From Rubritepida sp. (GTDB lineage Bacteria > Pseudomonadota > Alphaproteobacteria > Acetobacterales > Acetobacteraceae): a stretch of 61,654 nucleotides of DNA. This document shows, piece after piece, positions 1-61,654 of this stretch. Numbering within the stretch: position 1 is the first letter of the stretch; the number at the start of each line of letters is the position of its first letter. The notes under the pieces were generated by a model. That model did no database searches. It saw only the letters and a program-made list of their open reading frames with translations, and was not told the origin of the DNA. The stretch is from contig JBEQBS010000001.1 of the NCBI GenBank assembly GCA_041639675.1, positions 1 to 61,654 on the forward strand, in the 5' to 3' direction. The position numbers and the translations under genes are program-made.

Positions 1-82
1 CGCCCGGCATGTCCGGGAAGGAGCGGCCCATGGCCTCCGGGTGGGGCGGGCGTGGATGGGTGCGGTCGAGGCGCGGCATCGC

Positions 83-1048
83 TCAGCCCTCCGCCGTGAT
101 GCCGGCCTCGCGGATCAGCACGGCCAGCGCCTCCCGCTCGCGCTCCAGGTGGCGGGCGAACTCGGCGGGCGGGGAGCCGAGCGGGATGGTGCCGATGCCC
201 TCCATCCGGCCGCGCACCGTGGCGTCGCCCAGCGCCTCGGCGAAGGCGGCGTGCAGGCGGGCGACGGCCTCGGGCGGGGTGCCGGCAGGGGCGAAGAGGC
301 CGTTCCACTCCTCCAGCACCACGCCGGGCAGGCCGGCCTCGGCGAAGGTCGGCACCTCGGGCAGGGAGGGGATGCGGGCCGCCGAGGCGGCGGCATAGCC
401 GCGCAGCCGGCCGTCGCGCACCAGGGCGGAGGCGGTGTTGACCGTGGCGATGGCGAAGGCGACCTCCCCGGTCAGCACGCCCTGCATGGCGGCGGAGCCG
501 CCGCGGTAGGGCACGTGCTCCATCCCCTCGATGCCGGCGGCGCGCAGCGCCATGACGGCGGCCAGGTGCTGGCCGGTGGCGTTGCCGGAGGAGCCGAAGG
601 CCAGCCGCGCCGCCTGGGCGCGGGCATGGGCGATGAAGGCCGCCAGGTCCGGCGGGCCGGAGAGCGGGGCGATCATCACCTGCGGCAGGCGGGTGAGCTG
701 CGAGATGGGCGCGAAGCCCTGCGCGTAGTCGAAGGGCAGGCCGCGCAGGATGGAGGGGTTCACCACATGCGCCATGGCGTCCACCAGCACGGTGTGCCCG
801 TCCGGCGCGGCGCGCGCGACCTCGGCCGCGCCGATGGAGCCGGAGGCGCCGGCGCGGTTCTCCACCACGATGGGCTGGCCCAGGATGCGCTGGAGCGGGC
901 CGGCCAGCAGCCGGGCCGTGGTGTCGGTGCCGCCCCCGGGCGGATAGGGCGAGACGATGCGCAGCGGCCGGCTGGGCGCCCAGCCCTGGGCGCGGGCAAG
1001 GGCGGGTGCGGCCAGCAGGGCCAGGGCGAGGCGGCGCGTGGCGGGCAT
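83..1048 (-). CDS. Bug/TctC tripartite tricarboxylate transporter substrate-binding protein
   Basis: Signal peptide (MPATRRLALALL), PYPPGGGTD, VENRAGASG, PDGHT, HVPYRG and PEVPT motifs; ATG at 1048 follows an AGGAGG RBS. Confidence 0.92.
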   Translation of the reverse strand: MPATRRLALALLAAPALARAQGWAPSRPLRIVSPYPPGGGTDTTARLLAGPLQRILGQPIVVENRAGASGSIGAAEVARAAPDGHTVLVDAMAHVVNPSILRGLPFDYAQGFAPISQLTRLPQVMIAPLSGPPDLAAFIAHARAQAARLAFGSSGNATGQHLAAVMALRAAGIEGMEHVPYRGGSAAMQGVLTGEVAFAIATVNTASALVRDGRLRGYAAASAARIPSLPEVPTFAEAGLPGVVLEEWNGLFAPAGTPPEAVARLHAAFAEALGDATVRGRMEGIGTIPLGSPPAEFARHLEREREALAVLIREAGITAEG

Positions 1049-1174
1049 GGGCGTGTCCTCCTGTTGTGGCGGATGGGTGTAGGGCAGCCGATGACTTTGT
1101 ATCAAGATGCCTTGAAGGACAATAATGCTGTTCGCGGACTTGCCCACCCTGAGGCGGCGCGCCACAAGGCGGGG

Positions 1175-2068
1175 ATGAGCGAGCTACACGTCCTGCTGGC
1201 GCACCGCGTGCTGGACCACCTGCGCCGCGCCGCCCTGCCCGCGGGCCATCACCTGACGGAACAATCGCTGGAGGCGGTGCTGGGCGCTTCGCGCTCGCCC
1301 ATCCGCGGCGCGCTGGCGCAGCTGGCCCGGGCCGGCGTCATCCGCGCCGAGCCGCCGCGGCGCGGCTGGTTCCTGGCCCACCCTGCGGCGGAGCTGCCGG
1401 ACCCCGCCGCCCTGCTGCCCGCCCCGGCGGAGGAGGCAGCCTACCAGGCCCTGGCGCGGGACCGGCTGGCCGGCCGCCTGCCCGCCACGCTGAGCGAGAC
1501 GGAGGGGATGCGCCGCACCGGGCTGACGCGCGACCGCCTGCGCCGCGTGCTGGAGCGCGCCGCGCAGGAGGGCTGGATCGAGCGCCGCCCCTCCAAGGGC
1601 TGGGCCTTCCTGCCGATGATTGACGGCCCGGACTCCTACGCCGAGAGCTATGCCCTGCGCCGCGCGCTGGAGCCGGCGGCGATGATGATGGACAGCTTCG
1701 CCATAGACAGCGCCCTGCTGCGCCGCCTGCGGCGGGAGCAGGAGCCGCTGGCGGAGCGCGGCTGGCGCGAGGCCGCGCCCGCCATCCTCTACGCCGCCAA
1801 CGCCGCCTTCCATGAGGGGCTGGCGCGGCTGTCGGGCAACCGCTTCGTGGTGCAGGCGATGATGCGCCAGAACCAGCTGCGCCGCCTGGTGGAATACGAG
1901 GAGATCGCCGACCGCGACCGCGTGCGCCGGCAATGCCTGGAGCACCTGGAGATCCTGGCGCTGCTGGAGCGCGGGGAGCGGGCGGCCGCGGCGGCGCTGC
2001 TGGCGCGCCACCTGGAGCAGGCGGGCAAGGAGAAGGTGGAATGGCTGCGGCGGGGAATGGGCGCGTGA
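1175..2068 (+). CDS. GntR-family regulator (tandem wHTH + FCD domain)
   Basis: LPAGHHLTE..LGASRSPIRGAL wHTH, second HTH-like segment (LSETE..TRDRLRRVL), FCD motifs LRRALE, NAAFH, EHLEIL; divergent from the Bug gene. Confidence 0.85.
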   Translation: MSELHVLLAHRVLDHLRRAALPAGHHLTEQSLEAVLGASRSPIRGALAQLARAGVIRAEPPRRGWFLAHPAAELPDPAALLPAPAEEAAYQALARDRLAGRLPATLSETEGMRRTGLTRDRLRRVLERAAQEGWIERRPSKGWAFLPMIDGPDSYAESYALRRALEPAAMMMDSFAIDSALLRRLRREQEPLAERGWREAAPAILYAANAAFHEGLARLSGNRFVVQAMMRQNQLRRLVEYEEIADRDRVRRQCLEHLEILALLERGERAAAAALLARHLEQAGKEKVEWLRRGMGA

Positions 2069-3114
2069 AGGGATGGCTCGCCATCGTCGGCTGCCGCACG
2101 ACGCGCGAACGCAACGCGCGCGGCACCGGCATCGGGGTGTTCCGGGTGACGGAGGACGGGCCTTGGCAGGAGGTGGCGCGGCTGGACGGGGTGGAGAACC
2201 CCTCCTTCCTCGCCGCCGATGCGGCAGGCCGCACGCTCTGGGCCATCCATGGCGACGGCACGCAAGCATCGGCCTTCCGCATCGGCCCCGGCGGTGAGCT
2301 GGCGCTGCTGAACACGGTGGGCACGGAGGGGCGCAACCCGGTGCACCTGGCGCTGATGCCCGGCGGGCGGCACCTCGCCGTGGCCAACCACTGGACCGGC
2401 ACCGTGGCCGTGCTGGGCATCGCACCCGATGGCGCGCTGCTGCCCGGCCCTGCCCTGCACCCCCTGCCCGGCGAGCCCGGCCCGCACCGCGTCGAGCAGC
2501 CCTTCGCCAAGCCGCACGGCACGCACCTCGACCCCTCCGGCCGCGTGCTGCTGGTGCCCGACAAGGGGCTGGACCGCATCTTCGCCTTCCGCTGGGACGG
2601 CGCGGCGCTGGCGCCCGCCGGCTGGGCCCAGGCGCGCGAGGGGTCGGGGCCGCGCCACGTCGCCATCCACCCCTCCGGCCGCTGGGCGTGGAGCCTGAAC
2701 GAGCTGGACAGCACGGTGCTGGCCATGGCGCTGGACGCGGGGGCCGCCACGCTGCGCCCGGTGCAGGTGGTGCCATCGCTGCCCGACACCTTCACCGGCT
2801 TCTCCCGCGCCGCGGAGGTGGCGATGCCGGCGGATGGCGGCACGCTCTACGTTTCCAACCGCGGGCATGACAGCATCGGCGCCTTCGCGGTGGATGCCGC
2901 CACGGGGCGCCTCGCGCCGCTCGGCTGGTGGCCGACCGGCGGGCGCACGCCGCGTTTCATCGGGCTGACGCCGGATGATGCCTGGCTCTACGCGGCGAAC
3001 GAGGAGGACGACACCATCACCCGCTTCCGCCGCGGCGCCGATGGGCGGCTGCACCCGGAAGGCGAGGCCGCGCAAACGGGTTCGCCCACCTGCATCCTGT
3101 TCGTGCCGGGGTGA
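2065..3114 (+). CDS. Lactonase, 6-phosphogluconolactonase/cycloisomerase beta-propeller family
   Basis: ENPSFL, VANH, KPHG, PDKGLD, GSGPRH, LNELDST, YVSNRGHDSI, TPR motifs; GTG start overlaps the upstream TGA. Confidence 0.9.
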   Translation: MKGWLAIVGCRTTRERNARGTGIGVFRVTEDGPWQEVARLDGVENPSFLAADAAGRTLWAIHGDGTQASAFRIGPGGELALLNTVGTEGRNPVHLALMPGGRHLAVANHWTGTVAVLGIAPDGALLPGPALHPLPGEPGPHRVEQPFAKPHGTHLDPSGRVLLVPDKGLDRIFAFRWDGAALAPAGWAQAREGSGPRHVAIHPSGRWAWSLNELDSTVLAMALDAGAATLRPVQVVPSLPDTFTGFSRAAEVAMPADGGTLYVSNRGHDSIGAFAVDAATGRLAPLGWWPTGGRTPRFIGLTPDDAWLYAANEEDDTITRFRRGADGRLHPEGEAAQTGSPTCILFVPG

Positions 3115-3331
3115 GGCGGGCCGCCCTCACCCTTCCGGCCCGAAGCCGGGGATGCATCCGGCGACGGGGCCGCGAGCACCGTGCGCCGCGGGGACACGCC
3201 GCCGGACGGACAGCCCTCACGCCCGGAGATGCCCTCCCCTGATCCGTGCCCCCCTGGCGGCATGCGCCGGCACGTCGAGCGCAGAGCCTCCTTGGCGGTT
3301 CCGGAGCCGATTGGAGGGCGAGGGCGGAGGA

Positions 3332-3379
3332 TGGCGTCCCCTACGGGATTCGAACCCGTGTTGCCGCCGTGAGAGGGCG
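3332..3379 (-). tRNA. 3' fragment of tRNA-Glu(CTC), integration-site (att) relic
   Basis: Minus strand reads CGCCCTCTCACGGCGGCAACACGGGTTCGAATCCCGTAGGGGACGCCA: anticodon arm with CTC, T-arm GGTTCGAATCC and CCA end. The D-arm and 5' acceptor strand are absent; adjacent to an integrase. Confidence 0.9.
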
Positions 3380-3481
3380 CGAATATCGGCCATCCTACCC
3401 TCCGCCGTTTCCGCCCACATTCGCGGATTTCCGCCATTTTCGGCCCGAAATCGTCATCCTTGTTCGTTGCCATTCCCTGGT

Positions 3482-3505
3482 GCATTCTCGAGAGCATACT
3501 CGAGA
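3482..3505 (+). repeat. Tandem 12-bp direct repeat next to att (possible integrase arm-type sites)
   Basis: GCATTCTCGAGA followed by GCATACTCGAGA (11/12 identical) between the att fragment and the integrase start. Confidence 0.5.
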
Positions 3506-3517
3506 CGGAGACATGGC

Positions 3518-4858
3518 ATGGCCGGTCGTGCCAAGGACGCCCCCATCACCACCCGGAATGCCCGGTCGAAGCTGAAGGCACGGACCAGCCCCTACTTCCG
3601 GCAGTTCGAAGGCACCGTCACGCTGGGCTACTTCAAGCCCGCGACATCGGGCAGGCCGGGCTCCTGGATCGGTCGCCGCCTCCGGGCCGACGGCACATAT
3701 GAAACCTCCAAGCTCGGCACCGCCGACGATGTCCCGGGGTCCCTCGCCGACGGAGAGGCCACGCTGAACTTCGAGCAGGCGCAGGCCGCGCTGCGCGCAT
3801 GGGCGCGGAGCCGCGCGTCCATGGAGCAGGCGGAGCGCGAGGGCAACGTCCCCACCCTGCGCAGCGCCGTCGAGGCATACATCGCCATGCGCGAGCGGCG
3901 CGACCCGGTGGCGGGGCGCGACGCGAGGCTGCGCCTGACCAGGCACGTGCTCGGCTCGCCGATCGCCGGGAAGCGCCTGCCCGAGATCAAGCGCGCCGAC
4001 ATGGTGACGTGGCGATCGGCGCTGATGCGGGGCGGACGCATCGGCGAGGGACGGCCTGCGGCACCCATGGCTCCGAGCACGCTGGGTCGCCTCTTCAACG
4101 ACCTGCGCGCGGCGCTCAACGCCGCCGCGGCGAATAGCCACCTGAACATCGCCCCGCTGCTGACCGTGCTGAAGGCACCGCCCGGCGCCGACGAGGTGCG
4201 CGACATCCAGCTGCTGACCGACGAGCAACTGCTGGCCGTGACGAAAGCCGCCGGAGAGGAGGATCCGGACTTCCACCTGCTGGTCCTCGTGCTGGCGGCG
4301 ACGGGGGCGCGGTTCGGCCAGGTCGCACGCGCCAAGGTGGGCGATTTCCAGCCTGCCCGGCAGCGGCTCCTCGTGCCGGTCAGCCGGAAGGGCAACGGCA
4401 CCAAGGACCGCAAGAAGCCCAGCCAGCCCATCCCCCTGCCCGACACCCTGGTCGCCGCCCTGCAGGCGCATGTCGCCGGTCGTGACGCCAAGGAGCCCCT
4501 GCTGCTCCGTTGGCACCACCGCAAGGTGTCGCCCTCCGCCGAGACCAACTTCCTCACCTGGGTCCGGGACGCGCGCCGCGCCTGGATCAACAGCGCCGAG
4601 ATGACGCGCCCATGGACCGCGACCCTGGAGCGCGCCGGGCTGCCGCGATCCTTCGTGCCCTATGCGCTGCGCCACACGGCGATCGTCCGGGCCTTGCGCG
4701 CGAACGTGCCGATCCGCATCGTGGCGGCCGCGCACGACACCTCGGTGGCGATGATCGAGCGGCATTACTCGGCCTTCGTGGTGGACGCCTCGGAGGAGCT
4801 CCTGCGCCGCGCGATGATGCCGGAGGCGGGAAGCGCAGTGCTGGACCAAGCGGCGTGA
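3518..4858 (+). CDS. Tyrosine recombinase/integrase
   Basis: N-terminal arm-binding-like region; catalytic motifs ATGAR, SRKG, PYALRH, AHDTS and IERHY; GGAG RBS. Confidence 0.92.
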   Translation: MAGRAKDAPITTRNARSKLKARTSPYFRQFEGTVTLGYFKPATSGRPGSWIGRRLRADGTYETSKLGTADDVPGSLADGEATLNFEQAQAALRAWARSRASMEQAEREGNVPTLRSAVEAYIAMRERRDPVAGRDARLRLTRHVLGSPIAGKRLPEIKRADMVTWRSALMRGGRIGEGRPAAPMAPSTLGRLFNDLRAALNAAAANSHLNIAPLLTVLKAPPGADEVRDIQLLTDEQLLAVTKAAGEEDPDFHLLVLVLAATGARFGQVARAKVGDFQPARQRLLVPVSRKGNGTKDRKKPSQPIPLPDTLVAALQAHVAGRDAKEPLLLRWHHRKVSPSAETNFLTWVRDARRAWINSAEMTRPWTATLERAGLPRSFVPYALRHTAIVRALRANVPIRIVAAAHDTSVAMIERHYSAFVVDASEELLRRAMMPEAGSAVLDQAA

Positions 4859-4926
4859 TGTCCGTGATCGCGGACAAGCTTGCGCGGAAACCCCGCATCA
4901 GGTGAAATGTCCGCGTTCACGGACAT
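4859..4926. promoter_or_regulatory. Two HipB-type operators TGTCC-N8-GGACA
   Basis: TGTCCGTGATCGCGGACA (4859-4876) and TGTCCGCGTTCACGGACA (4908-4925) directly upstream of hipB; same geometry as the E. coli hip operator TATCC-N8-GGATA. Confidence 0.75.
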
Positions 4927-4935
4927 CGTCTCATC

Positions 4936-5232
4936 ATGCAGACCACGGGTCACGCCGAACCGACGCCAAGAAGCATCACCGGCCGGGAGGGCAGCGCCGC
5001 CATCCGCACGGCGGTGGAGCTCGGCCACGCCATCCGTGGCGCGCGGCACGACCTCGGCCTGACCCAGCAGGAGGCCGCCGATCGCCTCGGCATCACCCGG
5101 ACGACTCTGATCGGCCTGGAGCGCGGCGCCCGCGGCATCTCGCACCTCACCGTGCTGCACGTCCTGGCCGAGCTCGGCCTCACCCTGACCGTCACGCCCG
5201 CGGCGGCGCCGGACCGGCGCGGGCAGCCATGA
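4936..5232 (+). CDS. hipB: HipB-like XRE antitoxin
   Basis: IRGARHDLGLTQQEAADRLGITRTTLIGLERG HTH_3 signature; ATGA-coupled to hipA. Confidence 0.88.
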   Translation: MQTTGHAEPTPRSITGREGSAAIRTAVELGHAIRGARHDLGLTQQEAADRLGITRTTLIGLERGARGISHLTVLHVLAELGLTLTVTPAAAPDRRGQP

Positions 5233-6611
5233 CGGAAGCCCCGGCCGGAACCCCGTCGCTCGACGTGTGGCTGGCCCCCTCCCCCGTGCCGATCGGCCAC
5301 ATCCGTCCCGCGGAGCCGGGCCGTCCTGGCGCGCGCGCCCTCACCTTCACCTATGCGCCCGGCTATCGCGGCCTCCCGCTCTCCGCCTCCCTGCCCGTCC
5401 GCCCAGAGGCCTGGGCGGACCGAGACTGCCGCGTCTTCTTCGACAACCTGCTGCCGGAGGGCGAGCAGCGCGACGCCGCCGCCGCAAGACACCGCCTGGA
5501 CAGCGACGACGTCTTCGGCCTGCTCGCCCTCCTCGGGGCCGATGCGCCGGGCGCGGTCTCCATCGTGCCCTCGGGCCAAGCCACGCCGAAATCCCCTGGC
5601 CGCCTGCCGGAGGATTACGAGCCGCTGGACGGCGCCTCGCTGGAGGAAGCCGTGCGGGCCGTCGCCGCAGGCAGGGCGCCGGGCCGTGACGGGATGCGCT
5701 TCTCCCTCGCCGGGGTGCAGCGCAAGCTGGCGCTGGCGCGTGAGGGCGGGCGCTTCCTCGTCCCCCGCGGCGGTGCGCCCTCCACGCACATCCTGAAGTT
5801 CGGTGAGGACCGCGAGCCGGGCATCGTCGCCAACGAGTTGCTGTGCCTGCGGGTGTTCCGCGCCCTCGGCCTGCCGGCCGCCGAGGCGGAGGCCGTCGAG
5901 ATCGCCGGCGTCCGGGCCCTGCTCGTCACGCGCTTCGACCGCTTCCGCGAGGGCGCCGTGATCGAGCGCCGCCACCAGGAGGACGCCGCGCAGGCGCTGG
6001 GCATCCCCCGCAGCCTGAAATACGAGGCGCAGGCGCGGGAGGCAGGTCTCGATGCCGGGTTGGGCGCGCTGCTCGGCCGCTTCGCCGGGATGTGCCGGCA
6101 ACCGATCGCCGCGCGCGATGCGCTGCTGCGCGCGACCTTCCTCAACTGGCTGCTGGGCAACAGCGACGCCCATGCCAAGAACTTCGCCTTGCTGCATGGT
6201 GCGCCCGGCACCGCGCCGGGGCTCGCGCCCTTCTACGACATTGTCTGCATCCCGGCGCTCGGCCGCCCCTACAACCTGGCGCCGGCGATGCGGATCGGCG
6301 AGGCCACCTCATGGGAGGACGTGCGCCGGCGCGACTGGGAGGCCGTCGCGCGCCTGGCGCAGCCGCGCGCCGGCGCCGCGGCCCTGCGCCGAATGGTGGA
6401 CCGGCTGTGGCCCCTGGCCGTGGGGCTGCTGCCCGCGTTGGACGGCGTCGTGGCAAGTGGTGCGGTGAGCCGCATGGAGGCGAAGCGTGTCCGCGATTTG
6501 GCCGGCGAACGGCTGCGGCTGGTCAACGCGACGATGGGCTGGGCGGAGGTTCCGGTGGATACCGACGCAGCCTTCAGCAGGCCGACCGGCGGTTGGGCTG
6601 GGACATCCTGA
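5229..6611 (+). CDS. hipA: HipA-family Ser/Thr kinase toxin
   Basis: N-terminal PLSASLP, FFDNLLPEG, GADAPGAV; kinase motifs SLAGVQRK, HILK, TRFDR, HQED, GNSDAHAKN, APFYD. Confidence 0.93.
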   Translation: MTEAPAGTPSLDVWLAPSPVPIGHIRPAEPGRPGARALTFTYAPGYRGLPLSASLPVRPEAWADRDCRVFFDNLLPEGEQRDAAAARHRLDSDDVFGLLALLGADAPGAVSIVPSGQATPKSPGRLPEDYEPLDGASLEEAVRAVAAGRAPGRDGMRFSLAGVQRKLALAREGGRFLVPRGGAPSTHILKFGEDREPGIVANELLCLRVFRALGLPAAEAEAVEIAGVRALLVTRFDRFREGAVIERRHQEDAAQALGIPRSLKYEAQAREAGLDAGLGALLGRFAGMCRQPIAARDALLRATFLNWLLGNSDAHAKNFALLHGAPGTAPGLAPFYDIVCIPALGRPYNLAPAMRIGEATSWEDVRRRDWEAVARLAQPRAGAAALRRMVDRLWPLAVGLLPALDGVVASGAVSRMEAKRVRDLAGERLRLVNATMGWAEVPVDTDAAFSRPTGGWAGTS

Positions 6612-7196
6612 GATTGATCAGCCGCTCGAACGCATCATGCTGCCGGTCGGCCAATGGCAGTCCAAATGTTCGAAGCATGTTCCGCCCGCCAGATGCCAGG
6701 ATTTTCTGCGCGTTTGCCGAAGGCCGTGGCCCGTTTCCATCGTCCTTTCCACCTGCAATTCATTGGCTGGTGAAGAATGTGCTCGAACCGCCGCGAAAAA
6801 GCTGTCGCATCTGGAGTTCCGGCAGACTTGGCGCACAGGCTGGCTCCGCGCGCGTTGCGATCGGATCGCCACGAATTGCGGTGACTCATAAGGGACGTCT
6901 ACGGTCACGGTATCCGTCATTCGATGTCGTCCCTCAAGTCTGACGGTGAGGACGAGGGCAAGGATGGACACCGCAACAGCCACTCGGCTTGAGGGCAAGC
7001 GCCCGGAAGGCGCAGGTCCATTTGCTCAACCCGGCACCGCCGCCACACCTACACGTACGGGCGGCAACGGGCGCCCGCGCGCGAAGCAGCCGCGCAGTTC
7101 ACTTGATGAGCGCACGCGGTCACAGGGCGGCCACCAATGGACGCCTACGATAGAGGCCGGAGAAGTGCGGGACCTTTCGCGGAGCGGCACCCTCGG

Positions 7197-8012
7197 TCAC
7201 TCTGCAGGAGTGTGCCGCTGCGCGATCGTGGCGGGCCGCACCAGGGCCTTTCGTGGCTTGGATGCATTCCGCTTTTCCGGGCGATCCAGCGTACCAAGCA
7301 GGCGCTCGGCATAACACACAGCGGCATCCTTGACCCGCTGCTCCCCCGCCACGCACCAGAGAAGTGCGCCCCATGCCACGAGGGCCATGGCAAGCACGCT
7401 CCGATGCAGCGGCACCGTGAACTGTGGCCCCGTCTGGAACATGACGATTGCGTCGGGCCCTGCCACCGCGATCGCCGACCCCACGGCGACGATCAAGGCG
7501 GGCAGCCTGCAGCCGTGCAGGTTGCGCCAGAACCCGTAGCTGGCGTTCTCCGCCAGCACGAGGTTGTCGGCCGCCTCACGCCGGTTTTCGATGAGCCGCC
7601 GCACCGCGGAGCGGTAGGTCTGGAGCGCTGCGGCAGGATCGGCTGCCTCCTCCTCGGCCGTCGGCATGCGGCGGTGCGGTGTCATGGCCTGGAGTGCCGC
7701 ATGGTACCGGGCCTTGGTCGCCGCATCGATCCTTGGATCGCCATGGCGGAGCAGCAGCTCCGTCGGCATTCCGCCCCACTTGGCGACGAGACGCTCTTGG
7801 GCATGGAGCCCTCGCCCGCGCACCCAGGTTCCGAGAACCCAGGCGAACCCCGCCGCGGCTCCATAGAGCGCGATGTGGCTGACCGACATGGGCGGCAAGA
7901 TCGGCACGTGCACCGCGAGTGCGACCACGGCGGGCAGCACCACCATGACGCCCGGAGTGATCCGGGCACAGAGGTCGTAGCGGTCAAACAACTTCGGCCA
8001 GGGGGGCAGCAT
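7197..8012 (-). CDS. Hypothetical membrane protein (about 4 TM segments), coupled to the MBL gene
   Basis: Two N-terminal and two C-terminal hydrophobic segments flanking a soluble region with WGGMPT and ENASYGFWRNL; ATG overlaps the MBL stop (TGATG). Confidence 0.75.
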   Translation of the reverse strand: MLPPWPKLFDRYDLCARITPGVMVVLPAVVALAVHVPILPPMSVSHIALYGAAAGFAWVLGTWVRGRGLHAQERLVAKWGGMPTELLLRHGDPRIDAATKARYHAALQAMTPHRRMPTAEEEAADPAAALQTYRSAVRRLIENRREAADNLVLAENASYGFWRNLHGCRLPALIVAVGSAIAVAGPDAIVMFQTGPQFTVPLHRSVLAMALVAWGALLWCVAGEQRVKDAAVCYAERLLGTLDRPEKRNASKPRKALVRPATIAQRHTPAE

Positions 8013-9112
8013 CAGTCGTAATCCTCGACCGTCGGGTAGAACGGCAGCGGGGCCGCCGGGCCGTAGCCGGGCCTGGAAGGAAAGCCAGAGCTGTACAGGA
8101 TGTTCGCCCCCCGCGTCGCCACCACCTCCGCGCCGCGGCGGCGGAACGCATTTACGACAACCTTCCGCGGGTGCTTCTCGCCGTCCTTCGGGGCCGAGAC
8201 GACGGCGGTGAACTGGGCCGGCGTGGCCTCCGGCAGCCTGGGCCCGACCAGGCGGTCCAGGATGCTGGGTCCGACGTTGCGGCGGCTGCCGTGGTGCGGG
8301 ACCTGCACCAGGCTGAAGTCGCGGAGCGGCAGGCCGTAGGCCTCCGCGTAGTCCGCGGCGGCGCCGAGCCCGCGGAGCCCAGCATCGGCGGTGAGCAGGA
8401 CGCGGCCGTCGCCGCCGAAGTCGCCATAGAGCACCGTGCTCATCTCGTTGCGGGCGCTCGTCGAGCCCCCATCTCGCAAGGTCTCCCACCGCCAAACCTC
8501 GTCCACGCCTGCCGCCATGGTCAAGAGCCCGCCCATGGCCTTCGTCAGAGCCTCGGCGAGACTCGCCTGAAGGGCCGCCGCGGGCTCGATCTCCAGCATC
8601 TCCAGCATCTCCAGCAGCAGCCGGGGATAGGCGGCCCGCGGCGGCGACAGGACGGTGAACGGGCCGACGAAGCTGCCCTGGAAGGGTTCGAAGATGGGAA
8701 TTCGCCGGCGGTGCGCCTCGGCGACGATAGCGGCAACGAAGGGGCAGTCCTCGCGCAGCCGGTCGGCGATGCCCTGCGCGGTCCGGCGCCCGTCGCCGGC
8801 GAGCCGCTGCACCTCCTCCGCATGGGCCCAGGGCACATGCACATGCACCTGCTCGACGGCGGTCGCCTCCAGGATGGCCAGCGCCCCGGAGGCGTGGTCG
8901 GCATCGGGGTGCGACACCAGCAGCTCATGCACCACCGGGACGGCTTCCCCGGTCAGGCCCTGCAGCAGTCGGACCAGGGCATCACCCGAATCCTGGGTGC
9001 CGCCGTCAATGACCATGACGCGGGGGGCCTGGGGCTGCCCGTAGCGGATGAGGATGCAGTCGCCGGCCCGGGATGCTTCGCCCACCGCCAGGAACTCGAT
9101 TTCGAAAGCCAT
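8012..9112 (-). CDS. ComEC/Rec2-like metallo-beta-lactamase-fold hydrolase (probable nuclease)
   Basis: GDCILI, VIDGG, SHPDADH, NEMS, LLTAD, VPHHGS and KHP motifs; no ComEC membrane domain. Confidence 0.88.
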   Translation of the reverse strand: MAFEIEFLAVGEASRAGDCILIRYGQPQAPRVMVIDGGTQDSGDALVRLLQGLTGEAVPVVHELLVSHPDADHASGALAILEATAVEQVHVHVPWAHAEEVQRLAGDGRRTAQGIADRLREDCPFVAAIVAEAHRRRIPIFEPFQGSFVGPFTVLSPPRAAYPRLLLEMLEMLEIEPAAALQASLAEALTKAMGGLLTMAAGVDEVWRWETLRDGGSTSARNEMSTVLYGDFGGDGRVLLTADAGLRGLGAAADYAEAYGLPLRDFSLVQVPHHGSRRNVGPSILDRLVGPRLPEATPAQFTAVVSAPKDGEKHPRKVVVNAFRRRGAEVVATRGANILYSSGFPSRPGYGPAAPLPFYPTVEDYD

Positions 9113-9203
9113 GATGCGCTCCGTCGCACTTCGCGCGACGGCACCACGCCGCCCGCCACCCAGACGATGGCGAGCACCCCTCCTAAATTCAAGATCCGTG
9201 ACT

Positions 9204-9240
9204 TCGTAGTTGCCTACGACTCGTCTGTAGGATTATACGA
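9204..9240. promoter_or_regulatory. Palindromic operator-like sites in the divergent MBL / R-M promoter region
   Basis: TCGTAG-TTGC-CTACGA (9204-9219) and a weaker copy CTGTAG-GATT-ATACGA (9225-9240) in an AT-rich gap. Confidence 0.45.
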
Positions 9241-9263
9241 TATTGAAATCAGCAGGAACACCC

Positions 9264-9896
9264 GTGTCCATCACCCGCTCCGTCCATTCACCCTCGCCTC
9301 CACCTACCACATCGCTCGGGCGCGTGGCCGAGATCTTCCCTGGGCTGGCAACCCGTGTGGCGGCTGACGGCGCCCGTCCTCCCGGTGCCATCCGCATCAT
9401 CGGTCTCGCCGACCTGGCGGACGGTCAGGTGCAGCCTCCCGGCGCGGCGAGCGCCTGGGCCGAACTCCCGCCGGAGATGATGGCCCGGCATGCGCTCCAG
9501 CCCGGCGATGTCCTCCTGGCGGCGCGCGGGTCGCAGCCGAAGGCGGCCTGGGTGGCGGAGGCAGTCCTTCCGGCGGTCGCCAGCGCCAACCTCCTCGTCG
9601 TCCGCCCCCGGCCGGGCACGCGGCCGGGGGTGGTGTTCGCCTATCTCGCCTCCGAGCCGGGCCTCGCCATGGTCCGCGCCCTGTCGCGCTCCGCGACCGA
9701 CCAGCTCTCCATCGCGGCGCGCGACCTTGCGACGCTCGATCTGCCAGCACCGCCGCGGGCGGCGCAGGACACCATCCACGACCTGATCGAGGCCAGCGAG
9801 CGCGCCTATTCGGCCGCGCTCGAGGCCGCCGCCGGGCGCCGCGCCGCCGCCCGCGCCATTGCGCTCGACCTGCTCCGCAACACGGCCGACGACTGA
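9264..9896 (+). CDS. Half-size HsdS-like protein (single target-recognition domain)
   Basis: SLGRVAEIFPG, LQPGDVLLAARG, AYLAS, DLATLDLPAPPRAAQDTI followed by a helical tail; GTG after AGGA; first gene of the hsd operon. Confidence 0.75.
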   Translation: MSITRSVHSPSPPPTTSLGRVAEIFPGLATRVAADGARPPGAIRIIGLADLADGQVQPPGAASAWAELPPEMMARHALQPGDVLLAARGSQPKAAWVAEAVLPAVASANLLVVRPRPGTRPGVVFAYLASEPGLAMVRALSRSATDQLSIAARDLATLDLPAPPRAAQDTIHDLIEASERAYSAALEAAAGRRAAARAIALDLLRNTADD

Positions 9897-9909
9897 CCGG
9901 GAGACCACC

Positions 9910-11428
<1,519 letters not shown>

Positions 11429-11439
<11 letters not shown>

Positions 11440-12718
11440 CTCGTCGTCAAGCCGGCTCGTGCGCCTCGGCGACGTGCTGACAGAGTCTCGGATCCCTGGG
11501 TCCAGAGGCGACACCGCGAGGAAGCTTACGGTTCGCCTTTACGGACGGGGTGTTGTCGCGAAATCCGATGCAGGTGGCAGTGAGGGGACTCACTACTTTC
11601 GTCGGCGAGCCGGTCAACTGATTTACAGCAAGCTCGATTGCCTCAACGGCGCAGTCGGCATCGTACCACCTCATCTGCACGGATATGAGTCTACAGCCGA
11701 TCTCCCCGCTTTTGACATCGCCGCGAGCGTGGACCCTGACTTTCTCCTAGCCCTCATGAGTCGGCCATCGTTCTATCTTCGCTTCAAAGCAGTCGCGATC
11801 GGATCTCGGAAAGCCAATCGCGTTCCGACCGGTGAGTTCCTCGCAACCAAGGTCGAGCTTCCAAATCCGAGCGAGCAGAAGGCGATCGCTGCGGTCTTGC
11901 GTTCATCCAGCTCGTACATTGCTTCGTCAGTAGAGCTGGTCTCCGCACTCACCGAGGCGAAGCGCAGCATCATGCGCAAGTTGCTCACCCTCGGCGTCGC
12001 GCGCGACCCGGCGCGGCTGCGGCCGCTTCGCGTGCGGTGGGTGATGGGCCGCGTGGCGGAGAGTGTCGAGGCCGCGCCGGAGGGATGGCGCCTGGTGCCG
12101 CTGACGCAGGTCGCGCGGCTGGAAAGCGGCCACACGCCGAGCCGCGAGCGGCCCGATTGGTGGGGCGGCGACATCCCCTGGCTGTCGCTGGCGGACACCG
12201 ACGCCCTCGATGCCCTCACCGTCGAGGCAACGGCCGAGCGGGTGACGGCCGAGGGGATCCGCAACTCCTCCGCCCGCCTGCTGCCCGCCGGCACGGTGGT
12301 GTTCAGCCGCACGGCCACCGTGGGCAAGAGCGCGATCATGGGCGTGCCGATGGCCACCAGCCAGGACTTCGCCAACTGGGTTTGCGGCCCGGAGATCGAG
12401 CCCCGCTACCTCCTCCAGGTGTTCCGGCACATGACCCGGGAATGGGAGCGGCTGCAGGAGGGCAGCACCCACCAGACGATCTACATGCCGGTGTTCAGGA
12501 AGCTTCAGGTGCTCCTGCCGCCCCGCGACGAGCAGCTCCGCATCGCCGATCTCGGGGAGGCCTTCGACCGGCGGCTTGAGGCTGAGCGCGCGCACCTCGC
12601 GGCGCTGCGCGCCACGCGCGACGCCCTCGCCGCCGAGCTGCTCTCGGGCCGCCTGCGCCTGCCTGCCGCCGTCATCGCCCGGCACGCGGGCGCCGACCCT
12701 GGGGCGCGGGCCGCATGA
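11429..12718 (+). CDS. hsdS: Type I R-M specificity subunit (two TRDs)
   Basis: Two TRDs followed by conserved regions LPNPSEQKAIA and LPPRDEQLRIA; PEGW..SGHTPSR..WWGGDIPW; LLSGRLRL. Confidence 0.93.
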
Positions 12719-15669
12719 CCGCGGCCCGGCGGCCCGAGGAGCTGACCGAGGTCGAGCTGCCCGCGTCGGAGGCGCTGGAGGTGGTGCATGGCTGGCGGCC
12801 GCTGACGCCCGCCGAGGCCGACCTCCTGCGCGACGGGCCGTCGGAGCCGATCCTCGCCCGGCGCCTGTCGGAGGCGCTGCGGCGCCTGAACCCCTGGCTG
12901 GACGAGGATGGCCTCCGGCGCGCCCTGGCGGCCGTCTCCCGCGTCGCCGGGGCAGACCTCCTCGAGGTCAACGAGAAGGTGCACACCGCCCTCACCTACG
13001 GCGTGACCGCAGGGGCGGAGGCTGGGGGGCGGCGGCGCAGCCGGACGGTCCGCTTCTTCGACTTCGACGACCCCGGGGGGAACACCTTCGAGCTCGTCCG
13101 GCAGTTCCGCGTCCGCGGGCCGCGCCAGGACGTGGTGATTGACCTGGCCGGCTTCGTGAACGGCATTCCGCTCGCTGTGCTGGAGGCGAAGGCGCCCAGC
13201 CTGCCCGACCCGCTGGGCGACGGCATCGAGCGCTTCCGCCGCTACCAGGGCCTCGGGCCCTATGCCGGGCTCGGCGCGCCACGCCTCTTCGAGGTCGCGC
13301 AGCTCAGCGTCGTCATCGCGAAGGACGTGGCGGCCTACGCCACGACGGCCACGCCGGCCCGGCACTGGGGCAACTGGCGCACCCCCCATCCCCTGCGGGA
13401 GGCCGAGCTTGAGGAGCGCCTCGGCCGACGGCCGACGGCGCAGGACATCCTGCTGTGCAGCCTCATGGCCCCGGCGGTCCTGCTCGACCTGGTGCGCAGC
13501 TTCGTCGCGTTCGAGACGGAGGACGGGCGGCGCATCAAGAAGGTCGCCCGCTACCAGCAGGTCATCGCGGTGGACCTGGCCATCCGGCGCATCCTGGCCG
13601 CGCCCGACCCGGCGCTCCGCGGCGGCGTCATCCACCACACCCAGGGCAGCGGCAAGTCGCTGACGATGGTCTTCCTGGCCACCAAGCTGCGGCGCCTGCC
13701 CGAGGCCGATAACCCGACGATCATCATCGTCACCGACCGCACCGAGCTGGATCGCCAGATCACGGGCGTCTTCCGGAACGCCGGCTTCGCCAACCCCATG
13801 CCGGCCGAGAGCGGCGAGCACCTGCGGTCTCTGCTGGCCACCGGCGCCGGCCAGACGGTGCTGACGACGGTGCACAAGTTCCACACCGCCGTGCCGCCCG
13901 GGACGCCGCCGATCACCTCGGCCCGCAATGTCTTCGTCCTGGTGGACGAGGCGCACCGCACGCAGTACGGCGGCCTCGCCGCCCGCATGCGCCGCGGCCT
14001 GCCGGGCGCCTGCATGCTGGCCTTCACCGGCACGCCGATCGACCGGCAGGACCGCAGCACCCGCCGGATCTTCGGCGACTACATCCACCGCTACCAGATC
14101 GCGGACGCGGTCCGCGACGGGGCGACCGTGCCCATCTTCTACGAGATGCGCGACGCGCGGCTGCGCATCGACGGGCCCGACCTGGAACGGCGGCTGCGCG
14201 CGGAGAACCCGGAGTTGTCCGACGCCGACATCGCCCGCCTGCGCGGCCACGCGGGCGGCCTCTCGGAGGCGATCGCCGGCGCCCCGGCCCGGGTGGAGGC
14301 CGTGGCGCGCGACATCCTCGGCCACTACCAGCTCGTGATCGAGCCCAACGGGTTCAAGGCGCAGGTGGTCGCGGTGAACCGTCGCACGGCCGTCGCCTAC
14401 AAGGAGGCGCTGGACCGGTTGGGCGGGCCGGAGAGCGCCGTGATCATGTCCGGCGGCAACGACGACGCCGCCGACCTCCGCGCGCACCACACGACCGCCC
14501 GCGAGCGGGAGAGCCTGACAGGGCGTTTCAAGGACCGCGCGGACCCGCTGCGCATCCTCGTCGTCTGCGACATGCTCTTGACCGGCTTCGATGCTCCCGT
14601 GGAGCAGGTGATGTACCTGGACGCGCCACTGCGCGAGCACCTCCTCCTCCAGGCCGTCGCCAGGACCAACCGCGTCGCCGAGGGCAAGACCCACGGGCTG
14701 GTGGTGGACTACTGGGGCGACGCGGCGCGCATCGGCGAGGCGCTCTCGATGTTCGACGAGGAGGATGTCCGCCCGGCGCTCCGGCCGCGCGAGGAAATGG
14801 TCGTGCTCATGCACAACCGCCACCGGGCGGCCGTCCGGTTCTTCGATGGCGTGGACCTCGCAGACGACGAGGCCTGCCTCGCGCTCCTCGAGGCCGAGGA
14901 CGTGCGCGCGGCCTTCGACATCGCCTTCCGCCGCTTCGCGGAGGCGATGGAGATGGTGCTGCCGGACCCCCGCGCGATCGAGGAGCCCTTCCACTCGGAC
15001 CTGCGCCGGCTGGCGGGGCTGCGGGCCAGGGCCCGGCGGCGGTTCCGCGACGAGCGGCTGAACGTGGCCCCCTACGCGGAAAAGGTGCGCGCCCTCATTG
15101 ACGAGGCACTCGAGGCCGAGGGACCGCGGCAGCTGCTCGAACCCGTGTCCATCCTTTCGCCGGAGTTCCGGGCGCAGATCCAGGCCCTTGGTGGCGATCC
15201 CGCGCGCGCGGCGGAGATGGAGCATGCCATCCGGCACGAGATCCACCAGTTCCGCGACCAGAACCCCGCCGCCTACGGGTCGCTCGCCCGACGGCTGGAG
15301 GAGATCGTCAACGAACGGCGCGAGGCCCGCGTCGGCGCGGCGGCCGCGCTTCGGGAGCTGGACGGCCTGGCCGAAGAGGTTCGCGCGCAGCACCGCCGCG
15401 ACCACGCGGGCGGCGACGACGGGCTTGCCGGTGCGGTGGCGGCCCTGGTCGTGGAAGCTGTGGACGGCGCGGCACCGGCGGTCGGCCGTGAGATCGCGGC
15501 GGCTCTGGAGGCCCTCGCCATCGTGGACTGGCACGGCAAGGAGGACGTCCAGCGCCAGATGCGGCGAGCCATAAAGGCCGCGCTCCGTGGAGGTGGCGCC
15601 CCTGCGGAGCAGATCGAGGCGCTGACCGCGCGCGTGATGGACGTCGCACGGGCGCGGCTGCGAGCATGA
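12715..15669 (+). CDS. hsdR: Type I R-M restriction subunit
   Basis: DL..FVNGIPLAVLEAK nuclease motif, HTQGSGKS Walker A, VDEAHRTQ, FTGTP, DMLLTGFDAP, QAVARTNR. Confidence 0.96.
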   Translation: MTAARRPEELTEVELPASEALEVVHGWRPLTPAEADLLRDGPSEPILARRLSEALRRLNPWLDEDGLRRALAAVSRVAGADLLEVNEKVHTALTYGVTAGAEAGGRRRSRTVRFFDFDDPGGNTFELVRQFRVRGPRQDVVIDLAGFVNGIPLAVLEAKAPSLPDPLGDGIERFRRYQGLGPYAGLGAPRLFEVAQLSVVIAKDVAAYATTATPARHWGNWRTPHPLREAELEERLGRRPTAQDILLCSLMAPAVLLDLVRSFVAFETEDGRRIKKVARYQQVIAVDLAIRRILAAPDPALRGGVIHHTQGSGKSLTMVFLATKLRRLPEADNPTIIIVTDRTELDRQITGVFRNAGFANPMPAESGEHLRSLLATGAGQTVLTTVHKFHTAVPPGTPPITSARNVFVLVDEAHRTQYGGLAARMRRGLPGACMLAFTGTPIDRQDRSTRRIFGDYIHRYQIADAVRDGATVPIFYEMRDARLRIDGPDLERRLRAENPELSDADIARLRGHAGGLSEAIAGAPARVEAVARDILGHYQLVIEPNGFKAQVVAVNRRTAVAYKEALDRLGGPESAVIMSGGNDDAADLRAHHTTARERESLTGRFKDRADPLRILVVCDMLLTGFDAPVEQVMYLDAPLREHLLLQAVARTNRVAEGKTHGLVVDYWGDAARIGEALSMFDEEDVRPALRPREEMVVLMHNRHRAAVRFFDGVDLADDEACLALLEAEDVRAAFDIAFRRFAEAMEMVLPDPRAIEEPFHSDLRRLAGLRARARRRFRDERLNVAPYAEKVRALIDEALEAEGPRQLLEPVSILSPEFRAQIQALGGDPARAAEMEHAIRHEIHQFRDQNPAAYGSLARRLEEIVNERREARVGAAAALRELDGLAEEVRAQHRRDHAGGDDGLAGAVAALVVEAVDGAAPAVGREIAAALEALAIVDWHGKEDVQRQMRRAIKAALRGGGAPAEQIEALTARVMDVARARLRA

Positions 15670-16421
15670 GCGAGGGTGTCCCGCCGCGGGGCGACGAGGG
15701 GCGGCTGCGCTTCGGCGGGCAGGACATCACCTACACCGTTGAGCGGACGGGCCGTCGGAAGTCCATCTCCGTGTCGGTGGACCTCTCCGGCGTGCGCGTC
15801 CTGGCGCCGGCCGATGCGGCGGCGGAGGAGGTGGAGGCGACGTTGCGGCGCAAGGCCCTATGGGTGATCGCCAAGCTGGCGCTCGTCGGGGAAATGGGGC
15901 AGGCCGCCGCGGCACGGGAGTTCGTCAGCGGCGAAACCTTTCACTATCTCGGTCGCGGCTACCGCCTCCGCGTGCTGCCCGACCCGTCGGCTGTGGGCAC
16001 GCGCATCCGGCTTTCCGGTCGGCACATGCTTGCGCCAGTGGCCGAGGGGCTTGACCAGCGGCTCGCGAGGATCGCGGTGCGTCGTGGCCTGATCCTCTGG
16101 TACGAAGGCCGTGCGCGCGAGAGGCTGCCGGAACGGCTCGCGGCCTTCGCCGGGCGCGTCGGCATCCGTTCGCCGCACCTGCTCGTGCGGGACCAGGAGA
16201 AGCGCTGGGGGAGCTGCGATGCGCGGGGCAGGATCCGCGTGAACTGGCGCCTGATGACGCTGCCCCTTCCGCTGATTGACTACGTCCTTGCTCATGAGGT
16301 CTGCCACGTGATCGAGCCGAACCACCGTCCGCCGTTCTGGAGGTTGCTTGAGGTAGTCATGCCGGATTGGGAGACGCGTCGCGCGGTACTCCGCGACGCT
16401 GGTCCGCGCTTTGCCTGGTGA
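15666..16421 (+). CDS. M48/DUF45 (YgjP/SprT-like) metallo-hydrolase associated with type I R-M
   Basis: SGETFHYLG, KRWGSC, IDYVLAHEVCH (HExxH), NHRPPFW; ATGA-coupled to hsdR. Confidence 0.9.
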   Translation: MSEGVPPRGDEGRLRFGGQDITYTVERTGRRKSISVSVDLSGVRVLAPADAAAEEVEATLRRKALWVIAKLALVGEMGQAAAAREFVSGETFHYLGRGYRLRVLPDPSAVGTRIRLSGRHMLAPVAEGLDQRLARIAVRRGLILWYEGRARERLPERLAAFAGRVGIRSPHLLVRDQEKRWGSCDARGRIRVNWRLMTLPLPLIDYVLAHEVCHVIEPNHRPPFWRLLEVVMPDWETRRAVLRDAGPRFAW

Positions 16422-16539
16422 GGGGGCGGCCCTGGTCAACCAAGCTTGACGAGGCTGCCGACGCGGGTTCGTTGATCTCCGTGAAACGCAGTTCGCGAAA
16501 CAGCTGTGGCCGGCGCAATCACTCAACCCGGTCGTGCCC

Positions 16540-16617
16540 CTAGGGCACCCTGAATTTCGGCATCTCAGACACCTCCGTCTCGAGCCTCGAGGTGTCCACA
16601 AAACCGGGTCAACTCCA
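16540..16617 (-). mobile_element. IS3-family left-end remnant
   Basis: Minus strand TGGAGTTGACCCGGTTTTGTGGACACC resembles an IS3-family terminal IR, then GGAGG RBS and ATG-MPKFRVP ending at TAG. Confidence 0.5.
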
Positions 16618-17134
16618 ACTTCAAACAGCCGCCCGGCCGCTTTCGGCCCATGGCGGTCAGGACATGCATGCCCCGACCAGCCTGACGTAAAGAACGACCC
16701 AGTCTTCGGTTTTGGCTGATCGAGTCCCGATGATGGGGCGGGAGAAGTCGCCGGACAAAAACCGCCGGTGCTGCTGACGGAAGGCTTGCGCGACCTGGTG
16801 GGCGACACGGATGATGGTTGATGCGAGCCCCGTCTCCTCCTCCCTGGCCGTTCCGCCCGACTGCACTGGCGCGCCTTCGTGCCCGGCGCGGTGCCGTCCA
16901 TGAGATGCTCCGGCAAGTGCTTGGCCTGACCGTCCGTGCATCCGGTGGCGGCCGGGGGGGGTTGGCGGCGCCCACCCCCGACGGCATCCGCGCGGCAGGC
17001 GGCGCGTGCCCCTCCATCCGGCAGGCCGTCCGGCCCATCCCCCGTTGGGGATGCGCGCGATCGGCCGGACCGGCGGCCCTCGCAGGCCACCAGGCAGGGC
17101 GGCCGGCGGGCCGCCCGACCGAGGCGCGTGTCCG

Positions 17135-17455
17135 TCAGCTTGTCGCGCCGCGGCTCATGCCGGGCCTCCCGCCGCGCCGGGGCGTGCGCGGGCCGTGGTC
17201 ATTCGCCGCACCGGGCGGCGTGCCGAACCTCGCCACCGGCAGGGCGGAGACGAAGGCGCGCAGGCTTGCGGCCTCGACCAGCGTGCGCCCGCCAAGGCGC
17301 CGCGCCTGGAGCTCGCCCCGCGCGAGCAGGCCGTAGAGCGTGGTGTGACCAACCCCCAGCAGTGACCGGGCCTCGGCAACAGACAGCAGCAGCCGCCCCG
17401 GCACCGGGTCGGCGGGCGGGGCCGGGGGCAGGACGTCCTGCTCCGACGGCGGCAT
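17135..17455 (-). CDS. Excisionase/AlpA-like HTH_17 DNA-binding protein
   Basis: LLSVAEARSLLGVGHTTLYGLLARGELQARRLGGRTLV. Confidence 0.8.
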   Translation of the reverse strand: MPPSEQDVLPPAPPADPVPGRLLLSVAEARSLLGVGHTTLYGLLARGELQARRLGGRTLVEAASLRAFVSALPVARFGTPPGAANDHGPRTPRRGGRPGMSRGATS

Positions 17456-17859
17456 GAGGGTTCGCCCCGCTGGTCGGCGGGGGTCGGTGGTTGGTCGTAT
17501 CTGGGGGGTGTGCATCGGGGCACTCACGGGTGCGCGCGTCCGCGCGCCATGGCGCGGGACCGGGCGGGTTGCGGGGGTGTGTGGCCGGTCGCACGCGCCG
17601 ACGGCCTTCGCCCGGAGGGCGGCAGCGGCGTCGGGAGGGGTGGATGCGGGTCTCACCTGAAATAGTCCGTTCGAAGTCTGGGCGCTGGCAAGTCCTTTCT
17701 TTTGCCCTGCTACAAAAATCTGCAGGCGCCCGACACCGACCCCATCAGGCGGCCACGGCCATTCCCTCCGTCCCGTCCTGCGCCGCCCCACCGTCACGGC
17801 ACCAGTCGGCCCATGCCTGCATCACGGGCTGCCGCTCCGCGACGAGCTCGTCGCGGGCA

Positions 17860-17985
17860 GCCTGATCGCCTCGCTCTTGAGTGCCGGGGGGAAGCGCGTC
17901 TTGCTTACGCCGGGCGGGCTGAGGATCAGCAGCGCGTCATTGATGGCGACCCATCTGCAGGCCGCGATCTTCCGCGGCGCGGCCC
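17860..17985 (-). pseudogene. istB: IS21 istB fragment (degenerate Walker A region)
   Basis: IAACRWVAINDALLILSPPGVSKT..AL..EAIR matches the IstB pattern CRW..GD.LLL.GPPGVGKT. Confidence 0.65.
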
Positions 17986-18089
17986 AGCGCCGCTGCTGGA
18001 TCGTCAGCGCCGCGCCGAACGTCAACGAGGGAGGTAGCTACGCGACCACTGCGAAGCGCGTTCGCAAAGGCGGCCTCGAACGGATGACG

Positions 18090-18908
18090 TCACGGCGGAA
18101 GCCCCTCGACAAAGTCCACCAGGGCGGCGGCCGTTGCCTCCGGCTGCTCGGGGAGCAAGGCATGGCCCGCGCCCTCCACCTCCGCCAGCCGAACCAGAGG
18201 GCCGAGTTCCGTGCGGAGCTGGTCGAGGGACGGCGGAGGCGCGATGGCGTCCGCCAAGGCGGCGACGTACAGCGTTGGCAAGCGCTCCGCTACGCGCTGC
18301 CAGGACCGGTCGGTGGTCGCGACGGTCGCGGCACGCTGCGCACGCGCAGCCTCATGATGCCAGCCCCCGAGCCAGACGGATGCGTCGTTGCCTGGCGCGA
18401 AATACGCCCGGCGCAGGTGTGCAAGCCGTTCGTCCGAAGGCAGAGCCGGATCGAACGAGCCGTTTATGGACGGACGGATTGCCTGGTTCATGGACGTGCC
18501 AAGGGACGCTGCCAGCAAGGCGACCCCGCGCACCCTCGACGGGTGCTTCGCAGCGAGCGCCCGCGCCACCCAATTGCCGAAGGCGTGCCCGGCCACCACG
18601 AAGCGCGCGTCGGCACCCTCGGCCGCATCCAGGATGGCCAGCGCGTCGTCGCCAAGCGCAAACAGATCGAGCCCCTCCAACGACCCTTCCGACCCGCCAA
18701 TGCCTCGCGGCTCCGCCCGGACGACGCGAAGTCCGGATGCCGTCAAGCGCGTCGTCAGATCATCGAAATCCTCGGCCCCACGTCCGAGGGAGGGAATCAG
18801 GAGGATGGGCGGACCTGCGCCGTCCGCGCGGCCGACGATCGTCGCCGCGCCGCGTCGAACTCGCATGTGCTCCGGCGCCGGAGCGGCTGGAGAAGGACAC
18901 ATCGACAT
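18090..18908 (-). CDS. Alpha/beta-fold hydrolase with GHAFG at the nucleophile elbow
   Basis: GAGPPILLIPSLG, PRGIGGS, VVAGHAFG, GAGHALLPEQP. Confidence 0.85.
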   Translation of the reverse strand: MSMCPSPAAPAPEHMRVRRGAATIVGRADGAGPPILLIPSLGRGAEDFDDLTTRLTASGLRVVRAEPRGIGGSEGSLEGLDLFALGDDALAILDAAEGADARFVVAGHAFGNWVARALAAKHPSRVRGVALLAASLGTSMNQAIRPSINGSFDPALPSDERLAHLRRAYFAPGNDASVWLGGWHHEAARAQRAATVATTDRSWQRVAERLPTLYVAALADAIAPPPSLDQLRTELGPLVRLAEVEGAGHALLPEQPEATAAALVDFVEGLPP

Positions 18909-19014
18909 CAAGTCTCCATTGTAGGCCCTGAATGCGCGACAACGGCCTGCAACCTCTTCGCCGCCGCGCACGACGCATTCGCCGACACATCACCCGTGCC
19001 CGCCCATCACGGTC

Positions 19015-20688
19015 CTACCGGCCCGCTGGCTCGCCGAGCGGATTCTGCGGCGCGGGCTGCGCCTTGACGAAGGGCGGGTTGCGAAGGCGCATGAGGTGCC
19101 AGGGGCTCGGCATGCTGCCGACGCGCACCTCGATCAGGGTCGGTCCCCCTGTGCCGAGTGCCTCCCGAAGCTCCCGCTCCAGCTGCTCCCCATCGTCGGC
19201 ACGGCGATACGGGACCTCGAAGGCCTCCGCGAGCGTGCTGAAGTCCGGATTTCGGAGGCCAGTGCCGAAGGCCGCGCCGAACTGATCCTCCTGCATGCGA
19301 TGGACGTTGCCGAAGTGACCATCGTTGAAGACGACCGTGGCCACCCACAGGTTGTACTTCCGCGCCGTTGCGAGCTCCTGCATGCCCCACCCGAAACCGC
19401 CATCGCCTGTGATGCCGATCACCGGCCGGCCGCCCGCGCCGGCCGCCACGCCAAGCGACGTCGGGAAGCCATAGCCGAGGGTGCCCTGGTACCCGGGGGA
19501 GATGAAGGTGTTGGGCCGGTATACGGGGTAGGCGAAGCGGGCGTAGTAGCCGACCTGCGTCAGCTCGTTCACGAGGATGCCGTCATCCGGCAGGACGTTG
19601 CGGATGGCCTGCACGAAGTCGCGCTGCGGCCGTATGGCGTCGGACTGGCTGGAAGCCCAGGCGCGCACACGGTCCAGGTCGCTCCCGCGTGCGGGCCGGC
19701 GGGACACGGCGGCCTCCAGGGCCTTCAGGCCAAGGGCCGCGTCCGCTTCGATCGCCACCTCGGCCACGCGCGGCGGCGCCCAGGCCGAAGGATCAATGTT
19801 GAGGAAGATGTAGCGCGCAGCACCCACTGGCCAAGCCGGGTTGCCGACAGCCGTGTCCACGAAGCGGCTGCCGACGACGAGCACGACGTCCGCATGCGCG
19901 AAGACGGCGCGGCCGCCAAGCGCATTGAGCGCGAGGGGGTGCCGGTCGGAAAGCGCGCCTCTGCCATTCTCGCCCATCACGACGGGAGCCTGCAGCCGCT
20001 CCGCCAGGGTCCTGAGGGCCTCCGGCGCCTCGCCCGCGAGCGCACCGCCGCCGACGAAGATCACGGGGAACCGCGCCTCGTCGAGGAGGGCCGCGGCGCG
20101 CTGCACCGCGTCGGCGTCGGGCCTGCTGCGCAGATCCTCAGCGTCGGGAGGCAGGAGCTCCACCTCTCCGCTCGCGCTCAGCACGTCGTGCGCGATCTCG
20201 ATGCCGACCGGCGCCGGCCGGCCGGACCGCAGCTGGCGCACCGCCTCCCGCACGAGGCCCGGGACTTCGGCAGGGGTGGCCGCCGTGCCCTGCCACTTGG
20301 TCACCGAGGCGAGCACGCCCGTCTGGTTCTTGATTTCGTGAAGCAGGCCGAGGCCCTTGCCGATGGCCGGGCCGAAGATGTTGCCGGCGATGCAGAGGAC
20401 GGGCGAATTGCAGGCGTAGGCCGTGGAGAGCCCTGCCATGGCATTCAGCATCCCGGGGCCGGGCACCACCATGCATGTGCCGAAACGGCCGCTGGCCCGC
20501 GCGTAGCCGTCCGCCATGTAGGAGGTGGTCTGCTCGTGACGAGGCACGGTGAACCGGATGCGGTCGGCCACCTGGCGCAGGCCGTCCACCGCCCAATCAA
20601 GCTGCACGCCGGGAATGCCGAAGACGTCGGTCACCCCTTCCTGCACCAGCTGATTCGCCAGTGCTTGCCCGCCAGTCATCGTCGCCAT
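19015..20688 (-). CDS. Thiamine-diphosphate-dependent enzyme (acetolactate-synthase-like family)
   Basis: VFGIPG, PRHEQ, MADGYAR, PGPG, GTLGYG, GDGG..VFND TPP motif. Confidence 0.92.
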   Translation of the reverse strand: MATMTGGQALANQLVQEGVTDVFGIPGVQLDWAVDGLRQVADRIRFTVPRHEQTTSYMADGYARASGRFGTCMVVPGPGMLNAMAGLSTAYACNSPVLCIAGNIFGPAIGKGLGLLHEIKNQTGVLASVTKWQGTAATPAEVPGLVREAVRQLRSGRPAPVGIEIAHDVLSASGEVELLPPDAEDLRSRPDADAVQRAAALLDEARFPVIFVGGGALAGEAPEALRTLAERLQAPVVMGENGRGALSDRHPLALNALGGRAVFAHADVVLVVGSRFVDTAVGNPAWPVGAARYIFLNIDPSAWAPPRVAEVAIEADAALGLKALEAAVSRRPARGSDLDRVRAWASSQSDAIRPQRDFVQAIRNVLPDDGILVNELTQVGYYARFAYPVYRPNTFISPGYQGTLGYGFPTSLGVAAGAGGRPVIGITGDGGFGWGMQELATARKYNLWVATVVFNDGHFGNVHRMQEDQFGAAFGTGLRNPDFSTLAEAFEVPYRRADDGEQLERELREALGTGGPTLIEVRVGSMPSPWHLMRLRNPPFVKAQPAPQNPLGEPAGR

Positions 20689-20709
20689 GTCGTCTCCTCT
20701 CCCCCACCG

Positions 20710-22161
20710 TCAGTCCGGCAAGAGCTGGCCGGGATTCAGGATCCCCCGCGGATCCAGCATCGTCTTCGCGGCGCGCATCAGGGCCAGCTCCGCCGGCGGC
20801 TTCTGCTGCGCCATCTCGGCTCGGTGCAGCTGGCCGATGCCGTGCTCCGCGCTGATCGTCCCGCCCATCCGCCAGACCACCTCATGCACCGCATGCTCCA
20901 CCCCCGTGCGGCGGGTGGAGAAGACGGCCGGGTCGGCACCCTCAGGCTGGCAGACGGAGACATGAAGATTGCCGTCGCCCAGATGGCCGAAGACGAACAG
21001 CCTTGCGCCGGGCGCGGCACGCAGGACAGGCGGGGCCAGCGCTTCGGCCATGGTCGTCACTTGTCCCACAGGAACAGCGAGGTCGAACCTGAAGGAGAGG
21101 CCTAGCAGGCGGTGCGCCTCCGAGAAGGCATCGCGGAGGGCCCACAACCGCGCTTCCTGCGCGCCGGACTGCGGCAGCACCCCGTCACACGCCGCCCCCT
21201 CATCCATCGCAGCGGCCGCGATCGCTTCGGCCAGAGCCGCCACCGGCTCCTCGCCGGCGAGTTGGAGCAGCACGTTCCACTCGCGATCCGGCGCCATCGG
21301 GGCAGGGCCACCGAGGATCTGGGCCGCGAGGGCCAGGCCCATGCCAGGCACGAGTTCCAGGGCGCTCAGGAGGGAGCCACCTCGACGCAGCGCGATCTCG
21401 GCGACGCGGTTCGCGGCCGAGAGGTCAGGAAGGGCGAGGAGGAGGCTGGCGACGTGGGTCTCCGGGGGATGAAGGCGCAGGCACGCCGCGGTGACGACGC
21501 CGTGGGTGCCCTCCGTGCCGATGAAGAGGTGCTTCACGTCGAGGCCGGAATTGTCCTTCCGCAACGCGCGCAATCCGTCCCACAGCGTGCCATCGGCGAG
21601 CACCACCTCCAGCCCCAGCACCTGCTCGCGCATGGCGCCGTACCGGAGCACGCCCATGCCACCAGCGTTGGTGCCGATGAGTCCGCCGATGCGGGCCGTG
21701 TCGCGGGCTCCGAGGTCGAGGCCGAAGTGGCGGCCGGCGGCCCGCGCGGCAGCCTGCACGGCGCCAAGGGTGCAGCCGGCTTCCACGACGAGGTTCCAGC
21801 CCGCCGCATCCACCCGCCGGATGCGGTCCATGGCCGAAAGGTTCAGCACCACCGCCGGGGGAAATCCGGCGGCGGGCACGCTTGCCCCGCACATGCTGGA
21901 ATTGCCGCCCTGCGGCACCACGGGCACGCCGAGGCCATGGCATGCTCGCAGCACGGCCTGCACCTCCCGCACGGTCCGGGGCCGCGCGAGGGCCAACCCC
22001 TCCCCCCGATGCCAGCCACGCCAGTCCCTCAAGTGAGGCGCGAGGATGTCCGCATCCGTGACGACGATGGAAGGCGGAACACCCTCTCCCGCCAGGTGCG
22101 CACGGAGGGCATCCACGGCGCCGGGAGGGGCCATCGCGGGCGATGAGGCGGAAAGGCTCAC
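20710..22161 (-). CDS. FAD-linked oxidase (GlcD/D-2-hydroxyacid dehydrogenase family)
   Basis: PQGGNS, TNAGG, LRKDNSG, FIGTEGT, FGHLGDGNLH, SAEHGIG, DPRGILNPG; GTG overlaps the upstream stop. Confidence 0.92.
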   Translation of the reverse strand: MSLSASSPAMAPPGAVDALRAHLAGEGVPPSIVVTDADILAPHLRDWRGWHRGEGLALARPRTVREVQAVLRACHGLGVPVVPQGGNSSMCGASVPAAGFPPAVVLNLSAMDRIRRVDAAGWNLVVEAGCTLGAVQAAARAAGRHFGLDLGARDTARIGGLIGTNAGGMGVLRYGAMREQVLGLEVVLADGTLWDGLRALRKDNSGLDVKHLFIGTEGTHGVVTAACLRLHPPETHVASLLLALPDLSAANRVAEIALRRGGSLLSALELVPGMGLALAAQILGGPAPMAPDREWNVLLQLAGEEPVAALAEAIAAAAMDEGAACDGVLPQSGAQEARLWALRDAFSEAHRLLGLSFRFDLAVPVGQVTTMAEALAPPVLRAAPGARLFVFGHLGDGNLHVSVCQPEGADPAVFSTRRTGVEHAVHEVVWRMGGTISAEHGIGQLHRAEMAQQKPPAELALMRAAKTMLDPRGILNPGQLLPD

Positions 22162-23114
22162 TCCACCCGCCTCATCGTCCCGAGGACTGCCCTCCACCGA
22201 TCGGACTCGCTCGCGAGGAAGCGGGAGAAGTCCTCCTCCCCAAGGAACGACGGCTCGGCTGCGAGGGCGAGGATGCCGCGTTCCGTCTCTGCCTCGGCAA
22301 TGACCTCCCCGGCCGCGTGGGAGACCTGCCGACGCATCGCGTCCGACAGGCCTGCCGGACCGAAGAGGCCCAGCCAGGCCGTGACGGAGTAGTTCGGCAC
22401 CGCCGTCTCCGCCACCGTCGGGATGGAAGGCGCGAGCTTGGAGCGCTGTGGGCTGGTCACGGCGATCGCGACCACCGTCCCGGCCTGGATGTGGGCCTGG
22501 GCGGAAGTGAGATCCACGCTCGCCAACGGCAAGGTGCCCGCCAGAACGTCCGTCACTGCCGGCGCGCTGCCGCGATACGGAATGTGGACGAGGTTGGCCC
22601 CGGTGGCCTGGGCCAGCGTGACCACGGCGAGGTGCTGCGAGCTGTTGGTGCCGGTGGTGCCGTAGCTCAGCCCCGCGCTGCCCGCCTTGGACCGCGCGAT
22701 CACCTCCGGCAGGGTCCTCAGGCCGGTGCTGGTGCCTGCGATGATGACAACCGGGATGTCGGCCACGCGCGCAAGCGGCGCGAGCTGCCGAAGCGGATCG
22801 AATGGCTGCGCATCGGGCGCATGCGGGCTGATGACGACCGCGCCCGTTGCCCCGAAGCCCAGCGTGCCGCCATCCGCCGCCGCCCTCGCGAGGGCGGTGA
22901 GGCCGAGGGTGCCCCCGGCGCCGGGCCGGTTGTCGGCGACGAAGTTGCGGTCGAGCCGTGGGCCGAGGCCTGCCGCCAGCAGCCGCGCCACGCCGTCCGC
23001 GGAGGCGCCCGCGGCGAATGGTATGATCATCTGCCCCGGCCGGCGCGCGCCCTGTGCCCGGGCCGCGAAGGGCAGCGCAGCGACCGTTGCCAGCACGTTT
23101 CGTCTCGTCACCAT
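22158..23114 (-). CDS. Bug/TctC substrate-binding protein
   Basis: Tat-like TRRNVL leader, PFAAGASAD, DNRPGAGG, HIPYRG, PSIPT. Confidence 0.92.
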   Translation of the reverse strand: MVTRRNVLATVAALPFAARAQGARRPGQMIIPFAAGASADGVARLLAAGLGPRLDRNFVADNRPGAGGTLGLTALARAAADGGTLGFGATGAVVISPHAPDAQPFDPLRQLAPLARVADIPVVIIAGTSTGLRTLPEVIARSKAGSAGLSYGTTGTNSSQHLAVVTLAQATGANLVHIPYRGSAPAVTDVLAGTLPLASVDLTSAQAHIQAGTVVAIAVTSPQRSKLAPSIPTVAETAVPNYSVTAWLGLFGPAGLSDAMRRQVSHAAGEVIAEAETERGILALAAEPSFLGEEDFSRFLASESDRWRAVLGTMRRVE

Positions 23115-23188
23115 TCTTCCGTTCCCTTCCACTTGGCGTTGGCGGCCGTCCCGCCTGGCAGCGTTCGACGCCTCCCCGGCGGACTGGA

Positions 23189-23818
23189 TCAGTCCACGAA
23201 GAAGGGCGTCTCCTCCTCAGGCGTTCCGCGGAGCAGGAGGTCGAAGCGGAATCGGCGGACGCCGCCCTGTTCACCGTCCTCCGCCGCGACGAGGCGTTGG
23301 CGCAGGCCGTCTTCCGGCAGCGCCAGGAGCACCGGGTCCGACGCGTTTGCGGCGGCGAAGCCCGGGAAGAAGACAGTGGTGACGAGACGGCGCATGATGC
23401 CCGACCCGAGGATCGCCAGGTTCACGTGCGGCGCGCGCGATCCGGCCGCATCGGGGAAGCCGCCGGGCATCACCGTATGGAACTCGAAATGGCCGGTCTC
23501 ATCGGTCCAGGCGCGACCCCAGCCGAGGAAGTCCGGATCGGCCTGCGCATGTCCCGGATCGAGAGGATGGCGGAACCGGCCGCCGGCATCGGCCTGCCAC
23601 GCCTCCAGCACCGCATTGACGCAGGGGCCGCCTCCGTCCTCCAGCACCCGCCCATGCAGGATGATGCGCTCCCCGCGGGCGGTGGGCTCCGCAGCGGGGT
23701 GGAGGCGCGTGAGGTCGTTGTCCCCCTCCTTGAAGAAGGTACGCGGGAAGAAGGGGCCGATCGTGTGCCAGCCCATGGCGGCCAGCGGCTCGTTGGGCCG
23801 GCTCGTCTCGATGCTCAT
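23189..23818 (-). CDS. pcaG: Protocatechuate 3,4-dioxygenase alpha subunit-like
   Basis: TIGPFF, GRVL, LEAWQADAGG, FLGWGR, TVMPG, APHVN, DPVL, ETPFF; ATGA-coupled to pcaH. Confidence 0.88.
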   Translation of the reverse strand: MSIETSRPNEPLAAMGWHTIGPFFPRTFFKEGDNDLTRLHPAAEPTARGERIILHGRVLEDGGGPCVNAVLEAWQADAGGRFRHPLDPGHAQADPDFLGWGRAWTDETGHFEFHTVMPGGFPDAAGSRAPHVNLAILGSGIMRRLVTTVFFPGFAAANASDPVLLALPEDGLRQRLVAAEDGEQGGVRRFRFDLLLRGTPEEETPFFVD

Positions 23819-24528
23819 GCCTCCCCCGGCGTCGCATGGCGGCCGCGGAGCACGAAACGGTGACGGTAGGCGAGCCATTCGCCTTCCACCTCCTCCGTCG
23901 GCACCTCACGCGCGACGAGGCGCTCGCGCGCCGCGGGATCGGGCAGCGAGTTCAGGAGCCTGTCATGGGCATTCAGGGGATCGCCCGGGAAATACATCTG
24001 CGTCACCAGCCGCGAGAGGCTGCCGGGGCCGAGGATGGAGAAATGCACGTGGGGCGGACGCCACCAACGGCCGGAGTTCGGCACGGGGTAGGCCCCCGGA
24101 CGGATGGTGAAGAAGGCGTACTCCCCTTCCTCGCCTGTCAAGGCACGGCCATTGCCGACGAAGTTAGGGTCCAGCGGGGCATCACGCTGGTCCAGCGGGT
24201 TGAAGTAGCGGCCGGCGGCATTGGCCTGCCAGATCTCGACGATGGCGTTGCGCACCGGGCGCCCGTCTTCGTCCAGCACGCGTCCGGAGATGTGGACGAG
24301 CTGCCCGAGCGCGGCGTGCCCGTCGCGCGACACGGCGAGGTTGCTGTCGCCCGGAAGGAGCTTTCCCGCGAGGTCGAGGGGGCCGGTAAGTTCCGTCCGC
24401 GTCACGGGACGTCGGAACAGGGGGCGCGAGGGGTGCCGGCGCACCGTGTTCGGGTAGCCGGCGATCGGCACCTGGGGTTGCCCGGCCTCGTCATATGGCA
24501 AGAAGCGGTCGGGAAGGCCGTTCAGCAT
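23815..24528 (-). CDS. pcaH: Protocatechuate 3,4-dioxygenase beta subunit-like
   Basis: TELTGP, GRVLDEDGRPV, EIWQANAAGRY, DPNF, PGAYP, WRPPHVHFS (Fe ligands Y,Y,H,H), TQMYFPGDP. Confidence 0.92.
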   Translation of the reverse strand: MLNGLPDRFLPYDEAGQPQVPIAGYPNTVRRHPSRPLFRRPVTRTELTGPLDLAGKLLPGDSNLAVSRDGHAALGQLVHISGRVLDEDGRPVRNAIVEIWQANAAGRYFNPLDQRDAPLDPNFVGNGRALTGEEGEYAFFTIRPGAYPVPNSGRWWRPPHVHFSILGPGSLSRLVTQMYFPGDPLNAHDRLLNSLPDPAARERLVAREVPTEEVEGEWLAYRHRFVLRGRHATPGEA

Positions 24529-24619
24529 CGGGCGCCCCCCCGTGCCAAGTCCGTGCAACACCGCATGACCACGCCCTCCCGTCCATCGCCGCGCTCGAAG
24601 GGACGTATGCGCAGTTTTG

Positions 24620-24634
24620 GTTGATTTTGTCAAC
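24620..24634. promoter_or_regulatory. Operator palindrome, copy 1
   Basis: GTTGATTTTGTCAAC upstream of pcaH. Confidence 0.7.
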
Positions 24635-24862
24635 GATCAACTCCGCGCCCAGGTCGGAAGCAGGCTGGCCGGACCGTTGGAGCCAGGAGTGATGCCTATG
24701 CCATCCCGCCGCGGATCGGGAACGTGTCGCCGCCTGTTGCGCACCCCGGGTGAATCGCCTGGAAAACGCGAGCGCGACGCTCAAGCCGACCCGCGCGAGG
24801 CGCACCCGTCGACGACCGGAAACCGCCTGGAATTCGGAACGCTTTCCGGACCAGGCATTTCG

Positions 24863-24877
24863 GTTGACTTTGTCAAC
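24863..24877. promoter_or_regulatory. Operator palindrome, copy 2
   Basis: GTTGACTTTGTCAAC upstream of the Bug gene at 24961. Confidence 0.75.
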
Positions 24878-24960
24878 TTACCTGTCTAGCGTCCCGGCCA
24901 GGAGTAGCCGGCGCCCTACCGAGCCTTGGTGGAGGCCGATCGTCTCGCGGAGGAAGCGTC

Positions 24961-25935
24961 ATGAAGTTGGCCCGTCGGGCAGTGCTGGGCGTCGTTGCCG
25001 CACCGCTGGTGTCTGCCCGCGCGCATGCGCAGGCGGCCGTCTATCCGGACCGTCCGGTGCGCGTCATCATCCCCTACGGGCCGGGCGGCACGAACGACAT
25101 CGTCGGCCGCATCCTCGCGCAGAAGCTCGGCGAGGCGATGAACCAGCCATTCGTGGTGGAGAACCGTCCCGGCGCCCAGGCGATCGTGGGAACAGAAGCG
25201 GCGGTCCGCGCCCGGCCAGACGGCTACACCCTCCTGATCGGCGCGAGCGGCCCCATCGTGTTCAACCCGGCGACGAGCGACCGGCTCAGCTACGATCCCC
25301 TCGCCGACCTCGTTCCCATCACGAAGCTCGTCACCTTCCCCTTGGTGCTGCTCGTCAACGCGACTTCCCCCCACCGCACGCTGGCGGACCTCATCACCTT
25401 CGCCAGGGCAAACCCTGGCAGGGTCAACTACGCGACCCCCGCAACAAGCTTCCAGCTCGCGACGGAATTGTTCAACCAGCGGGCCGGAACGCGCTTCCAG
25501 CACGTCTCCTACCGCGGCTCCTCCGACTGCGTCACGGCCCTCGTCCGCGACGAGGTGACGATGACGATGATTGATCCGGCACCTGCCATGGGGGGCATCG
25601 CCGCCGGGCAGATCCGCGCCCTCGCCGTCACGTCGCCCGAGCGTGTCGGCGCCTTGCCCCACGTGCCGACGATGAAGGAACTGGGCCTTCCGGATGTCGA
25701 GGCCGTCCTGTGGAGCGGGCTGTTCGCGCCGGCACGCACGCCGCCCGAGGTCGTGCAGCGCCTGAATGGTGCCGCGGTCAGCAGCCTGGCCATGCCCGAC
25801 GTGCGCGAGCGCCTCGCGCGTCTCCTGCTCGATCCCGCCCCGACGACCCCGGAGGCCTTCCGCGCGACGATCGCCCGAGAGATCGCCCTCTGGCGCGGCG
25901 TGGCGAGGGCGGCGAACGTCCAGCTGGAGCTGTAG
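24961..25935 (+). CDS. Bug/TctC substrate-binding protein
   Basis: ARRAVLG leader, YPDRPVRVIIPYGPGGTND, VENRPGA, PDGYTLL, YRGS. Confidence 0.93.
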   Translation: MKLARRAVLGVVAAPLVSARAHAQAAVYPDRPVRVIIPYGPGGTNDIVGRILAQKLGEAMNQPFVVENRPGAQAIVGTEAAVRARPDGYTLLIGASGPIVFNPATSDRLSYDPLADLVPITKLVTFPLVLLVNATSPHRTLADLITFARANPGRVNYATPATSFQLATELFNQRAGTRFQHVSYRGSSDCVTALVRDEVTMTMIDPAPAMGGIAAGQIRALAVTSPERVGALPHVPTMKELGLPDVEAVLWSGLFAPARTPPEVVQRLNGAAVSSLAMPDVRERLARLLLDPAPTTPEAFRATIAREIALWRGVARAANVQLEL

Positions 25936-26021
25936 CAAGGCCGCCGCGCTCCAGCGGCAGGCGTCAACGATCTGCGCGGGCACGCGCGGGTTCCCGGCAA
26001 GACACGGCAGCGAGGACAGGC

Positions 26022-26435
26022 ATGCTCCGGTACGGTTTCCTCCCTAGCGACTACAACCCGATGGTGCTGATGCTCGGGGACGTGGATGACCTCCGCCGCC
26101 TCGGCGCGACGCTCCGGGCGTTCGCCGCGGATCCTGGCGAGAAGGCCTTCGACGACCTCGACTTCGCGGTGCCGGATGCCGGCACCCGCATCATCATGCG
26201 TGTGGCACGGGAGCAGCGGGGCATGCGCCGCCCGGGCGCCGACGCACCCCTGGAGTGGCACCTATCCCCCGAGGCCGCGCGCGGTTTCGCGGACCAGATC
26301 GAAGTCCTGACCGCCCCCGACTGCAGGTCGGGATCCGAGATGCTTGGACCGGACGCGGTGAACGTCCGCGAAGGGATCCCCGTCAAGGTATCCCGCGGCG
26401 AGTTTGTGGACAGCTTTCTCATTACGGAGCGATAG
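26022..26435 (+). CDS. Hypothetical protein
   Basis: GAGGA RBS + ATG; protein-like composition (MLRYGFLPSDYNP...PVKVSRGEF); no family recognised. Confidence 0.65.
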   Translation: MLRYGFLPSDYNPMVLMLGDVDDLRRLGATLRAFAADPGEKAFDDLDFAVPDAGTRIIMRVAREQRGMRRPGADAPLEWHLSPEAARGFADQIEVLTAPDCRSGSEMLGPDAVNVREGIPVKVSRGEFVDSFLITER

Positions 26436-26670
26436 AGGCCTTGCATATGGCCTCGTACCCGCTTGACATGCGGATATGGGGTCTATAATCAATTGTTTTA
26501 TGATTTTGTTGTCCGATCTATGGACACATTGTCGGCGAAGGCGGTAGGATCGGGACACGCTTGCCGGTTTCGATCGCGGGATTTTGAGGCCCTCGGGCGC
26601 ACTCCCAGGGTCGGCACCCGATGAGTTCGACCAGGACGTCGTGGTTGCAGATGGAGAAGGGAGAGGCAGG

Positions 26671-28020
26671 ATGAGCGACGCAGCCAGCAATCAGTGGGTG
26701 GACACGAAGCGCGGCTTCATCAGCCGCGACATCTTCGTGGATCCACAGGTCTACAAGCTCGAGCTCGAGAAGCTGTTCACGCGCGCTTGGCTCTTCGTGG
26801 GACACGAGAGCCAGATCCCCAACAACGGCGACTTCTTCACGAGCCGGATGGGCGAGGAGTCGGTGATTCTCTGCCGCGACAAGAAGGGCGAGGTCCACGT
26901 CTTCCTGAACTCCTGCCGCCATCGCGGGATGAAGGTCTGCCGCTACGAGCAGGGCAACACGTCCCTCTTCACCTGTCCGTACCACAGCTGGACCTACGCC
27001 ACGGACGGCAAGCTTCAGGGCGTGCCGCAATACAAGACGCTGTACGATGGCGTGCTGGACCGCTCCGAGCACTCGCTCATCGAGGTGCCGCGAATGGTGA
27101 GGTACAAGGGCACCGTCTGGGCGTCGTGGGACGCCCAGGCACCCGACTTCTTCGAGTACCTGGGCGACGTGAAGCAGCACCTCGACCAGGCCCTCGATTG
27201 CCGGGACGGGCGTGAGGGCGGGTCGGAGGTGATCGGGGTCCACAAGTGGATCATTCCGGCGAACTGGAAGCTGGCCGCCGAGAATTTCCTCGGCGATACC
27301 TACCACAATCCCAGCCACCGCTCGGTGGATCTCATCGGCATCGGTCCGAGCGCGGCCGCCGGCGTGAAGGGCCGCCGCGACGACGAGCTGGCGAAGGCCA
27401 AGCATGTCTGGGTCAGCTTCATGCAGGGGCACGGCGTCCACAGCGCCATCGCGCCGGAGCAGAACGAGTACGTGAACTCCTTCCTCAGCGACCCGGAGAT
27501 CGAGGAGTACTTCCGGCACTGCTTCGAGGAACGGAAGCGCCGCCTGGGCGAGCAGGCGCGGCTCCTGCCCTTCACCGGCACGATCTTCCCGAACACCTCC
27601 TACCACGGCCGCCAGCCGCGCGGCCTCTGTGCCTGGCATCCCCACAGCCCCACGGAAACCGAGGCGTGGCGCTTCTTCCTCGTGGATGCCGACGCACCTG
27701 CGCAGGTGAAGGAGTACCTGCGGCACTACTACATGCGCTACTCCGGCCCGGCTGGCATGACGGAGCAGGACGACATGGAGAACTGGCTCTACGCGACGCG
27801 CGCCAGCATGGGCACCATCGCGCGGCGGCATCCGTTCAACTACCAGCAGTCCATGCACGTGTCGAAGATGAACGACCTGGTGCCCGGCAACGTCAGCCTC
27901 CAGCCGACGGAGGAAATGGCGCGCGGCTACTACCGTGCGTGGAGCCGTTACCTGAACGACAGCGACTGGGACGTCATCCTCGGCAGGGATGGCGGCGCCC
28001 AGGCAGCGGCGGCCGAGTAG
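26671..28020 (+). CDS. Rieske ring-hydroxylating dioxygenase alpha subunit
   Basis: Rieske CRHRG...CPYHSW; mononuclear Fe site NWKLAAENFLGDTYH..SH and EQDD.ENW. Confidence 0.96.
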   Translation: MSDAASNQWVDTKRGFISRDIFVDPQVYKLELEKLFTRAWLFVGHESQIPNNGDFFTSRMGEESVILCRDKKGEVHVFLNSCRHRGMKVCRYEQGNTSLFTCPYHSWTYATDGKLQGVPQYKTLYDGVLDRSEHSLIEVPRMVRYKGTVWASWDAQAPDFFEYLGDVKQHLDQALDCRDGREGGSEVIGVHKWIIPANWKLAAENFLGDTYHNPSHRSVDLIGIGPSAAAGVKGRRDDELAKAKHVWVSFMQGHGVHSAIAPEQNEYVNSFLSDPEIEEYFRHCFEERKRRLGEQARLLPFTGTIFPNTSYHGRQPRGLCAWHPHSPTETEAWRFFLVDADAPAQVKEYLRHYYMRYSGPAGMTEQDDMENWLYATRASMGTIARRHPFNYQQSMHVSKMNDLVPGNVSLQPTEEMARGYYRAWSRYLNDSDWDVILGRDGGAQAAAAE

Positions 28021-28819
28021 CCGCGCCGTGGTCGTCATCGTGACCGGCGGGACCTTCGGGATCGGCCGATCCATCACCCTCGCTCTTGCCGCGCGCGGCC
28101 ACCAAGTGGTCGCCTTCGGTCTCGAGGCGCGGCAGGTTTCGAGCATCGCCGAGAATGCGATCGCTTCCTTGCGCGCCGAACTGGCCGATCGCGGCCACGA
28201 CGCGGAGGTCATGGAGGCCGATGTCTCGCGGGCTGAGGACGTCCAGAGAGTGGTGGACGGCGCGCTCCACCGCTTCGGGCGGATCGACGCGCTGGTGAAC
28301 AACGCCGCCATCGGCCCCCTCGGCACGGTGCTCGACACGGACGAGGCTCTGTGGGACCGCATCATGGCGGTGAACGTGAAGGGGCCTTACCTCTGCGCGC
28401 GCGCTGTGCTCCCGCACATGATCCGGCAGGGTGGCGGCCGCATCGTAAACGTCGGCTCCGGCGCGGGGTACGGCAAGCCGAACATGGCCGCCTATGCCGC
28501 GAGCAAGGGTGCCCTGCACACGCTGACCTCCGCCCTCGCCTACGACCATTTTCACGACAGGATCTGCGTCAACACGGTGATCCCGGGCGGTGGCGGCATC
28601 GTCAGCGGCATGAGCCTCGGCCGCGTCGGCGGGGACACCAGCAGGTTCGGGCGGGGCGTGCCGGGCACGGCCGCCGGGCGGGTCGCGACCGGGGAGGACC
28701 TGGCCAAGGCGGTCGCCTTCCTCCTTTCCGACGACGCCGCGGTGATTTCCGGGACGGTGATCGACGTGGGCTGTTTCGCCCAGCAGGGCGGCCCGATTCC
28801 GCAGAAGCCGAACGCTTGA
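27989..28819 (+). CDS. SDR-family oxidoreductase (possible cis-dihydrodiol dehydrogenase)
   Basis: TGGTFGIG, LVNNA, NVGS, YAASK; start uncertain (ATG 27989 or GTG 28028). Confidence 0.88.
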   Translation: MAAPRQRRPSSRAVVVIVTGGTFGIGRSITLALAARGHQVVAFGLEARQVSSIAENAIASLRAELADRGHDAEVMEADVSRAEDVQRVVDGALHRFGRIDALVNNAAIGPLGTVLDTDEALWDRIMAVNVKGPYLCARAVLPHMIRQGGGRIVNVGSGAGYGKPNMAAYAASKGALHTLTSALAYDHFHDRICVNTVIPGGGGIVSGMSLGRVGGDTSRFGRGVPGTAAGRVATGEDLAKAVAFLLSDDAAVISGTVIDVGCFAQQGGPIPQKPNA

Positions 28820-28838
28820 ACGAAGGGGACGGAAGCGC

Positions 28839-29405
28839 ATGAGCGAGGTGATCACAGCCAGCCGCCCGAAGCGGAGCCTGGCCTGGTACGAGTTGAAGCA
28901 GGAGGTCGAGGAGTTCCTCTACGCCGAGGTGGACCTCCTCGACGAACGGCGCTTCGAGGACTGGCTGGACCTCCTCGCCGAGGACATCGTCTACTTCATG
29001 CCGATGCGGCGCAACGTGAAGTTCGGCCAGCATGCGGAGCGCGAGAACACGAAGCTCGGTGCCGGCATCAGCTGGTTCGACGAGGACAAGTGGACGCTCA
29101 CGAAGCGCGTCGAGCAGATCCTGACGGGCGTGCACTACGCCGAGGAACCGCTCTCGCGCGTTTGTCACATCATCAGCAACGTCCAGCTCCTCGAGGTGAC
29201 TCCCTCGGCCGAGGAGCCGCAGGAGGTGAAGGTGAAGAGCCGCTTCCTCGTCTACCAGAACCGCGTCGAGCACGAGACCTACACCCTCATCGGGAAGCGG
29301 ACGGATGTCCTGCGGCGGCACGGGGACAGCTGGCAGGTCGCCAAGCGCGAGATCATCCTGGACCAGAACGTCCTGCTGGCGAAGAACCTGACGATGTTCT
29401 TCTGA
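28839..29405 (+). CDS. Ring-hydroxylating dioxygenase beta subunit
   Basis: FLYAEVDLLDERRFEDWL, YFMP, AEEPLSR..SNV, R.D.LRR, KREIILDQNVLLAKNL. Confidence 0.95.
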   Translation: MSEVITASRPKRSLAWYELKQEVEEFLYAEVDLLDERRFEDWLDLLAEDIVYFMPMRRNVKFGQHAERENTKLGAGISWFDEDKWTLTKRVEQILTGVHYAEEPLSRVCHIISNVQLLEVTPSAEEPQEVKVKSRFLVYQNRVEHETYTLIGKRTDVLRRHGDSWQVAKREIILDQNVLLAKNLTMFF

Positions 29406-29426
29406 ACGGGCAAGCGAAGGAACTCG

Positions 29427-29621
29427 ATGAACATGGTGAACATCTTCGACCTGAAGCCGGGTGACTCCATTCGCCTCAAGAACGGCAGCGTGTGCGAGGT
29501 GGTGGAGAACATGGAGGACGGGATGTGGGTCATGGTGCGCTACACCTCGTGCCCCAGCGATCCCTCCTTGGTCGGTGAGGAAGAGCTCTGCCACGCCGAG
29601 CAGGTGGTCGAGACGGTGTGA
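29427..29621 (+). CDS. Small hypothetical protein (64 aa)
   Basis: AAGGA RBS, 21 bp after the beta subunit, codon style like its neighbours. Confidence 0.65.
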   Translation: MNMVNIFDLKPGDSIRLKNGSVCEVVENMEDGMWVMVRYTSCPSDPSLVGEEELCHAEQVVETV

Positions 29622-29823
29622 GATGCCGCGCAACGACGCGCCATGGAGAATGAGGGCGCGTCGGGCGAGCCGTTCGGCTCTGGCGGTCCGGGTTGAGTGA
29701 GGCACCGCAGGTCCTCGGCCGGCAGGAACGAGACAGCCGTCGGGAAGAACGTACATCCGGTGCCGAAAAGGCAGGCGCCGGATCCTGATCAGCATTTCGT
29801 CAACGCAAAGGGAGGGGACCGAC

Positions 29824-30798
29824 ATGCCGCAGCACAGATCCACCCGTCGCCAGGCCCTCGCCATCGGGCTCGGGCTGCCCCTGGGCGCCCAGGCGTCGGA
29901 AACTTGGCCCCAGCGCCCCATCCGGGTCATCGTCCCGTATCCGCCCGGGGGCCCGGCCGATATCATGGGACGCCTGGCTGCCCAGAAGATCGGCGAGCGG
30001 CTCAACGTCAACACCGTGGTGGAGAACCGCTCCGGAGCCAGCGGCACGGTGGGGGCGGAGGCGGTCCGGGCGGCGGCGCCGGACGGCCACATGCTCCTTG
30101 CGGCGCCGAGCGTGCATGTCATGGGCCGCCAGGTGCTGAGAAACGTCCCCTACGACCCCATCGGCGACTTCACGCCGGTCGCCCGGTATGGCCAGGGGCC
30201 GCTGCTGGTACTGGCCCATCCGTCGGTGCCCGGCAACACCATCGCCGAGGCGCTGCCCGCGCTGCGTGCCAGGCCCTCGAACTTCGCCTTCGGGCTCTCC
30301 GCATTCGGGGCCGCCAACCACCTGGCGGTTCTTGACTTCAACCGCCGGGCCGGACTGAACCTGCTGGTCGTTCCCTACCGCGGCTCGGCTCCCGCCCTGA
30401 CCGATCTCGTCGGTGGCCAGATCCAGCTCATGATCGATCCGATCATCGCGGCCCTGCCGCACGTTCGTGACGGCCGACTCAAGGCGCTGGCCGTCACGAG
30501 TTCACATCGCAGCCCCAGTGCTCCCGATGTTCCGACGGTGGCCGAGAGCGGCATGCCCGGTCTCGAGTTCGCGTCCTGGTATGGCGTATGGGGTCCGCGC
30601 GGCCTGCCGCCGGGAATCGCGCTGCGCGTGAACGAAGCCCTCAACGCGGGCATGCGCGAGCCCCAAGTCATCGAGCGACTCACGGCGATGGGTTTCGAGC
30701 CGGTGACGGAGAGCCCTGCCGAATTCGCCGCCTTCATCGAAAGCGATGTGCGTCGCAATGCCGAGCTCTTGCGCGAGGCACGCTTCCAGCCGGAGTGA
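29824..30798 (+). CDS. Bug/TctC substrate-binding protein
   Basis: TRRQAL leader, WPQRPIRVIVPYPPGGPAD, VENRSGA, PYRG, PDVPT. Confidence 0.93.
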   Translation: MPQHRSTRRQALAIGLGLPLGAQASETWPQRPIRVIVPYPPGGPADIMGRLAAQKIGERLNVNTVVENRSGASGTVGAEAVRAAAPDGHMLLAAPSVHVMGRQVLRNVPYDPIGDFTPVARYGQGPLLVLAHPSVPGNTIAEALPALRARPSNFAFGLSAFGAANHLAVLDFNRRAGLNLLVVPYRGSAPALTDLVGGQIQLMIDPIIAALPHVRDGRLKALAVTSSHRSPSAPDVPTVAESGMPGLEFASWYGVWGPRGLPPGIALRVNEALNAGMREPQVIERLTAMGFEPVTESPAEFAAFIESDVRRNAELLREARFQPE

Positions 30799-30831
30799 CG
30801 CCGCCCCGGCTGGTTGCGGCAGGCCACCCGC

Positions 30832-32271
30832 CTACAACGGTGCCTGGGTGACGAATTTCGTGACGAGATAGGGCTCGATGGCCTCCAATCCGCCTTCGGA
30901 CCCGTACCCGCTGTCCTTCACCCCGCCGAAAGGCACTTCGGGCAGCGCAATGCCAACATGGTTGATCGTCAGCATGCCCGCTTCGATCCGCGCGCCGAGG
31001 GCCTGCGCCGTGGTTGCGGCGCCCGTGAAAGCGTAGGCGGCGAGGCCGTAGGGCAGACGGTTGCTCTCGGCCACAGCCTCTTCCAGATTGGAGAACCGGT
31101 TCACGAGCGCCAGGGGGCCAAAGGGCTCCTCGTTCATCGCGCGGGCGGCAGGTGGCACCTCGGTCAGGATGGTGGGCTCGTGGAAGTAGCCCTTGTTGCC
31201 GATGCGGTTGCCGCCCGCCTGGAGCCTCGCACCGCGGCCGATGGCATCCTGCACGAGCGCTTCGATCGCCGGAACCCGCCGGTCATTGGCGAGAGGACCC
31301 ATCGTAACGCCGGGATCCATGCCGTTGCCGACGTTGAGCGCCTTCGCCGCCGCGGTGAAAGCCTCGACGAACTCGTCGAAGGAGCGCTCCTGGACGAGGA
31401 AGCGCGTCGGCGAGGCGCAGACCTGCCCGGCATTCCGGAACTTCGTGGCCGCAAGGATCCGCGCGGCCTTTCCGACATCCGCGTCGTCGAAGACGATGGC
31501 GGGCGCATGGCCGCCGAGTTCCATCGTCGCCCGTTTCATGTGCTGCCCCGCCATCGCGGCGAGCGTTTTCCCGACCGGCGTGGACCCCGTGAAGGTGATC
31601 TTCCGGATGACAGGGTGCGGGATGAGGTAGGACGAGATCTCGGCAGGCACCCCATAGACCAGACCGATCACGCCCGGGGGCAAGCCCGCATCCACGAAGC
31701 AGCGGACCAGTTCGGCGGGTGACGCGGGCGTCTCCTCCGGCGCCTTGACGATGATGGAGCAGCCCGTCGCCAGCGCCGCGCTGAGCTTTCGCACCACTTG
31801 GTTGATGGGGAAGTTCCACGGCGTGAAGGCCGCGACCGGCCCGACCGCCTCCTTCAAGACCAAGTTGTAGACACCCTCAGCCCGCGCCGGGATGACGCGC
31901 CCATACGCCCGACGGCCCTCCTCGGCCATCCAGTCGATGATGTCGCCAGCCGCCAGCACCTCCATCCGCGCCTCCCCGAGCGGCTTCCCTTGCTCCGCGG
32001 TTAGGATCGGAGCGATGGCGTCCGCTCGGGCCCGCAGGAGGTCGGCAGCCTTGCGCATGAGCTTGCAGCGGTCGAGGACGGACACCTTCCGCCAGGTCTC
32101 GAAGCCTTGCTGGGCTGCCTGGACTGCTTCGTCGAGATCAGTCCGGCCGGCGTGGGCGACGGTGCCGATGACCTCTTCCGTCGCGGGGTTGATGACCTCC
32201 AAGGTCCTGGCGGAGCGGGCGTCGCGCCATTCACCGTTGATGTGAAGCTGAACGTTTGGGTAGGCGCCCAT
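30832..32271 (-). CDS. NAD(P)-dependent aldehyde dehydrogenase (succinate-semialdehyde dehydrogenase-like)
   Basis: [36 protein letters not shown]. Confidence 0.94.
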
Positions 32272-32556
32272 CGGTGAAATCTCCATGGTTCTGTGTTGCG
32301 CGGGAAGGAACGGCGTCATCGCCCCAGCCTTGTCGGAATAGACGCCGGTCCCGCGGTCCATCTCGACGCGGCCACGCATCGGCTGCGCGGCACCGCAGCA
32401 GGCTGGGCAAGCGCTTCTCCGATCGCGGCTTCAGCGCCTCGACCACAGTCAACATCCTGTCGTTACGGCAGCACACCCGTCACGGGACGGGCGCCAAGCG
32501 AGTGGTCATCGGGCTTCGTTGGTCTCAATTCGTCGACACGCGCGACTAGACTTTCC

Positions 32557-32571
32557 GTTGACATTGTCAAT
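32557..32571. promoter_or_regulatory. Operator palindrome, copy 3
   Basis: GTTGACATTGTCAAT in the divergent ALDH/Bug gap. Confidence 0.7.
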
Positions 32572-32758
32572 CAAAAACGGAGGTGTCGTCGTCTCCTGCG
32601 TCCAGCTTCGTACTTGGAAAGGTGGGTAGGAGCGTGTTCAGCACCAATTGGCTCTCAGGACAACGACTGCGGCGCTTCCAAGCGCATAGGCCCCGGGGCC
32701 GAATGACCGGTCCGGGCAGACTCCCGCACGAGGGGCACCCTGGGCGGCGTGCGAGAAG

Positions 32759-32773
32759 GTTGATAACGTCAAC
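32759..32773. promoter_or_regulatory. Operator palindrome, copy 4
   Basis: GTTGATAACGTCAAC 30 bp upstream of the Bug gene at 32804. Confidence 0.7.
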
Positions 32774-32803
32774 CTCTGGTGCCCAGGAAGCCTGAGGAGC
32801 GAC

Positions 32804-33787
32804 ATGATCCGCCGTCACCTTCACTTCTTCCTGCTGGGCTGCGCCGGCCTGTCGGGATCGTTGCTTCTGGCCGCCGACGCCCGCGCCGAATTCCCAGACC
32901 GTGCCGTGCGGCTCGTCGTCCCCTTTGCGGCGGGCGGCGGAACCGACATTGTCGCGCGGCTCGTGGCGGCCCGAATGGCTGAGCGGCTCGGCCAGCCAGT
33001 CGTCGTGGACAACCGGGCCGGGGGCGGTGGCAGCGTCGGCTCCGATGCCGTGGCCAAGGCCCGGCCGGACGGCCACACGTTGTTGATGGCGACCGTTTCC
33101 ACCCATGCGATCAATCCCGCGCTGCAAAGCCGTCTGCCGTTCGATCCCATCCGTGACTTCGCCCCCGTGTCGCTTCTTGTCACGGTGCCCGGCGTAGCCG
33201 TAGTGGGTGCGAGCCAACCGTACCGGACCGCCGGCGATCTGGTGGCCGCAATGCGGAACAGGCCATGGAGCGTCTCCTACGGCTCGCAGGGCATCGGCGG
33301 CATTGGCCATCTCATGGGCGAGATGTTCGCCCGCGAAGCCGCCGGACAAGCCGTGCACGTACCGTATCGGGGCGCCGCTCCGGCGATGCAGGATCTTGTC
33401 GGCGGCAGGATCGACGTGGTCTTCGACACGCTGCCCGGCGTGGCATCCCAGATCCGCGCCGGCACGGCGCGCCCACTCGTCGTGGCCTCTCCCACCCGCC
33501 TTCCTGCCTTACCCGACGTGCCGACGGGGGCCGAGGCGGGCCTGCCGGGCTTCGTCGCAGCAACCTGGAACGCCCTCCTCGCCCCGGCTGGCACTCCGCC
33601 GGAGATCGTGCGGGTGCTGAACGCGGCGGCGGTGGACGCCCTCCGGGCACCTGGCATGCGTGAGCGCCTGACCGAGATGAGCGCCGAGGTTGTCGGCTCG
33701 ACGCCGGACGAGTTGGGGCGGTTCCTGCGTGAGGAACTGGCACGCTGGGGACCCATCGTCGAGGCAAGCGGCGCCCGACTGGACTAA
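32804..33787 (+). CDS. Bug/TctC substrate-binding protein
   Basis: FPDRAVRLVVPFAAGGGTD, DNRAG, PDGHTLL, HVPYRG, PDVPT. Confidence 0.93.
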   Translation: MIRRHLHFFLLGCAGLSGSLLLAADARAEFPDRAVRLVVPFAAGGGTDIVARLVAARMAERLGQPVVVDNRAGGGGSVGSDAVAKARPDGHTLLMATVSTHAINPALQSRLPFDPIRDFAPVSLLVTVPGVAVVGASQPYRTAGDLVAAMRNRPWSVSYGSQGIGGIGHLMGEMFAREAAGQAVHVPYRGAAPAMQDLVGGRIDVVFDTLPGVASQIRAGTARPLVVASPTRLPALPDVPTGAEAGLPGFVAATWNALLAPAGTPPEIVRVLNAAAVDALRAPGMRERLTEMSAEVVGSTPDELGRFLREELARWGPIVEASGARLD

Positions 33788-33950
33788 ATGCGCGGCAGGC
33801 GCCTCGCCCGTTCGGGTTGGGCGGGGTCGGCGGCCGTCAGGCCCCTGCCACATGTCCGCGCCCGAACGACCAGCACGTCGAGGAATTGACCATCACGCCT
33901 GGAATGGCCCTTGCGAAGATTGGACACCAGTCTGGAGCCGTCGGGCTGGC

Positions 33951-34730
33951 TCACTCGCTTGGCGCTCCAGCGAGCGCGGCTGTGATCTCACTCGCCGCCT
34001 CGACCACCAACTGACCGAAGTGTCGGGCTTGGGCCGCATCAATCCGTGCCTCAGGACCGAACACGCCCACCGATCCCGCAACCTGGTGACCGGCGCGAAA
34101 GAAAGGAGCTGCAATGGCGACCGCACCGCGAAACACCTCGCCGCGGCTGACCGCCACGCCTTCGTCCCTGCACCGCTGGAGGTCCTCCATGAGCTGAGAA
34201 CGATTCACTTCGGCGGGCAGCGACCGCAGCACCGCCGTCGCGGCCGCTTCATCGCTCATGATGTGGGCCAGGATGGCCTTGCCGCTCGCTCCCCGGCTGA
34301 TGTGCTCCGTCTCCCCGACGCCACGCGTGATGGTAAGGACCTGTCGGCTCGGCAGTTCCAGGAGGCAGAGCCGTTCGTCATCCTGAAGGACGAAGAGGGC
34401 CGCGGTCTCGCCCGTCACGTCACGGAGACGCTCCAGCACCGGCCGCGCCAGGGCCGCGACGTCCACGTCCGAAGCCCAGACATGCGCCAGGGACATCACG
34501 GCCGGCCCCAGCCCGAAACGTTGCGGCTCGCCGGATGCGTGCACGAGGCCGCTTGTGATGAGAGTCTGGAGGAGGCGGTACAGGGTTGGCCGGCTGATGC
34601 CGGTAAGCCGCTGGAGCTCCAGGACGGTCAGGCGGGGGCGCTCGCTCGTGAACGCCTTGAGGATCGAGACGGCACGCTGCACGGCACGGACGCTGTCCCC
34701 CTCCCCACCCTCCGCGTGATTGGTTGACAT
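33951..34730 (-). CDS. IclR-family regulator
   Basis: VRAVQRAVSIL, TGISRPTLYRLL, TGET, GASGKAIL, AIAAP; start may be 34757. Confidence 0.9.
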   Translation of the reverse strand: MSTNHAEGGEGDSVRAVQRAVSILKAFTSERPRLTVLELQRLTGISRPTLYRLLQTLITSGLVHASGEPQRFGLGPAVMSLAHVWASDVDVAALARPVLERLRDVTGETAALFVLQDDERLCLLELPSRQVLTITRGVGETEHISRGASGKAILAHIMSDEAAATAVLRSLPAEVNRSQLMEDLQRCRDEGVAVSRGEVFRGAVAIAAPFFRAGHQVAGSVGVFGPEARIDAAQARHFGQLVVEAASEITAALAGAPSE

Positions 34731-34737
34731 ACTCAAC
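34723..34737. promoter_or_regulatory. Operator palindrome, copy 5
   Basis: GTTGACATACTCAAC overlapping the IclR start region, upstream of the divergent ferredoxin gene. Confidence 0.55.
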
Positions 34738-34914
34738 TTGATTTTCTCCTCGACCATGGACAATATGGCCTTTGAGAATGCTGTTCGTCCACCGGACAGG
34801 AACGCGTTGGCGTTGGGTCCGGTCGAACGAAGCCCCTGCCCACCAACCGCACGGGGCCCGAGTTGTCCTGGCGGGTCCAGGCGCTGGATGCGTGACCATG
34901 AGGGAGAGACCAAG

Positions 34915-35238
34915 ATGCCTGAGGTGATCTATGTTGGCAGCGATGGGACCGAGCGAAGGGTGGACGTGCCCAAGGGACGTTCCGTCATGCAGGGTGCCAT
35001 CCAGAATGGCATCCGGGGCATCGAGGCCGAGTGTGGCGGCGTTCTTTCCTGTGCCACATGCCACGTGTACGTCGACCCTGCATGGGTGGATCGTCTGGAC
35101 CCGCCGAGCGAGGACGAGGCGGACATGCTGACGAACACCGCCGCCGAGCACGAGCCCGGCAGCCGCCTGAGCTGTCAGATCGAGGTGACCGCCGAATTGG
35201 AAGGGCTGGTGGTCCGCATCCCTGAGACGCAGTCGTGA
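34915..35238 (+). CDS. 2Fe-2S ferredoxin, putidaredoxin/adrenodoxin type
   Basis: ECGGVLSCATCHVYV...SRLSCQI; GGGAG RBS. Confidence 0.94.
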   Translation: MPEVIYVGSDGTERRVDVPKGRSVMQGAIQNGIRGIEAECGGVLSCATCHVYVDPAWVDRLDPPSEDEADMLTNTAAEHEPGSRLSCQIEVTAELEGLVVRIPETQS

Positions 35239-36470
35239 ACGAAGGGTTGGTGATCCTCGGCGCATCCTATGCTGGTGTGCAGATTGCCGTCAGTGCCCGC
35301 GAAAGCGGTTACGACGGCCCGATCACCATCATCGGCGACGAGGTGGAGCTGCCTTACCAACGTCCACCCCTGTCGAAGGGGTACCTCTCCGGCAAGGTGG
35401 ACGAGGCGGTCCTTCCGCTTCGGAGCGCGGCCTTCTTCGAAGAGCAGCGCATCGCGTTGCATCTCGGTGTTGCGGCCGCCGCAGTGGACCGGCGCGGCCG
35501 GACGGTCATGCTTGCCGACGGAACCGAACGCCGCTTCGGGCGTCTGGCCTTCGCGACGGGCAGCCGGGCCCGCATGCTGCCCCTGCCTGGCAATGACTTG
35601 GCCGGAGTGCATACCCTGCGCTCTCTCGCCGACGCGCGGCGTCTGGTCGCCGCGATGCGCTCTGCCGAACGGGCGGTGGTGATCGGTGGTGGTTACATCG
35701 GGCTCGAAGTCGCCTCGACCCTGGTTGCAGCCGGATGCGCCGTGACGGTGCTGGAGGCCTCGGACCGACTCCTATCCCGCGCGGCGGCCCCGCCACTCGC
35801 CGAGTTCGTGACCGACGTCCACCGCTCCCGTGGCGTGGAGATCGTCACCGGCGTGCAGGCCACCCGGATCCTCGGCGAGGACGGACGGGCCGTGGCGGTC
35901 GAGAGCACCGACCATGTGTCGCGTCCCGCCGATCTCGTCCTGGTGGCGGCGGGCGCGATCCCCAACGGGGAACTCGCCGTGGCGGCGGGCCTGGCCTGTG
36001 ACCAGACGGCCATCGTCGTTGACCGATGCGGTCGCACCAACGAACCCGAGATTCTGGCCGCGGGCGACTGCGCGGTGACCCGTCAGGGGGGCACGATCCT
36101 GCGCCTTGAATCCATCCAGAACGCGACCGACCAGGGGCGTGCTGCCGGCCGCGTCGTGGCCGGGCGGGAGGACGAGCACGCAGCGGTGCCTTGGTTCTGG
36201 TCGGACCAATACGACCTGAAGCTCCAGATGGCAGGCCTCGTCGCCGGCTACGACCGGCACGTCGTCCGCGGCCGCGTTGAGTCCGGGCGGTTCGGCATCT
36301 ACTACTTCCGGGAGGGTCGCCTCATCGCCGTGGACACGGTGAACAAGCCCGGCGACCACCTTACCGCGCGCAAGCTCGTGGCATCTGCAGACGGCGTCAC
36401 ACCGGAGGCAGTTGCTGATGAAAGCGTCGATCTGCGCGCTTTCCTGAAGGCGCACGCGAACGCATCGTAG
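35235..36470 (+). CDS. Ferredoxin reductase, GR/putidaredoxin-reductase type
   Basis: PYQRPPLSK, ATG, GGGYIGLE, AAGD, RLES.QNA, PWFWSDQY. Confidence 0.94.
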   Translation: MNEGLVILGASYAGVQIAVSARESGYDGPITIIGDEVELPYQRPPLSKGYLSGKVDEAVLPLRSAAFFEEQRIALHLGVAAAAVDRRGRTVMLADGTERRFGRLAFATGSRARMLPLPGNDLAGVHTLRSLADARRLVAAMRSAERAVVIGGGYIGLEVASTLVAAGCAVTVLEASDRLLSRAAAPPLAEFVTDVHRSRGVEIVTGVQATRILGEDGRAVAVESTDHVSRPADLVLVAAGAIPNGELAVAAGLACDQTAIVVDRCGRTNEPEILAAGDCAVTRQGGTILRLESIQNATDQGRAAGRVVAGREDEHAAVPWFWSDQYDLKLQMAGLVAGYDRHVVRGRVESGRFGIYYFREGRLIAVDTVNKPGDHLTARKLVASADGVTPEAVADESVDLRAFLKAHANAS

Positions 36471-36894
36471 CGCCCAAGCCAAATGGCTACTGCGATGCCA
36501 GGCTGAGGACAGAATCGACCGCTGGAGCCCGCCGCGGGCGAGGTGCCGCTGGCAGGTCGGGAGACGGCGTGGCGAACAACAACCGGGTTCCTGGAGCGCT
36601 TCGGCCATTTGGCGCTGTCCGACCTCACGCGCCGACGTTCCTCCGCGGCGCCTGGGATGGCGGCCGCGCCGCGGCGCGGGACCGGTAGCGGCGAGGGGCT
36701 TGGCGGAGCTCCGGCCCCCGCGCCGCTGCGCCGTGTCCCTCGAAAGTCTCGAGCGTGATAATTCTCCCTTATCGCGCCCGAGGGAGCTGTGCCATCATCC
36801 TCGCCGTGATCGCGTGCCCGACCGACTGATGGATCGCTTAGCTTCCCCTGGCCCCGAGGCGACTACGGCCACGTCCGCTGCCGGTGCGCCCAGC

Positions 36895-37350
36895 ATCAAG
36901 GGTCAAGCCGCATTTGGCGAGGCGATCGGCTTCGCGTGCGCCTCGCTCTCAGCAAACAGTCGCCGTTCCGACTGGGCACACTCCGAGGGGTGGTGCACTG
37001 GCTTCGCCGCGCAGCCCGCCGCCCCAGAGGCCCTCGCTGCCGACCTCGCCGCTCACGCCTGTACAGGCGGCCGCGCGGCGCTCCGCCGCCGCCTCGCCGC
37101 CGTCTGCCCGCCCGACCGCCTCGCGGGCAAGCGGGACCCGAGACCGTGCGTTCCTCCCGCTTGGCTACGCCGCCGATCTGAGCCGCGCCGAGTTCGTCGC
37201 GGTGGACCGCGCTCATCTGGCGCGGCGGCGGCGACCGCGCCGGCGTCGGCCTCGGATGCCGCGGCGGCGAATTCGCGCGACTGCGTGCTCGACGCCCATG
37301 CGCGGTGGCCCGTGCTGGCCCTCGGCCCCCACGAACGGGACGCCCTGTGC
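36895..37350 (+). pseudogene. Degenerate Cre-like tyrosine recombinase remnant
   Basis: Frame-broken pieces ASLSANSRRSDWAH..WC..PAAPEALAADLA..LRRRLAA and LAGKRD / RDRAFLPLGYAADLSRAEFVAVD resemble Cre/XerD-like integrases with internal deletions. Confidence 0.65.
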
Positions 37351-37530
37351 AGGATGTGGGCAAACTGGGGTACGACGTGGCCGCTGCGGCGCGCCGGCGT
37401 GGTGGAGGGGGGCGGCCCAGGCGGGCAGCGCTCGCGTACACGTTCTTCTCGGCCGATTGGTCACACTGACTTCTCCTGCACCACCTCCGCCGGCGCTGGC
37501 TCGCTCTGAATTTTGATCTGGAAGCGCAGT

Positions 37531-40500
37531 ATGCCTGACGGCTTGCAGCAAGACGAAGGCGTTTCCACGCTCCTCGACGCGTCGCTCCGACGGACTGTTC
37601 TGCTGCAGGGCGGCGACGGGATGCCCGTGCCGCTCGGTTCGCTCCTCGACCGCCGCGCCGTCGTGCTCCTAGGCGATCCGGGTCTCGGCAAGAGCACCTG
37701 CATGGAGGCGGTGGCCAGGGCCGCAGGGGCGCCACTTCGAACAGTGCGCGGATTTCTTGCTGCCCGCGCGGGCGACGTGGGCGCGCCCGGCACGACCCTG
37801 CTCGACGGCCTCGACGAAACCATGGCGCTTTCGGCGGATCGGACCGTGGTGGACGAGGTCGTCGCCCGGCTTTCTGCGGCAGGGTGGCCGGCGTTCTGGC
37901 TGTCGTGCCGACCCGCCGACTGGGCGCGCGCCGACGGGCGCGCGCTGCTGGCGGAGTGCGCGCCGGGCGGCATCGCTGTCGCCCATCTCCTGCCGCTCTC
38001 GGACGACGAGATCGAGGCGGCTGTCGCCGGCGCCGGCCTCGACCCGCCCGCAGTGCTTCGGGCGATGGAGGCGGTCGGGCTCCTCCCGCTGCTCGGCAAC
38101 CCGCAGACGCTGCGGCTCGTCACTGAGGTGTTCGCGGACGGCGGGTCACCCACCTCGCGCACCGACCTCTACCGGAGAGCCACCGAGCACCTCGCGCGTG
38201 AGAGCAACCGCCTGCACGCGAGCGCCGCCGCGCGTCCGTCCGATGCCGAACTCCTTGAGGCCGGTGGCGCCGCCGCGGCGGTCCTGCTGCTTTCGGGCCG
38301 GGTGGCCCTCGCGCCCCGGGGTGCCGAGATCGAGGGCGCGGTCCCGATTGGGACAATGGACCGGCTGGCGCCAGCGGCCCACCTCGAAGCTGCCCTGCAG
38401 AGCCGCCTGTTCGCCGCCACACCTGGCGGCGGGTGGGTTCCTGCGCACCGCACCGTGGCGGAGTTCCTCGCCGCGGCCTGGATGGCGCGCCGGGTCGAGC
38501 TCGGCAGCGAGCCCCTCGGCCGAACCCTCGCGCTGATCTGCGGCGGGGCCGGCGCGCCCGACCCGTCGCTCGGCGGGCTCTTCGCGTGGCTGGCCGCCCT
38601 GCTGCCCGACGACGCGGAACGCTTTGTCGGGCGCGACCCGTACACCGTGGTCGCCTACGGCGACGTGGCGGCGCTCCGGCCGGGCGCGCGGCACGCGCTG
38701 CTGGCGGGGCTGCGGGATCTGTCGGAGTCGGAGCCGTTCTTCCGGGCCGGGCGGTGGGGTGAGGCGCGGCTCGGCGCGCTCGCCGTCCCTGAGCTGGCCG
38801 ACGGGCTGAGGCAGATCATCGCCACGCGCCCCGTGCGCTTCCACCTGCTGAGCTGCGCGCTGGAGGCGGTGGAGCACGGGGCCCCCCTGCCGGACCTGAC
38901 CGAAGACCTCGCCGCGCTGATCTTCGACGCCAGCCTGGACACCGAGGTCCGCACGCTGGCGATCAGCACGTTCGCCAACGTAGCGCCTGCGGAACGCCTG
39001 CGCACCGCGTTCTTTGCCCTCCTCGCTGACAACACGGTGGACCCCGGAGCAAACCTCGCGGGCACAATGCTGCTCAAGCTGTACCCCACCGTTCTCGGCG
39101 AAGACGAGGTCGAGGCGTTCCTGCTCCGGTTCGTCGCCACCGACACCGGGCAGGGGGACCGGCTTCACGTTGAGCACCGGCTGCCCAAGCGGGTGCCGGC
39201 TGTCCACGCCGCGGGGCTGCTTGACCGCCTCGCCCGCCACGCCTGGCCGGCCGACGCCCCGCACCCGCTGTCACGGGCCCATGAGGTCCGCGAGCTGGCG
39301 CGACGCTTGGCCGCGCGCGCGATTCCGACGGCGCCCCCAACGCGCGCCGTCTCGTGGCTTGCGCTGCTCGCCGGCGACGGGACCGGCGGGGCGAATCACC
39401 GTGAGCTGCGCGAAGCCTTTGCCTCCCGTCCGGACCTCTACGTCCCGCTCCTGGCCGCAGTGGCATCGCTTTCGGTGCGCGACGGTGCGCCGCTGCCGCC
39501 CTCCATGGCGCCCTGGCGGGCGAGGCAGATGCTGCCGTGGTGCGAGCCGCCTCCGGACGCCGCGGCGAGGCTGGTGGCGGCCGTGGAGGCAGACCCCGAT
39601 GCGGAGGAAGCCTTGGCCTTGTACGCCTCCGCGCTCGTGCTGCTCCTGCACGACGGGGGCATCGGCTGCGAGGATATTTTCGAGCGCTGCCACGCGGCGG
39701 CAGGACTGCGGCTGGAGTTCGAGCGCGAGCGCGAGAAATTCGCTGTGTGTCCGCTGGGCGAGCAGGAGGAGTGGAGGCGAGAGGAGCGGCGCCGGCGCGA
39801 GGAGCAGGCGCGGAACGACGTCGAGACGCGTCAGCGCAGCGATGGCTGGCTCGCGGAACGGGCTGCCTCCATCGCGGACGGATCGGAGGAGCACGGCCTC
39901 GAGTGGCTCGCGCAGGGCTGGTTCGGGCGCATCCACGCGCCTGGTGACGCAGAGCCGCCGCGCGATCCGGTGGACCGGCTGGCACGCCTCGTTCAGCCAG
40001 AGGTGACTAGGGCGGCAATGTCAGGCTTCCGGGCGTATGCCGAACGCGGGCCGCTGCCCACGCCAGGGGAGCTCGCTGCGAGGGCGGGCGGAGTCTCTAT
40101 TCCCGCTGTGGGGCTCGCGGCGCTCGCCGGCGCCGACCTTCTCGCCGTCGAGCGGGGCGACGCTGCCCTTGCCGGCCTTCCCCCGGAGCGCCGCGTAGCG
40201 CTGCTGTGCCTCGGGCTCGTGCACGCCACGCAGACGACGGTGGACCGCACCGTCCACCGGGACCGCCGGCCGTGGATGGGCGCCGTCGCCGACGCCCTGC
40301 CGGACGAGAGCGCGGCCGCAGTTCGGGCCTTGCTGTTGCCGCAGCTCGCGGCGGGCGCGGCGTTCCTCGACGGATGGGACCAGCTGCAGGGCGACCCCGC
40401 CCTGCGGCGCTTGCTCCGCGACGTCCTGCCGGATCTCCTTGCGGCGGTTCCCGCCGCCGGGTCCGCGCTGGATCCGATCTGGCGGACGGCCCTCGTCGAG

Positions 40501-41697
40501 TGCCCGCTCCCCGTCCTCGGCTCGCTCGTCGGGGCGCGTCTTGCCCGCGCCTCGTCGCCGGCGGATCGCTGGCCGTGGCTCGTCTTCTGCTGGCGGATAG
40601 CCCCGGCAGACCATGAGGCAGAGCTTCTTGCGGCCGCGCGAGCGGACGACGAGCGGCTGCACGCACTGATGCAGGACGTGGGCGAGAACTTCGACCCCGG
40701 CGGGCCTCCCCTGACGGCGCGGCACCGGGAAGTCCTGATCCGCCTGACCGGGCCGCGCTTCCCGCCCGCGCCGGCGCCCCCTGGGTCGTGGAGCAGGCCC
40801 ACGCCTTACGATCGCGCGTGCTTCGTGCATCGGCACATCGCCGCTCTCGGCGACACTGGAGGCGCGGAGGCGGGCGCCGGCCTGAACAGGCTGCTCTCCG
40901 ATCCGTCGCTCGCCGCCCACGCCGACCATCTGCGGAACGCCATCGCCGCTTGGCGTCGGAGGGCGAGGCTCGCGGCCCGGGCTGCGCCGTCAATCTCCGA
41001 CCTGGTGCGCGCGCTTTCCGGTGGGCCGCCCGCCACCAAGGCCGAGCTACACGCCTTCGTGGTGGCGCACCTTCAAGACCTGCGCCGCGAGGTCCGGTCT
41101 GCGGCTGAGGATGCATGGCGCGCGTTTTGGAACGTTGATGCGAAGCGCGGCCCAACCGAGGGGCGGCCGGAGGAAGACTGTCGCGACGCCATCGTTCGGC
41201 TTCTTGCCGCCCGGCTCGAGCGTGCCGGGCTGGCGCAGGAGACGGAGGCCCGGCGAGTCGCCCGGACGCGCTGCGACATCGTGGTCGGGCACATCGCCGC
41301 GCGCGTGCCCGTCGAGGTGAAGTGCGACTGGAACGGTGAACTCTGGACCGCGTGGCGCGAGCAGCTGGACAACCAGTACTGCACCCACCCCGAAGCGGGT
41401 GGTTTCGGCGTGTACCTCGTGGTCTGGTTCGGGGCACGGCGGGGTAGGTCCCGGCGCGTCCCAGCGCCGTCGGCGGGAGCGGCCCCGGCGAGCGCCGAAG
41501 AATGCCAGAGGATGCTCGACGCAGCCATTGAAGAGGACGCCGGGCGGCTGGTGACGGTGGTGCTCGACGTCAGCCCGATCTCCTCGGTTGGGCTCCGTGC
41601 CGGCGGCGGCCCGGTACGTGGCGGTAGCAAAACTTCACCGCCGCCACGAGCCCGGAAGCTGAAGACGAGCGGTGCGAAAAGCGCCGGCAAAACATGA
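37531..41697 (+). CDS. NACHT/STAND-like NTPase with long helical region and C-terminal PD-(D/E)xK nuclease (NLR-like defence candidate)
   Basis: Walker A LLGDPGLGKST, Walker B TLLDGLDE, LSCR, GNP.L, HRTVAEFLAA; C-terminal EEDCRD..RCDIVV..VPVEVK..QL..QY..GVYLVVWFG. Confidence 0.8.
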   Translation: MPDGLQQDEGVSTLLDASLRRTVLLQGGDGMPVPLGSLLDRRAVVLLGDPGLGKSTCMEAVARAAGAPLRTVRGFLAARAGDVGAPGTTLLDGLDETMALSADRTVVDEVVARLSAAGWPAFWLSCRPADWARADGRALLAECAPGGIAVAHLLPLSDDEIEAAVAGAGLDPPAVLRAMEAVGLLPLLGNPQTLRLVTEVFADGGSPTSRTDLYRRATEHLARESNRLHASAAARPSDAELLEAGGAAAAVLLLSGRVALAPRGAEIEGAVPIGTMDRLAPAAHLEAALQSRLFAATPGGGWVPAHRTVAEFLAAAWMARRVELGSEPLGRTLALICGGAGAPDPSLGGLFAWLAALLPDDAERFVGRDPYTVVAYGDVAALRPGARHALLAGLRDLSESEPFFRAGRWGEARLGALAVPELADGLRQIIATRPVRFHLLSCALEAVEHGAPLPDLTEDLAALIFDASLDTEVRTLAISTFANVAPAERLRTAFFALLADNTVDPGANLAGTMLLKLYPTVLGEDEVEAFLLRFVATDTGQGDRLHVEHRLPKRVPAVHAAGLLDRLARHAWPADAPHPLSRAHEVRELARRLAARAIPTAPPTRAVSWLALLAGDGTGGANHRELREAFASRPDLYVPLLAAVASLSVRDGAPLPPSMAPWRARQMLPWCEPPPDAAARLVAAVEADPDAEEALALYASALVLLLHDGGIGCEDIFERCHAAAGLRLEFEREREKFAVCPLGEQEEWRREERRRREEQARNDVETRQRSDGWLAERAASIADGSEEHGLEWLAQGWFGRIHAPGDAEPPRDPVDRLARLVQPEVTRAAMSGFRAYAERGPLPTPGELAARAGGVSIPAVGLAALAGADLLAVERGDAALAGLPPERRVALLCLGLVHATQTTVDRTVHRDRRPWMGAVADALPDESAAAVRALLLPQLAAGAAFLDGWDQLQGDPALRRLLRDVLPDLLAAVPAAGSALDPIWRTALVECPLPVLGSLVGARLARASSPADRWPWLVFCWRIAPADHEAELLAAARADDERLHALMQDVGENFDPGGPPLTARHREVLIRLTGPRFPPAPAPPGSWSRPTPYDRACFVHRHIAALGDTGGAEAGAGLNRLLSDPSLAAHADHLRNAIAAWRRRARLAARAAPSISDLVRALSGGPPATKAELHAFVVAHLQDLRREVRSAAEDAWRAFWNVDAKRGPTEGRPEEDCRDAIVRLLAARLERAGLAQETEARRVARTRCDIVVGHIAARVPVEVKCDWNGELWTAWREQLDNQYCTHPEAGGFGVYLVVWFGARRGRSRRVPAPSAGAAPASAEECQRMLDAAIEEDAGRLVTVVLDVSPISSVGLRAGGGPVRGGSKTSPPPRARKLKTSGAKSAGKT

Positions 41698-41699
41698 GG

Positions 41700-42045
41700 G
41701 GCGCAGGCGAACCTGTCCTTGCAGGTGGCGACCAAGCGCTACGAGCGCGGAGCGATGATCCTCACCTCGAACCTGACCTTCGGCAGCTGGGACCAAGCCT
41801 TCGCAGGCGAGACGGTGCTGATGGGGGCCATGCTCAACCGGCTGCTGCACCACACCAACTTGGTGCAGATCAGCAGCGGGAGCTTCTGCCTCAAAGACAA
41901 GCGCCGGGCAGGCGTGATGGCGAAGAGGGAGGGCCGCAGAGCGGCGCCGCCCGGGTTGGGGCTCGCCCCGCCCCGGGCATCATGCGGGTCGGATTTCAAT
42001 CGGCAACCCCGCGCAAGGCGGGTCAGAAGTCAACCGGCGTTGACA
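41700..42045 (+). mobile_element. istB: IS21-family right-end remnant (3' istB + terminal repeats)
   Basis: KRYERGAMILTSNLTFGSWDQAF..AMLNRLLHH..SFCLKDKRRAG; then GGGTCGGATTTCAATCGGC and GGGTCAGAAGTCAACCGGCGTTGACA (repeated end motif terminating in CA). Confidence 0.85.
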
Positions 42046-42164
42046 CCATCTGCAGTCAGGCCTCGTAGCGGCCTCATCGAAGTGCCTTCCTGCAGCCATG
42101 TGGACCCCGCTACGCCGTAAAGAGAGCCTATAGTGGACGCTATCAAGGACCCAGCAGGACTGCA

Positions 42165-43811
42165 TCACGCGGCACCGCGAACGAGATCAATCAACGCTTG
42201 CGGATCGGCCGGCAACTCGTTCCCACGCCAAGCCACGTGCTGGTCAGGACGGGAGAGGACAAGGCGCTCCCCATACCAGGGCGATGCCTCTGCGTCATCG
42301 AGGTCGAGCACCCTGAGCGGCACGCCACGCCCTTCGGCCGCGCGAACGAGCGGCGCGACATCCAGCGATGCGTCCGTGCGCAGCAGGCTGAAGCCTGGAC
42401 CTAGGCGATCGTAGAGCGAGCGCCCCTCGCCATCCCAAACATGCGGTGTGCGGCAACCAGGAACGGTCGAGGGCGTGAAGGCAGCCATGCTATAAGGAGG
42501 CGGCGCTTCGCCGTCGTAGGCGATGATGGGGGATCGGTCGTAGAAGTAGCCGAAGTTCAAGCCGCCGCAGCAGTATTGGTTCACGTTCAGATCGTAGGCC
42601 TCCTGGCCAAGACGACGGCGGGCCGCCGCGCCTTCGGGTCCGGGCGCCTCGATGTCCTCAGACACGCCACTGCGCTGGTTGGCAAGGGCGATGGAATGGT
42701 TCATCGCGAATCGCGAGACTTGGTCCGTTATCGGCAGGCGTTCGGCCTCGTAGGCATTGAGGATGGCGGGCTCTGCCCAACCCGACAGTACGCCCGCCAG
42801 GAGCCAGGAAAGGTTCGTGGCGTCGGCAATGCCGGCATTCATGCCGTAGCCGGCCATCGGCACCCAGATGTGGGATGCATCCCCGCAGATGAAGACTCGC
42901 CGGTCGCGAAACCGGTCCGCGACCAGACGGCGACCGATCCAGTCCTCCCTGCTGATGATCTCGTATTGGAAGTCGTCACCGACCCCGAGGATCTGGCGGA
43001 TGGAGCGGTCGCGGCTGACCGACTCGAAATTCTCTTCGTCCGGCCGCAGGTAGTTGTGGATGAGCCAGGTCTCGATGCCGTCTATCGCATACATGTTGCC
43101 GCTGCGGCGGGGGTTCAGAGAGAAGGTCGCCCAGGCACGGCGCCCGCCCATGCGTTCCAGGAGGTCCGGTGCGCGAATGAAGGTGGATTGGACGCGCTGC
43201 ACCACCGGGTCACCCTGGAATGTCGCGCCGATCGCCTTGCGGGTGGGCGAGGCACCGCCGTCGCAGCCAACAAGGTAGCCGCACGCGATTTCGAGGGGTT
43301 CGCCGCCGTCCAGCCGCTCAGCCCATACGCGCACGCCGGCGTCCGACTGTTCGAAGCCGGTCACGCGCACGCGATTGAGGATGCGCAGGTTCGGCATGGC
43401 CTGCGCGTGACGGAAAAGGATGGGCTCCAGGTAGATTTGGTTGATGCGATGCGGAGGCTCCGGAGTAGGCCAGTGCGTGTCCGGTCCGTTCCTCGACGTA
43501 TAGCGGTCGCGCCGGCAAGGAATGGGGATGCGCGACAATTCCTCACCGGTCGCGGTGATGCGATACGAGATGTCGTTCGGGAAGTCCTCCGGCAAGCCTG
43601 CGTCGCGCAGAGCCGCGGCAACGCCGAGGCGGCGGAAGATTTCCATGGATCGCGCCGAGACGTGATTGCATTTCACATTCGGAGGTTCGCCCTCGGCCCG
43701 CATTTCCGCGACGGTGACATCAACGCCCCGCCACGCGAGGTCCATCGCGAGGGTCAGCCCGACTGGCCCAGCTCCGATGATCAGCACGCTCGTGCCAATG
43801 CGCTCGATCAT
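42165..43811 (-). CDS. FAD-dependent monooxygenase (PheA/TfdB-like aromatic hydroxylase family)
   Basis: GAGPVG, GCDG, RVFICGDASH, GMNAGIADA.NL.W, YEAER, PG.R.PH, RPDQHVAW. Confidence 0.93.
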   Translation of the reverse strand: MIERIGTSVLIIGAGPVGLTLAMDLAWRGVDVTVAEMRAEGEPPNVKCNHVSARSMEIFRRLGVAAALRDAGLPEDFPNDISYRITATGEELSRIPIPCRRDRYTSRNGPDTHWPTPEPPHRINQIYLEPILFRHAQAMPNLRILNRVRVTGFEQSDAGVRVWAERLDGGEPLEIACGYLVGCDGGASPTRKAIGATFQGDPVVQRVQSTFIRAPDLLERMGGRRAWATFSLNPRRSGNMYAIDGIETWLIHNYLRPDEENFESVSRDRSIRQILGVGDDFQYEIISREDWIGRRLVADRFRDRRVFICGDASHIWVPMAGYGMNAGIADATNLSWLLAGVLSGWAEPAILNAYEAERLPITDQVSRFAMNHSIALANQRSGVSEDIEAPGPEGAAARRRLGQEAYDLNVNQYCCGGLNFGYFYDRSPIIAYDGEAPPPYSMAAFTPSTVPGCRTPHVWDGEGRSLYDRLGPGFSLLRTDASLDVAPLVRAAEGRGVPLRVLDLDDAEASPWYGERLVLSRPDQHVAWRGNELPADPQALIDLVRGAA

Positions 43812-43912
43812 GTTGACCTTCCTCCCATCCTCAGCGCTGCGACGATTTTCACATTGTAAGGGCTTTGTCCTTAAAGGATTAGCGGATAATACTCGTCATT
43901 TATCGAGGAAAA

Positions 43913-44806
43913 ATGATGAATGCGACCCTCAGGCAGCTTGAGGCTTTCTCCCTCTGTTCCCGGCAGGGAAGCCTGACCGCTGCTGCCGGGCGCATGGGGC
44001 TGACGCCATCGGCCGTGAGCCTGCTCCTCCGCCAATTGGAGGAAGAGATTGGCCTGCGGCTGCTGGACCGTACCACACGGCGCCTCCAGCTGACCGAAGC
44101 AGGGCGTGAGGCTCTCGATGGCGCCGAACGCATTCTGGCGGAACGCAATCGGCTTGCCACCCGCATGAAAGGGCTCGTCTCGTGCCAGGGTGGGCAACTT
44201 GCCGTGGCGGCATCCGCCGCCATCGCCGCGGTGCTGGTTCCGAAGATGCTGCAAGCCTTCAACAGGCAGCATCCGGGCCTCCGCCTGATCCTCCACGACG
44301 TGCCGCCGGACGGAGTCGTGTCCAGCGTCGAGAACGGCATGGCCGAGATTGGTCTCGGGACGGTGGGCGAACTCACGGACGGATTGCGCGCCGAAACCCT
44401 GCTGAGCGATCAGGTCAGCGCCATCTGCAGGCCCGACACGCACTTGGCGGGCCGGCGTCGGCTCACCTGGGAGGAAGTGATGGTCGAGCCTTGTATCTGC
44501 GTCGCACGAGGCAACCCGATCCGCACGCTGATTGATGACACCCTCGCGACCCAGGGGCGCATCTTGCATCCGAAGTGGGAGGTCTCCTTCTTTGCGACGG
44601 CGCTCTCACTGACCGTTGCCGGCTTCGGCGTCGCTCTTCTCCCGAGCTACCTCGTGGGGCAGGAGCCGCTCTCCGGCCTGATCGCCATTCCGCTTGAAGA
44701 ACCTCGGATTCAGCGGGATGTCGCATTGGTGTTGCCGGCAGGCCGAACCCTCTCGCCGGCCGCTACGGCGTTCATTGCTGTGGCGCGGCGCAGCATCGCG
44801 CGCTGA
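43913..44806 (+). CDS. LysR-family regulator
   Basis: TLRQLEAF..SLTAAA..LTPSAVS..LEEEIG.RLLDRTTR.L.LT.AG; divergent from the monooxygenase. Confidence 0.94.
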   Translation: MMNATLRQLEAFSLCSRQGSLTAAAGRMGLTPSAVSLLLRQLEEEIGLRLLDRTTRRLQLTEAGREALDGAERILAERNRLATRMKGLVSCQGGQLAVAASAAIAAVLVPKMLQAFNRQHPGLRLILHDVPPDGVVSSVENGMAEIGLGTVGELTDGLRAETLLSDQVSAICRPDTHLAGRRRLTWEEVMVEPCICVARGNPIRTLIDDTLATQGRILHPKWEVSFFATALSLTVAGFGVALLPSYLVGQEPLSGLIAIPLEEPRIQRDVALVLPAGRTLSPAATAFIAVARRSIAR

Positions 44807-44902
44807 AGATGGAGCGGCATGGCGGAATGAGGATCATCGGCGCCCCCCGCTTTACTCACAGCAGCGAGTTGCCAAGCCGCATGCCCGCTGGGCGTCCACC
44901 TA

Positions 44903-45751
44903 GGCTCAGGACTCATTGTCCCAGCCAAAAGGTGACGGTGGCGGCGAGGGTGATGGCTGCGAAGAAGGCGTGGGCGCAGCGGTCGTAGCGCATGGCGATG
45001 CGGCGCCAGTCCTTGAGGCGGCCGAACATGATCTCGATGCGGTGTCGCTGGCGGTAGAGCGTGGCGTCATGGGGGATGAGGCGCTTGCGCGAACGCGTTG
45101 AGGGGATGCACGGGGTGATGCCGCGGGCTTGCAGCTCTGCGCGGAAACGGTCGCTGTCGTAGCCGCGGTCGCCGATCAGCTCGCGGGCTGGCGGCAGGCG
45201 TGGGAGCATGATGGCGGCGCCTCGGTGGTCGCTGGCCTGTCCTTCGGTGAGCAGCAGGACCACGGGCCGCCCCTGGCCGTCGCAGGCGGCGTGGAGCTTG
45301 GAGTTCAGCCCGCCCTTGGTTCGGCCGAGCAGGCGGGGAAAAGCCCCTTTTTGAGCAGGCTGGCGGCTGTGCGGTGCGCCTTGAGGTGGGTGCTGTCGAC
45401 CATGATGCGCTCGGGCGGCCCGCCCTCGGCGGCGAGGGCTGCGAAGATGCGATCGAACACGCCCATGCGGCTCCAGCGGATGAAGCGGTTGTAGAGGGTC
45501 TTGTGGGGTCCGTAGGCCGCAGGCGCGTCGCGCCACTGCAAGCCATGGCGGATGACATAGACGATGCCACTGAGCACGCGGCGGTCATCCACGCGCGGAA
45601 TGCCGTGGGAGAGTGGGAAGTGCGGCGAGAGCCTGCGCATCTGCGCGGGCGAGAGCAGGAAGGGCGGCTTGGGACTGGGCCTGGGGGACCTCCGCCATGC
45701 CCAGAATCACAGCCCGCCGAAGCCGCGCAAGCGATTAATGGGTCCTGAGCC
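44903..45751 (-). mobile_element. IS5-family element (two-ORF, frameshifting type), about 850 bp
   Basis: Terminal IRs GGCTCAGGACTCATT / GGCTCAGGACCCATT; CTAG at both ends (44900-44903, 45751-45754; TA or CTAG duplication); slippery AAAAAGGGG at 45344-45352. Confidence 0.93.
44913..45640 (-). CDS. IS5-family transposase (OrfA + OrfB joined by -1 frameshift)
   Basis: OrfA PRVDDRRVLSGI..WRDAP..YGP.KT.YNRF.RW..VDST; OrfB GRTKGG.NSKLH..GDRGYD..YRQRHRIE.MFGRLKDWRR. Confidence 0.9.
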
Positions 45752-45815
45752 TAGGCTGATCTGTGAAGTCGAAGCCCGCCAGCGTGCGTAGGAAGGGGAC
45801 TTCCGCAATCCGTAT
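45752..45815 (-). pseudogene. istB: IS21 istB fragment interrupted by the IS5
   Basis: IRIAEVPFLRTLAGFDFTDQP matches the IstB N-terminal FP...L..FDF..QP motif; a faint continuation may lie beyond the IS5 (about 44820-44900). Confidence 0.6.
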
Positions 45816-45823
45816 AGGCGCCC

Positions 45824-47617
45824 TTACTGCGGCCCAGCCTCCCCGGTTGTTCCCAGCTCTGGGAAGACGGCGGCCAACTGGGCTAGCATCAGGCGCGCGA
45901 TTCCCGGCGACCGGATGTGGACGCCGACCTCCCCGGCCGGAAAGGTGTCGTCGGTTGAAGCGGAGGCCCAATTCAAGCTGGTGACGACCACGTCGTCGTC
46001 GTCCCAAAGCACAAACTTTCCGTGCAGCGGCACCTTGCTGGTCTGGATAAGCCGCACACCATTCTTCGCGGCGTCCTCAGCCAGTTCCCGGGCGTGGCGC
46101 CTCTTCAGCGGGCCGCTGGGTTGGGCGTAGAGAATGGCCACGTTCACGCCACCCCGGCCCGCGGCCACCTCACCGGGCAGGATTGCGCCAGTCCGCGCCG
46201 TTGAGCCAAGCCGGTTGCTGCCGACGACGAGGGTGCGGGCCACTGTGCCACTTGCGACCCGCATCAGCGCCTCGTGAGCCCCACCGTCCAGAATGGTCAC
46301 GGCAGAGGTCCCGCGCGGTGGCGGCAGGCCGGCGCCGCTTCGGAGGTCTCGAGCGGTGAGGTAGAGCTCCGAAGCAAGATCGCCGGAGAGGCCGCTGGAG
46401 GCGATCATACCCTGCAGGGTAAGCATTGCGTCTGCCACGGTGAGTGGGGCACGCAGGACGGCCGTGACCTCTACCGGTTGGAATTTAGAGGACAGCCAGT
46501 TGCAGGAGCTGACTGCGGCGATCCAACCCCCATCACCATCGTCCGCCAATAGCAACTTGGCATGGGAGCCCGTCACGCGCATGCGGATTCGGATCCCCGC
46601 GCACAGTGTCGGATCGGCTTGAATGCGGTCGGCGATGATCCGGGCGGCACGGGCGTTTCTGCCATCCTTGTCGGTCTCTGACCCCACGCCCCATAGCAGA
46701 TCTATTCTCACACCGCGGGCAGCGGCCGCGCGCAATGGTTCCTCAAGTTCCGCGAAGCGGTCCGCGTCTAGAAAGGTGGAGTGGAGGAGCACTCGGTGCG
46801 TCGCCTTCGCCAACACATCCAGCAGGAGCGAGCGCTGGCGACTGCCACCGACTATGAGGTCCTCGGCGTCAAACGCACATGGGACCGCGGCGCGGCCCGG
46901 CCCGTCGATCCGCCTGGGTCCGGTCGGGCGGACGCGGGGTCGGACCTCTCGGGGCGTAGCAGCGACCTGCGCGACGATGGCACGTAGCTGCTGGCTGGCC
47001 ACCTCTGGCAGGTTGCGCGCCGTGCCGTCGACGACTTGGACGCGCATGAGGCTGTCGTCCTCGATGACGGTCTCGCGCCCGAGCACGCGCAGTAGCCTAC
47101 GCTCGCCCCGGTTCTCCAGGAGGTCCACGAGCCTCGAAAGGCTGGCCTCGTGCGCCTCCGTGCCCTCGTCCACTTCGAGGATGCGGACGTCGGCGTTCGC
47201 GTTGCGCTCGCGCTCAAGGTCGACCCGGCGAGAGAGTCGTACCTCGCGGGAGAGAAATGCCTCGCCCGAGTAACGCTCAATGACGAAGTTGAATCGCTGC
47301 GTGACCTCGCGGGGCAGCCGCGGCAGCGGTCGCCCAGTTCGCACCAACTCGGCTCCCGCGACGCTCGCGATGAAAGCGGCCGCGTCCCGATCTGGCCGGA
47401 CCTCGACGAACCTGAATCGCATCAGGCGGGCAAGAGAGGCTGCAACAACCTGGAGCGGGAGGCCAGAATCCCGGGAGAGCGCGGCGAGCGTGCCCCCAGA
47501 CCCGCCGAGCGTAAGGGCAAGCAGCAGGGCCTCGTCGATGACGCTCCAGTCCCAACCGTAGTCCATCACGGCCCGCCCCCGGATCCGGCGCACGGGGATG
47601 CCGACGATTATGCTCAC
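45824..47617 (-). CDS. mkoB: PLD-family protein with two HKD motifs and N-terminal wHTH-like region (Mokosh type I MkoB-like)
   Basis: SHAKLLLAD..SSCNW and LHGKFVLWD..TSLNW; GTG overlaps the helicase stop. Confidence 0.8.
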   Translation of the reverse strand: MSIIVGIPVRRIRGRAVMDYGWDWSVIDEALLLALTLGGSGGTLAALSRDSGLPLQVVAASLARLMRFRFVEVRPDRDAAAFIASVAGAELVRTGRPLPRLPREVTQRFNFVIERYSGEAFLSREVRLSRRVDLERERNANADVRILEVDEGTEAHEASLSRLVDLLENRGERRLLRVLGRETVIEDDSLMRVQVVDGTARNLPEVASQQLRAIVAQVAATPREVRPRVRPTGPRRIDGPGRAAVPCAFDAEDLIVGGSRQRSLLLDVLAKATHRVLLHSTFLDADRFAELEEPLRAAAARGVRIDLLWGVGSETDKDGRNARAARIIADRIQADPTLCAGIRIRMRVTGSHAKLLLADDGDGGWIAAVSSCNWLSSKFQPVEVTAVLRAPLTVADAMLTLQGMIASSGLSGDLASELYLTARDLRSGAGLPPPRGTSAVTILDGGAHEALMRVASGTVARTLVVGSNRLGSTARTGAILPGEVAAGRGGVNVAILYAQPSGPLKRRHARELAEDAAKNGVRLIQTSKVPLHGKFVLWDDDDVVVTSLNWASASTDDTFPAGEVGVHIRSPGIARLMLAQLAAVFPELGTTGEAGPQ

Positions 47618-50600
47618 GAAGCTGCTCCCAGGAGACCCACAGGCAGCACAGCGGCGAGAGGGGTCCCGTCGGGTGCCCGCCGGCGAGCCAAATCGTCGAT
47701 CGTATCGAGGGCCTTCGTGATGAAGCCGAGATCGTGGCCGTCGTCGCGGCCAGGGTTCACGCCTCGCACGGCCTCCCGGAGAAACGCCAGGCTCCCGACA
47801 AGTACAAGACGGGAACGGGCGCGGCTGAGCAGAACGTTCATCCGACGCGGATCCGACAGGAACCCGAGCCCAGAGCGCCCTGTGCGAGGGTTGTTGCGGA
47901 CGAGAGAGATCACGACGAGATCCGCCTCGCTGCCCTGAAACGAGTCTGTGGTGCAGACAAAGCCGAGGCCGGGCCGGGCAGGGTCGAACGCGTCCAGCCC
48001 GGCGGTCCGAGCGGCACGGAGCCTTGCGTCGAGGCGGGCGACCTGTGCACGGTAAGGAGAGAGGACCGCCAAGGTCGGGCGCCTCGTCGTCCCCGTTCTC
48101 GGCCGGGCTAAGCGAAGCACGTCCATGACGGCTTCCACCTCCCGCGGATTGCACCAGGCCGGTCGCTCTTCGAAGTGCTCGGCTCGTCCAGTCTGGCTCA
48201 CGTGTTCGAAGTCAACAACGATGACAGGGCTGGCAGTGAGGGGAGCGTCGAACTCGACGGTGGGGGAGCAGGCGTACGCCTCTCGCTCCCGTTCCAGCAC
48301 GGTGCGGAGTTCGCCGCCGTAGAAGGCGTTCGAGACGATCTCGGCCACGGCAGGGTGCATCCGCCGCTGCTCCGTCAGCGTGGCCGCAATCCGGCGGCCA
48401 GTCGGGTTCACGCGGCCTCGCCTTTCGTCATCCTCCGCATAAGCCCGAAAGGGCTGGATCAACCGCAAGGCCCCGGCGGCAAGCCGTTGAAGCGTGTCGC
48501 TGTCCTCAGCCGCCCGCCGCAACTCCGCGAGCTCACCGCCAGCGAATAATGCGCCGACCTGCTCTTCTGCCAGAGATAGGACCTGCGCGAGGAGGCGATG
48601 GTCGGCGAGGATGCGCTCCAAGCGTTGGGAGTCGAATGGCGGGAGCTGCCGGTGGTCGCCGATAAGGAGGCGTCGCCCAGCCAACGCGAGTACACCCGTC
48701 AGCTCGGGCCCACTCACCTTTGCGGCTTCCTCGACGGCGACCATATCGAATCGAGACCGCTCCTGCACAAGGCGTTCAACGACAGATGAGTTCGTTGTGG
48801 AAACCACGACGTTCGCTGCGTCGAGGAGAAGGTCTGTTGCCGCCCAGACCGCCTTGCGCTGCGCGCTCGTCTGGCCACCGGGACCTGTTGCGGACAATGC
48901 ATTGAGTCTGTCGCGGAAGGAGGGCGGCGCTCGCTCAACCATCGCGCTTCGGGAGAGCGCGGCCAGCATGTCCGCGGCCTTTGCAGCGAGGTCGGCGGCG
49001 GTCGGTGACCGGTTTTCGGACTGGGTACGCACGAGCAACGCGCCGGCCGGGAGCGCCTTGGCGACCTCTTCCTGAAGGTTGTCCAACGCGTCATGCCCCT
49101 GTGCCGTCAAGAGCAGGCGGGCACCGGGCTCAGCCGCGAACCGGCGCCGCACAACCTCGCGAGCGAGGCGCGTTTTGCCCACGCCTGGGGGTCCCACAAC
49201 GAGAAAGAGGGGAAGCGTCGAGGTCAGCCCCTGCAGCGCACGTTGCTTCGGCGCGTCCAACTCTCGGAATTCGTTGTCCTCAGTGACGGTTTCCCGCGAG
49301 CTCCGCCGCACGAGGTAGGGGTCGGCGAGCATGTCCGCCAAGCCGGGCTGGTCAGCGAGTGCGGCGATGTTACGCAGTCTGCGGCGGATTACGCGTTCCG
49401 TACCCTGATCATCGCCGGGCCGCAGGAAAAGCTTCCCCCCGACCGGGACTTCCCCGTCGAGCTCGAACCGATAGACAGGTATGCCGTCGACTCGGCCAAG
49501 GCCGATGAAGGTGAGGGCCGCATCGTTCCGCCGGTCCCCGAGCGACGGGGATGGACCAAGGAACCACGCTCCCTCGCCCTCGCGGTCATCTTCCTCGAAT
49601 AACCGCCTGAGGGTGGCTGCTGCGGTGCCGAGGCCGACCTTCCTCGCAATCTCGTCACGTTCACCGGCAACCGCCCCAAGCTCGACCACCCTGCGCCCGC
49701 GCTCTGTGCTCAGGCCGGCAACCGCTACTGGCAGGGCTTCAAAGGAGCGGACGAACGCTTCTACAACCTGGATGAGGTTCAGCGCCCGGCGGACATCGCC
49801 TCGAACCCTCGCCTCCGGCTCGGCCTCCTCGGCGCCCGCGAAAGCGCCCCAGTCCAGGGCCGCGGGCCCGAGTCGTGCGCGAAATTCCCTGGCCTGGGAA
49901 TGGGTAGCGACGATCCGGACCTCTTGCGCTATCTCGTGGGCCGTGCCCCACCCACCGCGCGGGTTGTCATCGTCGCGAAGCGTAGCGGATTCGCAGAAGG
50001 CGATGTCCCACGACGCCTCACCGCCCTGCTCGCGAAAAGGCCGCAGGGAGTACGTCATTAGCTCGGTGACGAGGAAGAGGCGCTCGGGCTGACTGCCCGC
50101 CCGCGTCGGCACGAAGAGGGTGGCACCGGACGCCAAGTCCGCGGCGGCCCACGAGTGCTGCTCCCGGACTTCATCCTCTGCGATATCGCCGTTGGTTGCC
50201 CGCGCGACCGAGCGGCCCAGGCCACTCGCCTCCGTGATGAGCAAGGCGAGAACTCCGGTCCTCGCGAGGCCGGTGCGGCCAAGTTCCGCCACGATGGCGT
50301 CGATGGAATTCAGGACCGACCCGGCGTCGGCGCGGTCTGACTGCGTTGGCGAGCCAAGGCGGCGCAGCAACAACGCCTCAGCGGGCGACAGCTCCGGCGC
50401 CCCGGCGCCGCCCGCGCCCCCTGTCGGTGCGGCATCGAGGATGGCCGCGGCGAAGGCGCCGAACGCGCGCCAGTCTGCGGCGAACGAGTAGGCCTCTGGC
50501 CTCGGCGCCGAAGGACCAAGCGCAGGCTGTGAGGGCGTCCCCGTCGGGGCGGCGAACCAGAGGCTCCACTCGAAGCCGCCCAACTGAAAATCTGGTTCCT

Positions 50601-51108
50601 CCGCACCCCGCGTCATCACGACCTCGGCCCGGACGTTCCCATGTACAAGGCCATTCGCATGGATCAGGCCTATTGCCTGAGCGACACGACGCAGGTTCCG
50701 CCAAAGGAGCGTGCGCGGCCGCGAGCCCGCGAGGTTCCTGGTCCAGTGGCCTCGGCTTGCCCGCGGCAGGAACTTGGAGAGCTGCTGCCCAGCGTCTTCG
50801 AGGACAACGCCAAACTCCTCGTCGTCCTCCACGAACTCCAGTACGTCTACGATGACCTCCGGCGCCCCGGAACTCGCCATGAGCCGTTGCACCTGGCGCT
50901 GCTCATGCAGCCAGAGAGCCCGCAGGTCGTCGTCGAGGGGAGTTCCGGTCTTTCTCCACACGCGGAGGGCTCGCTCCGCCCCCGTTGCCTTCTCGCGCAC
51001 GGGATATACCTCGGACCTCAGTGCAGGCCGGTCCGCCGCGACCACGGCGTCCCCAATTACCTCAAAACGCTCCTCGAGGCGTGGGCGCCGATGCCTCACA
51101 GACGCCAC
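47614..51108 (-). CDS. mkoA: Kinase-like domain + SF1 (Upf1/DNA2-type) helicase (Mokosh type I MkoA-like)
   Basis: Kinase-like IHANGLVHGNV, LGGFEW, RPE, ADW; helicase GPPGVGKT, VEEAAK, IGDHRQLPP, QRRMHP, SPYRAQ, DSFQGSE, NV.LSRAR; start uncertain (51108-51168). Confidence 0.82.
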   Translation of the reverse strand: MASVRHRRPRLEERFEVIGDAVVAADRPALRSEVYPVREKATGAERALRVWRKTGTPLDDDLRALWLHEQRQVQRLMASSGAPEVIVDVLEFVEDDEEFGVVLEDAGQQLSKFLPRASRGHWTRNLAGSRPRTLLWRNLRRVAQAIGLIHANGLVHGNVRAEVVMTRGAEEPDFQLGGFEWSLWFAAPTGTPSQPALGPSAPRPEAYSFAADWRAFGAFAAAILDAAPTGGAGGAGAPELSPAEALLLRRLGSPTQSDRADAGSVLNSIDAIVAELGRTGLARTGVLALLITEASGLGRSVARATNGDIAEDEVREQHSWAAADLASGATLFVPTRAGSQPERLFLVTELMTYSLRPFREQGGEASWDIAFCESATLRDDDNPRGGWGTAHEIAQEVRIVATHSQAREFRARLGPAALDWGAFAGAEEAEPEARVRGDVRRALNLIQVVEAFVRSFEALPVAVAGLSTERGRRVVELGAVAGERDEIARKVGLGTAAATLRRLFEEDDREGEGAWFLGPSPSLGDRRNDAALTFIGLGRVDGIPVYRFELDGEVPVGGKLFLRPGDDQGTERVIRRRLRNIAALADQPGLADMLADPYLVRRSSRETVTEDNEFRELDAPKQRALQGLTSTLPLFLVVGPPGVGKTRLAREVVRRRFAAEPGARLLLTAQGHDALDNLQEEVAKALPAGALLVRTQSENRSPTAADLAAKAADMLAALSRSAMVERAPPSFRDRLNALSATGPGGQTSAQRKAVWAATDLLLDAANVVVSTTNSSVVERLVQERSRFDMVAVEEAAKVSGPELTGVLALAGRRLLIGDHRQLPPFDSQRLERILADHRLLAQVLSLAEEQVGALFAGGELAELRRAAEDSDTLQRLAAGALRLIQPFRAYAEDDERRGRVNPTGRRIAATLTEQRRMHPAVAEIVSNAFYGGELRTVLEREREAYACSPTVEFDAPLTASPVIVVDFEHVSQTGRAEHFEERPAWCNPREVEAVMDVLRLARPRTGTTRRPTLAVLSPYRAQVARLDARLRAARTAGLDAFDPARPGLGFVCTTDSFQGSEADLVVISLVRNNPRTGRSGLGFLSDPRRMNVLLSRARSRLVLVGSLAFLREAVRGVNPGRDDGHDLGFITKALDTIDDLARRRAPDGTPLAAVLPVGLLGAAS

Positions 51109-51356
51109 GCGCAATGTCCTAATGCATTCAGGTCGTACGTGAAGTCTCTCGTCGTTACAGCGTTGCACCCAGCGCTGCTTGCACTACCGCCGCCGATGCG
51201 TGCCGGCAGCAAAAAATCCGAATCGGCTTCCATGCCCCAAACTTCGCACCTCCCGAAAAGTCATGCCACATAACCGCGCGGTCCGGGGAAAGCCGCACGG
51301 ACCGCGCCGGAGCGTTTCCGCGGACAAGAGACATGCTCCGAAGGAGGTAGTCCGCA

Positions 51357-52400
51357 TCACAGCAAGAACGCGGCGCCACTCTTATGGCACACCGACCTCA
51401 CTTCCTCGAAAAGAGCCGGGACCATCGGGATGCCTGCGCGACGCCGTTCCGCCGTGGTGTCGTGTTCGGGGTCGCCCGGGACGAGGACGGGAGCGGCGGG
51501 GTCGGCCGGCGGGTTGGATCGGAGACGGGCGAGCAAGGCGTTGAGGTCGTCGGCGAAAGCATCCCGGTCCCGGAAGGCCGCAGGATCTAGGACGAGGAAA
51601 AAGTGGCCGGTGCCGAGCGCGGCAAGGCCAGCCCCTGTGAGTGTAGCACAGAGGAGTTCGACCATAAGCGCCAAGCCGTAACCCTTATGCGCCCCCTGCT
51701 CCCGCGTTCCACCGAGGGGAGCGAGACGACGCGCCTCCGCCGCGCGGGCGGAGTCCCGCTCCGGCGCCCCATGCTCGTCGAGCGCCCATCCGGCAGGTAT
51801 CGGCTTACCGGCCCGACGGGCGATCGAAACCTTGCCGTAGGCGACGGTGGTCGTTGCCATGTCCAGCAGCACCGGGCGCATTGGATCCCGCGTTGGCGCC
51901 GCGAAAGCGATGGGGTTCGTGCCGAGCGCCGGTTCCGTGCCGCGAACCGGCACCATGAGATGGGAGGAGTTGGTGAGTGACAGGCAGAGCATCCCTTGCT
52001 CCGCCGCGCGGCGTGCGTACCAGCCTGCAGCCCCGTAGTGGTTGGAGTTGGTAACCCCGACGACGCCCAGGCCATGCTCCCGCGCCTTGCCGATCGCCAT
52101 GTCGGTAGCGAGGAGGCTCGGGACGTGCCCGATCGCCTTGCGGCCGTCGAGCAGACCGGCTGGGCCGTGATCCCGCAGCGTGGTCGGCACCGCGCGGGGG
52201 TCGAGGCGGCCTTCCTCGAAAAGTCTTTGATAGTGCGCCAGCATGCCGACACCGTGGGAGTCCACGCCGGAGAGGTCGGTTTCGACCATGATGGTGGCCG
52301 CCATGTCAGCGTCGCCAGGTGCCATGCCCCAGGCGATGAAAACCGATACGATCTGAGCATGCAGCCGTTCGGCGGAGATGAGGCGTATGTCGGCGGACAT
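51357..52400 (-). CDS. Ldh_2 family NAD(P)-dependent oxidoreductase (malate/L-lactate/ureidoglycolate dehydrogenase type 2)
   Basis: GVDSHG, NSNHYG, GTNPIAF, LDMATT, HKGYGL, VPGDPE. Confidence 0.92.
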   Translation of the reverse strand: MSADIRLISAERLHAQIVSVFIAWGMAPGDADMAATIMVETDLSGVDSHGVGMLAHYQRLFEEGRLDPRAVPTTLRDHGPAGLLDGRKAIGHVPSLLATDMAIGKAREHGLGVVGVTNSNHYGAAGWYARRAAEQGMLCLSLTNSSHLMVPVRGTEPALGTNPIAFAAPTRDPMRPVLLDMATTTVAYGKVSIARRAGKPIPAGWALDEHGAPERDSARAAEARRLAPLGGTREQGAHKGYGLALMVELLCATLTGAGLAALGTGHFFLVLDPAAFRDRDAFADDLNALLARLRSNPPADPAAPVLVPGDPEHDTTAERRRAGIPMVPALFEEVRSVCHKSGAAFLL

Positions 52401-52471
52401 GGCTTGCTCCGAATACGGGGGTGGAGGGGGGCGCCGTTCTCCGCAGTGCCTACGATGCGACGCGGGCGACG

Positions 52472-54136
52472 CTACCGGGCACCGCCGAGGCCGAGAACCT
52501 CGACCGCGTGCTTCGCGAGCTGCTTCTTCTGGATCTTCGAACTGGCGGTCATGCCGATGCTTTCGAAGCCCTCAACCACCTGGACGTACCGGGGAACCTT
52601 GAAACCGGCCATGTGCTCCCTGCTCCACGCGATGAGGGCCTCCGGTTCGCAGGATTGCCCCTCGTTGAGGATCACGAAGGCGCAGGGCACCTCCATCAGC
52701 CGCGGGTCGGGCACCGCCACCACCACGGCCTGCCGGATGGCGGGGTGACGGTGGAGGATGTCCTCCACCTCGGCCGGGGAGACGTTCTCGCCGCCGACGC
52801 GCACGATGTCCTTGGCACGCCCGGCGAATTCCAGCCGCCCCTCCTTGTCCAACCGTCCGAGGTCGCCGGTGGAGAGCCAGCCATCGGCGCTCAGGGCCTC
52901 GGCCGTTTCCTTCGGCTTGTCGAAATAGCCGCGCATCACGCTCCAGCCGCGCACCACGATCTCGCCTGTGCCGCCAGGCGGCAGGTCCTCGCCCGTCTCC
53001 AGATCGCGGATGCGGACCTCGATGCCGGGCTGAGGACGCATGCGGCCGCTGATCCGGACCTCCTCGTCCTCCCACCAGCAGGATTGCGAGATATTGGGCG
53101 ACGCCTCGGACAGGCCGTAACCGACCACGCACTCGCGCGCGCCCATCTCCTCGACGATGCGCCGGACGATGCTCGGGGAGGCCGCGGCCCAGGCGCCCCG
53201 CAACACCAACCTGCGGCGCGAGCGGTCGGGGTGGTTCAGCAGCATCAGCGCCATGGTGTCGTTGCCCGAGAAGTGCGTGCAACGCTCCTCTTCCATCAGG
53301 CGCAGCGCCTCTCCGGGCTCGAAGCGGTCCATCGAGACGAGGGTCGTCACATGCTGGATGCAGGACAACACCGAGAGGGTCGAGCCCGCGACGTGGAAGA
53401 ACGGTCGCGCGCTGTGGAAGCGGTCCGCGATGCGAAGCCCCATGCGCCCGCCGGAGAAGAAGGCGTTGGCGCACATGGAGCGATGCGTGAGCATCACCCC
53501 CTTGGGAAAGGAGGTGGTTCCGGACGTGTACTGGATCAGCAGGACGTCGTCCGGGGCGCAGCGCGGTGGCCCCTCGCTCCCCTTCCCCGCCGCCAGGAAC
53601 GCGTCCCAGGACCGTGCCGCGGCCGGCACGTCGCTGCCCAGCACGACGACCTCGCGCAGGTCTGGCAGCGCCGCGTCCGGCAGGGCGCGGTCCAGGCCGG
53701 GGGCGATCCCGCGCAGCATCGCCATGAAGTCGATCCGGAGGAAGCGATCCGCCATGAACAGGCGGCGCACGCGGGACTGGCGGAGGGAATAGGACAGCTC
53801 TTCGGCCTGGAACCGCGTGTTGACCGGGACAGTCACCGCGCCGACCGAGCCGAGTGCCAGGAAGATCGAAACCCATCGCGGCCCATTGCCCATCAGCAGG
53901 CCGACATGCTCGCCCCGCTCCACCCCGGCGGCGAGGAGCGCGGCGCGGATCGCCGCAACCTCACGCTCAAGCTCAGCGAACGTGATGCGGCCGGAGGGCG
54001 CAACCACCGCCTCGACCTCAGGAGCGATCGCCACGGCGCGCCGCAGGGCCTCAGCCGTGGTCAGGGGGCAGAGCCCCTCCAGCGCCAGGCCGCTCACGAC
54101 CCCGACGCTCCGAAGGTGCCCATCGTCTTGCGCCAC
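52472..54136 (-). CDS. Acyl-CoA synthetase (AMP-forming)
   Basis: YTSGTTSFPKG, YGLSE, TGDLG, GRAKD, GGENV.P.EVE, KIQK. Confidence 0.94.
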   Translation of the reverse strand: MAQDDGHLRSVGVVSGLALEGLCPLTTAEALRRAVAIAPEVEAVVAPSGRITFAELEREVAAIRAALLAAGVERGEHVGLLMGNGPRWVSIFLALGSVGAVTVPVNTRFQAEELSYSLRQSRVRRLFMADRFLRIDFMAMLRGIAPGLDRALPDAALPDLREVVVLGSDVPAAARSWDAFLAAGKGSEGPPRCAPDDVLLIQYTSGTTSFPKGVMLTHRSMCANAFFSGGRMGLRIADRFHSARPFFHVAGSTLSVLSCIQHVTTLVSMDRFEPGEALRLMEEERCTHFSGNDTMALMLLNHPDRSRRRLVLRGAWAAASPSIVRRIVEEMGARECVVGYGLSEASPNISQSCWWEDEEVRISGRMRPQPGIEVRIRDLETGEDLPPGGTGEIVVRGWSVMRGYFDKPKETAEALSADGWLSTGDLGRLDKEGRLEFAGRAKDIVRVGGENVSPAEVEDILHRHPAIRQAVVVAVPDPRLMEVPCAFVILNEGQSCEPEALIAWSREHMAGFKVPRYVQVVEGFESIGMTASSKIQKKQLAKHAVEVLGLGGAR

Positions 54137-54843
54137 TCGCCGCCGGCGAGGCTCTCCTCGATCGCCATCAACTCGGTCGCGAGCGCGCCGCGCGGGTCTC
54201 GCTCCAACCCCTCGTCCACACAGCGCTTGGCTAGGCGCATGGCGGCGGGGGGCGCACCGGTGATCGTCGCCGCGATCCCGGCCAGGGTCGCCTCAAGCGC
54301 CTCCGCATCCACCACCCGCGCCACCAGCCCGCCCTCCCGCGCCTCCTCGGCGGAGAGGGTGCGGCCGGTAAACATCATATCCTTCGCCAGCCGCTTGCCG
54401 AGGACGCGGGACAGGCGCTGGGTCGCGCCCACCGTCCCCCACAGCGCCTCGGGCGTGCGGAAGCTCGCACCCGGGGTGGCGACGACGAAGTCGCAGGCTG
54501 CGGCGATCTCGACACCCGAACCGACGGCCGGGCCCTCCACCACCGCCAGGCTTGGCATCGGCAGCCGCTCGAGCGCGTCGTAGGCCGCGAAGCCCTTCAG
54601 GCGGCGGGCGCGAACCTGGTCCTCGCTCATGCCCTTGCGCTCCTTCAGGTCGGCGCCGGCGCAGAACACCGGCCCGTTGGCGCGGATCACCACCAGCTTC
54701 GCCTCCAGGGACACGGCGCGGCGCGCGGCGGCGAGCAGCGCCTCGGCGAGGCCGGTATTCAGGGCATTGCGCGCCGCCGGGCGATTGAGGATCACAGTGG
54801 CGAGCCCATCCTCCCTCAGCTCGAACAGGACGTCGTCACTCAT
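54094..54843 (-). CDS. Enoyl-CoA hydratase/isomerase
   Basis: LNRPAARNAL, FCAGADLKE, GSGVEIA.ACD, TPE; both usual Glu positions present. Confidence 0.92.
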   Translation of the reverse strand: MSDDVLFELREDGLATVILNRPAARNALNTGLAEALLAAARRAVSLEAKLVVIRANGPVFCAGADLKERKGMSEDQVRARRLKGFAAYDALERLPMPSLAVVEGPAVGSGVEIAAACDFVVATPGASFRTPEALWGTVGATQRLSRVLGKRLAKDMMFTGRTLSAEEAREGGLVARVVDAEALEATLAGIAATITGAPPAAMRLAKRCVDEGLERDPRGALATELMAIEESLAGGEWRKTMGTFGASGS

Positions 54844-54854
54844 CGTCGTCTCGC

Positions 54855-56063
54855 TCACAGGGCACCACCTTCCCGCAGGGCGGCGATGCGCGCCGCGTCC
54901 ATTCCGAGGCGCTCGCGCAGCACCTCCTCCGTGTGCTCGCCCAGCAGCGGTGGGCGGCCGAAGCGCGGATCCTCCCATCCATCGAAGCGCAACGGCACGC
55001 GCAGGCCGGGGAACTCGCCGAGGGTCGGGTGCTCGAAGCGCTGGACCAGGCCGCGCGCGCGAACGTGCTCGTCCACCATGACCTCGTCGAGAGAGAAGAG
55101 CGGACCGGCCGGAACCCCGGCACCGTCCAGCGCCGCGAAGGCCTCGGCCCGGGTGAGCACCGCCATGGCCGCGGTGATGCCCCGCATCACCGCGTCCCGC
55201 TTCGCCACGCGACCGGCATTCGTCCCGAGCTCCGGGTCTGCCAGCAGGTCGTCCAGCCCAAGGGAGCGGCAGAGCGGCTCCCAGTGCTGATCCGAAACGG
55301 TGATGTGGAGCCACTTGCCATCGCGGCAGGAGAAGCTGGCCGACGGCACCCGCCCCGGATGCTCCGTGCCGAGCCGGGGCGGCACCTCGCCGAGCGCGAA
55401 CAGGCGGGCCGCGGCGATGGTCAGCTGCGCCACCTGCGCGTCGAACATCGAGACGTCGATATGGCCGCCCCTGCCGGTCTTTTCGCGGCCCTGCAGGGCG
55501 GAGAGGATGGCGATCGCCACCCAGAGTCCCGACGACAGGTCGGCCACCGGCAGGCCAGGCTTCACCGGCCCGCCCCCGCGCTCACCGGTCAGGCTCATCA
55601 GGCCGCTCATCGCCTGGAAGACGGTGTCGTAGCCCTTGCGCTTGGCGTAGGGTCCGGACTGGCCGAAGCCTGTGCAGGAGACATACACGAGCCGCGGGTT
55701 GAGGGGCGACAGGTCCGCGAAGCCGAGGCCGCGGCGCTGAAGCGTGCCGACCGGGAAGTTCTCCACCAGCACGTCCGCCTTGGCGGCCAGATCGCGGATG
55801 ACCGCGCGCCCCGCCTCGCTCCGCAGGTTCACCGTGATGGAGCGCTTGGAGCGGTTGCAGGCCATGTAGTAGCCGCTCACCTCCGCCCCGTCCGGCTCTC
55901 CATCCCGCTTCGCAAAGGGTTCGAAGCCCCGCGTCTCGTCGCCGCTGCCGGGCTGCTCCACCTTGATGACCTCGGCGCCCATCTCCGCCAGGATCATCGT
56001 GGCGAAGGGGCAGGCCAGCACCCGCGAGAGGTCGAGGATGACGAGGCCTTCAAGCGGTCTCAT
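54855..56063 (-). CDS. CoA-transferase family III (CaiB/BaiF)
   Basis: PLEGL.ILDLSRVLA.P, GAEVIKVE, NRSKRS, DVLVENF, GFGQ.GPY..R.GYD, PP.LGEHT. Confidence 0.94.
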   Translation of the reverse strand: MRPLEGLVILDLSRVLACPFATMILAEMGAEVIKVEQPGSGDETRGFEPFAKRDGEPDGAEVSGYYMACNRSKRSITVNLRSEAGRAVIRDLAAKADVLVENFPVGTLQRRGLGFADLSPLNPRLVYVSCTGFGQSGPYAKRKGYDTVFQAMSGLMSLTGERGGGPVKPGLPVADLSSGLWVAIAILSALQGREKTGRGGHIDVSMFDAQVAQLTIAAARLFALGEVPPRLGTEHPGRVPSASFSCRDGKWLHITVSDQHWEPLCRSLGLDDLLADPELGTNAGRVAKRDAVMRGITAAMAVLTRAEAFAALDGAGVPAGPLFSLDEVMVDEHVRARGLVQRFEHPTLGEFPGLRVPLRFDGWEDPRFGRPPLLGEHTEEVLRERLGMDAARIAALREGGAL

Positions 56064-56734
56064 GCGGGCCGGGTCCTTGCATCGGAGATGAGCTCCTTCA
56101 AGCGCAGCAGCGCGGAAGGCGGCAAGGCCGCAGCCGCCTCCGCCCGCGCCGCCGCCTCGTCGAGGACACGCTCCGCCGGTACGACCCGTTCCGCCAGGCC
56201 GAGCGACAGGGCCTCGGCGGGGGTGATGTCGCGACCAGTCGCCAGGAGGTCGAAGACGCGGCGCGGCGGCAGGTGGCGCAGCAGCACGGGCACCATCAGT
56301 TCCGGCAGCATGCCATGTCGCGCCTCCGGAAAGCCGAGGACGGCCGTGTCCGCGAGAATCGTCACGTCGCAGGAGAGCGCAAGTGCCGCGCCGGCACCGA
56401 GAGCCGCGCCTTGCACCGCCGCCGCCACCGGCTTGCCAAGGCGGGAGGGCGCCGCCATCAGGGTGGGAGTCAGGGCGCGCCGTGCGGCCATGGCCGCCGG
56501 GTCCTCCCGCAGCGCCCTCATCTCCCCGAGGTCGGCTCCGGCACAGAATCCTGGTCCGTTCGCCGCCAGCACGATGGCGGCGACGCCATCCTCCGCCGAC
56601 GCACGCTCCAGCGCCGCCAGGAGAGCCTCGATCATGGCTCGGTTGAGCGCGTTGCGCTTCTCCGGCCGGTTCAAGCGGATGACGCGGACGCTGCCGCGAT
56701 CCTCCTCGATCACCAGGGTGTCGGTGCGACTCAT
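56060..56734 (-). CDS. Enoyl-CoA hydratase/isomerase (short)
   Basis: LNRPEKRNAL, FCAGADL, GAG..L.LSCD, FPE. Confidence 0.88.
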   Translation of the reverse strand: MSRTDTLVIEEDRGSVRVIRLNRPEKRNALNRAMIEALLAALERASAEDGVAAIVLAANGPGFCAGADLGEMRALREDPAAMAARRALTPTLMAAPSRLGKPVAAAVQGAALGAGAALALSCDVTILADTAVLGFPEARHGMLPELMVPVLLRHLPPRRVFDLLATGRDITPAEALSLGLAERVVPAERVLDEAAARAEAAAALPPSALLRLKELISDARTRPA

Positions 56735-57687
56735 CCGGCTCCGCCCGCCAGACGCAGCCGCGCGGCCTCGGCTTCGGCGACCAGCTGCTCCACGAGCGCG
56801 CCGGCCGGCAGGATGTCATTGATCAGCCCAACCGTCTGCCCTGCCTCCACCTTGCCGCGCTCGACGTCGCCATCCAGCGCCGCCTGCTTCAGCGTCCGGC
56901 TCATGTACAGCTCGGCGAGCACTTCCTTCGCATGCCCCGCGCGCTCCGCCGCATCCACTTCGGCGGTGAAGAGGTTGCGGAGCTGGCGCACCGGCAATCC
57001 CCCCCTGCCGACGAGTGTGGTGTCCGACAACGCGGCGCGCCGCACCGCTTCCTTGTATGCGGGATGCACGCTCGCCTCGTCCGTCATCAGGAAGCGCGTG
57101 CCGAGCTGCGCACCCTCCGCACCAAGGGCGAACATGGCCGCGACCCCCGCTCCGTCCGCCACGCCGCCGGCGCCGATGACCGGCGCCCTCACCCCGGCCT
57201 TCACCACCGCGCGCACCAGCACCATCGCTGAGACCTCGTCCGGTGCCGGATGGCCGCCTGCGTCGCCGCCGACCACGATCAATCCGTCCACCCCGGAGGC
57301 ATCGGCCTTCTGCGCGTGGGCGGGCGAGGCCACCACGTGCAACCATTTCGCCCCATAGGCGCGGAAACGCGGCAACGCCTTCGGCCCGCCCTGCGACGCG
57401 ATGATGACCGGCACCTGCTCCGCCTCCGCGATGTCGAGGAACTCGGCGGAGCGCTTGTTGTATAGCGGCACGTTGAGGGCGAAGGGATTCGGGGTCCCCG
57501 CCTTCACGGCGCGGATCGCGTCGAGCAGGTCATTCGTGCGCATAGGACCGGCGGCGATCACCCCCAGGGCGCCTGCACGCGACACGGCCAGCGCCAACGG
57601 CGCGGACGAGGACGCCCAACTCATGCCGCCCTGGATGATGGGATGGCGAATGCCGAGCAACGCGGGCAGCCGGGAGGGAAAACCCAT
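56731..57687 (-). CDS. Nitronate monooxygenase / FabK-like FMN enzyme
   Basis: PIIQGGM, AGALG, AGGH, AGGVADG, GTRF, AGQ. Confidence 0.9.
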   Translation of the reverse strand: MGFPSRLPALLGIRHPIIQGGMSWASSSAPLALAVSRAGALGVIAAGPMRTNDLLDAIRAVKAGTPNPFALNVPLYNKRSAEFLDIAEAEQVPVIIASQGGPKALPRFRAYGAKWLHVVASPAHAQKADASGVDGLIVVGGDAGGHPAPDEVSAMVLVRAVVKAGVRAPVIGAGGVADGAGVAAMFALGAEGAQLGTRFLMTDEASVHPAYKEAVRRAALSDTTLVGRGGLPVRQLRNLFTAEVDAAERAGHAKEVLAELYMSRTLKQAALDGDVERGKVEAGQTVGLINDILPAGALVEQLVAEAEAARLRLAGGAG

Positions 57688-57742
57688 GGTCGCACTCACG
57701 CCGTCTCGTCCTTCAGTCGTCATGACGACAAAACCGCATATC

Positions 57743-57757
57743 GTTGACATTGTCAAC
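57743..57757. promoter_or_regulatory. Operator palindrome, copy 6
   Basis: GTTGACATTGTCAAC upstream of the NMO-led acyl-CoA operon. Confidence 0.75.
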
Positions 57758-57885
57758 GACCATCGCATGCGCCAATGGCGGGCAGCATCGCGCGGTCCAA
57801 ACCGGACGGCGGCGCCTGGCCGCGGAAAGTCGGGGGCAGCGGTCGCAGCTGGTCCTGAGTGCTCGGTCCGGCGTCATGGCGGACC

Positions 57886-58701
57886 CTATGCCCCCTCCGC
57901 CACCCAGGCAGCCGGGCGCTTCGCCTTGAAGGCCGCGATGCCCTCCGCAGCCTCCGCTCCCGTCGAGCAGCGACTGAAGGCACGCGCACCGGCCTCGGCG
58001 TATCCCGGCGGAGCCACATCGCCCATCGCGGCGAGAAGGGCCTTCGTCTCGGACAGCGCGCCGGGCGCGCCGGCGCGGATGTCGCAAAGGATCGCCTCAA
58101 GCATCGCATCCAGCGCGGAGGCGTCGCGGGCCACCTCATGCACCAGCCCAGCCCGCGCGGCAGCCGCGGCGTCCACCGCCGCCCCTTGCAGGACCAGGCG
58201 CGCCGCGGCGCTGCGGCCCATCCGGCGCACCAGCCACGGCAGGATCTGCGCCGCCACGAGGCCGCGCCGCGCTTCGGGCGCCGCGAAGCGGGCGTCTTCC
58301 GCGGCAATGGCGATGTCCGCGGCGCAGACGAGGCCGAGTCCGCCCGCGAAGGCGGAGCCCTCGACCCGTGCGATCACCACCTGCGGCAATGCGGCGATGG
58401 CGGCAAAACGCTCGCCGGTGCGGCGATTTCGCTCCAGCGCGGCGGCGAGTCGCGCCTCCGGCGTCGAACCGGCACCGCCGGCCTCGTCCAGGTCCAGCCC
58501 TGCGCAGAAATGTCCGCCCGCCCCGGTTATCACCAGGACGCGGGCCGTGCGGTCGTCCCGCAACTCGGCGAGCAAGGCGTCGAAACGTTCCGCCAGTTCG
58601 CGGCTCATAGCATTGCGGCGTGACGGGCGGTTGAGCGTCGCGCGCACGACGCCGCCTTCGCGCACGACGAGAAGCGGCGGCTCGCCAACGAGCTCAGGCA
58701 T
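57886..58701 (-). CDS. Enoyl-CoA hydratase, methylglutaconyl-CoA hydratase-like
   Basis: LNRPSRRNAM, FCAGLDL, GGLGLVCAAD, PEARRGL, EAAEGIAAF..KR.A.W. Confidence 0.88.
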   Translation of the reverse strand: MPELVGEPPLLVVREGGVVRATLNRPSRRNAMSRELAERFDALLAELRDDRTARVLVITGAGGHFCAGLDLDEAGGAGSTPEARLAAALERNRRTGERFAAIAALPQVVIARVEGSAFAGGLGLVCAADIAIAAEDARFAAPEARRGLVAAQILPWLVRRMGRSAAARLVLQGAAVDAAAAARAGLVHEVARDASALDAMLEAILCDIRAGAPGALSETKALLAAMGDVAPPGYAEAGARAFSRCSTGAEAAEGIAAFKAKRPAAWVAEGA

Positions 58702-59623
58702 GCGTGACCTCCCCGACACGGATGGCGCGCGAGTAGAGGGCGCGTCCGAGCAGCGCCTCGGCCTCCCGCCCGGCGGCGCGCAAGCGACCGAGGTCCAGCC
58801 CTGTGTCCACGCCCATCGCTTCGAACAACGTGGCCAGATCCTCGGTGCATACGTTGCCGGTGAAGCCCTCGCCGTAGGCGATGCCGGAGGGGTGCCCCCC
58901 TGTGCCGCCGAGGGCGGTGTCGAAGTGCCGCAGCCCCGCTTCAAGCGCCGCGACGCAGTTGGCGATGCCCGTTCCGCGGCTGTCGTGGAAGTGGGCGATG
59001 AAGGTCGCGTCGGGCAACGCCTCCTTCAGCATCGTCACCAGGGACCGCACGCGCGGCGGAGTCGCGCTGCCGATGGTGTCCCCGATGGAGATGCGGGTGA
59101 CGCCGACGGACACGAAGCGGCGCGCATCATCCAGAACCCGTTCCGGCGGTGTCGGGCCGTCGAACGGGCAGTCGAAGGCGACGGAGATGGAGCCGACGAG
59201 GGTGAAATCCCGTCCGGCCAGCCCCGCCATCTCCGCCACGTTCGCCCACTGCTCCTCGCGTGTGCGCCGGAGGTTCTTCCGCGTGTGCCCCTCCGAGGCG
59301 GAGACAAGGAAACTGATCTCCTCCGGCCCGCGGCCTCCTGCCCGCGCCGCCTGCGCGCGACCCACGGCGGCCGGGTTGGGGCAGGTGGCCTTGAACAGCA
59401 CGCCTGGGCGCGGACGCGTGCCGGCGAGCACCGCTTCAGCATCGGCGAACTGCGGGATGTACTTCGGGTGGGCGAAGGACGTGATCTCGATGCGTCGGAA
59501 GCCGCAATCGGCGATCCGATCGAGCATCGCCACCTTCGTTCCTGCCGGAAGGACCACAGGCTCGTGCTGCAAACCGTCGCGGCAGAAGCACTCGGAAAAG
59601 ATCACGTCGGGCACATCGGTCAC
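58694..59623 (-). CDS. HMG-CoA lyase / citramalyl-CoA lyase-like DRE-TIM enzyme
   Basis: RDGLQHE, IEITSF.HPK.IPQ.AD, SASE.H..KN, DTIG, HFHD, GNVCTEDL. Confidence 0.9.
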   Translation of the reverse strand: MTDVPDVIFSECFCRDGLQHEPVVLPAGTKVAMLDRIADCGFRRIEITSFAHPKYIPQFADAEAVLAGTRPRPGVLFKATCPNPAAVGRAQAARAGGRGPEEISFLVSASEGHTRKNLRRTREEQWANVAEMAGLAGRDFTLVGSISVAFDCPFDGPTPPERVLDDARRFVSVGVTRISIGDTIGSATPPRVRSLVTMLKEALPDATFIAHFHDSRGTGIANCVAALEAGLRHFDTALGGTGGHPSGIAYGEGFTGNVCTEDLATLFEAMGVDTGLDLGRLRAAGREAEALLGRALYSRAIRVGEVTHA

Positions 59624-59803
59624 GGCACGAGAATCTCCAGGATGGCGATCGCGGAACACGGGGCTGGCTGGCAGGTCTGCGCGCTATCGTATGCGCGGAA
59701 GGCGCCTGGTCCTGCGCGCCGCCCAGTCGGCGGCCCCCTGCCCGAAGTCGGATTCATGGGATCCGCCTCCTCCCCCACTGCTCTGGCGCGATCGCCGATA
59801 TTA

Positions 59804-59818
59804 GTTGACTATGTAAAC
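59804..59818. promoter_or_regulatory. Operator palindrome, copy 7
   Basis: GTTGACTATGTAAAC in the divergent lyase/MarR gap. Confidence 0.65.
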
Positions 59819-59917
59819 AATCACCTATGCTTCGTCAACGGAACAGTGGCCAGTTGGGGCCTATATGCAGCGCAAGTCCTTTGGTAGGGTCCATGTGCTG
59901 AGCGCGGAGCCGCCCCT

Positions 59918-60478
59918 TTGCCTGGAAGAGCTGCCAAGACATCCGTCGATTCTGCGTCCAAGACGATCAAGGATCTCCTGTCCTACAGGATCCACCGCTT
60001 GGCGAACGCCTTGAGCCAGGGTGCCGCCCGCCGGTACCGGGCGGAGTTCGACGTCAGCCTCATGGAATGGCGCATTCTCGCCCTGCTCGGGGACTTCGCG
60101 CCGATGACGCTGAAGGAACTGGCTCTCGAGAGCGGCCTCGACAAGAGTTTGGCCAGCCGCACCGTCAGCGGATTGGTTGACCGCCGACTGATCCTGCGAG
60201 CGACCGGAGCCGAGGATGCCCGTGAGGTAAGCCTTCGCCTTACCGCCGCTGGCCGCCGGACCTACGAGGGGTTGATCCAGTCCGCGCGGGCACGCGACGC
60301 AGCCTTCTCGGCAGCTCTCGAAGCAGGCGAGCAAGCCGTCCTGGAGGGACTGATCGAAAAGCTGATGTTGGTCGCGCGCCAGCAGGCCCGGCCAGAGGCT
60401 TGGGCCACTGGGCAACGGAACGCGACTGCAAGGGCCCGCAGGGCTGTCGAGTCCCGCACGGGCGCGAAGCGTGCTTGA
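59918..60478 (+). CDS. MarR-family regulator
   Basis: LLSYRI..LA, EWRILA.L, LDKS.ASR.V..L, D.R..L.LT.AG; TTG start after GGAG. Confidence 0.92.
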   Translation: MPGRAAKTSVDSASKTIKDLLSYRIHRLANALSQGAARRYRAEFDVSLMEWRILALLGDFAPMTLKELALESGLDKSLASRTVSGLVDRRLILRATGAEDAREVSLRLTAAGRRTYEGLIQSARARDAAFSAALEAGEQAVLEGLIEKLMLVARQQARPEAWATGQRNATARARRAVESRTGAKRA

Positions 60479-60643
60479 AGGGATCAAGTCCGTCCACGAC
60501 ACCCTGGAGATGCGCGGGAGGCTCCGGCTGGCTTCTCTGGCGCCTGACTGATTCATCGGCGCTGCGTAGCAACAAGCCTGCCTCCTCAGCAGGACCGGCT
60601 TGAGAGGGTCGCTCTTCTAGCTGTCGTGCATCAACACCTCTGC

Positions 60644-61117
60644 TCATGACGTCGTGTGCATGTCGAGCAGTCCGTCCAACACGGCGATGGCCAGCGTCCC
60701 TGCCAAGCCATCCAGGCGGCCCGCCCTGCGGTCCTCTTCCTCGACCAGATGCAGCGCCAACCATGCGATGGCCCGCAGCCCGGACAGGCTGCGCGGGCGG
60801 CGCCCGGACACGTGCTCGACCAGCACGGCGGCGTTGCAGCGCATGGCGAACCCTGCCTCGGCGTCGCCACCGGGCTGGTCGGCGCGGCCGAGCAGGTGCA
60901 CGACCTGCACGCAGTCGCGCAGCAGGCCACGCTCGCGCGCCGCGGCACGACGCCGCCGCTGGCAGGCCGGGCAGCGGGTCGGGACCTGTGCGGCCGCCGC
61001 CGTGCCCGACGGGCCGGATGCCGCGCCACCGGGGACGAGGTGCGCCAGCGCCTGGGCGTGGACGCGCAGGTGCGTTGGCCCGGACCGTCGGTCCGGGATA
61101 GCGTGGGCGGCAGCCAT
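60644..61117 (-). CDS. Hypothetical protein
   Basis: AGGAGAG RBS-like sequence before ATG 61117; contains CPAC and a helical C-terminus; no family recognised. Confidence 0.4.
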   Translation of the reverse strand: MAAAHAIPDRRSGPTHLRVHAQALAHLVPGGAASGPSGTAAAAQVPTRCPACQRRRRAAARERGLLRDCVQVVHLLGRADQPGGDAEAGFAMRCNAAVLVEHVSGRRPRSLSGLRAIAWLALHLVEEEDRRAGRLDGLAGTLAIAVLDGLLDMHTTS

Positions 61118-61229
61118 CTCATGCTCTCCTTGGGAGCAGGGGTGGTCAGGCGGGACCGGGCGTTGGCGCGCCCGGTCCTGCCGTCCCCGGCGCATGTTGC
61201 GCCGGTGCCGGACATCTAGTACGTGCCCG

Positions 61230-61253
61230 ACATCATGACAACAGTCATCATGT
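61230..61253. promoter_or_regulatory. Inverted repeat in an AT-rich divergent gap (possible XRE operator)
   Basis: ACATCATGAC-AACA-GTCATCATGT (9/10 complementary arms). Confidence 0.5.
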
Positions 61254-61443
61254 ACCACCGGTACGTCAAGCGATTTGCCGCGCCTGCGCATGCCCGGCGG
61301 GACGGGGGGCGGTGAGCGCGGACCCGGATCGGGCGCCGGAACCATCGGGGCAGGCGACCACCACCTCGTCCGCCTCCATTCCGACTGCACCTCGCGCCCC
61401 CGGGCCGACCAGCCGCGCGCGGCGTGACCCTGTCCCTGCCCCT

Positions 61444-61654
61444 GTGCTGACGGCCGCCCTGTGCCGGGCGGCGCGGGCCGGGCTGGGCTGGACCCAGCGC
61501 GAGCTGGCCGGGCGCGCCGGGGCGAGCCGGGTGGCGCTGGCGGACTGGGAGCGCGGGCACAGCCGGATGCAGGCGCGCATCATCCTGCGCTTCCAGGCGG
61601 CGCTGGAGGCGGCGGGCGTGCCGCTGCTGCCGCCCGGCGAGGGCGAGGGTCCGG
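61444..61654 (+). CDS. XRE-family HTH regulator (runs off the window end)
   Basis: Read from sequence, absent from the ORF track: VLTAALCRAARAGLGWTQRELAGRAGASRVALADWERG..ALEAAGV. Confidence 0.85.
   Translation, partial: MLTAALCRAARAGLGWTQRELAGRAGASRVALADWERGHSRMQARIILRFQAALEAAGVPLLPPGEGEGP

Follow-up and report, generated by a model that had tools for sequence, protein, structure and literature searches.

Payne et al. (2024, bioRxiv 10.1101/2024.01.29.577857) listed 145 PDCs as candidates and reported finding PDCs within BREX, DISARM or type I R-M systems; one of them, PDC-M48, is not discussed in the main text of that preprint. According to the accessible text of another preprint (bioRxiv 10.1101/092577), Csx27 of CRISPR VI-B1 represses Cas13b, lowering interference, and the tagged protein was not localised to the membrane in E. 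coli. According to a review (PMC7642515), a 2019 paper by Makarova, Gao, Zhang and Koonin placed the Csx27-like family in operons with natural-transformation components, predicted its members to be ssDNA channels and proposed a function in DNA uptake or degradation. For one system, SNIPE, the accessible part of a preprint (bioRxiv 10.1101/2025.11.03.685801) describes a nuclease that is held at the membrane and cuts phage DNA as it enters. 6A-MBL corresponds to operon type 6a in the accessible text of Iyer, Burroughs and Aravind 2006 (PMC1779556). In NCBIfam, it is covered by the models NF058523 and NF058524. It is reportedly the anti-phage system of van den Berg et al. 2024, and the 2019 paper of Makarova and colleagues is said to have described non-CRISPR Csx27 homologues neighbouring WYL and ubiquitin-like genes.

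We examined a 61,654-nt stretch of DNA from Rubritepida sp. (contig JBEQBS010000001.1, positions 1 to 61,654), here referred to as the window, in which an earlier note had pointed to an MBL-fold hydrolase and a membrane protein as a candidate anti-phage system that it did not recognise. The pair is a real, conserved two-gene module and is probably defensive. It is not of a new kind: as the MBL protein is PDC-M48B and its partner is linked to PDC-M48A and Csx27 through intermediates, the pair is a variant of the catalogued candidate PDC-M48. The features of the locus are as follows.

3332..3379, minus strand: copy of the 3′ end of tRNA-Glu(CTC), 48 nt, exact; probable attachment site of the island
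3518..4858, plus strand: tyrosine integrase; context of the pair
4936..6611, plus strand: HipB-HipA toxin-antitoxin pair; context, not common to the Roseicella aquatilis copy of the block
8012..7197, minus strand: membrane-protein gene (P0001), 271 aa; predicted four-helix inner-membrane protein, likely of the Csx27-like superfamily via transitive profile links
8010..8014, minus strand: TGATG stop/start overlap; putative translational coupling
9112..8012, minus strand: MBL gene (P0002), 366 aa; ComEC-type MBL-fold metallo-hydrolase, predicted nuclease, PDC-M48B clade PDLC04676
9243..16421, plus strand: type I R-M operon (half-size HsdS-like gene, hsdM, hsdS, hsdR, YgjP); transcribed away from the pair, with which it is colinear in R. 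aquatilis

The stop codon of the MBL gene (TGA, 8014-8012) and the ATG of the membrane gene at 8012 share one base, which gives the TGATG overlap described in the earlier note; the junction is identical in R. aquatilis. A longer TTG-started ORF (8495..7197) in the ORF finder's output was rejected as the start of the membrane gene because it overlaps the MBL gene and homologues start at the ATG at 8012. Both genes have many homologues, and comparison with R. aquatilis revealed purifying selection on both (dN/dS of 0.22 for the MBL gene and 0.30 for the membrane gene). No promoter- or terminator-like sites were found near the pair, and no DNA match to it was found in E. coli genomes.

As previously noted, the pair is flanked by HipBA and a type I R-M operon; HipB/HipA is on the left and the operon, which includes YgjP, on the right. 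Since the tyrosine integrase and the 48-nt tRNA-Glu 3′ copy were identified at 3332-4858, the block of membrane gene, MBL gene and R-M operon probably sits in an integrated element. The same block is present in R. aquatilis at 88% nucleotide identity from position 7282 to at least 16009, with no HipBA match beside it. To the right, the island may continue over a long distance and take in the catabolic genes of the remaining window. The tRNA fragment matches exactly a full tRNA-Glu(CTC) on another contig of the same genome (C17, 13977-14052), and the 3′ end of hipA (~6405-6630) has a 92%-identical copy on a further contig (C15, 4764-4988). The half-size HsdS-like gene (9243-9896, plus strand; 217 aa), also present in R. 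aquatilis, carries one specificity repeat and lies ahead of hsdM, in addition to the full hsdS.

Lactamase_B was the only domain found by Pfam in the MBL protein, a stand-alone 366-aa ORF which carries both motifs reported earlier, H68-P-D-A-D-H73 and P272-H-H-G-S276. It matches the PADLOC model PDC-M48B (PDLC04676) over its full length (E 4.2e-84; residues 2-363, model positions 2-356 of 357), so that the PADLOC scan proposed in the earlier note recognised this half of the pair, whereas the membrane protein matched no PADLOC model. By both sequence and predicted fold (pLDDT 92), the closest solved relatives are ComEC nuclease domains, with PDB 9IC4 first (E 1e-14, TM-score of 0.74 on the target). 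The accessible text on 9IC4 describes it as a two-Mn2+ DNase in which residues H598, D600, D602, H603, D700, H725 and S728 were mutated (PMC12455585). These seven residues map onto H68, D70, D72, H73, D243, H273 and S276 of the window protein, where all are kept; the first six are invariant in 111 MBL homologues, and S276 is replaced by G in some of them. The N-terminus leads directly into the first strand of the fold, with no signal peptide by eye, and the C-terminus is an acidic tail (77 of the 111 clade members end in D or E). The protein is predicted to be a two-metal DNase of ComEC type, with a presumed location in the cytoplasm. The second-best fold match is the pneumococcal phosphoesterase Pce (E 2e-8), outscored by 9IC4 by six orders of magnitude, and the MBL-fold nucleotide phosphodiesterases Apyc1 and PDE1 are also among the matches; with phosphoesterases of the Pce kind next in line among the folds, the MBL may act on a substrate other than DNA.

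The membrane protein contains both of the motifs noted before, WGGMPT and ENASYGFWRNL. Its description as a protein with four transmembrane helices was supported by the AlphaFold model (pLDDT 89), in which long helices cover all four segments including the second, by the hydropathy of homologues and by the charge pattern, although only 3 of the 4 helices pass the hydropathy threshold in P0001 itself (the second passes in 4 of 7 homologues checked); we therefore regard four helices as predicted. The distribution of positive charges in 148 homologues places both termini and a large conserved loop of 100 residues (~64-170), rich in basic and aromatic residues, in the predicted cytoplasmic side, with 19.6 K/R per sequence in this loop vs 0.8 in each short loop. 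No family match was found in Pfam, NCBIfam or PADLOC, and only unnamed clusters in the ESM Atlas. Structure searches with the model gave no clear fold match in the PDB (Foldseek, best E 0.05), a best Z of 6.4 on helical hairpins with VIA, and a best E of 0.23 against a viral library; these weak matches do not show a new fold. Viral contigs searched with the single sequence gave no match, and the family size is a lower bound.

Profile-profile comparisons connected the protein to described families in steps. The window membrane family matched a small family of MBL partners (97%), which matched Csx27-like proteins (97%), and these matched CRISPR Csx27 (95%) and PDC-M48A (93%), while direct matches of the window family were weak (3% to CRISPR Csx27 and 0.1% to PDC-M48A). 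A pooled profile of nine intermediates matched the window family at 98% over 217 columns, PDC-M48A at 96% over 66 columns, and CRISPR Csx27, whose profile consists of two sequences only, at 97% over 194 columns; reversed controls stayed below 5%. Four of the intermediates came from a Csx27 search, so this link is partly built in, and for six of the nine the selection was at least in part independent of MBL context. Because of those four intermediates and the two-sequence Csx27 profile, membership of the Csx27-like superfamily is likely rather than proven.

To follow the membrane gene across genomes, its profile was searched in species-representative genomes, which yielded 433 loci; the best 80 were taken and, after removal of 15 near-identical element copies, 65 were left. 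An MBL gene lies within 6.5 kb in 62 of these 65 loci (from the best 80 of 433) and is adjacent on the same strand in 44; the three loci with no MBL are near contig ends, with 36, 90 and 2493 bases of upstream contig. The neighbouring MBLs span several clades, matching different PDC-M48B models and the 6A-MBL enzyme. A WYL gene was detected in 13 and a CapP-like gene in 6 of the 65 loci (from the best 80 of 433). A locus detected with the Csx27 model offers an independent case of pairing, its Csx27-like gene having an MBL gene on one side and a gene of the IrrE/CapP type on the other (L101:259-2698). In seven loci, two different MBL genes lie around or beside one membrane gene (L006, L010, L018, L024, L040, L077 and L081). 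A nearly identical element was also identified in many beta- and gammaproteobacterial genera (L039, L041, L043, L045-L047, L049-L051, L054, L055, L057 and L058; also L028, L029 and L038), where WYL and the membrane gene are divergent from a 6A-MBL enzyme, cap2_3 and a PDC-M48B MBL.

The same association appeared when the MBL clade was followed. It was detected in 10 of 401 genomes of the order and in none of 16 other genomes of the genus; in nine of the 10 carriers a window-type membrane gene is adjacent, and in the tenth a different hydrophobic protein is the partner. Viral and metagenome searches gave 123 MBL loci, reduced to 104 by removal of near-duplicates, of which 86 have an adjacent membrane partner, 3 have one farther off, 12 have flanks shorter than 900 bases and 3 have none. 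Hence the pair conservation that the earlier note had asked about was found from both sides. The 86 adjacent partners comprise 43 of the window type, 17 of the PDC-M48A type, and 21 and 5 of two further groups, in a sample biased toward the window's relatives; these subfamily labels are descriptive, as the partner profiles were built from the same loci. A quick IQ-TREE tree built from 81 MBLs requires at least 22 switches of partner label, compared with a mean of 36 after shuffling, and its well-supported branches alone call for 6 or more switches per label in each of the three main ones. In some of the MBL loci, the pair is arranged convergently or divergently. The MBL keeps a membrane partner, which has been repeatedly exchanged.

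Neighbourhoods were examined in 21 loci, whose 91 neighbours were scanned. These loci are what remained of the 32 that have an MBL next to the membrane gene but lack an E2-E1-JAB gene, once 8 loci shorter than 12 kb and 3 Mesorhizobium loci resembling one another had been left out. Defence or toxin-antitoxin genes, classed by eye from Pfam hits, were found at 11 of the 21 loci (from the best 80 of 433) vs at most 2 of 20 control windows, an enrichment of the sort the earlier note had suggested checking; one of the 21 (L001) is the R. aquatilis near-copy of the block. The classes comprise R-M, Hachiman, Dnd, TIR, HEPN, RloB/AAA, SMODS, ThiF/JAB and HipA. Recombinase, integrase, relaxase or transposition genes were present at 8 of the 21 loci (from the best 80 of 433) vs 0 of 20 controls. 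The controls were twenty random 11-kb windows of the same genome (114 proteins), in which 2 orphan methylases and none of these mobility genes turned up; they represent the bulk DNA of one genome and not other mobile islands, so the comparison cannot tell a link with defence apart from one with mobile cargo in general. Three of the 21 loci have other ubiquitin-like genes. In five loci (L012, L013, L015, L022 and L060) the pair adjoins an AAA ATPase/RloB (AbiL-like) pair, followed in three of them by a 6A-MBL-type gene, and L063:10250-12481 encodes a fusion of a 6A-MBL enzyme with an E2 domain, beside a SMODS cyclase gene and an MBL/membrane pair.

The pair is patchily distributed and is carried on phages, plasmids and islands. 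A Ralstonia phage bears the window-type pair. In the P2-like phage 11W, the MBL clade occurs with a PDC-M48A-type partner between gpA and the genome end; the position after gpA in P2-like phages is a defence hotspot, according to the accessible text of Rousset et al.

Taken together, we consider it probable that the two-gene module has a defence role. How it would act is a more tentative matter. Perhaps the MBL is a DNase effector that is tethered and restrained by the membrane protein and cuts incoming phage DNA, a reading which we prefer with less than even confidence. The membrane protein would bind the MBL at the inner face of the cytoplasmic membrane and hold it in check until phage DNA enters; released or activated at DNA entry, the MBL would cut the incoming DNA, which may protect the cell from the phage. 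We favour this reading because of the intact nuclease chemistry, the presumably shared compartment, the near-obligate pairing, the repression of Cas13b by Csx27 and the precedent of SNIPE. Partner exchange, the phosphoesterases among the next-best folds and the failure to see tagged Csx27 at the membrane speak against it; partner swaps and convergent or divergent pairs do so since a tight and specific interface would be expected to resist them.

The earlier note had cast the two proteins as an enzyme or sensor and a membrane effector; these roles are possible and we rank them below those of a nuclease effector and a membrane tether or brake. In a version of them which we find rather unlikely, the membrane protein is the killing effector, a pore or depolariser causing abortive infection, and the MBL is a sensor or regulator, e.g. 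one making or removing a nucleotide ligand. The conserved basic and aromatic cytoplasmic loop could bind such a ligand, Apyc1 and PDE1 resemble the MBL in fold, a single protein from a sister family of partners has a weak match to the PADLOC '2TM' effector model (E 1e-3), and the membrane gene also occurs beside 6A-MBL, WYL and CapP genes. However, the membrane gene is almost never found apart from an MBL, no cyclase is a regular neighbour (one SMODS gene among the 21 loci, from the best 80 of 433), no pore-protein fold stood out in structure searches, and Csx27, the relative that has been characterised, reduces interference instead of increasing it in the accessible account.

It is improbable that the pair serves DNA uptake or scavenging as a split ComEC analogue, with the membrane protein as an ssDNA channel and the MBL degrading one strand. 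The closeness of the MBL to the ComEC nuclease domain and the 2019 channel prediction for the Csx27 family (as quoted in PMC7642515) point this way, and a substitute is conceivable as the canonical ComEC channel domain (Competence, PF03772) was not found in the 93%-complete genome. Nevertheless, the absence of nearby competence genes claimed in the earlier note extends to all 91 neighbours of the 21 loci (from the best 80 of 433), and a patchy occurrence on phages, plasmids and islands does not suit uptake. Orientation also argues against it. The nuclease domain of ComEC faces outward. So does its OB fold, in the accessible text of PMC12455585, whereas the window MBL has no export signal by eye. 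Very improbable, in our view, is a non-defence phosphoesterase with a membrane anchor, acting on lipid or surface-polymer phosphoesters like Pce; Pce is the second-best fold match and 10 of the 21 loci have no recognised defence neighbour (from the best 80 of 433), but 9IC4 scores far better, and the defence and mobile context and the P2 hotspot location disagree with such a role. Least probable is a detached 6A-MBL accessory that works only with the E2-E1-JAB enzyme and is idle here: an E2-E1-JAB gene does lie within 6.5 kb at 30 of the 65 membrane-gene loci, but at 32 of the 65, some on short contigs, an MBL is adjacent and such a gene is lacking (both from the best 80 of 433), no cap2_3 gene is adjacent to the pair or exceeds the cut-off in the genome (93% complete), purifying selection acts on both genes, and the MBL does not have the glycine-containing tail seen in 11 of 11 6A-MBL enzymes checked.

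Returning to the tethered nuclease, a wider form of it, which we offer as a doubtful conjecture, is that Csx27-like proteins might be a general membrane platform docking interchangeable nucleases (several MBL clades and Cas13b) at the point of phage-DNA entry. The pair would then be the smallest version able to work by itself, with a DNase that derives from ComEC, is directed inward and tells self from non-self by location. If so, a function would be suggested for Csx27 and for the unannotated membrane gene beside 6A-MBL; if the pair is protective at all, this would bear on the role of Csx27-family proteins. The architecture is already catalogued, and the window copy is a clean two-gene version that is easy to assay. 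A literature search, with most subscription papers outside its reach, found no paper reporting phage protection, nuclease activity or binding for the pair and none describing it, though the supplements of Payne 2024, Makarova 2019 and van den Berg 2024 may already do so.

Among known systems, the MBL components of Avs1a, Lamassu LmuA and DRT (RTasMBL) gave short, motif-level partial matches (E 1e-13 to 6e-3), and the pair differs from these systems in that neither a STAND ATPase nor an SMC protein or reverse transcriptase accompanies its MBL. With 6A-MBL it shares an MBL-fold protein in a defence setting, and homologues of its membrane gene often adjoin 6A-MBL; nevertheless, the window MBL scored 17 bits vs the 220-bit cut-off of NF058524, and with no cap2_3 and no glycine tail it was rejected as a 6A-MBL enzyme. 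It shares with ComEC (9IC4) the fold, the catalytic residues and an identical H-P-D-A-D-H motif, and differs in being stand-alone, ~100 residues longer and free of the OB and competence channel domains. SNIPE is a functional analogue for the proposed mechanism, and the analogy serves only to suggest that mechanism.

The likeness to Csx27 of CRISPR VI-B1 consists of four predicted helices, an N-terminal Y-x-x-x-x-x-x-x-P pattern and a Y-G/F-F-x-R-N motif, found in full-length alignments to the intermediate profile; as with Csx27-like genes, neighbours of the membrane family include ComEC-like MBL, E2-E1-JAB and WYL genes, whereas neither Cas13b nor a CRISPR array was seen beside the pair. PDC-M48A itself is a hydrophobic protein of ~165 aa, and a 162-aa MBL neighbour in phage 11W, used as a positive control, matches it at E 6e-49. 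The 271-aa window partner misses all PDC-M48A models and is linked to them through intermediate profiles alone: none of 31 members of its family match, the models (PDLC04670-72) were not found in the window's genome, and they had no match in two samples of 301 genomes. The window pair also lies beside, and not inside, the R-M operon. On the other hand, the MBL belongs to the same clade (PDLC04676) and the architecture, an MBL with a multi-pass membrane protein, is that of PDC-M48. In our sample, biased toward the window's relatives, the window type is the commonest partner of this clade, and the PADLOC PDC-M48 models, with 17 of 86 partners of the M48A type, miss most of the membrane proteins with which PDC-M48B is paired.

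Follow-up and report, generated by a model that had tools for sequence, protein, structure and literature searches.

Why does one 15-bp palindrome recur at the promoters of two catabolic gene clusters that are separated by a block of defence and insertion-sequence genes? The window analysed here, a stretch of 61,654 nucleotides from Rubritepida sp. (Acetobacteraceae), raises this question, which an initial annotation had answered with a single MarR regulon and a single pathway, later split by inserts. Our comparative sequence analysis makes it probable that the palindrome is a MarR operator marking the lower tier of one aromatic-catabolic supercluster, split by a 16-kb defence/IS block.

The initial annotation had placed seven copies of GTTGAC-N3-GTCAAC in or at promoter regions, and a scan at no more than one mismatch recovered exactly these, against a mean of 0.04 in shuffled sequence (0 of 100 shuffles reached seven); six are intergenic and one overlies the likely iclR start codon. 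Two mismatches add a single window match, at 36330, within the reductase gene. The absence of copies from the host flank and the defence modules was borne out, none being found in 1-18000 or 36471-52471 at up to one mismatch. A scan of the whole 3.3-Mb genome yielded only nine such matches, seven in the window and the others at C36:8071 and C301:2619, and on these counts we reject a global-regulator site.

The copy at 24620..24634 lies 91 bp from the pcaH-like gene, with counterparts in three Roseomonas genomes (G403, G404 and G405), and in the fourth, G406, it heads an MLE-pcaH operon. That at 24863..24877, 83 bp from the TctC2-orf137 operon, has a counterpart in all four Roseomonas and in L133. 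On the aldehyde dehydrogenase side of a divergent spacer, 269 bp from the ATG of that gene, lies the copy at 32557..32571, of which no separate counterpart was found in relatives. The weakest of the seven (32759..32773), 30 bp before TctC4 (32804-33787), recurs in G404 and G405 and not in G403. The copy at 34723..34737 spans the ATG at 34733 (minus strand) from which iclR is likely translated; in Roseomonas this site is a two-mismatch variant with an identical 5' flank in three of four genomes, is absent from G406 and has a matrix score of only 15-17 in three relatives. The copy at 57743..57757, 55 bp before a FabK-like gene, has its counterpart before the TctC-FabK operon of all four Roseomonas, where the last copy (59804..59818) is conserved too. 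The latter, the genome's top-scoring site in a matrix scan, indeed precedes the MarR gene, lying between marR (99 bp) and an HMG-CoA lyase-like gene (180 bp). Matrix scores of the seven copies range from 23.3 to 37.3. With a matrix built on 72 sites of other genomes, the seven take ranks 1-7 in the host genome, and scoring of flank and spacer alone gives six of them ranks 1-6 of 93; the training sites had been selected by A+T content as well as by the 15-bp core itself, which makes the core rank partly circular and leaves the flank score in part a measure of intergenic DNA. Scans for sigma-70 promoters and terminators gave results not above chance.

What might the tagged genes do? The operon at 18090..24528 (minus strand) encodes pcaH-like and pcaG-like chains, a TctC receptor, an FAD-linked oxidase, a TPP enzyme and an alpha/beta hydrolase. 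In an alignment, the two Tyr and two His iron ligands of intradiol dioxygenases (which we take to be Tyr408, Tyr447, His460 and His462) and the active-site Arg (presumably Arg457) are kept. With 237 bits, the beta chain falls short of the PcaH cut-off of 296, and it belongs to a clade of its own (support 100/99), in a tree whose four "canonical" rows include two, L233 and L236, that owe this label to their sequence only; the host has a second pcaHG on contig C27. PcaB, PcaC, PcaIJ and PcaF were found neither among the window genes nor among the 28 ORFs called in the G406 cluster, and the alpha/beta hydrolase reached 64 of 256 bits against PcaD. The position of Trp449 is Val in the window's beta chain, a change that we take to be the signature of type II protocatechuate 3,4-dioxygenases, and Tyr in the host's own pcaH and three clade members. 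The sulfocatechol pathway was nonetheless rejected on account of these Tyr residues and of missing partner genes: pcaB2, 4-sulfomuconolactone hydrolase and maleylacetate reductase are absent among the window genes. A hydrolase beside one relative's copy reached 120 of 500 bits in the sulfomuconolactone hydrolase check, and the PcaH match in N. resinovorum is the pobA/pcaB-linked copy, with Trp.

The second cluster comprises an operon for a FabK-like reductase, a crotonase, a CaiB CoA-transferase, another crotonase and an acyl-CoA ligase (52472..57687, minus strand; 80-83% DNA identity to the four Roseomonas) and genes for an HMG-CoA lyase-like enzyme and an AtuE-like hydratase (57886..59623, minus strand), the best solved relative of the latter being isohexenylglutaconyl-CoA hydratase (E 4.7e-51). 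We find it more likely that this CoA arm dismantles a branched ring-cleavage product of the divergent PcaHG clade than that it processes side chains, as had been proposed. Trimming of an aryl side chain before ring attack, with aryl-CoA sensing of the CouR/FerC kind, would suit the acyl-CoA ligase, the three crotonases and the tannase/feruloyl-esterase genes that adjoin operator copies in G405, and a retro-aldol route for 3-arylbutyrates uses similar enzyme types. We nevertheless judge it unlikely, because the enzymes expected of such trimming did not appear: the crotonase reaches only 103 of the 276 bits required for p-hydroxycinnamoyl-CoA hydratase/lyase, the Fer/Cou-type lyase, and the 28 ORFs called in the compact cluster of G406 include neither an acyl-CoA dehydrogenase nor a thiolase. 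Moreover, three genomes in which this pcaH clade was not found (G242, G284 and G210) have the CoA arm. Aryl-CoA sensing itself found no support: none of the solved CoA-sensing regulators is a close relative of the MarR, neither CouR nor FerC is named among its solved-structure matches, and the operator is spaced differently from the R. jostii CouR box given in PMC4737184.

Placing the CoA arm after ring cleavage, we tentatively propose that the Rieske system and its SDR would yield a 4-substituted catechol, which the divergent PcaHG would open between the hydroxyls; the resulting beta-branched dicarboxylate would be activated with CoA, reduced by the FabK-like enzyme, hydrated by the AtuE-like enzyme and cleaved by the HMG-CoA lyase-like enzyme, releasing acetyl-CoA and an oxo-acid. 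A ring-cleavage acid, or the CoA ester of such an acid, may serve as inducer. Such a pathway looks like a predicted, undescribed variant of ortho cleavage. Ortho cleavage of 4-substituted catechols leads to a quaternary-lactone dead end. A bolder and rather doubtful version holds that a PcaHG clade with a widened pocket accepts bulky 4-substituted catechols in an undescribed aerobic ring-fission route; the 3-substituted muconate so formed, which the classical beta-ketoadipate enzymes cannot take further, would be dismantled as its CoA ester by the FabK-like, AtuE-like and HMG-CoA lyase-like enzymes under a MarR-over-IclR cascade, in Roseomonas-like Acetobacteraceae and in distant proteobacteria.

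The Rieske region of the window comprises TctC2 and a conserved 137-aa hypothetical gene, orf137 (24961..26435, plus strand); the dioxygenase alpha chain, SDR, beta chain, a conserved 64-aa gene and a TctC receptor (26671..30798, plus strand; 89-95% to the four Roseomonas); an aldehyde dehydrogenase (30832..32287, minus strand); an IclR-family regulator (33951..34733, minus strand); and a 2Fe-2S ferredoxin with its reductase (34915..36470, plus strand). The closest matches of the alpha chain are 3-phenylpropionate/biphenyl dioxygenases (E 5e-91); it scores under the HcaE cut-off (366 vs 830) and is far from TphA2 (E 9e-22). A phthalate 3,4-dioxygenase was considered and discarded, the 48-50% plasmid matches carrying no pht annotation. 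For the 137-aa and 64-aa genes a protein atlas gave hypothetical clusters only; an Imm32 match (0.92, with low recognition) is a lead only.

A single MarR regulon had been proposed, and the part that stands is the site common to the pcaHG-like and acyl-CoA genes; the Rieske genes carry an IclR-type box instead. No operator copy lies in the promoter of the alpha chain (26436-26670; best matrix score 6.9) or of the ferredoxin (best score -17.8), and TGTCCG-N5-TGGACA precedes the alpha gene at 26510..26526, one of only two such boxes in the genome; the second (34782..34798), between iclR and ferredoxin, is conserved in all four Roseomonas. The box, with consensus TGTCCG-N5-CGGACA, precedes the alpha gene at every examined locus having the IclR, including the four Roseomonas, G240, G123, G303, L133 and, with one mismatch, Variovorax L228. 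It co-occurs with the IclR as a GTNCG-N5-6-CGNAC box of group 1, and the IclR, having its own box, was rejected as binder of the 15-mer. Control is therefore likely two-tier: the targets of MarR repression would be marR itself, pcaHG, the CoA operons, the TctC receptor genes and, probably, iclR, while IclR would control the operons for Rieske alpha/SDR/beta and for ferredoxin/reductase through its own box. It seems improbable that the Rieske genes are instead under MarR control by read-through from the TctC2 promoter, with IclR incidental. TctC2, orf137 and the alpha gene are co-directional in the window and in all four Roseomonas, and no intrinsic terminator was found between them; against read-through stand the box at all of those loci, the Rieske modules of G240, G123 and G303, which have no MarR site within ~20 kb though MarR lies elsewhere in each genome, and the iclR gene inserted between orf137 and the alpha gene in L133.

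The predicted operator binder (59918..60478, plus strand; Pfam PF01047/PF12802) has the winged-helix fold, with a structure model of pLDDT 89 whose Foldseek matches are MarR proteins. Its nearest solved relatives, 2fa5, 3nrv and 3cdh, are uncharacterised, and PcaV is only a weak match (E 6e-5). A core match lies within 260 bp upstream of marR at 29 of 58 loci with at least 45% identity and at 0 of 19 with less than 40%. With a matrix of the window's seven sites (background 0.019 per 10 kb), a site was found within 5 kb upstream in 30 of 38 MarR orthologue loci, eight having none, and in one of five distant loci; of 22 Rieske loci viewed over 4-31 kb without this MarR appearing, four contained a site. 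MarR matches on plasmids at 1e-20 were not found. Among the sampled genomes, the pcaH clade occurs in 10 of 13 with the MarR vs 18 of 287 others, kin not being independent. The palindrome thus tracks this MarR subfamily across genera, rather than IclR or a global regulator, and GTTGAY-N3-RTCAAC is likely the operator of this predicted repressor; autoregulation through it is ordinary in itself. That the palindrome belongs to the IclR, to the LysR at 43913 or to a TetR or global factor is very improbable. It does include a LysR-type T-N11-A and a -35-like TTGAC, and two genomes of the same genus that lack this MarR have tandem copies of the identical core close to a TetR gene, so that the core is not unique to this MarR. 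Yet it is not genome-wide, that TetR is matched only weakly and in part in the host genome (E 1.7e-4), and the palindrome is kept in the G406 cluster, which has no LysR, and at L022, L026, L090, L092 and L154-L167, where no close IclR, LysR or Rieske homologue was seen.

That the clusters were one unit later split is supported by relatives. In G403-G406, pcaH (84-89%), Rieske alpha (89-95%) and MarR share one contig in the window's order, and three of these Roseomonas share the operon order pcaH-pcaG-TctC-FADox-TPP. The clusters form one block in G406, G403 and G404, with 6-105 bp between reductase and CoA ligase vs 16,001 bp in the window; the fourth genome has a different insert, of 5.9 kb, at this junction. 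Genes for PcaHG, MarR and the CoA enzymes lie side by side in G123, G240 and G074 as well, and in the distant loci L155, L161, L165 and L167. The interruption (36471..52471; 14.9 kb up to the Ldh_2 gene, 16.0 kb up to the CoA ligase) holds a NACHT protein, an istB fragment, a flavin monooxygenase with a LysR, IS5, mkoB/mkoA and the Ldh_2 dehydrogenase. The NACHT protein is EruA-like at 860.8 bits, below the cut-off of 1000, and the adjacent mkoA and mkoB identify Mokosh type I (PADLOC, MkoA 1e-227, MkoB 9e-84). The monooxygenase had been counted among the foreign inserts; its pairing with LysR is native to the cluster in relatives. Relatives also carry an MLE-family enzyme, a SucCD-like pair and two TctC genes that the window lacks, so its copy of the cluster may be incomplete. 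The catabolic clusters ride on a tRNA-Glu island, whose left edge is an att-like core of 48 bp (3332..3379, minus strand) beside an integrase (2975-4858; Pfam); the core agrees at all 48 positions with the 3' end of tRNA-Glu(CTC), at C17:14005-14052. An assembly join across IS5 is scarcely credible: run X1 contigs, possibly the window's source and hence not independent, break at IS5 and the genome is in 441 pieces, but depth is flat (~16-19) on either side, single contigs bridge both insert ends, one low-depth run X2 contig links the IS5 flanks (44900 to 45754), most contig joints having been disregarded for their ~20 letters on one side, and gene order agrees with four relatives.

The window records a tRNA-Glu-island catabolic cluster gaining defence genes at the only neutral spot between two convergent operons. 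As a tag, the operator groups ~28 genes into one testable unit, carried by four named Roseomonas genomes with the halves abutting in three. Should the CoA arm indeed act downstream of ring opening, it would constitute a new bypass of the quaternary-lactone dead end, which matters for breaking down lignin and pollutants, and the MarR would serve as a new biosensor.

A search of the openly accessible literature turned up no publication describing this cluster or operator. Likeness to PcaV and CouR lies in the winged-helix MarR fold and in palindromes at several catabolic promoters, including the regulator's own; the operators differ, being TCAG-N4-CTGA for Streptomyces PcaV and cATTGA-N5-TCAATg for R. 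jostii CouR (PMC3616709 and PMC4737184), with a spacing in CouR unlike the N3 of the window. The 4-sulfocatechol pathway, described in PMC5632844 with pcaH2G2, pcaB2 and 4SLH, resembles the window in its second, mobile PcaHG. The protocatechuate branch of the beta-ketoadipate pathway (PcaHG, B, C, D, IJ, F) shares the two-chain intradiol dioxygenase with its iron ligands, whereas the window cluster shows no PcaB, C, IJ or F and has a CoA arm instead, with an MLE-family enzyme in relatives. Tph-type operons, which we take to be IclR-controlled Rieske operons with TctC receptors, share with the window the group 1 box and a divergent arrangement of iclR relative to the alpha/beta, dehydrogenase, reductase and TctC genes, and differ in the alpha chain. 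Finally, the AtuE/LiuE branch of acyclic terpene and leucine catabolism offers the same hydratase and HMG-CoA lyase-type pair for a beta-branched dicarboxylyl-CoA; in place of its biotin carboxylase and acyl-CoA dehydrogenase, the window has a ring-cleavage dioxygenase, a FabK-like reductase and CaiB.

The seven copies of the 15-bp palindrome GTTGAC-N3-GTCAAC reported in the initial annotation (at 24620, 24863, 32557, 32759, 34723, 57743 and 59804) were all recovered at those positions, against 0.04 expected. The motif is not common in the host genome (G000; 3.3 Mb, 72.5% G+C, 441 contigs, the window being the whole of contig C1), where only nine places come within one mismatch of it, seven of them the window copies. 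With a weight matrix built from 72 sites of other genomes, which were selected for sharing that core and for their A+T content, the seven copies rank first to seventh in G000 (scores 37.3 to 23.3; next, 21.0). Since this training set shares the core and A+T selection, flanks and spacer were scored separately; on that score, six copies hold ranks 1 to 6 among 93 matches with at most two mismatches, and the copy at 32759 comes 12th. Six copies are intergenic, and that at 34723 overlaps the likely start codon of iclR (33951-34733, minus strand). We regard the palindrome as a genuine predicted operator of an ordinary type that marks a conserved catabolic variant.

The operator co-occurs with the MarR regulator encoded at 59918-60478, which has counterparts of at least 45% identity in 13 of 300 family genomes. 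A set of 94 MarR rows (family genomes, named genomes and metagenome loci) was pruned of duplicates, of those offering less than 150 bp upstream and of four with 40 to 45% identity. Of the 58 loci then left at 45% identity or more, 29 have the core no farther than 260 bp upstream, versus none of the 19 under 40%; these counts include related genomes and are thus not independent. In the loci missing it, marR is often the last gene of an operon. A scan of the upstream 5 kb, with a matrix built solely from the window's seven sites (background, 0.019 per 10 kb), found a site in 30 of 38 orthologue loci versus 1 of 5 distant MarR loci; three of the eight remaining orthologue loci have one slightly past 5 kb, heading the operon, and another has one downstream. 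The operator also persists in loci whose visible part shows no close homologue of the IclR, LysR or Rieske genes of the window. Counting against exclusivity to MarR are tandem copies of the identical core close to a TetR gene in G063 and G183, two genomes of the same genus without this MarR, and an operator site somewhere in 4 of 22 Rieske loci with no such MarR in view. Four spaced GTTGAC-N3-GTCAAC-like copies occupy a divergent promoter close to a TetR gene at L041:9926-10047 and L042:9941-10062, in two genomes of the genus that lack this MarR.

The proposal that the two catabolic clusters were once a single unit is borne out by relatives that carry them as one block. Roseomonas populi (G403), R. 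sp. KE2513 (G404), R. chloroacetimidivorans (G405) and R. vinacea (G406) each have pcaH (84 to 89%), Rieske alpha (89 to 95%) and MarR on a single contig, in a gene order matching that of the window. The left arm reads TPP enzyme, (FAD oxidase), TctC, pcaG, pcaH, MLE-family enzyme, TctC, orf137, Rieske alpha, SDR, beta, orf64, TctC, iclR, ferredoxin and reductase; the convergent right arm reads CoA ligase, crotonase, CaiB, crotonase, FabK-like, TctC pair, crotonase, HMG-CoA lyase-like, SucD/SucC-like and marR. Between the reductase and ligase stops lie 6 bp in G406, 69 bp in G403, 105 bp in G404, 5.9 kb in G405 (another insert, which has an operator copy of its own) and 16,001 bp in the window. 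The four Roseomonas clusters hold 6, 7, 9 and 3 operator sites above threshold, those of the right arm being part of the matrix training set and those of the left arm outside it. The pcaHG, marR and CoA genes are also neighbours in G123, G240, G074 and distant loci (62 to 69% G+C), mostly with two operators separating pcaH from marR. In three distant loci (L161, L165 and L167), genes for a TauD-like dioxygenase, a class II aldolase and a ketopantoate-reductase-like protein separate marR from the CoA genes. In R. chloroacetimidivorans, two tannase/feruloyl-esterase family genes beside operator copies (G405:C30:26320 and 35271) hint at plant phenolic esters.

In the window, sequencing run X1, which may be its source, has flat depth across the insert (36471-52471), with contigs bridging both junctions. 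The flavin monooxygenase was misread as foreign: in three Roseomonas it (82 to 84%) and LysR adjoin marR, and in R. vinacea the monooxygenase sits within the Rieske operon. The foreign parts are the NACHT gene, an istB fragment, IS5, Mokosh and Ldh_2. The 1,394-aa NACHT protein (37513-41697) is EruA-like (860.8 bits; cut-off, 1000) and gave no Pfam or PADLOC match. The flanks of IS5 (44900-45754) are joined (TA..TA) by one low-depth contig of run X2, suggesting an IS-free allele. The window appears to have lost the MLE gene, the SucCD-like pair and the TctC pair, which would explain its close pairs of operator sites; no MLE homologue was found in G000 (93% complete).

A 48-bp att-like repeat at 3332-3379, identical to the 3' end of tRNA-Glu(CTC) (G000:C17:13977-14052), abuts an integrase, which argues that the catabolic clusters likely ride on an island. 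This island probably extends from the repeat beyond the contig end to C17, over at least 58 kb. Besides Mokosh, its cargo includes type I restriction-modification, a PDC-M48B-like gene and, at 17135, an excisionase-like gene. Three sampled genomes of the same genus yielded no MarR, Rieske alpha or pcaH-like gene.

That both clusters form one MarR regulon holds in part: the pcaHG-like and CoA clusters carry the operator, whereas the Rieske operon and the ferredoxin/reductase genes have none. Each of the latter two has instead a TGTCCG-N5-CGGACA-like box, the only two in G000, in agreement with the IclR group 1 consensus (PMC8222616). Such boxes occupy the same positions in all four Roseomonas, and one lies between iclR and Rieske alpha in G240, G123, G303 and L133. 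In G240, G123 and G303, no MarR site was found within about 20 kb of the Rieske module, MarR being elsewhere in each genome; a MarR orthologue occurs in only 2 of 24 family genomes having Rieske alpha, and in all three of the 401 genomes with the Rieske form that includes this SDR. Because the iclR-start site is kept in three of four Roseomonas, as a two-mismatch variant with identical flank, its conservation suggests a MarR-over-IclR cascade. The 137-aa (26022-26435) and 64-aa (29427-29621) genes, which match no Pfam family, recur alongside the Rieske alpha family across many genomes, whether or not MarR is present, and their products are possible accessory proteins. In five loci (L066, L068, L072, L074 and L079), Rieske alpha occurs as a tandem pair (about 70% to that of the window) accompanied by a single beta gene or by no visible one.

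In the PcaH-like chain all iron ligands are retained and Val occupies the Trp449 position; the chain scores below the PcaH cut-off and falls in a clade separate from four canonical-type rows (support, 100/99). The host has a second pcaHG on C27. Neither the window nor the 28 ORFs called in R. vinacea showed PcaB, C, IJ or F, a thiolase or an acyl-CoA dehydrogenase. The lyase-adjacent crotonase is closest to isohexenylglutaconyl-CoA hydratase, the lyase-like enzyme to HMG-CoA lyases, the "nitronate monooxygenase" to FabK enoyl reductases, and the MLE-family enzyme to unnamed isomerases and dehydratases; the last may just as well act as a racemase or a dehydratase. The hydratase and HMG-CoA lyase-like pair would need a beta-branched dicarboxylyl-CoA, such as a 3-substituted muconate would supply, and on this ground we tentatively place the CoA arm after ring cleavage. 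The side-chain CoA processing first assigned to the acyl-CoA cluster ranks behind, as rather unlikely. Of 287 genomes in which no MarR was found, 18 also have the pcaH clade, frequently together with another CaiB/crotonase/hydratase set. At seven loci (L136, L198, L200, L202, L204, L208 and L211), the divergent pcaHG clade lies beside a second module, also present on Paracoccus plasmid L096: a two-subunit Fe-S hydratase, GST-like, CMD-like, CaiB, crotonase, amidohydrolase and mostly a GntR-like gene.

The nearest solved relatives of MarR are uncharacterised proteins, and searches of the open-access literature yielded no description of this operator or cluster. The tagged cluster is apparently an undescribed, conserved variant of ortho-cleavage catabolism, and its operator is unlike the boxes of PcaV (PMC3616709), CouR (PMC4737184) and BhbR2.

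Follow-up and report, generated by a model that had tools for sequence, protein, structure and literature searches.

Avs10, a group made up of Erebus, Hypnos and bNACHT64, detects a phage's major capsid protein (MCP), and mutating or deleting Avs effectors is reported to abolish cell death (Lee et al., Nature 2026, PMC13581612). The source data of that study list survival values of 0.0005-0.015 for wild-type EhAvs10 with three MCPs, and of 0.57-1.16 for the E1263A-K1265A variant with the same MCPs; capsid-triggered killing is thus abolished in the variant. Within the source-data table, Avs10 alone among the families has its rescuing mutation near the C-terminus, the corresponding changes lying at residues 47-98 for most of the others. 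Of the 23 capsids listed in the data for Fig. 5a, just 5 trigger EhAvs10 strongly (<0.01), which indicates that its specificity is narrow and variable. Some bacterial NACHT proteins carry the effector at the extreme C-terminus, and the toroidal sensor is predicted to fold such effectors back beside the NTPase (Kibby et al., bioRxiv 10.1101/2022.07.19.500537). Avs3, Avs7, Avs8 and bNACHT25 are likewise STAND proteins in which a trigger activates a nuclease, but their effector is N-terminal and their sensors are of other types.

The window analysed here, a 61,654-nt stretch of DNA from a Rubritepida sp., contains a gene (P0001; Table 1) whose product is a distant relative of the Erebus/Avs10 proteins. 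Erebus EruA, reportedly named by van den Berg and colleagues in Cell Host Microbe in 2024, is matched in a single stretch: residues 37-1348 of P0001 align with positions 20-1318 of the 1318-position NCBIfam model NF058535, covering 1299 of them with a score of 860.8 bits. Since this score lies below the equivalog cut-off of 1000 bits, the protein is filed as Erebus-like within Avs10 and not as EruA proper. The profile matches all 17 members of our alignment A1; among eight full-length family proteins, three (L033, L037 and L047) exceed the cut-off, at 1000-1139 bits, and five, at 772-986 bits, do not. Like EruA, P0001 is the product of a single gene, collinear over its full length, with an N-terminal NTPase that no effector precedes and the same C-terminal domain; it differs in having EVKC(D/E)W, the motif of its subclade, where EruA has E(I/L)KRxxH, and in its 40-residue basic tail. 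The second profile match is to Hypnos HyoA (NF058534; E 1.2e-32, 112.7 bits against an equivalog cut-off of 1200). NTPase and proximal sensor are homologous in the two proteins, but the HyoA model is longer (1430 positions); its profile matches other Erebus-like members to near their C-termini. The copies of Pfam and PADLOC 2.0 that were searched, from which the family is absent, returned weak P-loop matches alone, and searches of PDB sequences found no relative.

Table 1. Features of the P0001 locus; nucleotide positions are those of the window
Feature	Position	Strand	Residues and remarks
Erebus/Avs10-type gene P0001	37531..41697	+	1388 aa; NCBIfam NF058535 match, E 2.5e-258
Walker A GDPGLGKS	37672..37695	+	48-55; K54; K in 147/149 alignment rows
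Walker B DGLDE, NACHT-type signature	37804..37818	+	92-96
Inferred helical and winged-helix part of STAND module	38101..38520	+	~191-330; invariant H306
Helical sensor region	38521..40977	+	~331-1149; all-helical in low-confidence model
Charged helix EEWRREERRRREEQAR	39766..39813	+	746-761; within predicted helix 743-782
PD-(D/E)xK-like nuclease domain, DUF8371/PF28130	40978..41580	+	~1150-1350; E1214, D1249, E1262, K1264
Low-complexity basic tail	41575..41694	+	40 residues
IS5-type transposase	44913-45640		

The 4.2-kb reading frame is open throughout from the ATG. An in-frame TTG at 37513, just downstream from an in-frame stop, is an alternative start that would add six residues. The original prediction placed the P-loop about 50 residues from the N-terminus with no effector ahead of it, and the homologues agree: a median of 44 residues precedes the Walker A lysine, and 80 or more do so in just 2 of the 149. 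An N-terminal effector lost or frameshifted from P0001 was also considered and rejected; the 1 kb 5' of the gene holds two ORFs, neither with a Pfam match, and homologues begin likewise.

P191 is kept in 148 and H306 in all 149 rows of the homologue alignment. The names and boundaries given to the parts of the STAND module between residues ~191 and 330 are those we take to apply from general STAND anatomy. D92, D95 and E96 are each present in every row. The NACHT form of Walker B is D[GAS]hDE (Kibby et al., bioRxiv 10.1101/2022.07.19.500537), and the Walker A motif together with DGLDE thus assigns P0001 to the NACHT clade of STAND NTPases; the Pfam NACHT profile itself matches, weakly, 2 of 17 family members. 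Its full-length homology to the NTPase and sensor of named members would place the protein in Avs10. The middle of the protein had been described as helical with a charged coiled coil. Helices are indeed predicted, the charged segment among them, and the coiled coil did not emerge from the model of residues 1-1200, a single-sequence folding with a pLDDT of 43 that was left out of the fold searches.

Evidence for a nuclease at the C-terminus comes from conservation and from structure. The motifs on which the original prediction relied are all found, as E1214-D-C-R-D, D1249 and P-V-E1262-V-K1264. E1214 is kept in 148 of 149 rows, D1249 and E1262 in 147 each and K1264 in 145. Most of these rows were drawn from a search with residues 1-1200 as query, which excludes all four positions, so that their conservation is not selected by the query; the family search found 2762 clusters. 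The predicted fold of the domain (pLDDT 92.7, pTM 0.89) has Can2, BamHI, OkrAI, BstYI and BglII as its best structural matches, at Z scores of 7.7-8.7; the tool rates values of 7-8.7 as middling. Nucleases occupy ranks 1 to 30, all presumably of the PD-(D/E)xK fold, ahead of a first Rab GTPase at rank 31 (Z 5.7). A Foldseek search with the same model gave nothing at E ≤0.001, the best match being Can1 at 3.5e-3. DUF8371 clusters match the domain at a score of 0.92-0.95. The confidently modelled domain thus resembles a nuclease in its fold, much as had been predicted, and its substrate is presumably DNA. An extension of at least 20 residues follows it in 19 of 149 rows, many of these tails being rich in K and R.

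P0001 has the C-terminal E-x-K of Avs10: by position and spacing, rather than by direct alignment, E1262 and K1264 probably correspond to E1263 and K1265 of EhAvs10. Both proteins combine a STAND NTPase, a helical sensor and these residues, which the tested member needs for killing (PMC13581612, source data). That member, a sensor of HK97-fold major capsid protein, stems from a different host ("Eh", preference having been given to Enterobacteriaceae). In two Enterobacterales (Pantoea) homologues the alignment places the corresponding glutamate at 1258; E. coli DNA searched with a Pantoea homologue yielded no match, and none of the 120 matches listed is an Enterobacter-named protein.

Altogether, P0001 is probably a single-gene capsid sensor of the Erebus/Avs10 type that acts through a C-terminal nuclease and is likely to kill the infected cell. 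Newly made phage major capsid protein would be bound by the helical middle; the bound protein would then oligomerise through its NTPase, the nuclease domain of the oligomer is predicted to cut DNA, and the cell would likely die before the phage spreads. Autoinhibition and oligomerisation are assumed by analogy with Avs7, Avs13 and Avs20 in PMC13581612. The original prediction of a single-gene NLR-like defence protein of inverted architecture thus holds as to the NTPase-sensor-nuclease layout. It does not hold as to novelty: P0001 does match a characterised system, being homologous to EruA over its full length, and a layout with the nuclease at the C-terminus is real, family-wide and already published. 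Counted against capsid sensing is a P22-coat-like capsid gene in the genome of P0001 itself, evidently tolerated. The PF11651 capsid profile finds a match in 2 of 32 host-genus genomes; PF09950 and PF20911 find none in the 32, where their controls were silent too. Host-genus capsid proteins measure 390-410 residues, and the P0001 sensor 820; capsid genes from phages and prophages of the genus include L075:1501-2742 and L076:1354-2520.

A peculiarity of P0001 is its position in the family tree. A FastTree phylogeny sets a clade of 12 rows, P0001 among them, on a stem of 0.77 changes per column (SH support 100) and separates it from the clade that holds L033, L037 and L047. Members of this subclade share the EVKC(D/E)W motif and often the basic tail. 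Identity to members outside it is about 0.35 in NTPase and nuclease, 0.29 at residues 331-620 and 0.20 at 621-1150, the distal half of the sensor being the most variable stretch of the protein; inside the subclade the distal sensor is 0.37 identical. Such divergence, with a score below the EruA cut-off, would be expected if the family and its C-terminal nuclease were as described and the subclade had switched its trigger, either to a different protein of the phage or to a cue of host damage. We regard this as unlikely, and give no better chance to its narrower form, in which the 12 rows are an Avs10 offshoot with the sensor re-tuned to a different phage protein. Against it, the P0001 sensor is collinear with that of EruA in one unbroken stretch, and each Avs family is reported to respond to homologous targets with little cross-reactivity (Lee et al., PMC13581612). 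Moreover, both Pantoea homologues also stay below the cut-off (772-776 bits), so that a low EruA score is common in the family. The subclade is best described as divergent and stand-alone, and capsid sensing may well extend to it.

Distribution and surroundings of the gene speak for the Avs10 reading. Erebus-like genes are patchy in distribution and mobile: 27 plasmid records carry family matches, and a full-length match to P0001 occurs in just 1 of 31 other genomes of the genus. An IstB remnant adjoins P0001, 22 bases downstream, an IS5-type transposase gene lies at 44913-45640, and MkoA/MkoB (Mokosh) lie 4 kb away. Other findings bear on whether the gene works at all. A search of the upstream DNA gave no sigma-70-like promoter, and same-genus G020 has an internally deleted copy. 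Of 56 related loci, 39 carry an AAA_14/DUF4143 ATPase gene directly upstream; this partner was found neither in the window (six frames) nor in the genome of P0001 (G000, 93% complete). An intact gene that is nonetheless crippled, either unexpressed or in need of the missing partner, would account for these latter findings and for the IS remnant beside it, but it is quite improbable. The frame is open with every catalytic residue intact. The partner occurs solely in a different clade; L033 and L037 pass the EruA cut-off without it, and it is missing as well from the two subclade members for which genomic context is available (L003 and L004). EhAvs10, besides, was cloned and assayed in E. coli as a STAND protein (Lee et al., PMC13581612). 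The gene is presumably expressed.

Least probable is a direct attack on incoming plasmid or phage DNA by an ATP-dependent nuclease, a role that would suit the restriction-enzyme-like fold of the modelled domain and the basic tails of P0001 and other members, but not the NTPase signature, which is that of NACHT and not of a helicase or translocase, nor the killing by EhAvs10 when capsid protein alone is co-expressed (PMC13581612, source data). A capsid-triggered sensor thus remains our preferred reading. It is weakened by the 860.8-bit score under the EruA cut-off, the separate clade and the roughly 20% identity of the distal sensor, and further by the narrow capsid range of EhAvs10, the lack of a Foldseek match at E ≤0.001 and the promoter search.

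As a discovery the locus adds little, since Erebus/Avs10 is named, present in NCBIfam and experimentally tested in its C-terminal catalytic motif. The question it poses is one for specialists: how oligomerisation of an NTPase activates a nuclease 1100 residues away. Neither "C-terminal effector" nor "C-terminal nuclease" occurs in the main text of PMC13581612, and no solved relative was found. P0001 is one of more than 1000 equally suitable candidates for testing whether a C-terminal effector folds back beside its NTPase. Should the sensor of its subclade prove to be re-tuned, it would be a case of trigger switching within one family of NLRs with a C-terminal effector.

The 1388-aa protein P0001 was originally predicted to be an NLR-like defence protein of inverted architecture, and the layout itself was confirmed: Walker A lies close to the N-terminus, no effector leads, and a nuclease-like domain comes last (see table below). 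Its Walker B motif matches the NACHT signature D[GAS]hDE (Kibby et al., bioRxiv 10.1101/2022.07.19.500537). A split-off N-terminal effector was ruled out, since a stop codon lies in frame immediately 5' of the start region and neither of the two ORFs in the 1 kb upstream has a Pfam match.

Features of P0001, its surroundings and related loci (plain coordinates refer to the window)
Feature	Position	Strand	Remark
P0001 gene	37531-41697	+	single uninterrupted ORF, 1388 aa
Walker A GDPGLGKS	residues 48-55		
Walker B DGLDE	residues 92-96		
Charged run EEWRREERRRREEQAR	residues 746-761		
Last domain of P0001			contains E1214, D1249, E1262, K1264
Basic tail of P0001	41575-41694		40 residues, after last domain
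Aromatic and acyl-CoA catabolism genes	26584-36470, 42165-44806, 51357-59659		flanking
IstB (IS21) C-terminal remnant	41719-42120	+	just past P0001 stop codon
IS5-type transposase	44913-45640	-	two overlapping frames
Mokosh pair MkoA/MkoB	45824-51168	-	MkoA E 1e-227, MkoB E 9e-84
AAA_14/DUF4143 ATPase genes (examples)	L031:4619-5941; L042:2844-4163		in related loci
628-aa version of family gene	L012:1162-3048	-	genome G020, contig C9
Fragment of second family member	L013:2-541	-	window's own genome, contig C119
P22-coat-like capsid gene	L076:1354-2520	+	window's own genome, contig C164; E 7e-10

The novelty of the protein was not borne out. When a match to a characterised system was sought, NCBIfam returned EruA, the Erebus protein ("NACHT domain-containing antiphage protein"; E 2.5e-258, 860.8 bits), over residues 37-1348 and model positions 20-1318 of 1318; the score for HyoA, the Hypnos protein, is 112.7. 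The original Erebus paper is reportedly that of van den Berg 2024. Because the score lies under the EruA cut-off of 1000 bits, which three of eight scanned full-length relatives pass and five miss, P0001 is classed as Erebus-like, not EruA proper, within Avs10, the family defined as Erebus/Hypnos/bNACHT64 (Lee et al., bioRxiv 10.64898/2026.01.04.697583; Nature 2026, PMC13581612). P0001 belongs to a known system whose architecture is already known.

According to Lee et al. (PMC13581612), Avs10 senses major capsid proteins, whose A-domain it contacts in structure predictions, and the ensuing death is abolished once the effector is disabled. In their source data the effector mutant is EhAvs10 E1263A-K1265A, which lifts survival in the presence of the capsids of Pal001, HdK1 and Skarpretter from 0.0005-0.015 to 0.57-1.16; in most non-Avs10 families of the same table, survival is restored by changes within residues 47-98. 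The C-terminal effector of Avs10 has thus already been mutated experimentally. E1263 and K1265 probably correspond to E1262 and K1264 of P0001, judging by where the two residues lie, how they are spaced and the glutamate at 1258 in the Pantoea homologues. Kibby et al. (10.1101/2022.07.19.500537) likewise observed that some bacterial NACHT proteins carry their effector "at the extreme C-terminus", where it is predicted to fold back close to the NTPase. A 2026 preprint (10.64898/2026.03.27.714766) terms the Erebus mechanism "currently unclear". Full-length homology to EruA and the capsid-triggered death seen with EhAvs10 support the predicted role as a defence sensor. Whereas EhAvs10 was tested and its capsid-triggered death requires E-x-K, the case for P0001 is built on anatomy, homology, conservation and a fold predicted from sequence.

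A model of residues 1150-1350 (55 sequences; pLDDT 92.7, pTM 0.89) was compared with 48,161 solved chains. The best match was Can2 (Z 8.7, rmsd 3.0, 114 aligned), followed by BamHI (Z 8.0, rmsd 4.5, 147 aligned), OkrAI and BstYI (both Z 7.9) and BglII (Z 7.7), all of which we take to have the PD-(D/E)xK fold. These Z values are middling; the first Rab GTPase ranks 31st (Z 5.7). Foldseek gave no match to the model at E 0.001, the best being Can1 (3.5e-3). The Atlas labels the domain DUF8371/PF28130. The consistent match list and the conserved acidic and lysine residues argue for a nuclease-like domain, as modelled.

With residues 1-1200 as query, E <=0.001 was reached by 2762 clusters defined at 50% identity, and 1e-30 by 1045 of them. 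The family alignment comprised 149 rows: the 147 of 166 collected proteins of at least 1200 aa, to which two homologues from Pantoea plasmids were added. The Walker A lysine has a median position of residue 44, with at least 80 residues ahead of it in only two rows; D92, D95, E96 and H306 are invariant. E1214 is retained in 148 rows, D1249 and E1262 in 147 each and K1264 in 145, most rows having come from a query that lacks these four residues. P0001 belongs to a large family sharing one layout, NTPase first and nuclease-like domain last. Relatives occupy at least 56 genome loci spread over many phyla, 27 plasmid records and one phage record. Tails of at least 20 residues, many K/R-rich (up to 55%), occur in 19 of the 149 members, among them P0046, P0056, P0067, P0130, P0132 and P0153; that of P0067 presumably resembles the H-NS DNA-binding motif. 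Such tails may help the nuclease bind DNA.

Of the 56 related genome loci listed (L017-L072), 39 have a co-oriented AAA_14/DUF4143 ATPase gene immediately 5' of the family member; the ATPase is about 425 aa long and carries a D..EVK motif itself. The pairing is clade-restricted, all 34 paired loci in the tree falling within one 39-row clade; the gene is absent from the window and from its genome, and a limited literature search for the pairing found nothing relevant. The Pantoea plasmid homologues (L073, L074) adjoin Ppl or TrlF-family anti-phage ATPases, and L073 also an Abi gene and an integrase.

The P0001 gene sits between genes of aromatic and acyl-CoA catabolism (Rieske dioxygenase subunits, ferredoxin and its reductase, FAD monooxygenase, LysR, CoA-transferase, enoyl-CoA hydratases). 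The Mokosh pair, 4 kb downstream, consists of MkoA (kinase-like plus helicase) and MkoB (phospholipase D-like). Of 31 other genomes of the genus just 1 has a full-length match, and of 5 other Acetobacteraceae genera likewise 1, the patchy distribution typical of mobile defence genes. Besides a full-length copy, the same-genus genome G020 carries a shortened copy, still in frame, in which the NTPase and proximal helices remain but the nuclease has lost its first half and the sensor its greater part; it is probably a deletion remnant. In the window's own genome, a fragment of a second, divergent member, with one TAG inside the match, lies at a contig end.

Divergence from other family members raises the alternative that P0001 has changed its trigger. 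In a 65-row FastTree phylogeny, rooted at the midpoint and flagged for compositional bias, P0001 falls in a 12-row clade (SH 100, stem 0.77) separate from that of the EruA-passing proteins, and its distal sensor (621-1150) is only 0.20 identical to outside members, versus about 0.35 for NTPase and nuclease. Of the 23 rows for capsids or capsid-like proteins in the Fig. 5a data (PMC13581612), just 5 provoked a strong reaction from EhAvs10 itself. A promoter consensus was looked for at the P0001 gene and none was found. Together with the score below the EruA cut-off, these observations keep a changed trigger in play as an unlikely alternative.

We favor capsid sensing. The gene is presumably expressed, and by analogy with Avs7 (PMC13581612) the NACHT module of P0001 would rest closed and ADP-bound. 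Once phage infection yields capsid monomers, the helical middle would grip one of them, and the NTPase would oligomerise; the P22-coat-like capsid protein encoded in the same genome, beside a scaffold-like gene, could be a natural trigger or escaper. The clustered C-terminal nuclease domains would then cut DNA, the putative substrate, and stop the cell.
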